A stretch of 63,196 bases of DNA, the filler included, from Reclinomonas americana ATCC 50394 (Eukaryota): NCBI GenBank assembly GCA_048213135.1. It is 5 parts of one record of this genome, joined end to end, with 100 filler letters (N's around TTAATTAATTAA, not from the genome) between each part and the next. Parts side by side here need not be neighbours in the genome. Positions count along the whole stretch, not along the records: positions 1 to 16,598 come from PS015101.1; positions 16,699 to 31,307 come from PS015101.1; positions 31,408 to 34,243 come from PS015101.1; positions 34,344 to 48,571 come from PS015101.1; positions 48,672 to 63,196 come from PS015101.1. One strand, 5' to 3'. Shown one piece after another: positions 1 through 63,196 of the stretch. The position numbers and the translations under genes are program-made. Positions within the stretch are counted from its first letter, which is position 1. Each line of letters begins with the position of its first letter. The notes under the pieces were generated by a model. The model worked only from the letters and a program-made list of their open reading frames with translations, was not told where the DNA came from and did no database searches.

Positions 1-3000
1 CGCTCGTCACGCGGCGCTCCAGCACGGCAACATATTCGTTCCGGTGATTGCTCTGCTTCAAGTCGCGACGCTCCTCACTGTGCACACCGCCGACACGCTT
101 GTCATTATGCGCACCGCAACAGCACAGTATCCAATGAGCCCCCATGCGCAACTGGTGTAGCTTCACGCCAACTGCCTCGGACACGTAGCAGCACATGCCA
201 GCCTGTTCCTCCTGCTGGAGAGAGTGCGCCAGTGCGTGGGTCTTGTAGGATTCGACGGATACACCATCGCCACACGCTCTGCGCATACGTGTTTGCGCCG
301 TGAGTGAGGAGCGTGATCACAATTGCGCGGCATTCGACGACTCAACTCACCCAATGACGGCTCGCAGATACCAAATGGTTCGCGCGTACGCTGCATCGTC
401 ACCGCTGTCCCGATGAGTGGCCATCGTGTGCGAATAGTAATCCGCCAGCGCCGGAAAGAGCAGCAAAGCTGGCTCATCCTCCATCAACGTGAACAGCTCG
501 GCCTCCGAATACGACGGACAGTACTTGACGAGCACCGCTGCGTGAAGCGAGCATTCTCAGTGTGAGTGCTCACGCTCAACTCCGAATGCATGTGTGTGTA
601 TGTGTGGCTTGCTGGCTGGAAACAGCCTCACCTCGAAGTGCAAACATGATGACATGAGTTACGGCGATCCAGTCTCGTCCAAGGAAGGAACCACAGTTGT
701 TGGCGAATGAATAAATGACGCGAGCCAGTGTCGGATCGTCGCCAGACATGGCACTTATGAAATCGGCCAGGTCCGACATCATCTGGCCGACGATGCTCTT
801 CTCGTCGACGAGACGCAGAAAGCAGGTCTCGAGTGCGGCGCGGAAACGGACAGCAATGCCCTCAGCAACTATGTGAAGGTCGATGGGCAGCAAGATGTCT
901 CGATGAACCTGCATGCGGGGGGTGGCGCGCGGTTGTGAGTTTTTGAAGGCGAGGGAAAACCTCAAACACATACACAGGCACGCACGTTAAAGTCCGGCAA
1001 GTCGGTGACGAGTGCCGATGCAGGGTTCCTGTCACCTGCCACACCCAGTATAACCGACGTCTTCCTCTTCGCAACCACTCACGTGTGTGGTATAGATTGC
1101 GCCAAACCACCTTCGGTCGCACACCGACAAATTGGTCGCGGACAACGACAGGGTGCGGCAGTCTGCGGGCAGTGGATAACATTCGATCCAGTCCTGCAGC
1201 CAGCATGCACCACCGTGCAAGTGAGGATTACGCAGCACAACGGGAGTGCTCCATGACAAACACTCACCATGGCACCACCAGCAGTGTAGCTGGCGAATAA
1301 CCGCAGCAGCCTCCTGCGCCTCAGGGCCGTCGGCTGAGTGAAACAGCAGGTCGGCGACCACCCACAACTTCCGGCCATTGATATCCGCCACAAAGCCATT
1401 TCGAAGCCGGTTCATCGAAATGGTGAGCTGTTTGTATGCTGACATGTTGCTCGTCTCTGCAAGACCATTCTCCAGCGTAAGCACCTCGAGTGTAAACACG
1501 GCTCATCACTACCCGCGTATACGTATGCGCACCTGGTGGCGTGAGACCAACGCACGGGAAGTAGCGGGATTTTCCAGCGCGCAGCTCATCATCGGCCGGC
1601 CGATTGACAATCGCCAGATGCAATGCACCTTTTGGTCGCTGCGCGCGTGTGCTCAGTGACTCTGCAGCAGCGTGACAACGAATACAGTCAGTGCACGCAT
1701 GCTGCTGGCAACAAACAAAGTCCACATCGCTCACCCTTGAAATCATCATTGTCCGTCTTTACAAACAATACCACCACTTCGTCCGCGCCGGCCTCTGTTG
1801 CCCTGACCTCCATCGTGTCATCATACTGCAATCAAGACAGTCTCTCTGTTAGTCTAACAACTGCGAAATGAGCAGCCGAGAACAACAGCAGCCTACCGTC
1901 AGCGCGACACCACTCTCAGTGCCGCGAATCTGATCGTCGGTGCATTGCACAAAGGCCATCTTGCCGCCGGCAACAACATTTGTCGGAATGACGCACAGCA
2001 ATGGGACGCTGCGTGGACGATCGGCGGAAAGCGTGTCCACATCGTTCCATCGGAACACTGGACTGGAAACTCGTCCGAGCACCGTCCCGGGATTGATTGT
2101 GACTTCCACAACAGCCGTCGTTGACGGATGTCTCGGCCACACCAAGAGGCAAGCAAAGCGCTGAGCCACATCTGCTGCTGGTTCACCCCAAACACGAACA
2201 TTATTCTGCGGTGCAAAGCACTGCCTGTCAGCGCTACTGCAGGAGACAACAATCAACATGAATTGGCGCAACTGAGGGATACGGATGGCTGTCAAACAAC
2301 CACAATTGCACCACGGTTCTTTTGACTCCGTTGGGCCCCACCTGCCACATGCGCACGAGTACACGTTGGCAACGCGAGATGCATGCCAGCACAAACGACA
2401 GTGGATGATGATCAACAACTCAACGACATCCCACGAATTCAGCACCTTGGCAATCACGTCCGCGCCGTTAACAGCAGCGCACACAAAAGAGTTCTTCCAG
2501 AGAGCGACGCGCTTGCCGCTCCCGAGAGTCGCATACGTGACAAGAGCATGCAGCTCCTTCGTCTTCACTCGCGCCCCTGTCATGGGCCCGCGACGAATAA
2601 CGCTGCCGGGTGTCTGCGGAGGTGCCGGGGGTCGTTGGTCACGGGGAGCGGGCGACACACACGCTGGGGCGCGTCGAAACACACAATACCTTGCCAGCAA
2701 CATGCAAGTGACGAGGTGTGAGGCTATCCAGTGTACCAGGCAGTGCCAGCTGACGAGCAATGGCCTTCTCCAGCCGCATGTAGTGGCCTGGTTGCTCGTT
2801 GAAGTGCTTGACGCTCTCCACATACTCCGACGCCGCAAGCCCAAATGTGCTCAACTTGCACCGCCAGTTGGATATCTTCGGGGTGGTGTCCTTGTTGAAG
2901 TTGGCTCGGGGATACGTGAGAAGCGCATAGAGCAGCTCTTGTTGGCTGTGACTGAGTTTCACCAGCTCGATGAATTGCATGAGAAGGGCGTGTTCGAGTG

Positions 3001-4115
3001 ATTTGGCAGGCGCGAACGGGTTGTCGGGCGGAATGACTTTCTGTGCGCACAGGCAAACTCAGGCACTCGCATCACCAGTAGTAACATTAGCATGATGACG
3101 CTCACATGCGCACGTACCATCTGCTTGGCAGTGAATTCCTCAATCATGTTCACAACGCGCTGATGCTCCTCGTCGGTGAACGCCTCCAGCTCGGCAGCAG
3201 CCCGCTTGAGGTCGCGCTGAAGCTCTCGCTCACTCTCGTCAGCGGCGTACGCGTCATAATCATAGTTCTCGTCCTCGTCCTCGTCCGAGCTCGGCTCAGC
3301 CTCTTCCTCGACGCACACATAGTCTGCATCACAGCGTGAGAATGAACCAACAGGGATGTCACGAAGCAGAAACCGCAGCAACACACCGTCGCTTGTACAA
3401 ACACTCTCCACATCCTCTTCCTCCTCGTCCTCCTCATCATCATCGTCCATGGGGGCTGCGGCGTCGCACTCACGGAGACGGCCGCCACCGTCGATCATCA
3501 CCGGATCGTTCTTCGGCGCAACGCGCTCGAGGACGCCATCAACTGGCATCTCATCATCGTCGCTGGTGTCTGCGGATGAGAAACGCAGCTCCATCGGGGC
3601 ATCAGCAATCTCACGAGCCAGTGCGTCGTCGGCTTGTCGCTGCCGCAGACATCGTGCGGCCCATGTCTCGAGCTGAATGCGGTGGCTCTGTGTGCATGTG
3701 TGAGAGCATCAGCACCACGGAAGGGAACGCACACACACACACACACACACACATGCCTGTGCACATCAGCGCAGAGCGACGTCGAGAAAAATGNNNNNNN
3801 NNNNNNNNNNNNNAAGTCAATCCGCGAGTTTGAGCTTTTGTCCGTCACGCACACACACACACGCACCGACACACACACGAAGAGCGCGCCCATGCACACC
3901 TTGCTGTTGATGTGTCTGAGAAAGTTGCTTGAGCGCTGAGGGGCCTTTGGTTTGCGGCCGCAACACCAACAGCGCCACTTGTTGGAGGGCACGGCGTGTT
4001 TACCTGTCGAGTGATGGACCCGCTTTTCCCTTGCCAACACGCCTGCGAGCGCATCGAGCAGGCCTGCACTGAGTAGACTCTGTGCAATGACCTGGTTGAT
4101 GGCACTGTCGGGCAC
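1..4115 (-). mobile_element. Intron-containing CACTA/En-Spm (CMC)-like DDE transposase; 3' end runs off the window, 5' start uncertain
   Basis: Spliced exons give, in order: zinc-finger-like WRCWCCGRK..SSNFLRHINSK (~3900-3985), an acidic tract (2959-3594), VLFVKTDNDDF (~1740-1775), GALHLAIVNRP, ADLLFHSADGPEA..HCWWC (~1270-1355), LLPIDLHIVAEG (~860-895), GSFLGRDW, and YKTHALAH..G..SE..KQSNH (~40-250). This matches the D..DxP..CxxC..DxxH..KxHxLxH..E motif order of CMC transposases. Confidence 0.8.
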
Positions 4116-4253
4116 CGTTCACAGTGCAGCGCGAGAGGAAGAAAGATGAGATGGAGAGGAGACGTCAGATGAGGAGGGAAACATGTGTAGAGAAGGGCTG
4201 CTCGCGTTCGAGCAGTGTACTAATGTACCGCAGCGCGTACTCGATTTATCATC

Positions 4254-5981
4254 ATGAGCTTGCGGTTTGATGATGAAAACAGTGACTCCATCCCCGAGGC
4301 CACGGCAGCGGCGCCATTCTTGCCGGCTGCTCTGCGCTCCAGCTCAGGCGGAAGCTCCTAAGCAGTTGCGTGCGTCGTTTGCAGTTGGGTAACGTTGTCG
4401 AACGTTGTTGCTAAACTCCTGCGCCTCTTCATTACAGGTGAGATGATGATAATGATGAGGCCATTGTGGGTGGCGGTGGTTTAGGTCCCCACATGCCTGT
4501 GTCTGCTCGCAAGCGAGGAGCCCACGTGCACGGCTTCGAAGACAACGATGGCTCGCAGCCGCCCTTCAAGAGGCGGTCCATGTCGCAGTACCTGTGCAAC
4601 GCCGGCGTCCCCACGGACAGTGACGATGTTCGTGCCCTTGGCCTGTCCACCGAGGAGGGCCACTGCAAGGAGAAGAACCGCACCGAAGTACTGATGGTGG
4701 TCAATGCGCAAATCGTCAAACAGCTGGTTGACACAAACAAGCTGTTGGCTGCGATGGTCACGGAGCAAACCCAGTTGACCAAGACCACGAATGTGATTGT
4801 GAGCAAGATCACCAAGTGCGAGGACATTGAGGCGATGCGTCACGCAGCATGTGAGACGGTTGCCACGCTGGACAGCAAGGCAGTGGTTTGTGTCGTTCGA
4901 TTGATGCCGTTTGCTGCTCATCGTGTGGACCATGCTCTCACTTCATCGCGGTACAGGACGCAATTGCCGCCGTGGCGCGCTTTTCAATCCGCCGCAGCCT
5001 TGACGGTGGTGACTTTGCGACACTCAAACGCTGGCACAAGAAGGACCCCGACCTCATCCAGGAAACTGTGATGAACACGCCCAGGTTGTCAAAGTATAGG
5101 GCTATTGTAGAGACTTATGACGGGGCGAAGGAGGTTGCCGGGAAGGTACGCTGCTTGGACGTCGTTTTCTCTTTCTCTCTCTCTCTCTGTCTCTCCCATA
5201 GACACACGCACACACACTCCCTCCGTCCTGTGTGTGCGCGTAACGTAAGCCAATCAACTGCATCGTGCAGATTACGTCGAGAATCAACTCGGCCCTCTCC
5301 AGTATCACCAGCAGAATCAACAATGAGTGCCTTGTTGCTGGTGCCGCTGCTTACCGCTCTCTTGATGAATTCAAGCAGTTTTTGCAGCGCACCGGAGTCG
5401 AGGATGCCAAGGTGTGTTTTTAGCCTGCTTGGCGCAGCTTGCAGTTTTCCTTCTTTATCGGCGCCAACACGTTGACACACAGGTGGCGAATGCAAAAGAT
5501 GGCCGTGCTGAGGCTCTCACGGCTGCCTTTGCAAACCGTGAGCAGTCGCGCGTGGTCTTTGGAATGATGGTTTGTGGGCGGGAGCGTGAGCGTCGGTCGT
5601 TGGGTGCAGCCCATACTCACCGTACTTGTGATGTGTGTGCAGGTACTTGTCAGCTATCACCTCCACCATGTTGACGGCAAGAACGCGACGTTTGGGAAGA
5701 TTGTTAACTGGTTGCACCGGCATCGACTTTCGCTTCGCTCATCTCCGGAGACTGTTTTCTGTGCTCTGGCCGGCTCTGAGGGGAATACGGCCTTCATGGT
5801 GCATCTGCCGTGGGAGCTCTTGTTTCCGACGGCAGGTGGGATGGAACACGGTGACCATGTGGAGCAGGCCGCACAGGCAGCCGGCAGTGACGTTGTTGGC
5901 AACTCTTCTAGTGACGATCGCGGCGTGGGAGATGAGCTGGAGGAAGCGGAACGGGAGGAAGATGACGGTGATCTTGACTGA
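4254..5981 (+). CDS. Multi-exon hypothetical protein divergent from the transposase; probable accessory ORF of the element
   Basis: Coding-like segments at ~4442-4880, 4957-5145, 5271-5411, 5483-5569 and 5644-5981 are bounded by AG/GT. There is a coiled-coil-like middle and an acidic C-terminus. Start is uncertain. Confidence 0.55.
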
Positions 5982-6343
5982 CGGATCCCGATCTGGAGCG
6001 GGATATTTTTTTTGCAGTTTTTCGCAGCAGTGCAGACAAACAGACAGACTTAGAAGATGAGTACTGNNNNNNNNNNNNNNNNNNNNNNNNNNNNNCATAG
6101 TGAATGATGCAGCACTTGCTTGCGGATTGTGGCGGTGTCGGGAGGGCTGGTGCAGCGGGGGGCGCGGGATTTGGCGATATAACCGGTTCTTATACCTACT
6201 TCTGTATTGATCCCTAACTCGTAATCCAATATAGAAGCTTTCAGGCGCGCTAAACTGCGTCTTGTGTGCGTCGGAAAGATGGACGGGACTCTCGCAGCAC
6301 CCGAGATTGAGCGCATACCATACGATGAATTGTAATTAACACT

Positions 6344-7381
6344 CTACGCTCTGAGAGTAAGGACGCAGTGGCAGTGATGTTCTCTGCCTTGTCTTTCCTT
6401 CCTACCTCTCGCAACAAAGGGAAAGTCAAAGAAACGGGGAGGAGCGTTGGCATCTACTTGTGATTCTGTTCGACGTCTCTCATCAGGCGGAGGGACAGCG
6501 TTGTTTCGCAAGAGTGCGTTCTTCTCCATCGTGTCTGTCTTCTCTCTGTGTGTAACGTATCTGCTGAGCTTACGCGTGCTCGAGAGGAGCATGGTTGCCG
6601 TCGCAGTGAGGAGTGGTGCGCTACGGGCAGCCAGAGAGGTCGAAGTCCAGCCCAGCCACGCTCTCGATGTCTCTCACTGCCGTTCTGATCTCGGTGTCAA
6701 TCTCGCTGACTAGTGTTGGGTTTCTGTGAGATCGACAGACTGCATGACGAGAGAATGAACGCGGCGAAGAGAGACTCCCAGTGTCTTTCTGCACCGGCTT
6801 CGTGCCTCTCTCTGTGCGAGAGACCAGAGAAGAAGCCCAACCAGCGTGCATGCTCGCTCAACGCCAAACCTGCAGCAGGCGCGCTCGTAGCCCAGAAACA
6901 GACCAGCACGCAACGACAGCACGCCTCAAGAATGCTCCTCTGTCGACACTCGCACTCGCTGCGAGCAATGAGAACAACAATGTTACAATGAGATGTCACA
7001 CTTCAACAAGCCCTCTCGTTTCCACTCGCGCACTTGGACGTTGGCCTCCGCCAGCGCCTCAAGGTAATCGCCGTCGTAACAGTCGTTGTGAAGACCAATG
7101 GTCCCGAGTGTCGCTGCAAAAAACGAAACTCTTCAGTGATGCATGGACACAGCGCACGCGTCTAATGCCATCCACCACTACTCACCAACGAGCTGGTTCC
7201 TGTGCACACCATACTCCGCTGTTCCTCGGTAATCCTCCAGTGACCGGGCCAATGCCACAACCAGACTCTCAAAAGAGCGCGGATTCGCCTTGACAACAGC
7301 AAGACCGTCGACGACACTCTGCATGGAGTGCGTCTCACGGAGCGCCTCCTCAAGTGCACACACAGCAGCGTCAAACTCCAT
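6344..7381 (-). CDS. Hypothetical multi-exon protein (MEFDAAVCALEEALRETHSM...)
   Basis: ATG at 7381 opens a helical exon ending at a gtgagt donor (~7185). A further exon reads DGDYLEALAEANVQVREWKREG (~7000-7075). The 3' end is uncertain. Confidence 0.4.
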
Positions 7382-7545
7382 GCTCGACGTAGTGTGTGCC
7401 AGTGACAGGCTCTTTCGTTTTTCCACTGGGTGTGCCCCGCCCCTCTTTGTTCCCCACGGCTTTCCACTGCGCACAACACGTTGCTTGTTTGAAAAACAAA
7501 ACAACACTGCTCACAGGACGCGACGTCTTCTCTGTTCTTCTCCCC

Positions 7546-9327
7546 ATGGTGGTCGCCGGCGTGGGCGAGCTCCTTCGCGAGCTCCCCGCCGCCCTCCAAC
7601 ACAAACCCCAAGAGCTCGTGCGCGGAGTCGTCAAAACCGTTCGCGATCTTCCGCCCGTCGTCACCCGCGCCGCACAACGATTGCCGCTCACACAGCGACG
7701 CGCGTGGGATGCGCGCAAGGGCGGCACAAAGCTCATCCCGTGCTCCCCATCGCATGTCTATCAGAGAGGCGCAGGTGCTGTGAGTGTATGTCTCTCTGTG
7801 ATGGCAGTTGACTGATCAATGATCGATTGTCAGATGTCGATCGAGAGGCTACTCTGTACATCAAAGGTATATCGCTTTCTTTCGTCGTGTTTTCCTCATT
7901 GATCGCGTGAGCTCATTGTCGCCCTCTGCGTGCACTACAGGCTTCCTTGCACCGGTGATCGATCATTCGGTTTCTTCACTTTGTCTTTGTCTTCTTCATG
8001 CTGACGATCGCTGCTTGTTGGCAGAGTGAGCGACCGGAATCGTTTCGTGAGTGGATCAAGTGCCACGAGGTGCTTGTCGACAGTCCAGCACATCAGTGGT
8101 CACCGCGGGTGCGATGCCTTCCTTGCGCACATCGTCTCCTCCTGAGCTCACCCTCGTCGTCTGCTGTAGTTGTATGGGTGGCAGTGGCCGAGTGGGCGCG
8201 TGTTTCCCGGCTACGGGCGCATTCCGATCCCGTGGACCACCATCTCCTCGCTGGTGTATGTGGTCTACAGCAAGGCGCGCAGCTTGAGCAAGTTCAACCC
8301 CGAGCTGCTGCTGGCCTCGACTGCGCAGGTGCGCCCGGGTGGAGCATCTGTGAATCTGCAGCAGGGTGGCTCACTGTGGGCATGAGTGCGCAGGACGCTG
8401 TCATCATTCTTGGTTCGCTGTGGTATCAGTGGCACAAGGCCGAGTTGGAGGCCGAGCGCCGCGCGCATCATCTCGCGCAGGAGATAGAATCGCTTCGTTT
8501 GTACCACGATCGCGTTCGCATCGTGGCGCACTCTCGTTGCGTTTGTGCGTGTGGGAGGGAAGAGGATGTTGGAAACGTGAGTGGCTCACTGTTTGTCACA
8601 GTCGGTTGCAAGCACGTGCTCGAAGCCCTGCAACTCGTTGCGTCGTCCGCCTCTTTGTGCTCTTATGTTGTTTCTCATTCCCGTGATTCGCAGATTCCCA
8701 AGAGCCATCGACCCGACGAGGTGCGAGAGAGACAGGGGCAGCTGTGATTGAAAGTGTCTCACGTGTTCACTTCAACTCCACGCGCAGCTCCACTTGTGTG
8801 CCCCCGCTGTCACCATGACGGCGAGTACTCGGTTGCTGGTCGACCCTGCCTTGGAACACACGTTTATTTATTTCACGCCAAAGGTGGCGTGGTAGCGCAC
8901 GCGAGTGAGTCTTTTTCCAGTCGCGTGCACACTCACGTTGCTGCTCCCGCGCAGGACTTTCTTTTACAATCCATGTTTCGCCTCATGAGCAAGTTCGACC
9001 GACCGCTCGGCAATGTCGGGCCACTGCCCGACGTGCCTGGCATCACCGGAATCCGCGTCTGTGACCATTTCTCTTACTGGGTCCACGGACAGGTGCGTCT
9101 CCTCTTGATTCCTCACTGTGAACCAGAACTCACTGTGCTCTCCCTTGTCTTCGCGCCAGTACAACAATCGGTTCCATCGTTTTGCTCAGGCTCTTGCCGC
9201 TTCACCGAACGCCGTCGTGGAGGAGGCCGTGCAAGAGGCTGTGGAGGAAGTCGTGATGGCGCACATAAACGCCGCCGCCGCGCAACAACAGCAACAGCAA
9301 CAGCAACCGCAACCACACCATCAATAG
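7546..9327 (+). CDS. Hypothetical multi-exon protein with poly-Gln C-terminus
   Basis: ATG at 7546 with GC3-rich codons. Exons include YGWQWPSGRVFPGYGR, DAVIILGSLWYQWHKAE, CPRCHHD, DFLLQSMFRLMSKF, and a final ...AAAAQQQQQQQQPQPHHQ*. Confidence 0.55.
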
Positions 9328-9535
9328 GAGCACCCACTGCGGGTTGAGATCTCCACTATTTTTTCGCTGTACATATCGTGCATGTAATATACAACTCTCT
9401 CTGTTTGGCTCCTCCTTTTTCTCCCCGTGTATTCGCCAACGCAAAAAGAAACAATGGGCTTCAACAAATCCGCAACAACAACAACAACAAAAAGGACTCC
9501 TTGTGATCCCCTTTCCCCACCCCACAAAACTACTC

Positions 9536-12500
9536 TCACAATCGGTGCACCTGGTGGGCCGTGCTCAAAAAGTGATCCGGCACCACCGCGTGCCCGACGG
9601 CGGCACCGTCCGGACCCAACGCTCGTCGCTTCACCGCATCCACACCCAACAGCGGCTCGTCCGCTCGTTCCTGCACCTGCTGTCCGCCGATACCGGCGTC
9701 GTTGAAGCGTACGTGGCCACGCTTGGCGTCGAACACGTGCGAGCGCGGGAAGCCGTCCTCCTTCTCGTCTCGCAGTCCCGGCCGCTCCAGTGTCAACTCA
9801 CCGTACGTGGTCTGTGGTCTCTGCACGCCCTGCGGCACCGTCGGGTGCACGCGATTGCCTAGTGGGTCGTAGCTGCTCGGGTACAGCGGGTGCTCCCGCT
9901 GGTTGGTATGGAACGCCTGGTAGGTGGTCTGCAGGCCGATGAAGCCTTGCGATTTGACCGCGCGGACGGGTGATTTGAGGCTCATGCCGTCGCGGCTGCC
10001 CCCAACTGCGGAGACGAAAGGGAAAGGGGGAAGATNNNNNNNNNNNNNNNNNNNNNNNNNNNNNNNNNNNNNNNNNNNNNNNNNNNNNNNNNNNNNNNNN
10101 NNNNNNNNNNNNNNNNNNNNNNNNNNNNNNNNNNNNNNNNNNNNNNNNNNNNNNNNNNNNNNNNNNNNNNNNNNNNNNNNNNNNNNNNNNNNNNNNNNNN
10201 NNNNNNNNNNNNNNNNNNNNNNNNNNNNNNNNNNNNNNNNNNNNNNNNNNNNNNNNNNNNNNNNNNNNNNNNNNNNNNNNNNNNNNNNNNNNNNNNNNNN
10301 NNNNNNNNNNNNNNNNNNNNNNNNNNNNNNNNNNNNNNNNNNNNNNNNNNNNNNNNNNNNNNNNNNNNNNNNNNNNNNNNNNNNNNNNNNNNNNNNNNNN
10401 NNNNNNNNNNNNNNNNNNNNNNNNNNNNNNAGCGAAGGGGGAAGAGCATGAGGGGAAGAGCAAAGGGGGAAAAGCAAGGGGGGAAGAGAACAGGGGAGCA
10501 AAGGGGAAGGGCAAAGGGGAAGGGCAAAGGGGGAAGGGCAAAGGGGGAAGGGCAAAAGGGGGAAGAGCAAAAGGGGGAAGGGCACAGGGGGAGGAGCAAA
10601 AAGGGGAAAGGCACAAGGGGAGAGAGCAAGGGGAAGAGTAAGCGAGAAAGCAAGGGGAAGAGTAAGCGAGAAAGCAAGCAGGAAGAGCAAGGTGAAGAAG
10701 ACAAGGGGAAAAAGCAAAGGGGAAGAGAGTACTCACCCGAATCACCAATCGGCACATCGCCACCATCGACAAAGTAACTGCGCTGCCCCTGCGTCGTGGC
10801 CCACGTCACACTGCATCGAATCAAGAGTGAGCGACGAGACACATGACTCTGTTCTCTTCTCTCTCGGCAGAAACGAAACGGATCGTCCAGCACGTCGCTG
10901 TGGCCACGCAGCGCATTGCGGTTGGTCGTTCGCCACTGATGGTCCAACATCGGATCCGTGTACGTCTTGAACTGTCGTGCGGCGTGAGACGAAAGCACCG
11001 AAAGTTGCATCCCTCTTTCCACTCACCGTGGCCGTCTTATCCACTGCGGCCTTGACGCCATTCATCAATCGGTCGTTGAAGGCACGCTGTACACTCTCTG
11101 GATGGCCGGCACCGCGGTGCACCGCGTGCTGCGTCGACTGCGTCACCATCATTCTCGTGCGGTGCGCGGAGCCAGTGGCGCGTGGGTCGCGGGATTGTGA
11201 GTACTGCGTGCAGGGGACGGTGAGTGAGAAGGAGAGGGGGAGGGAGAAGGGGGAGCGAGGAAGAAAGAGAGGAGGTGGAGGGGGAAGAAATGAAGAGAGA
11301 GATACGGAATCCGATCAGAATGCTATGCCTACTGTTGTGCATGGCTGTTATTATTCCCAAGTTTCAGAGAGCGAGATGCAGGCGAAGGCAAGAAGGCAGA
11401 AGAGGAGCGATTGGAGTGCAGTGCTCTGTGAACTTGATCTACGAAGATGAGGTGCAGCGGGAAGAAGAAGTAGAGGAGCGGCCAAACACGTTGTCGGAGT
11501 GCAGCGTCGCATAATGCCCTACTCGCGGAAGAGCAAGAGAGAAAGAGAGTGGGGAGAGCAAAGAGGGACACGCGATGTCGAACATGCGTCGGCGACTCCC
11601 TCAGTGATGGAGAGCAAACGCGAGAAAGAGGCATATCGAGTGACAGATATCGAACCCGCGATCGGAAACGAGCGTTCTGATCAATCTCTGCACGGAGTTG
11701 CACCTCTGAGAGTGAAAGATGAGACTGGGAAAAACAGATAAGAGGCAAGCCACGACTCGCAAAACGCGTTCCGATAAGGGGGAATGCAGACGGAGGAATG
11801 TGAAAGTCAGAGGACTGAGAGATGGCGAGAAATTGAACCCGCGATCGCAAATGACTGATCGTGTCTCCATGCACGTGTCAACATCCCCGCTCCGAGTGAG
11901 AGAAAGAGGCACATCGAGTGACAGATATCGAAACCCCGATCGACACGCAGTGTTCTGATCGCTTCTCCCCTCTACTTCGTGCACCTGTCAACATCACTCC
12001 GCGAGGAGAGAGGGAGAGAGTCGGCGAGAGAAATCGAACCCACGATCGGAAATGAGTGGTGTGATCGTTCTTTACACGGAGACTCTCCCCGTGCACCCCT
12101 CTGAGAGTGAATGAAAGAAAATGGAGAGAGGGAGGAGAAAGCCCAGTGAATTCCGATATCCGGTTCGATATCTCTTCTTACGTCCCCCCACCCTCTCTGC
12201 CTCCCCCATAGCCACGCAACAGTAAGTGACGTGCTCAGCGGCGCCCGCTTGTACAACGCCGCCGGATCATTCGCCGGCTTGCTCGTGTGCTTCACCATGG
12301 TCTCACTGAGATGCGTGTCGCGCCCGACACTCGCATTCAACACATGCAACGCCTACGAAAACAACAAACAAACAAAGAGAACAATCAGTAACGAGAGAGA
12401 GAGAGAGAAGGAAGAAGAACAAGCAACAAGAACAAGAAGAAGGAAGAGGAAGAGGAGGAGGAGGAGGAGGAGGAGGAGGAGGAGGAGGAGGAGGAAGGAG

Positions 12501-12558
12501 AAGAATAGGCGTGATTATCCGTCACCGACAGACGCCTAATCTCTCGCAAACCACAATG

Positions 12559-12594
<36 letters not shown>

Positions 12595-12637
12595 CGGAGT
12601 CAATAGGCGCGACTATCCGTCACCTGCAGACACCCAA

Positions 12638-12674
<37 letters not shown>

Positions 12675-12969
12675 ACACGTGCATCTATTCCGTTTCTTCC
12701 CCTTTCTCTCCCTCCCCTCCTCTCTCCTTCTCTCTCTCTCCCTCCCCTTCTCCCTCTCCCTCTCTCTTCACCTCTTGCTTGGCAGGCGCCAGTGGCTTAT
12801 GCCGCACAGGCGAGAGACTCGCATGTCGTGCCACCCTCGTGCCATGACTCAGCGTGTACGTTGTCGCCTTGCGCGCAGTCATTCCCGCGCGATTGCGCAG
12901 ACGTTCATCCAGTGGACGCAAGTGGTCCACAAGAGCACGCGTGGTCGCTTGCATGTGCTGCTCAGTCAT
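9536..12969 (-). CDS. Probable ciliary microtubule-inner/binding protein with spaced [ST]TYxxxH-type motifs
   Basis: Exons at ~12771-12969, 12221-12351, 11027-11215, 10736-11010 and 9536-10005 contain TTYTLSH, QSTQHAVH, WRTTNRNAL, QTTYQAFH, QTTYGEL and LSTAHQVH in a disordered background, resembling Mn/SAXO-type motifs. Confidence 0.5.
11615..12172. repeat. Degenerate intronic repeat with core GA[TA]ATCGAACCC.CGATCG: four direct copies plus one inverted
   Basis: Copies near 11646, 11828, 11924 and 12029; inverted copy CCGATATCCGGTTCGATATC at ~12153. Confidence 0.65.
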
Positions 12970-13026
12970 AGTTTACTCGCCAGTATAAACTGACTGACAA
13001 TACCGACAATGCTGCTCGCGCGTTTG

Positions 13027-38142: not shown

Positions 38143-39357
38143 GCTCGTCAGTCCTACCTCGCCACCCACAACCCGCTGTGCACCCTGCTGTGCAGAGTCC
38201 TTTGCGGCCTTTGCCAAGCAGTACCCGTTCATGTGCGTGCGCCCCACGGCGACCACCGCGCCGCAAGCAAGAACGGAGCGGAGTCGCTGCTGTGAGTCTA
38301 TCAAGTGTCATCGGGCAGACTTGATAAGCCCTGACGCTTTTCTGGCGACAGTGAATCTCTTGCGTGCTCTCGGAAGCAAGAAGAAGAGCAAGGATGCTGA
38401 GTATCCAGCGCACGTGGCCGATCATTGCTTCCTCGGCAGGTGCGTGTGCACGTCACTCGGACATTTCGCACGTGCTCTTGCACAACTGACTTTTGGAGAG
38501 AGCAGCTTCTTGTATCACGCCAAGTGCCCAGTGGTGCTGCAGGATTTGGTGCGTCTTGCATCTGCGTCGCTCGCCTCTCTCGCATTCATTGTGCTCTTCT
38601 GTCATCCCGCATCATCCACTTACATCGCTCACTTCATGTCTCCTGTCCCCCAGTGCTCATGCATCTGTTGTTGCTCGTCTTCTTTCTTTTTGTTGTCACC
38701 CTGTTGTTCATCTGTTCTCGTCTCCCTCACTTCTCTTCTTGCTTCTCCCTCCTCTCCCTTCTCCTCTTACCTCTCCTTTCCACAGCGCATCACGCACATC
38801 CTGAACGTGACGGCGGAGACACCGAATGCATTCGAGGGCGAGGACTGGGTGCAATACGAGCGCATCGATGTGCACGACACGGTGACGGAGGACCTGTCGG
38901 CGCACTTTGAGCGCGCCTTTGCCTTTATTGGTGCGTGTGCCGTTTGTCACTCCTCCTGCGCTCCTCTGACATGTCTGCGCACACAGAATCTGCGCGAGAG
39001 GCAGGTGGGCGAGTGCTGGTGCACTGTGCAGTGGGGTTTGTGCATGCATGCCACCGCCATGCCTATTCTCGCGATTGCTTGTCGCTCACACTCTCGCTTT
39101 ACAGCAAGAGTCGATCGGCCTCCATTGTCCTGTCGTACTTGATGCGGTGGCGCTCGATACCGATGCGCGAGGCCCTGGAGGAGGTGTGGCGGGCGCGGCC
39201 GTGGGTGCAGCCGAACATGGGTTTTGTGGCGCAGCTCCGTCGCTTGCAGCGCGAGCTCGGCATCGTCGGCGACGGTGGCGAGCACGGCGATGGAGATGTA
39301 GAGAAAGATGCGCTTGTGGAGGAGGAGGAGGAGGCTGAGGAGGAGCAGGAGAAATGA
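36667..39357 (+). CDS. Rhodanese-like plus dual-specificity phosphatase (MKP/STYXL1-like architecture)
   Basis: N-terminal GLYNWLQ..IIDAR and FAAFAKQYPFMC. The DSP domain has YPAHVADHCFLG, ITHILNVT, VHD, VLVHCAVG|KSRSASIVLSYLM and ARPWVQPNMGFVAQL. Confidence 0.88.
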
Positions 39358-39370
39358 GCGCACTCTACAT

Positions 39371-40496
39371 TCAAGGAAAGGCCAACGCGTGGAACGCGAA
39401 TGGCAGTGGGGCGTCAGCCACCACGGAGGCAGGGCTAGCGGAGAGGTCGAGGGTGATGAGGTGGTGACCAGTGGCGGCGGTCGGCGAGCCCGCAACCGTG
39501 GTCACAAAGCCGGCGCTGCAGGCAAGACCGTTGGCGCTCGGCTCGGCACTCAGTTTGGACGCGTAGAGCGCCGTTTGCTTTCCCTGCGCAAACGTGAGTA
39601 AAAAAGGACGAAGATGCGCGAGTGAAAAGACACCAGACGCTCACGGTCTTCGGGTCGACAGCCACCACACCAGCTCCCGTGTCGGAACCGAGCGACACGA
39701 GACCATGCTGCTGGTCGACACACAGCGGGCCGTTAAAGTCGTGCGGCATGAGCACCTCCGACACCAGCTTGCCCGACTGCAGATCAATGGAGACCAAGTA
39801 GTGCTTGGACGTCGCCGCCTCGCCACCACCAGGCGCATTGACGCCGACATTCATGAGAATGTAATACACGCCGCGCACAGCATCCACCGCCGCCGCATCC
39901 ACAATGTAGCCGGCGTAGTGACCCAACGAGGCCACCTTTACATGCGATCCCGTCAGCGGATCCACTTGCACCAGCGAGTTCTTGCTCTGCTCCTCCACGA
40001 GCAGCACCGCATAGCAAGTCGGAGGCGCAGCAGCGGACGACGACGAAGGCACACATCGCACAGCTCCCAAGTAGTCCTTCAAATCAGTCCGTGCAGTCAC
40101 CTACGTACGTACGTGGAATAAGCACATGCTGTTGTGGCTGCATACATAGCATTATCTTCGCGTGCGTGCCTTTGCTGGCACACTGGTGGCATTGACAAAG
40201 AAGAAATGCGGACTGCCAAACGGCGGTCCAATGGCGTACAGCAGGTACTCGCGGCCGTTGTCGTACGCCACTGCCACCTCACCCTCGAGGGCACCGGAGA
40301 ACGGCGTCACCAGGGCAGTGTAGTTGCCCGTGTGCACATCGAGTCGACCAATGCCGGTCACCGGTTGCTTTTGATTGGCAATGTCCCATGTGGTGGCGTA
40401 GATGAATGAGGGTGGTGGTGAGGCGGTGACTGATGCAGTGCATATGAGGGCGAGGGTGAGAAGGAGCAGAAGCTCCACGCGCGATGATTGTTGCAT
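39371..40496 (-). CDS. Secreted beta-rich (propeller-like) protein
   Basis: Signal peptide LLLLLTLALICTASVTA; repeated RLDVHTG/QVDPLTG/SIDLQSG/AVDPKTG motifs; TGA at 39371-39373. Confidence 0.7.
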
Positions 40497-40951
40497 TGTG
40501 CGTGGTGGGACATAACATGTCCGTCGGAGAAATGACAGCGTGTGTCTTTGGTGTGTCTTTCGCGTGTCTTGCTTGTGTATGCGCTCCTTGCTCACTGCAG
40601 CTGCGTGTGTGAGTGTGAAAAGCTCGACGTCGCATGCATTTTTTCGAGTAGTAAGAAGTGTCTTGTGTGGTAACTGCTGATGCAGCGTCGACTCTGAGTG
40701 CGTGCTCTTGTAGGCCTTGATGCGTTTGAGCAACGACGACTCCGCAGAGAGAGCGCACGGCGATTGTGCAGAAAAGACGACGTCGACGTCGAGCTGTTTA
40801 AATTTGCATGTCTCGTTGCTGCATGACGGAAGGCATGAGAATGCATGTTCCTCTCCACCTATGTATACACAGATGCACAAGAAGAAGCAACAACGAGACT
40901 TGCAACGGGCAGGTTTTCCTGTTGTCCTACAAGATTTCTCTCTCGTGATTG

Positions 40952-42185
40952 ATGAGGTGAGCGCGCAAGCTGCCTCTCTCTTGTGTGTGTGCTGTTCTCT
41001 GCCTCTGCACACACTCTCGCATGCAGTCAAATTCTCCTTCTCGCGCTCTTCACTCTCTTGTGTGTGCGCTTTCTCCTCTCATTCTCATTGTATCCTCTTT
41101 CCTTCTTGCCCTCACAGACTCCTTCTCTCTGTCTCTCTCTTCTCTCTGTCTCTCTCTTCTCTCTGTCTCTTCGTCTGTCTCTGTCTGTGTGTCTCTCTCT
41201 TTCTCTGTCTCTCTCTCTCTCTCTGTTTCTTTGCTCCTTCTCTCTCACTTCCCGAACTCTGTTCCCTCCTCTTCCCCTCTCTCCCTCTCCCTGTCTCTGT
41301 TCCTTCACTCTCACTCTCTCACACTATCCCTGGTCCTTCTCTCTCTCTCTCTGTCTGTCTCTGTTCTTTCTGTCTCTGTTCCTTCTTCACTCTACCTCTG
41401 TCTCTCTCCACAACACTCTCTGTCTCTCCTGTGTCTCCTTGTGTGTTGCGCCCCGTGTTTCCCTCTGGTGCACCCTTCCCTCATGCTGTCCCTCACTCTG
41501 CTCTCTCCTCCTTCCCATCCCACTTTCCTACCCCTCTCACACCTCCCTTTCCTTCTTTTCCCTCCATCTGCAGTGACCCCTTCTCCATCGTCCGACACCG
41601 CGATGTTGCCGCCCTCAACGAATACGTCCGTGCCTATGGAGTCCACAACTTCTCCGAGCGCGACATTCGCGGCTTCACCGTCTTTCACATCGCCGCCGAG
41701 TCCAGCAATGTTCCGATGCTCGAGTACATTTTCGAAAAGTGCCCGCAAATGGCCAACGCAGTGGGCACCGGCACTGATATCACGCCTCTGATGGCGGCCT
41801 GTCGCAGTGGAGCTGTGCAGGCGGTCGAGTGGCTCCTTGCGGACGAGCGACGTTGTTCGCGGGAGATGGCACTGGCGAGGTCGCATGTTTCGTGGAATCA
41901 ATGGACTGCGTTGCATGCGGCAGCGGTGCGTGGGAAGGTGGAGGTCGCGGAGATGGTCGCGAGAAAGTACCCGGAGCTCCTAACGTGCGAGGATGGGATG
42001 TCGCGCAAGCCGGCAGAGTGTGCGCATGCGAATAAGCATGTGCATCTCGGCGCGCTACTGGCCAAAATGGAGCATGATCGGGCCGAGTTTATTGCGAATC
42101 GTGCGTCCCACACCCTCTCGCTCGTGTGCCTTGTAGCAACGCATGGCACGAGCGCTTACTCTTTCTCTCTCTCCGTGTGTGTGCG

Positions 42186-42225
<40 letters not shown>

Positions 42226-45200
42226 AGCCGCAGCGGCGAAGAAACCAGCGGCCCGTGCTGGCGCCGTCAGTTTTGCTGTCCTCGCCGCCCCTGCTGTCGC
42301 TGCCGTTGCCGAACCTCTTGCTGCCCCTGCTGATGCCGCCGCCCCCGCTGTTTCCGCCCCTGCTGTCGCCGCCCCTGCTGGTGCTGCCGGTGCTCCGCTG
42401 CCTGCGCCTTGTGAGTCACTCATCTTGAATATCGTGAATGATTCATCCTCTCACTTTTCGGGGCGAGTAGCAGAGGCTTTCGCTCAGGTGCAGCAACGGC
42501 CGGCCCAGCCAAAATCTGAGTTGCGTACCGTACCGAAACCGCACCGGTCGCTGACTCGCCCTCTCAAGTGCATATACGTAGGTGTGCTTGGGAATGGGCG
42601 CGCGATGGTAGGGTAGAACCTTTGCGCCAACTGGTAATGTCCAAAGGCGCACAGGCACTGCTCAGTGACGAGCACACTGCCAATGGCACGTGTCCTGTAT
42701 TCTATCACGCCGCCGCGAATGGTCATCTGCAAGTCCTGCGCTATTTGCACGTGTCAACTGGCATCGGACACACGTTGGTGCGCCAGGTGACCGAGTTGAA
42801 CTGGACGCCACTGATGGGTGCCGTCCACAATGGCCACAGGCATATTGTCGATTGGCTGCTGGAGGATGAGGAGCGATGTCCGTTGCAGGTGGCCTGTGCG
42901 CAAACCAATGACAAGGATTTTCGGCCGGGCTCATCTGCATTGCACCTTGCGGTGTTCCAGCGCGATGACGAGACTGCGCTGCAGTTGGGTGCAGCGAGGC
43001 CAGCACTTTTCCCTCTGCGAGACTGCAAAGGAAGGACTGCAGCCATGTGCGCACGGTTGTCTGTTGAATCTTCATTTGCGGATGCGTTGGAAACTCTAGA
43101 GGAGTCAATGCAACATTCAATTGCAGGTATGGAGATGGAGAAGGGAGGGTGGGAGGTTGGGAGAAGAGGGAGAGAGGGGAAGTGAGGGGGAAGACGAAGG
43201 TGGAAAGAGAGAGAACACAGGGAGAGTGAAATAGGCAGGGACGATGGAGAGAGGGCAGAGGGCAGTCTCGCTCGTTGTGTGTGGGTGTCACTCTCTGACA
43301 CTTGCTTCTGGGAGGTGAAGGACGTTTCTTTTCTCTTTGTCTGTCTCCCGATAGCACTCACGCACTTCTCTCCCTTTCTTTTTTCTCTCTCCTTCCTTCT
43401 GTCACTCACCCTTGAAGGAGAAGCGGATGGAGGCGTACTGAGTGAGAGGAAACTGGCAGTGATGCACTGCTAAAGACAGTTGAGATCGTGTTCCTGTTGT
43501 TGGTTAGGTGCAGGGAGACAGATTGAGAGAGAGAGAGAGAGAGAGTGAAATGTGCACGGAGATAACTGAAGTTTCTCGCATTCTCGTTCTCGTTCTATCT
43601 GTCTCCCGCCGTCTACCTCACATACTTGGAAAGGATACCGAGAAGGAGACGCGCACCGTTAGAGAAACTGACAGTGAGACACAAGTTGAGGTGAAACGTT
43701 NNNNNNNNNNNNNNNNNNNNCCGAACCAGTCTGCTTATGCAGAAACTGGAGGATTGCGCAGTGACCGCCCTCGGCGGCCATGTAAAACGCCGACCGACCA
43801 AACTCGTCCATCTCATCACTGCGTAACAACGTGGCCGAACCTTCGGTTGAAATCGCATAGCGCAGCGCACCAGCATTACCCTGCGCAGCCAGGCGCCACA
43901 AAGGTTCGCGGTGGCGACTGTGATGATGAGCATCAGTGTCAGCAACTGCGAAAGACAGTTATTCTAATAGCAACAGCATGCGAGTACGCACGGAGGTTGA
44001 GGAGCCTTCGGAGCAGCTGCAATGCCACACAAGACTTGTGAGTGCAACCATCGATGTTTGGCGGGTTGTGCTCATCACTGCAACAGCAATCTCCCCCTGA
44101 TCTTCTCACTTGCACACTTCCAACNNNNNNNNNNNNNNNNNNNNNNNNNNNNNNNNNNNNNNNNNNNNNNNNNNNNNNNNNNNNNNNNNNNNNNNNNNNN
44201 NNNNNNNNNNNNNNNNNNNNNNNNNNNNNNNNNNNNNNNNNNNNNNNNNNNNNNNNNNNNNNNNNNNNNNNNNNNNNNNNNNNNNNNNNNNNNNNNNNNN
44301 NNNNNNNNNNNNNNNNNNNNNNNNNNNNNNNNNNNNNNNNNNNNNNNNNNNNNNNNNNNNNNNNNNNNNNNNNNNNNNNNNNNNNNNNNNNNNNNNNNNN
44401 NNNNNNNNNNNNNNNNNNNNNNNNNNNNNNNNNNNNNNNNNNNNNNNNNNNNNNNNNNNNNNNNNNNNNNNNNNNNNNNNNNNNNNNNNNNNNNNNNNNN
44501 NNNNNNNNNNNNNNNNNNNNNNNNNNNNNNNNNNNNNNNNNNNNNNNNNNNNNNNNNNNNNNNNNNNNNNNNNNNNNNNNNNNNNNNNNNNNNNNNNNNN
44601 NNNNNNNNNNNNNNNNNNNNNNNNNNNNNNNNNNNNNNNNNNNNNNNNNNNNNNNNNNNNNNNNNNNNNNNNNNNNNNNNNNNNNNNNNNNNNNNNNNNN
44701 NNNNNNNNNNNNNNNNNNNNNNNNNNNNNNNNNNNNNNNNNNNNNNNNNNNNNNNNNNNNNNNNNNNNNNNNNNNNNNNNNNNNNNNNNNNNNNNNNNNN
44801 NNNNNNNNNNNNNNNNNNNNNNNNNNNNNNNNNNNNNNNNNNNNNNNNNNNNNNNNNNNNNNNNNNNNNNNNNNNNNNNNNNNNNNNNNNNNNNNNNNNN
44901 NNNNNNNNNNNNNNNNNNNNNNNNNNNNNNNNNNNNNNNNNNNNNNNNNNNNNNNNNNNNNNNNNNNNNNNNNNNNNNNNNNNNNNNNNNNNNNNNNNNN
45001 NNNNNNNNNNNNNNNNNNNNNNNNNNNNNNNNNNNNNNNNNNNNNNNNNNNNNTTGTTGATCAGTTAATCCTGCTCACGGATGACTTTGGGTGGACGCCT
45101 CTCATGGCGGCCACGCGCGTTAATGCGGAAAACGTGGTCGACTGGCTGCTCTCGAGCGTGAAGCGGTGCCCGCAAGTCGTGGCTCGCGCCCATTGCTGGG

Positions 45201-45712
45201 GCTCGGGGTATCCTGAGCTGAGTGCCTTGGCGAAGGAACAGTTGACGGCGCTTGACATTGCCGCCGCGTGTGGAGCAGTGGCCAGTGCACGACTGCTGGT
45301 ACTCTCGTATCCGGAACTGGCGACCAGGAAGACGCTGCAGTTGAGGACGGCCGCCGACATTGCGATGATCACGGGTCACGAAAACGTGCGCCGGATGATT
45401 CGTGAGTTTGCGGCGCTCAAGTCCATGTCGCAACCGTCGGCGGCGGCCGGACCCACCGAGAAGCAAGAGGTGGTAGAGGAGGAGGAGGAGGAGGAGGAGG
45501 AGCTGGAGGAGGAAGAGGAAGCGGAAGACAGTGATGCAAGTCGACAGCGTTTGGTGGCGCGCCTGCAACGAGCGGTGGCCAAGCGACGTGCTGTCGCCGC
45601 GGAGCAGCAGCGGGTGATTGTGGAGTTGTGCAGGAGGGTGTTGCAGCTGGAGGCCAAGACGAGGGAGTTGTTGGAGCAGGAGGAGAAGGGGGAGGACAAG
45701 GATGAGGAATGA
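40952..45712 (+). CDS. Modular ankyrin-repeat protein with acidic/coiled-coil tail, copy A
   Basis: 5-nt first coding exon ATGAG|, ankyrin exons at 41574-42110, 42581-43126 and 43721-43915 (inverted contig) plus 45054-45712, and an Ala/Pro linker. TPLMAA and TALHAAA motifs are present. Confidence 0.85.
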
Positions 45713-45890
45713 AGGGTGGAGCGAGATGGTCTGCATAGCGACTCACAGAGTCCGCAAACCAGGAAAGGATATTGATCAGTGTTGGATCTTCAGTTGCCTG
45801 TGAGTTAGGGGATGGCAGGGGGCTCACAAGTGCTTCGCAAAGGGACTCGCAGTTGCTTGTTGTCCTGTCACAATCTTTGTCAATCACGCG

Positions 45891-46229
45891 ATGAGGTGAG
45901 CGCACAATCTGCCTCTCTCTCTCTCTTACACACACAGTGTATATGTGTGTGCTCTCTTCCCATCTCTGCACACGCGCTCTTGCATTCAGTCAATTCTCCG
46001 TCTCACTCTCTTCTCATGTTGCACTCTCTTCTTTCTCCTCTCTGCCTCTCTTCACTCTCAGTGTGTTTATGTGTGTGCACTCTCCTCTGTCATTCTCATT
46101 GTATCCTCTCTTTCACTCTCTTTCTTTCTTTCTCTCTACTCCCTGTCTCCGTCTCTGTCTTTCTGTGTCTCTGTCTGTCTGTCTATCTCTGTTTCTTTCC
46201 TCTCACTCTCTCGCAATGGCCCTGCTCCT

Positions 46230-46260
<31 letters not shown>

Positions 46261-49200
46261 TTCTGTCTTTGTCTCAATCTTTCTTTCTCTCTCTCTCTCT
46301 GTTTCTTTGCTCCTTCTCCCCTCTCCCTGTCTCTGTTCCTTTCCTCTCATCTCTCTCACACTGTCCCTGCTCCTTCTCTCTCTCTCTCTCTCTCTGTCTC
46401 TGTTCCTTCTTCACTCTACCTCTGTCTCTCTCACCACTCTCTCCTGTGTCTCCCTCTGTGTTGCGCTCGGTGTTTCCCTTTGCACGCCCTTCTCTCATCC
46501 ACTCCCTCACTCTGCTCCCTCCCCATTGCCCCTTCTGTCTCTCTTTCCCCCTTTCCTTCCCCACCCTCACACACTTCCCTTTCCCTCCATCTCCAGCGAC
46601 CCCTTCTCCATTGTCAAGGTCCGCGATGTTGCCGCCCTCGACGAATATGTCCGCGCCAATGGAGTCGACAACCTCTTCAAACGCGACGTTCATNNNNNNN
46701 NNNNNNNNNNNNNNNNNNNNNNNNNNNNNNNNNNNNNNNNNNNNNNNNNNNNNNNNNNNNNNNNNNNNNNNNNNNNNNNNNNNNNNNNNNNNNNNNNNNN
46801 NNNNNNNNNNNNNNNNNNNNNNNNNNNNNNNNNNNNNNNNNNNNNNNNNNNNNNNNNNNNNNNNNNNNNNNNNNNNNNNNNNNNNNNNNNNNNNNNNNNN
46901 NNNNNNNNNNNNNNNNNNNNNNNNNNNNNNNNNNNNNNNNNNNNNNNNNNNNNNNNNNNNNNNNNNNNNNNNNNNNNNNNNNNNNNNNNNNNNNNNNNNN
47001 NNNNNNNNNNNNNNNNNNNNNNNNNNNNNNNNNNNNNNNNNNNNNNNNNNNNNNNNNNNNNNNNNNNNNNNNNNNNNNNNNNNNNNNNNNNNNNNNNNNN
47101 NNNNNNNNNNNNNNNNNNNNNNNNNNNNNNNNNNNNNNNNNNNNNNNNNNNNNNNNNNNNNNNNNNNNNNNNNNNNNNNNNNNNNNNNNNNNNNNNNNNN
47201 NNNNNNNNNNNNNNNNNNNNNNNNNNNNNNNNNNNNNNNNNNNNNNNNNNNNNNNNNNNNNNNNNNNNNNNNNNNNNNNNNNNNNNNNNNNNNNNNNNNN
47301 NNNNNNNNNNNNNNNNNNNNNNNNNNNNNNNNNNNNNNNNNNNNNNNNNNNNNNNNNNNNNNNNNNNNNNNNNNNNNNNNNNNNNNNNNNNNNNNNNNNN
47401 NNNNNNNNNNNNNNNNNNNNNNNNNNNNNNNNNNNNNNNNNNNNNNNNNNNNNNNNNNNNNNNNNNNNNNNNNNNNNNNNNNNNNNNNNNNNNNNNGGCT
47501 TCACCATCTTCCACGTCGCCGCCGACTCCAACAATGTTCCGATGCTCGAGTACATTTTCGAAAAGTGCCCGCAAATGGCCAACGCAGTGAGCGACGGTGG
47601 CGGCGTCACGCCTCTAATGCTGGCCTGTCGCAGCGGAGCAGTGCAGGCGGTCGAGTGGCTCCTGGCGGATGAGCGACGTTGTTCGCGGGAGATGGCACTG
47701 GCGACGTCGCTGGCAGAGTGGAATCTCCCGGCGAAATCAACTGCGTTGCATGCGGCAGCGGTGCGTGGGAAGGTGGAGATCGCGGAGATGGTTGCGAGAA
47801 AGTACCCGGAGCTGCTAAAGTGCGAGGATGAGATGTCGCGCAAGCCGGCAGAGTGTGCGCATGCGAATAAGCATGTGCATCTCGGCGCGCTACTGGCCAA
47901 AATGGAGTATGATCGGGCCGAGATTATTGCGAATCGTGCGTCCCACACCCTCTCGCCCGTATGTCTCGTAGTAGCGCATGGCATGAGTGCTTACTCTTAC
48001 TCTCGTACACAGCTGCTCCCCCTGTTCCCGCTGGAGTCCGGCCGCAGGAGCCACGGAAAAAAGGCGTTCGAGATGGCCCGCGATGGCGACCTGCTTGGAT
48101 TGCAGCGGCTGGTGAAGGCCGAGGGTCCAGAGGTACTGTTGATGAAAAAGGAGATGAGCGAGCACGGATGGTCGGCGTATGTTACAGCGGCATCTCGTGT
48201 GCGAGGAGAGGTGCTCTCGTGGCTGCTTGAAGGCAGTGGAGTAGGCCCGCAGCTGGCCCGCGGAGTTGTGCTGGATGGCGACGGCCCGTGCTTCGCATCG
48301 GCGTTTACTGTCGCTGCTGCATGCGGACACGCGGCAGTGGTGGACTGGTTGGGCAGGGACCCCAAGCGATGCCCGCCGGAGATGATGCGCGTGACAGACC
48401 GGAATGGTTCGACTGCCCTGCATCTGGCGGTCCGCGGCCATCATGCTGACGCCGTGCGCGCGGTGATGAGGCTGTGTCCTGATTTGGCGGACCAGGTGGA
48501 TAACAGAGGGAAGACGGCCGCGGAGGTGAGCGGGGCGCACCGAAAATCGATTATCAGTGACATCATTGCCANNNNNNNNNNNNNNNNNNNNNNNNNNNNN
48601 NNNNNNNNNNNNNNNTTAATTAATTAANNNNNNNNNNNNNNNNNNNNNNNNNNNNNNNNNNNNNNNNNNNNCGATGGCTGCAGCGGAGAAGAAACCGGGG
48701 GCTGATGTCGCCGCCGTCCCTGCTGTTGCCGCCGCCCCTGCTGTTGCCGCTGCCCCTGCTGTTGCCGCCGCCCCCGCTGGTGCCGCCGTCCCTGCTGCTG
48801 TCGCACCTGTTGCCGCCGCTCCTGTTGCTGCCCGTGCTCCATTGCCTGCGCGTGGTGAGTTTCTCTTCTTGAGTGTCGTGAATGATTAATCCTCGCTCAT
48901 TTTCGGGGTGAGTAACAGTGGCTCCTGCCGAGGTTCAACGGCGACTGGCCCCGCTAAAGTCAGAGTTGCGTATCATGCAGTTTGCACATTGCTCGCTGAC
49001 TCGCCCTCTCATAATCTATCATATGCACAGATGTGGCTGGCAGTGGGCGCGCGATGGGAGTGTGGAGGCTCTGCGCCAACTGGTGGCCTCCGATGGCGCA
49101 CAAGTGCTGCTCAGTGACAAGCACACTGCCAATGGCACTTGTCCTGTATTCTATCACGCCGCCGCGAATGGTCAGCTGCAAGTCCTGCAGTATTTGGAGT

Positions 49201-50082
49201 CGACAGGCATCGTGAGCGAGTTGGCACGCCAGGTAACAGAGATGAACTGGACTCCACTTATGGCTGCCGTCCAGCACGGCCATGGGCATATTGTCCAGTG
49301 GCTACTGGATGATGAGCAACGGTGCCCGGCGCAGGTGGTCTGTGCGCAAACCAATGAGAAGGATTTTCGGCGGGGTTCGTCTGCACTGCACCTTGCGGTG
49401 TACGAACACAATGCCGCGACCGCGCTGCGGTTGGCCGCAGCACGACCAGCACTTCTTCGTCTGCGAGACGAAAACGGAACGACTGCAGCCGTGTTGGCGC
49501 GCCAGACTATCAATTCGCAGTTTGGGGATGCGTTGGATGCTGTTGGGAAGCGGATGCAATATTCAAGTGCAGGTAGGAGAGGGGAAGGCGGAAAGAGAGA
49601 GAACATAGGGAGGGGCGATGGAGAATAGGGCAGAGGGGAGTCTCGCTCATTGTGNNNNNNNNNNNNNNNNNNNNNNNNNNNNNNNNNNNNNNNNNNNNNN
49701 NNNNNNNNNNNNNNNNNNNNNNNNNNNNNNNNNNNNNNNNNNNNNNNNNNNNNNNNNNNNNNNNNNNNNNNNNNNNNNNNNNNNNNNNNNNNNNNNNNNN
49801 NNNNNNNNNNNNNNNNNNNNNNNNNNNNNNNNNNNNNNNNNNNNNNNNNNNNNNNNNNNNNNNNNNNNNNNNNNNNNNNNNNNNNNNNNNNNNNNNNNNN
49901 NNNNNNNNNNNNNNNNNNNNNNNNNNNNNNNNNNNNNNNNNNNNNNNNNNNNNNNNNNNNNNNNNNNNNNNNNNNNNNNNNNNNNNNNNNNNNNNNNNNN
50001 NNNNNNNNNNNNNNNNNNNNNNNNNNNNNNNNNNNNNNNNNNNNNNNNNNNNNNNNNNNNNNNNNNNNNNNNNTTCTCCCTC

Positions 50083-50120
<38 letters not shown>

Positions 50121-51306
50121 TTGTCAATTCTTCGCACACCGTGAGAGTGACAGTGAGACACTAGTTGAGGTGAGACGCTGTTGGAAGTATTTGGAAAGAA
50201 GAGAGGTGGAGATCAGGAGGAGGTTGCTGTTGCCGACAAACGTTGGTGGTTGCACTCATCGATCATGTGTGGCATTGCAGCTGCTCCGAAGGGTCCTCAA
50301 CCTCCGTGCGTACTCGCATGCATGCTTTGAATGACTGTCTACTGCGATTGCTAACACTAGTGCTCATCATCACAGGCGCGACCGCGAGCCGTTGTGGCGC
50401 CTGGCTGCACAGGGCAATACTAGTGCGCTGCGCCGTGCTGTTGCATCCGAGGGTGCGGTCGCGTTGTTGCGCAGTGACGAGATGGGCGAATTCGGTCGGT
50501 CGCCGTTTTACATGGCCGCCGAGGGCGGTCACAGCGCAGCCCTCCACTTCATGTACAACGAGACCGGCTTTGTTGGTGACAAGTTGGCCCTGCTCGCGGA
50601 CGACTTTGGGTGGACACCACTCATGGCGGCCACGCGCGCCAATGCGGAAAACGTGGTCGACTGGCTGCTGTCGAGCGCAAAGCGGTGCCCGCCAGACGTG
50701 GCCGTCGCCCGCTGCTGGGGCTCGGGGTATCCGGAGCTGAGCGGCTTGGCAAAGGAGCATCTGACGGCACTTGACATTGCGGCCGCGTGTGGAGCGGAGG
50801 CCAGTGCGCGACTGCTGGTGCTCTCGTACCCGGAACTGGCAACGACGAGGACGCTGCAGTTGAGGACGGCTGGCGACATTGCGGTGATCACGGGTCACGA
50901 AAACGTGCGCAGAATGATTTGCGAGTTTGCGGCGCTCAAGTCCATGTCGCAGCCGTCGGCGGCGGCCGGACCGAGTGCTGCGCCCAGCGAGAAGCAAGAG
51001 GTGGTCGAGGAGGAGGTGGAGGAGGAAGAGGAGGAGGAAGAGGAGGAAGCGGGAGACAGTGATGCGAGTCGACAGCGTTTGGTGGCACGCCTGCAACGGG
51101 CGGTGGCGAAACGACGTGCTGTCGCTGCCGAGCAGCAGCGGGTGATTGTGGAGTTGTGCAGGAGGGTGTTGCAGCTGGAGGCCAAGACGAGGGAGTTGTT
51201 GTTGGAGGAGGAAAAGGAGAAGGAGAAGGGAGAGGAGAAAGAGAAGGGGGAGGGGAAGGGGGAGGAGAAAGAGAAGGAGAAGGGAGAGGACAAGGATGAG
51301 GAGTGA
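45891..51306 (+). CDS. Modular ankyrin-repeat protein, copy B (tandem paralogue with one extra module)
   Basis: Same architecture as copy A; ankyrin exons at 46597-47935, 48013-48571, 49031-49572 and 50376-51306. Confidence 0.88.
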
Positions 51307-51968
51307 AGAGTGCCTTTGTGCTTGATTGCGAGTGGCAGGAGGCTCTAATGATGTGAGAAGCTAGCACTTATTTGCTTCTCTCTCGTCTCTGAGTCTTCAA
51401 CCTAGGAAAGAGTTCGGTCAGTCGGGGAAAGGGAGGGCTTGCAGGTCTTGGTTTGTCGACAACGTGGATCAGTGGTTGTTACAACGCAGCTTTGTCGCGT
51501 GGTAAGCGTCAGTAGCTGCAGGGGTGTTCTAACGGTACTCATCACCATCATGCTCGTGGTGGGCGTGTCGTGTGGTAAGATCCGAAACGTCGGCAAGAGA
51601 AACCTCGAAACAGAGCGTTTCTATTGGAGAGGTGGGAGTTGTAAGCCGTGCATCCGGATCCTTGCTGCTGGATCCACGGAGGGGTCGACCTGCAACGTCG
51701 CCGACAATGCATTGAGCTGGGAGTCATAGTGCAAGCTTTGGACGTGCTGTATCAACTCGCTGGCCACCACCATGTTTGCTTATCGGAACGTCGCCAATTG
51801 GAACAGAAAGCGTCGAAATCTGTGTCTTCGCATGCCAAAGGGACTTTGTGATTGAATCAGCACAGAGCAGGAAGTCGGTACCGTGCATCCTTGTTGTGAA
51901 TCATTAATCGGAACGTCGCCAACAGAAACGTCGACATCTCACTCTTCCAGCGCGTTTTTTTTTCGCAG

Positions 51969-54900
51969 TTGAAAAAGCGGAGAGCTGGAAGTCGGCTCCA
52001 TGCATTCTTGCGGCATGTTGCGTCCATCCATGGCGGAGATGTGTCCTCCATGTCCCCGAAACCGCGACTGCTGCAAGGATCGCCAAGCATGACCGACCCC
52101 ATTCCCACTCTGAGCACAGTCATTGGCTGGATCTACTTCTTTGCTGTTGCGTCTCTTCTTTGCACGTAAGAATGAGTGTGTGTGTGTGAGAAGAGAGAGA
52201 GTGTTCCAGCATGTCCACTCACGCTCTCATTCACGCTCTCAGTGGAGCATCAGCTTCTACTTTCAAGTGTGGGTCAACTGGAGACGAAAGAGTGTCATTG
52301 GGCTTTCCTTTGACTTTTTGGCTTATAACATCACGGGTGTGTTTGTGTGTGTGAGAGAGAGAATGAGAGTGTGTCAGGACTCCACTTGTGCTCACTGTTG
52401 TGTGTGTGTGTGTGTGCATCTGTGTGTGTGCATCTGTGTGTGTGCATCCGTCTCTCACTCTCGATCTCGTCTCTCTCTCTGTGTGTGTGTGTGTGTGCAT
52501 CCGTCTCTCACTCTCGCTCTCTCTCTCTCTGTGTGTGCAGGCTACATTTGCTACAGTTGCGGGCGCTCGTGTGTGCTTCTTGAGTGCATGAGTGTGTTTC
52601 CTCTTATCTTCTCTTCTTTTCGTATGTCAGCGACCTTCAACTGTGCGTTGTACTGGAATGCTACTGTGCGAGCGGATTATGAGCGTGATACGGTCAGTGC
52701 AGGGAGGAGAGGGAAGGGGTGTGAGAATTCAAGTTCGGAGAAACATGCAGTGAGGGATGTTCTTTGGCTTGGTCTGCACTTGCTCTTTCTCTCGTCTTCC
52801 TTTCTGTCTTTCTCCTTTCTCCTTGCCTTGTTGATCCTTTGGGCTTTGAAGGCTTGTTTGGCAGCGTCGTAGATTCCCTCTGCGCTTGCCCTGTCGTCTT
52901 GTTCTGCTCTCTCAGCCTGTGGAAGTCGGCATGCCAAACAATGGACAATGCTTTGCTGTGCTCACCACTTGCATCCTTTCTTTCTTCAAAGTCTTGCTGT
53001 GCATGGTCGGCATTATCCGCTGCGCTTGCCTCGTTGTATTCTCTGTACTCTCTCTGCTGTGACTGTGCCTTGCCTCTCTCTTCTTCCTTGCAGCCTTTCT
53101 CCTTTGCACTATTGATCCCTCGGCATTATAGGGCTTGTTTGGCAGCTGAAGAGAGTGCAGTGCGATCTCTCTTTTCTTTTTTCCTTTATCTTCGTGGCTT
53201 GTTCGACGCGTCACACAGTAAGAAGAACAGTGCGTGTTGCCTCTCTCACTTGATTCTCATCGTCCTAATCACTCGCTTCTTGTCCACCGCTTCACCGACT
53301 GCCCCAACATTCTCTCGTGCCTTCACCCCTTCTCACCTCCCCACCACCCAGGGCTCCAAAAACATTGGCGTGCAACCAAACGACATTGCCTTTGCCATCC
53401 ACGCCCTGGTCATCACCATCTTCACCATCTACCAGTGCTTCATCTACGAGGTCAGTTGGTTTGAAAATAGTGTTCATTTAGCCTATTGCTGACTCTCACT
53501 ACATGTGTGCGTGGTCTGTGTGTCTGTCGATCTGCATATCCGTGTGTGTGACTGTCTCTCTCTCTCTCTCCTCCTCTCCTCTCTCCTCTCTCTTCTCTTT
53601 CTTCTCTCTCTCCTCCTCTCTCTCTCTCTCCTCTCTCTCTCTTCCCTTTCTCTTCCCCCACTCTCTCCCTTTCTCTCTCCCTCTCTCTCCCTCTCTCTCC
53701 CTCTCTCTCCCTCTCTCTCCCTCTCCCTCTCTCCCCCCGCTCCCCTCCCTTCCTCCCCACAGCGCGCCAATCAAAAAGTGTCGCTGATTGCACGCATCAT
53801 TCTCGGCTGCATGTGGCTCTTCATGATCATTGTCACCATCCTGCCGGCTACCGGTGTCATTGACTGGTACCAGGGCTTGACGTTCCTCGCGTTGCGTCTC
53901 CATACACCTGTGCTGCTCTCTTCCCCTCCTGCTTGGCTAACAGCAGTGCGACACAGATACACCAAGATGTTTGCCAGCTTTGTAAAGGTGTGCATGAGCG
54001 CCTGATTGTGCGGGGCGGTGAGTGTGTGTGCTGAGTGCTGGTGTGCCGCAGTACTGTCCGCAAGCATGGATCAATTTCAAGAGAAAATCGACTGTCGGCT
54101 GGAGCATTGGTGAGCGGGACGCGCGCTCTCTGTGTAAACATGGTGATCGTAGCTCACCACTTCACAGGCAACATTCTGCTGGACTTCACCGGTGGCACGC
54201 TGTCCATTCTGCAGCAGATTCTCGATTCGATCGACAAGGGTACGCATCGGTGCGGGCGTTGTTCACTGGCGCTGCGCTCATTCTCTTGCAGACGATTGGA
54301 GCCCACTGACTGGCGATCTGCCCAAGACTGGTCTCGGCTTCGAGTCGATTTTCTTTGACATTCTGTTCATGATTCAAGTTGAGTCGCTGACTTTGTCACT
54401 CTGTTTGCTCTCATCTCTGTCTCTCCTTGTCTATCGCTTTGTTTGCCCCTTTGTGTCACCTCTTTGTCTCCCTGTTCCTGCATTCTTTCCTTCTTTCTTA
54501 CTCGCTTCCCTTCTCGTCTCTCATCTCTTCGTCCGTTCCTCCCTGGCCTATCTCCCTTCAGCGCATACTCCCTCTTTCGGAGCCCTCGCCATTCCCCTCT
54601 CCCTTCTTTGCTCCGCTTCACCTCTCCCCTCCCCTTCGTGCTTCTGGTCTCCCCCCTTCCCTCTTGTTTCTTCGCTTTCCCTGGCCTTTCCTGCCTCGTG
54701 CCGTTGTCTCTCCCCTCACATTCAGTTCCCGTCACCCCTCCTTCTCTTCATGTTTCCCTTCTTCGATGGTCTATCTTCTCCCTTTTGTCTCTGCTTCTCC
54801 CTTTCTCACTCCTTTGCCTATTCGCAGCACTACTGCCTGTACCGCAACCGACACGACCCGGCGCTGGAGAAGCTCAAGGAGGCCGCCGACGACTCAAAGG

Positions 54901-55010
54901 ACCTGGAGGAACGCAAGGCCATACTGCCCGCTGGTGCCGACGAGGAGCCGCCGTCCGCCACTCACTCTGGCAAGTACTCGGCGGAGGGCTCGGTGAACGG
55001 GCAGGTGTGA
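51969..55010 (+). CDS. CTNS: Cystinosin (PQ-loop lysosomal cystine transporter); 5' end uncertain
   Basis: [104 protein letters not shown], and a dileucine-like EERKAIL in the tail. Confidence 0.93.
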
Positions 55011-55053
55011 GGATGTGTGTTGTTGTTGTTGTGTTTTCTCGTTCATCTGTCTT

Positions 55054-57041
55054 TTATAATGCGATAAATCCGTCGTCGTCTTCTTCGTCCTTCTTGGCCT
55101 CGTCGAAATCGTCCGGATCCGTGTTGGAGAATGCCCGCTTCTTGGCCAGTCGGGCGGCGGCATCAGAAGGCGACGACGATGAACCGGCAGCGGCCTGCTT
55201 GAGCGCAGGATGTCAGTTCGTGCATTGTCACAGCAGTGGAAATCAACAAGCATGCACGCACCCTGACGTAGCCCTTGACCTTCCACTGGTCCTTGCTCGA
55301 CTCCATGACTTCGCTCGACACCACACACCGATACGCTTTGCGCGACTCGCCGCGCACCACCGCCCTCCGGCAGTTGTCCGTCACGAAATGCTTCGCCGAC
55401 GAGAAGTCGGCACCCGCCAGTGCGCCGCTGTGTGCGGGCACAGTGAGAGGACGACGATGGGAAGAGGGCGGATGAGGGAGGACGCAACAGATTGGTCACG
55501 TCGTATGGACCGCGCACAAGCAAGGGTTCCGAGGAGCCGCAGGAGAAGATGAGCGCCTTGTACTTGAGCAAGCGCAGGAGCGTCATGACGTTGCTGACAA
55601 AGTAGCGTCGTGCGCCGGCGTCTGCGGGAGGGTGCGGGTGTGAGGAGGTCGGTGAGAGGGAAAGGGAGGTAAAGAGGGGGGGAAGAGGGAGAGAGAGCGA
55701 CGAGAAGAGCAAGGAGCATGACAGGAGAGTGAAGAACGCAGAAGTTGAGGGAACCCTTTGCGTTTGAAAGGTGACTCGGAAGTTAAACCAAGTCGTCACG
55801 CCGAGGAATGAGGAAGAAAGAAAGACAGAGAAAAGGATGCGACTGAAGTGCGCAGTACAGGCAACAAGGAACAGAGGGGAGAAAAGGCGCTTCAACCGTG
55901 TGCAGGAAACGACAACCGAGTCACCGAGTTGAGACAAAGAAAGAGTGTAAGAGAGGGGAATAAATGCACTGAGGTGCGCATTGCATGAGACGGAGGAGAC
56001 GCCGCGCTTGAATTGTGAGCAGGAGATGCCAACCGTGTCGTCAAGCTGGAGACAGGAAAAGACGGACTGCAGGCGTGCACGGAGGAGAGGAACAGAATGC
56101 AGAAGATGACAACCACTTTGTCGCGCTGACAGAGAGGGAGAGAGAGGGAGAGCGAGAGAGAGAAAAGAGAGCAAGAGAGAGAGAACACGTGCCATGGAGG
56201 AGATAGCGTGCTCGAACGGTGTGTGTGTGTGTGAGAGAGAGAAGAGAGTGTTCGCGAACGCGTGCGGCAACGTCCAAGATTAGAAACGACTCGGTTGGCC
56301 TGCACCCTGTCCTTCTCCCCCCGTTCTCCCACTCACCCTTGATGGCCGTCCCATAATTGGCCTCCAGCACGACCTCACGCGCACGTGCCTGGCTGAGAAT
56401 CTTGAACTTGAGAGGGTACGCCGGTCGCTGACACACATCCAACACGATAATGTCGGCATCCACCGATGCACAGCACGTGCGCAGTGTGGCCTCCGACTCG
56501 GGCTGCACCGCGACCAGATCAAACTTTTGCANNNNNNNNNNNNNNNNNNNNNNNNNNNNNNNNNNNNNNNNNNNNNNNNNNNNNNNNNNNNNNNNNNNNN
56601 NNNNNNNNNNNNNNNNNNNNNNNNNNNNNNNNNNNNNNNNNNNNNNNNNNNNNNNNNNNNNNNNNNNNNNNNNNNNNNNNNNNNNNNNNNNNNNNNNNNN
56701 NNNNNNNNNNNNNNNNNNNNNNNNNNNNNNNNNNNNNNNNNNNNNNNNNNNNNNNNNNNNNNNNNNNNNNNNNNNNNNNNNNNNNNNNNNNNNNNNNNNN
56801 NNNNNNNNNNNNNNNNNNNNNNNNNNNNNNNNNNNNNNNNNNNNNNNNNNNNNNNNNNNNNNNNNNNNNNNNNNNNNNNNNNNNNNNNNNNNNNNNNNNN
56901 NNNNNNNNNNNNNNNNNNNNNNNNNNNNNNNNNNNNNNNNNNNNNNNNNNNNNNNNNNNNNNNNNNNNNNNNNNNNNNNNNNNNNNNNNNNNNGCGGCAC
57001 CGCACAAGCCACCTGCGACAACAGCAACAATCAGCAGCGAG

Positions 57042-57073
<32 letters not shown>

Positions 57074-58267
57074 CAACAAAGCGGCGAAAGCGCACCATGG
57101 CCTGCAACTGCTGCGGCTCGTTGATGGCAATGGTGACGCGCTTCAGCACGCGGAAGTTCTTGCGTGCCGAGCTCAGGTCGAGTGGGCGATTGAGCAGGCG
57201 TTCCTCGCGCGTGCTCAGTGCGCTNNNNNNNNNNNNNNNNNNNNGCGAATGAGTTCGTCGAGGCGGTCCGAGAGGGTGTTCTGCGCGGGAGGGGAAGGGA
57301 GGGTATAAAGGGAAAGAGACGCACGAAGGGGAAGGGAGTGTGAGAGAGAGAGAAGATGGTGGGGATGGAGGAGAGGAGGAATGGTGGGAACGGAGGGAAG
57401 AGAGGAGAAGGGAGGTCGAGCGAGGGAGTAAGGGAAAGGAAAGAGAAGGAGCAAGTGGTGAGAATGGAGAGGAGAGAGGAGAAGGATGCAGTAATGGAGA
57501 GAGAAGAGGGAAGGGAAGAGAGAAGGAACGAGCGGTGGGAAAGGTGAGAAGGGAGTAGACAGAAGAGAAGGGCACAATAATCGAGAGAGGGAAGGAACGA
57601 CTCATGGGAAGGTGGGAATGGAGAGGAAGGGTGCAGTGAGTGAGAGGCGGAAGGAAAAGGGAAAGCGAAGGAGCAAGCAGTGGAAAAGGTGCGAATGGAC
57701 AGGAGAGTGGAGAAGGGAAGGCGAGCGAAGGAGTGAGAGAAAGGAAAGAGAAGGAGCAAGTGGTGAGAATGGAGAGGAGAGAGGAGAGGGAATGGGAGGG
57801 AGAAGGAGGGCATGGAACGAGTGGTGGGGAAGGTGGGCGCGGAGAAGATAGAGGAGAAGGGTACAGTAATGGAGACAGAAGGAGGGAAGGGAAGAGAAAA
57901 GGAACAAGGGGAGAAGGGAGGGAAGTGGAGAAGAGCAAAGGAAGGAAAGAAAGGGCAATGCAGAGACTTACGGACAGAATGCATGCAATGAGAGAATGCA
58001 AGGACACTCACCAGTGCATCACTGGCCACTCGATCGCGCACAGTGACACTGAGCGCAATGCATTCAAAGCCATCTGAACATGAGAAAGGAAGTCAATCAC
58101 AAATGCACTCTCTCTCTCTCTCACACACACACAGACACAATCAACCAACAATGCAACGTCTCTCTCTCTCCACCTCTCACTCTCCACACGCAACATTCAA
58201 TGTACACATCAATCAGCTCGCCCACACTCTCCACACCAAGACCATCGACAACCACGTTCAAATCCAT
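55054..58267 (-). CDS. RPP30: RNase P/MRP subunit p30
   Basis: MDLNV...YGFECIAL, VLKRVTI, FDLVAVQPESE, DADII, EANYGTAIK, ARRYFVSN, LIFSCGSSEPLLVRGPYDVTNL. Confidence 0.9.
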
Positions 58268-58599
58268 ACCAAAACACAATGAAAAGCGATGTAAAAGGGC
58301 ACAAGTCCGCAATCTGTTGATTTGATTGCATTCTCTTTGTCTTTCTCTTGTGTTTGTGTGACTGTGTGAGAGATAACATATGGGTGATCACACTGATGAT
58401 ACGATGACTGATGTGGAGCTTCCGTACTTGCGGTTCAATGATGCACCGCGAGATGTGATGGTCGGTCAACATCGGCATTTTGTCACGCGTCAAGTTGCGC
58501 ATGAGAGAGATGAGTGAGTGAGTGAGAGAGAGTGTGTGTAGGAGGAGAGTGTGTGTGAGTGATGAGTGTGAGGTGAGTGCGAGAATGGCGCGAGAAGTC

Positions 58600-59582
58600 T
58601 GATTTCCGAACCACATGCATGCATGTGCAATCAATGATTGACTTCCGTGTTGATCTTCTTCTTCTGCTGTGAGTGGACGCATAGTGAGAGACAGTGCATG
58701 TAGTGCGGCTGAGGCGTGCGGGGATGTCACAAGAGGTTTGATTTCCAGGTTGGAATCATGCATGCATGCATGCAAGCAAAGATTGACTTCGTATTCATTT
58801 TCTCCTGGTGTGAGTGGACGACGCTGATGCATTGTGAGAGAGAATGCATGTGATGTGTTGGGGGCATGCGGATGTCACTTGTGATTTCCAGGTTGGAATC
58901 CTGCGTGCATGCAATCTGTGATTGACTTCGTGTCGATCTTCTTCTTCTGCTGGGAGTGGACGCACAGTGAGAGACAGTGCATGTGGTGCGGCTGAGGCGT
59001 GTGGGGATGTCACAAGAGGTTTGATTTCCAGGTTGGAATCCTGCATGCATGCAATCGGTCATTTGACTTTGTATTCATTTTCTCCTGCTGTGAGTGGACG
59101 ACGGTGATGTATTGTGAGAGAGAATGCATGTGATGTGTTGGGGGGCATGCAGGGATGTCATTTGTGATTTCCAGGTTGGAATCATACATGCATGCAATCG
59201 GTCATTGACTTCGTGTTGATCTTCTTCTGCTGTGAGTGGACGACGCTGATGTATATATAGTGAGAGAGAATGCGTGAATGTGATTAACGGATTGGAGTCA
59301 TGCATGCGATCTGTCGTCGATCTTATGTTGAGAGAGAAAGCATGCCGGAGGTCTTGCAGGTTGGAATCATGCACGTGTTCAGCTTGCCTTGATCGCGTGA
59401 GAAGTCTCGCTTGCAAGCTAGAATCGTGCATGCATTCAGCCTGTTCTTCTTGGTGCACAGTGAGAGAGTTGCTTGCAAGTTAGAATCATGCATGTATCCA
59501 GCCTGTTCTTCTTGGTACACAGTGAGAGAGAATGCATTCCTTTATCGTGTGAGAAGCCTCGTTTCCATAGCGAGACCATGCA
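58600..59582. repeat. Degenerate satellite: ~140-bp monomers in ABAB order, then decayed copies
   Basis: GATTTCCAGGTTGGAATC at ~58740, 58884, 59023 and 59166; GCATGC-rich. Confidence 0.85.
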
Positions 59583-60228
59583 TTCTACAATCTTCTTGAA
59601 GCACAGTGAGAACACATGACTGCGACTTCTCCTCCTCCTCCTCCTCCTCCTTCTCCTTCCCCTCCTCTTTCTCCTTCTTCGACCTTCGATTATTGACTAT
59701 CGTCTCCAGTCGTCGGCATTGCCCTCCTCTGCCGGTATGAACGGACGGCCAGTGAGTGGGATGAGCACGACGCGCATTGGACTGAACATTGACACGACGA
59801 GGAGGGGATCGATGGCGGGCATGTCGTTGCCGATGCGACCGCTCAAGTCGTCGCACTATGCTGGTGAGTGCTGCTTGCTCTAGTGCGTTGGTTGCACGCT
59901 CTTTCTCGTGCTGTGTGCTGCTTTTTCACACCATCATCAATGCCTTCGATCAATGCGGTCACGCTGTCGCCTGGTGGGCGCTGTGTGTTTCTTTCTGCTG
60001 CTCTGTCATGTGCACGTTCATTCGCACGGTCTTGTGCTGAACCTTCTCTGCAATCCTTCTTAACTCTCCCTTACTCCTTCACCTAACGCTGGAGCTCTCG
60101 AGAGCTGCGCCTTCTTCGATGTCTTTCATGTGAACTGTCGTGTGCACGCTCATTCTCACGGTCGTGTGTCGGCCTTATCTATTTCCAAAACTCTGTCTCG
60201 CTCTGTCGAGCGTTCACCTGATGCAATC

Positions 60229-61552
60229 ATGTGCTCTGCTGTCCCGTATTCTGCGTCCTTCCTGGACTGAATCTGCCTGGCTCTGAGATCCACCGCTGGA
60301 GCTCTCGTGTGCTGCACCTTTTCTCCACAGCTGATATCCTCTCCCTCCCATCGCCGCAGGATGCTGCTCTTCCTGGAACCAATGTGGCTTGTTCTGGAAG
60401 ACGTGGTGCGTGCTTTCTTCTCCTGCTGCCCTCCCTCGCCGTCGTGCTTCTGACCTTCGTTCACGTTGACAGCTCGCTCTCTCGGCGTCGCCTGCCGTAC
60501 ACGATCGACGGACACTCGAACGGCGTGTTGCAGCTGACGGTGGGCGAACCGTCTTCTGTTCTCGGTGCGTGTCGTGAAAGAACACGCTGCATGGTCGGCG
60601 TTACGTGCTCCTCATCCACCGGCGCACAGCATGCGGTTGCACGGCATTGGAGCACTTGTACTGCTGGATGCCTGTTGGCCTCATTGCCATTCTCTTTGAC
60701 CGCTCTAGAAACTCAGAAGTTGTGTGTGCATGTTCTGCGTGTCGCATCGCTGTCTCTCTCGCACTTACCATGCCCGCCACAGTATTCAACGAATACCCAC
60801 CTCCAACACACCGCGGATGCAACCGGTGGCCTGTCGTACATTACTTTTGACTCCAGTTCGCGGTATGTGGGCTCGATCAATTACAACACGTACGTCATGC
60901 CACTCACCATGTGTCTGCGCCTCCGCCAGCGACATGGACATCAGGTGCGTCGCAGACTCTCTCTCTCCCTCACTCTCCTACCAACTCACTCACATCGCCG
61001 CAGCTCGTACACGTGTTCGTATGGCTGCTGCGGATTGTGCTGCTGTCAGCAGAGCATGAAGATCTCTGGCGTCATGTCCATTGATGTAGAATCGGCCCCA
61101 AGTGCGTAATGTCCTCGCAGGTGGAGAGTTATTTCGTGGAGTCACTAACTCTCTCGCAGGGCACAAAGATCCCAGGCAGATGCGATACCGCGTGGTGGTG
61201 TACGACCGGTCAGCACCGATTCCCCTTCGCACTCTTCCCCCCCTGGTGTCGCACTGAAATTCGTGTGTTTTATCACAGCGCCGAGCGTCCATACGCCATC
61301 ACAAAACAAGTGGACTCGCGGAACGACGCAGAGGCTGTGCGCGCCATCGTCGAGTCGCACGCCCTCAGTGGCGGTCGTGCGCTCCAACGCAGTGCCTCAA
61401 GTTGCGCTCTGTTACCCGCGTGCACGTCTGTAGCGACGCTCACTCTTCCCTTCACTCACGCGCGCGTAGATCGATCGAGCTTGCAGTCGGCCGACCTCGA
61501 GTCACACGTGTCTGTGCTGGGTCCACCAATCGCCCGCTCCCCGTTCCAGTGA
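60229..61552 (+). CDS. Hypothetical multi-exon, possibly membrane, protein; start uncertain
   Basis: Coding-like exons with a hydrophobic segment (ACFLLLLPSLAVVLLTFV) and AG/GT boundaries, ending ...ARSPFQ*. Confidence 0.5.
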
Positions 61553-61787
61553 CCTGCTCTCCTTCTTCTCCCTCGCTCACCCACTAGATTAGCACACCTA
61601 AGTATCACTGTTTTGAATTGAGCTGTTAAAAATGACTTGCATTGCGTATCCTCCTCGCTCAGTTCCCTTTCCAATTGTCCCGTTTTTTTTATCGGTGCTT
61701 GCTGCTGCCGAAACCAGTGAAGCCAACCAGTGCCGCCAGCTCCGGATCGAGGTCCTCCGTTTCTGCGAGGCAAGAGAGAGGTGAGAG

Positions 61788-63152
61788 TCACGGCGACGAG
61801 GAAGTTGCTGGCCTCTCGGTTGGCGACGCACCTGCAGTGACTGGCTTGGGCGCATCCGGGTTCTTTTTCCTGCGTTTGCGCTCCCTCTCCTTGTCCTCCT
61901 CCTCCTGCCGCTTCAGTCGCTCCTCAATGTCCTCGTCACGCAGCGCCACCTTGTTCTTTCTCTCCTTGGCCTCACGCAGCTTTTGGCGCACGTCGACCAC
62001 GGTGGCGCGTTGAGTGCGCATGCTGAAGCCCATGTTGCGTTGATCTATAATGGGGGAAGGGGGAGAAGGGGTGAGGGAAAGGGGTGAAGCGGGAAGGGAG
62101 GGGAGGAGGGGAAGGGAGAGAGAGAGCGAGGAGGGAGGAGCACGTGGCATGCAAGAGAGGAAGGAAGGCTGCACATTCACAACGATTCTGCCACGCGTAG
62201 AAGAGAGAGCACGACAGAGAGGGAGAGAGAGCACGACAGAGAGACAGAGAGAAAAGAACTCATTCACAACGATTCCAACAGCGACAGCGTCAGCAAGTAG
62301 ACTCGATGTACGGATAGCAGAGGGCGCATGTCGCACACACATCCAGAGAGGCAGGGAGAGGGAGAGAGAGAGACGGAGGATGAGGACAAGGGAACGGGGT
62401 GCACGACAGAAGAGAGAATGAGCACAGATCCACAACAGTCCCACTCATTCTGTCGACCATCAAGGACATGATGCTCTCGGAAGTGGGGCACTCAGCCTCA
62501 GGTCACATTCTCTCCTTCCGTAGTCTCTCTCTTTATCTCTCTGAGTGCGTGTGTGTGCGAGCGCGCGCGCTCTCTCTCTCTCTCTCTCTCTCTTCCTATC
62601 TCTATGATGAGCGCGCTTCTCTTTCCTTGCGCAAAGAAGAGAAATGCATGAGAGCGGATAAGTGGGAATGAGAAGGAAACAATGACTCTCGACAACAACT
62701 GTGACTGCGACTTCGCAAGGAGAGGAAAGAGAGGCGCACCAGCAGGAGGAACAGAAGACGCTCTCTCTCGCTCTCTTCGCAGCACACACAAGCGTGCATA
62801 CGAGGCAGCGAAAGAGAAGGAGTGAGTTGGAAACAAGTATCTCTCAGAAGTCTGGTCTTTCCTTCCAACCTCGGACTAACCGAGTCTTGCCCTTTCTTCC
62901 NNNNNNNNNNNNNNNNNNNNNNNNNNNNNNNNNNNNNNNNNNNNNNNNNNNNNNNNNNNNNNNNNNNNNNNNNNNNNNNNACCCTTTCCCCACTACCCAC
63001 TCAACGTTTCTTCCCGTTGATATGATCCAAATAGTTCGTGCTGTCCTTGATCAGACACTGGCACACATCACAGAAGAAGCCACCCTGACCGGCGAGTCCC
63101 GTGGCGCTGTTGATGACCAGCGATTTGCCGACTTGACTCTCGAAATTGACCT
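61788..63152 (-). CDS. ZMAT2: ZMAT2/Snu23 spliceosomal matrin-type zinc-finger protein, 3' part
   Basis: [40 protein letters not shown]...[12 protein letters not shown]; exons at 63006-63152 and 61788-62045. Confidence 0.92.
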
Positions 63153-63196
63153 CTGAGTCGCGCGCCTAAATCACAGAGGGCGTAAGGAGAGGTGCG

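Follow-up and report, generated by a model that had tools for sequence, protein, structure and literature searches.

How an intron start that departs from the usual donor is recognised, and whether such starts form a regular class, are the questions raised by a 63,196-nucleotide stretch of the Reclinomonas americana ATCC 50394 genome (GCA_048213135.1; five parts of record PS015101.1 joined by filler), hereafter the window. An initial annotation had placed 21 GTTGCG and 2 GTTGAG donors in it, always after an exon base other than G, and had viewed the motif as the usual donor with one extra T, read either through a shifted or bulged pairing with U1 or by variant U1/U6 snRNAs.

GTTGMG donors in the rebuilt genes

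Eight gene models were rebuilt, namely cystinosin, two lipase paralogs, RPP30, ZMAT2, an ABC transporter and two ankyrin paralogs. All 23 sites were found at their proposed coordinates and on their proposed strands, and re-checking gave A, C or T as the last exon base (-1) in every case; the models independently support 19 of them as intron starts (cystinosin 4, lipase A 4, lipase B 4, RPP30 2, ZMAT2 1, ABC transporter 2, ankyrin A and B together 2; Table 1), while those at 152, 8637, 12220 and 61401 stay candidates, in genes that have no homologs and where the codon-usage score is near zero. Counted once per paralogous pair, the eight lipase sites reduce to four and the two ankyrin sites to one, which leaves 14 independent sites with support. 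With 19 of the 54 curated introns, GTTGMG (M = C or A) is a mainstream donor class in the window, as had been claimed; its 35% share is probably an overestimate, since the curated genes are those flagged by the initial annotation, and a fairer range is probably about a fifth to a third.

Table 1. Donor sites in the window, positions counted along the whole stretch (the slash marks the cut; H = not G)
Gene	Donor	Position	Strand	Intron and evidence
Lipase A	C/GTTGCGT	14672..14678	-	paralog of 27239; Lipase_3 continuity, clean ORF
Lipase A	A/GTTGCGT	13804..13810	-	paralog of 27061; paralog comparison, clean ORF
Lipase A	C/GTTGCGT	13402..13408	-	paralog of 25556; paralog comparison, clean ORF
Lipase A	C/GTTGCGT	13223..13229	-	paralog of 25373; paralog comparison, clean ORF
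Lipase B	T/GTTGCGT	27233..27239	-	paralog comparison, clean ORF
Lipase B	A/GTTGCGT	27055..27061	-	paralog comparison, clean ORF
Lipase B	C/GTTGCGT	25550..25556	-	paralog comparison, clean ORF
Lipase B	C/GTTGCGC	25367..25373	-	paralog comparison, clean ORF
ABC transporter	T/GTTGCGT	20287..20293	-	66 nt; clean 606-aa ORF
ABC transporter	A/GTTGCGT	18648..18654	-	68 nt; ABC_tran profile 1-55 stops at exon end
Ankyrin A	A/GTTGCGT	42520..42526	+	62 nt, phase 2; paralog alignment, clean ORF
Ankyrin B	A/GTTGCGT	48965..48971	+	66 nt, phase 2; paralog alignment, clean ORF from ATG at 48674
Cystinosin, intron 1	T/GTTGCGT	52146..52152	+	97 nt; clean spliced ORF
Cystinosin, intron 3	A/GTTGCGG	52556..52562	+	75 nt; clean ORF; junction after residue 55.3, no indel vs six homologs
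Cystinosin, intron 6	C/GTTGCGT	53891..53897	+	66 nt; clean ORF; junction after residue 151.7, no indel
Cystinosin, intron 10	A/GTTGAGT	54378..54384	+	450 nt; clean ORF, gap-free homolog alignment
RPP30, intron 1	T/GTTGCGT	58188..58194	-	121 nt; clean ORF
RPP30	T/GTTGCGT	55482..55488	-	61 nt; residue-exact junction vs human RPP30
ZMAT2	C/GTTGAGT	62999..63005	-	961 nt incl. 80-N gap; zf-met continuity
Candidate	A/GTTGCGC	146..152	-	75-nt intron possible; uninformative coding score
Candidate	C/GTTGCGT	8637..8643	+	57-nt intron to 8694 possible; coding score -0.5
Candidate	T/GTTGCGT	12214..12220	-	from initial annotation; coding score near zero
Candidate	A/GTTGCGC	61401..61407	+	from initial annotation; coding score near zero
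Candidate	C/GTTGCGT	8536..8542	+	absent from initial annotation; 66-nt GT..AG interval to 8601, CTCAC branch-like motif
Ordinary donor	H/GTGAGT	13650..13655	-	curated model
Ordinary donor	H/GTGAGT	25789	-	curated model
Ordinary donor	H/GTGAGT	19304	-	curated model
Ordinary donor	H/GTGAGT	42411	+	curated model

Regarding the single junctions, spliced cystinosin aligns without gaps to six homologs (P0009, P0024, P0011, P0041, P0002 and P0084), in the case of P0009 over residues 2-243; its exon 2 starts at position 13 of the PQ-loop profile and at W114 of 8dyp_A, and its exon 10 runs up to residue 238 of 7zk1_A. At the 55488 junction of RPP30, the upstream exon ends at N205 and the next one starts at G207 of the human protein (6ahr_I), residue 206 being supplied by the split codon CT/C; the evidence for the donor at 58194 is weaker, since neither flanking exon has a Pfam match. 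As for ZMAT2, the zf-met profile matches at positions 1-24 of 25, so that the last zinc-binding His comes from the split codon C/AT, and in an unrelated eukaryote (metagenome contig L001) the gene is interrupted by an intron at this very position, in the same phase. The Lipase_3 profile continues over the 14678 junction (positions 70-88, then 93-125), and conservation between lipases A and B stops directly after the donor motif.

Mis-assigned exon boundaries, a wrong assembly or mobile "introner" copies sharing a terminus could each produce such a pattern, and it is relevant here that the junctions come from gene models built on genomic sequence, that the window, a draft pseudo-scaffold, contains 6,749 N, and that 4 of the 23 claimed sites are only candidates. 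An artefact is nevertheless highly improbable given the gap-free homolog alignments with residue-exact junctions, the shared and ancient position of the ZMAT2 intron, the lack of sequence similarity between introns beyond +7, and the recurrence of the motif across eight genes and four contigs. At the level of the gene models, a second common 5' splice-site class, GTTGMG after a non-G exon base, is confirmed as real. No published description of this donor class was found.

Counts of the motif in the window gave 57 copies of GTTGCG, against 39.9 ± 6.75 in shuffles (57 was reached in 1 of 100), and 24 copies of GTTGCGT, where a third-order Markov model predicts 12.8; GTTGAG was not enriched in the window, with 27 copies against 47. 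Over all occurrences in the window, a G at -1 precedes 0 of the 24 GTTGCGT and 7 of the 33 GTTGCG that are not followed by T. The curated spans of the eight genes add up to 18,282 nt and contain 20 copies of GTTGMG on the sense strand, of which 19 are donors, and 10 on the antisense strand. The 10-mer at the 52556 donor is found in identical form inside an exon of the ABC gene, at 19758 on the minus strand, where it is apparently unused, so that the motif by itself does not suffice to make a donor.

All 55 modelled introns have a GT 5' end and an AG 3' end, and the 3' signals are alike in variant and ordinary introns: the acceptor is CAG in 17/19 variant and 29/31 G-class introns, and a CTVAY branch-like motif (CTSAC-like, 10-35 nt upstream of the 3' end) is present in 16/19 and 24/31, respectively. 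Their removal restores frames colinear with the homologs, as seen from clean ORFs, gap-free alignment, adjacent residues and profile continuity. Judged by ends, branch-like motif and YAG acceptor, and restored frame, the GTTGMG introns are major (U2-type) GT-AG spliceosomal introns. Two other intron types were considered and rejected: the U12-type, because GTTGMG differs from its donor consensus and no U12-type branch site lies near the 3' end, and introner-like mobile introns, because the sequences diverge after +7, paralog pairs excepted.

The last exon base and the one-base offset

The tie to a non-G exon end is strict, in agreement with the rule originally proposed: among the 54 curated introns, G is at -1 in 0/19 GTTGMG donors and in 31/35 other donors ([[0,19],[31,4]], Fisher p = 4.8e-11), and the association persists once paralog copies are removed (p = 1.9e-8). 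Exons ending in G are followed by degenerate GTNNGT donors, and the few non-G exons with an ordinary donor, 4 of the 35, all have a perfect GTGAGT. Across the same 54 introns, the strength of the exon-end consensus and that of the intron side are sharply anticorrelated.

The view of the motif as a donor with one extra base also stands, because GTTGMGT, moved by one base, fits GTGMGT position by position. The 19 variant donors have G at +4 (19/19), C (17) or A (2) at +5, G at +6 (19/19), and T (17), C (1) or G (1) at +7; the ordinary donors have G at +3 (24/36), mostly A (16) or C (13) at +4, G at +5 (36/36), and T (29) or C (6) at +6. By these counts the G-M-G-T block is displaced one base away from the cut. 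The M position itself differs, with a C:A ratio of 17:2 in the variant donors against 0:4 in the H/GTGAGT donors (p = 0.0017) and 13:12 among G-class donors (p = 0.010). This contrast rests on small numbers, and once paralog copies are removed the values become p = 0.015 and p = 0.076, respectively.

Pairing with U1 and the proposed reader

Pairing energies were calculated with RNAduplex, any register being allowed, against the U1 5' end as printed in PMC9311317. For this textbook end, which may not be that of the host, and with U1-C and other proteins ignored, the 19 variant donors had a mean of -1.19 kcal/mol, with +0.5 in 10 of them, against -7.8 kcal/mol for the 31 G-class and -6.25 kcal/mol for the 4 H/GUGAGU donors. 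GUUGCGU was at about 0, and GUUGAGU alone reached -3.5 to -4.0 kcal/mol. The variant sites do not show the stable pairing to textbook U1, better than the canonical one, that marks a shifted or bulged register, and their preference for C over A is the opposite of that expected of a standard U1 in a shifted register. Of the two explanations offered by the initial annotation, shifted or bulged pairing to the textbook end thus finds no support in the form proposed, and variant U1/U6 snRNAs would, if anything, be favoured.

A single textbook U1 might still serve both classes, provided that GUUGMGU is bound in a shifted register or with its extra U bulged, that U1-C or other proteins stabilise the duplex, and that U6/U5 fix the cut. 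Experiments in human cells have established both registers (Tan et al. 2016, PMC4856993), and the one-base offset, the energy of GUUGAGU in such a register and the good fit of the G-class and H/GUGAGU donors all agree with it. However, the dominant GUUGCGU is essentially without predicted pairing, A would be expected at variant +5, and the human +2/+3 bulge register amounts, in the same source, to only 68/201,541 sites; we consider this explanation somewhat unlikely.

Selection could instead be largely independent of U1 and take place at the stage of U6 (ACAGAGA box) and U5/Prp8, as an extreme split between U5-exon and U6-intron anchoring. The sharp anticorrelation of exon-end and intron-side information points in this direction, as do the two U2-type 5' splice-site classes with anticorrelated U5/U6 interaction potential described in PMC10581693; the variant +6/+7 G-U could also pair with the U6 bases that serve +5/+6 in ordinary donors. 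This account is quite unlikely, in that a standard ACAGAGA box would leave the U-G-C of the motif unpaired, and U6 pairing is short, with a register tied to catalysis (PMC4856993).

The preferred reading, to which we assign a probability of about 0.5, is that these are genuine GT-AG introns with a second rigid consensus, H/GUUG(C>A)GU, read by a U1 end other than the textbook one. Exon-final G is the main anchor of ordinary donors in this genome; beyond it they require no more than GU and +5G, mostly together with +6U. When the coding sequence rules out such a G, a donor has to match almost perfectly on its intron side, and non-G exon ends have two solutions, the rare GUGAGU and the common GUUGCGU. 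In the latter the invariant G-U stands at +6/+7 instead of +5/+6, so that the intron-side block is read with a displacement of one base away from the cut, whose position is fixed by the sole available GU; all this is visible in the sequences or follows directly from them. Since textbook U1 has no pairing to GUUGCGU in any register, and C is preferred over A, the reader would not be the textbook U1 end; it may be either a U1 whose 5' end has changed or an additional U1-like snRNA with complementarity to GUUGCGU, the predicted guide being about ACGCAAC in the normal register or ACGCACC in one shifted by one base. No 7-mer guide served all three donor classes well, ACGCAAC giving -8.4 kcal/mol with the variant donors and -3.7 and -3.1 with the others, and no snRNA genes were found within the window.

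On this basis the class may plausibly have a reader that is non-standard, or a second one resembling U1. Eukaryotes very widely share the same U1 5' end, however, which makes a changed or second U1 less likely a priori. The stronger form, a second dedicated reader (either an snRNA resembling U1 or a U1/U6 pair that has been re-tuned, with its guide against GUUGCGU) that would handle a fifth to a third of introns within otherwise U2-type splicing, is put forward tentatively.

If the class extends genome-wide, a large share of introns would be marked by a start signal beyond textbook U1 pairing, and this would be a natural system for testing how far a 5' splice-site register and its reader can drift. 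A gene finder relying on one donor matrix would overlook or misplace as many as a third of the introns here, leaving many gene models frameshifted. That the donor type depends so strictly on the last exon base also makes this an unusually clear natural example of how exon-side and intron-side recognition trade off.

Comparison with known systems

For atypical human sites, Roca & Krainer in 2009 and Roca et al. in 2012 reportedly described shifted (+1) and bulge (+2/+3) U1 registers. Both registers are documented for human 5' splice sites in PMC4856993, where all non-canonical registers together represent 2.1%. The donors described here are like them in having GU, one extra base and a normal intron block, the cut staying at GU and the pairing block lying one base further. 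The human sites, however, are rare and pair well with textbook U1, whereas this class makes up 19/54 curated introns, has a near-invariant 7-mer and pairs poorly with textbook U1.

Two major U2-type 5' splice-site classes, one exon-anchored (U5) and one intron-anchored (U6), have been reported (Parker et al. 2022, as cited in PMC10581693). The anticorrelation between exon end and intron side that defines this architecture is found here (p = 4.8e-11), G exon ends going with a loose intron motif and non-G ends with a strict one. In plants and animals the two classes use the same register and differ by a statistical tendency; here the split is nearly all-or-none (0/19 vs 31/35), the intron-anchored consensus is different, and it is offset by one base.

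Animals have variant U1 snRNAs, such as human vU1, and thus more than one U1 sequence per genome, possibly with different 5' splice-site preferences; they are a candidate parallel only, and we know of no variant U1 that serves a mainstream intron class. U12-type introns, read by U11, also form a minority with a rigid donor beside a degenerate majority, and are a precedent for a second 5' splice-site reader. Unlike them, the GTTGMG introns have the branch-like motif and CAG acceptor of ordinary introns, and their share is about a fifth to a third; minor introns are about 0.36% in mammals (PMC4856993). If it exists, a second reader of the kind proposed here would add another mode of 5' splice-site recognition, the third after U1 and U11.

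Exon ends and donor classes

Regarding the exon end, 54 curated introns were counted after removing an 18-nt segment of the ABC transporter gene, and 19 of them start with GTTGCG or GTTGAG (GTTGMG, M being C or A; the variant class), following A in seven cases, C in seven, T in five and G in none; as for the 35 other donors, 31 follow G and the remaining four are all GTGAGT. The initial annotation had tied GTTGMG to exons that do not end in G, and the counts bear this out: Fisher's test of class against the -1 base gives p = 4.8e-11, or p = 1.9e-8 without lipase B and ankyrin B, the paralog copies. The 35% share of the variant class is probably too high, because the curated genes are those flagged in that annotation; the PPIP5K gene, outside the curated set, adds two more introns, both after G. 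In the ankyrin paralogs, the same GTGAGT donor follows T in one copy and G in the other (Table), which fits with a perfect GTGAGT tolerating a non-G exon end.

Concerning the motif itself, the 21 GTTGCG and two GTTGAG sites initially listed have correct coordinates and strands, and the preceding base is A, C or T every time. GTTGCG occurs 57 times in the window against 39.9 ± 6.75 in shuffled sequences, one in 100 of which reached 57, and for the heptamer GTTGCGT the count is 24, with ~12.8 expected; GTTGAG is not enriched (27, versus 47 in shuffles). None of the 24 GTTGCGT is preceded by G, versus 7 of the 33 GTTGCG with another next base. Of the 20 GTTGMG on the sense strand of the curated gene spans, 19 are donors; the sole exception is an exonic motif of the ABC gene, GTTGCGGGCG preceded by a, that is apparently unused, and its 10-mer is identical to a genuine cystinosin donor, so that the motif by itself is insufficient to define a donor. 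An unlisted motif, GTTGCGTTTG preceded by c, lies 101 nt upstream of one claimed donor (8637), and is the start of a GT..AG interval of 66 nt that holds a CTCAC branch-like motif; two consecutive short variant-class introns may therefore occur there.

Gene models

The window comes from a eukaryotic nuclear genome, is rich in short exons and includes 6,749 N. In each linker, TTAATTAATTAA, a 12-base spacer with stops in all frames, is flanked by 44 N on either side; the window is thus a pseudo-scaffold of five contigs, and genes adjoining across contigs are not necessarily linked. Pfam found few families on 564 of the 571 ORFs of at least 60 aa, the scan leaving out seven ORFs of one interval (Table); a homologous-protein search with single exons as queries gave no match, and a PDB search with cystinosin exons 1 and 11 returned nothing useful. 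A donor-agnostic dynamic-programming gene finder recovered 25 of the 40 curated introns with many implausible donors, and was excluded from the counts.

Gene models were rebuilt by hand and checked by script. Of the 23 donors first proposed, 19 are supported by these models, by homolog alignments, by profile or PDB continuity, or by paralog comparison; the other four are candidate donors in genes without homologs, where the codon-usage score is uninformative.

The cystinosin model has 11 exons and a frame uninterrupted to the stop codon. Residues 2-243 of the spliced protein align gap-free with the homolog P0009 at 54.5% identity, and gap-free also with the homologs P0024, P0011, P0041, P0002 and P0084; the gap-free stretch covers all ten junctions, four GTTGMG junctions among them, and exon 2 begins at position 13 of the PQ-loop profile. 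A search of 1.84 billion cluster representatives gave a best full-length homolog of just 54.5% identity, and a close relative of this protein seems to be unrepresented in that set.

The two lipase paralogs, located on different contigs, have 13 and 12 exons with uninterrupted frames ending at stop codons. Across one variant donor, the Lipase_3 profile positions run from 70 to 88 and then from 93 to 125, and conservation between the paralogs extends through GTTGCG(T) and collapses beyond it. Both copies require a 2-nt micro-exon for frame, which finishes the codon of an Asp that follows the Pro of the upstream exon and precedes the Leu-Pro-Pro of the downstream one; the two micro-exons differ synonymously.

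As for RPP30, the model is in two parts flanking a gap, with uninterrupted frames to the stop codon; at the variant donor 55488, the upstream exon ends at N205 of human RPP30 (PDB chain 6ahr_I), G207 is the first residue of the downstream exon, and residue 206 comes from the split codon. The ZMAT2 frame is likewise uninterrupted to its stop codon; the zinc-finger profile ends one residue short, which makes the last zinc-binding His the one whose codon the GTTGAG intron interrupts. An AT-rich metagenome contig (L001, 23% GC) from an unrelated eukaryote encodes ZMAT2, at 887-1130, with an intron that matches in position and phase and splits the same His codon, with the donor C/GTAAAA (the slash marks the cut); the position is thus an old one, shared by distant eukaryotes.

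The ABC half-transporter and the ankyrin genes A and B also have uninterrupted frames ending at stop codons. The 18-nt GT...AG segment of the ABC gene, which holds an in-frame TGA, is implausible as an intron, and all other curated introns are far longer (minimum 52 nt). A tiny intron could still account for it, as could an error in the assembly or another exon structure, e.g., one with a T/GTTCTG donor lying 75 nt before this acceptor.

Table. Positions of contigs, genes, donors and other features along the window (slash, exon-intron boundary)
Feature	Position	Strand	Remark
Contig	1-16598		
Contig	16699-31307		
Contig	31408-34243		
Contig	34344-48571		
Contig	48672-63196		
Linkers	16599-16698, 31308-31407, 34244-34343, 48572-48671		
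Candidate donors	152, 8637, 12220, 61401		genes without homologs
Unlisted motif	8536	+	
GT..AG interval	8536-8601	+	66 nt
Microsatellite palindrome	~12560-12670		(GA)n/(CT)n
Lipase micro-exon	13656-13657	-	cag/AC/GTGAGT
Lipase donor	14678		Lipase_3 continuity
Exonic motif, ABC gene	19753-19758	-	listed as 19758; 10-mer shared with donor 52556
Segment of ABC gene	19820-19837	-	excluded from counts
Lipase micro-exon	25790-25791	-	cag/AT/GTGAGT
Ankyrin donor	42411	+	GTGAGT after T
Ankyrin donor	48855	+	GTGAGT after G
Seven ORFs	50580-51296		left out of Pfam scan
Cystinosin gene	52089-55010		
Cystinosin donor	52556		10-mer shared with exonic motif
RPP30 donor	55488		splits residue 206
ZMAT2 donor	63005		GTTGAG, splits His codon

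Anatomy of the two classes

The ordinary donors (n = 36) are loose at +3 (G 24, A 5, C 4, T 3) and +4 (A 16, C 13, T 6, G 1), with G at +5 in 36 of 36 and T 29, C 6 and A 1 at +6. The variant donors (n = 19) are rigid: T at +3, G at +4 and G at +6 in all 19, with C 17 and A 2 at +5, and T 17, C 1 and G 1 at +7. These counts indicate that the variant block matches the ordinary block placed one base farther from the cut, in agreement with the one-base offset initially proposed.

At the 3' end the classes are alike: the acceptor is CAG in 17 of 19 variant and 29 of 31 G-class introns (those after an exon-final G), and both classes have a CTCAC/CTGAC-like motif 10-35 nt upstream of it, which makes variant introns ordinary U2-type at their 3' ends and neither U12-type nor mobile-element copies. 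Introns of at most 130 nt make up 16 of 19 variant and 26 of 35 other introns. Curated lengths are bimodal, most being 52-121 nt and a minority 165-1182 nt, and the long ones are full of microsatellites such as (GT)n and (CT)n; orthologous introns of the lipase paralogs measure 755 versus 65, 62 versus 1152, and 65 versus 1182 nt.

The non-G pattern could be explained without any avoidance of G. An exon ending in G would require just a loose donor, so that a chance GTTGCGT would be rare there, and an exon barred from ending in G would require a strict one; the split His codon of ZMAT2, after C in the distant eukaryote as well, would be an example of the latter.

Pairing with U1

Pairing energies were computed with RNAduplex against the textbook U1 5' end (PMC9311317), from which the organism's own U1 may differ. 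The mean for the 19 variant sites is -1.19 kcal/mol, ten of them at +0.5, versus -7.8 kcal/mol for the G class and -6.25 for H/GUGAGU (H, any base but G). In a shifted register, textbook U1 should favour A at variant +5, contrary to the 17:2 in favour of C; this ratio differs from the H/GTGAGT donors, all A (p = 0.0017; p = 0.015 without paralogs), and from the G class, with 13 C and 12 A (p = 0.010; p = 0.076 without paralogs). The initial annotation had suggested dual-register recognition or variant U1/U6 snRNAs: its one-base offset is mirrored in the position counts, and both the pairing energies and the excess of C argue against a textbook U1 as the reader.

No single guide suits all three donor classes in a scan of all 7-mers; ACGCAAC reaches -8.4 for the variant class and fits the others poorly. 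Weak textbook pairing and the preference for C at +5 thus favour a non-standard reader, which may be a U1 with an altered end or else an additional U1-like RNA, though only moderately, given small numbers and protein-free energies. Rfam gave no family at gathering score in the window, and an E-value scan gave no snRNA; the latter had sub-threshold microRNA-family matches clustered on a microsatellite palindrome or hairpin, which are almost certainly spurious, and weak matches elsewhere.

Comparison with known systems

A literature search for GTTGCG/GUUGCG donors, or for such a donor class, found nothing relevant in the texts covered; pending genome-wide and RNA confirmation, the GTTGMG class may be new. 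According to PMC10581693, anchoring of 5' splice sites in the exon trades off against anchoring in the intron, and the present pattern would be an extreme form of this. The one-base offset is similar to what PMC4856993 presents as proven for rare human sites, namely the shifted and +2/+3-bulge registers of U1; the human +2/+3 bulge register is given there for 68 of 201,541 sites, whereas the GTTGMG class is mainstream among the curated introns.
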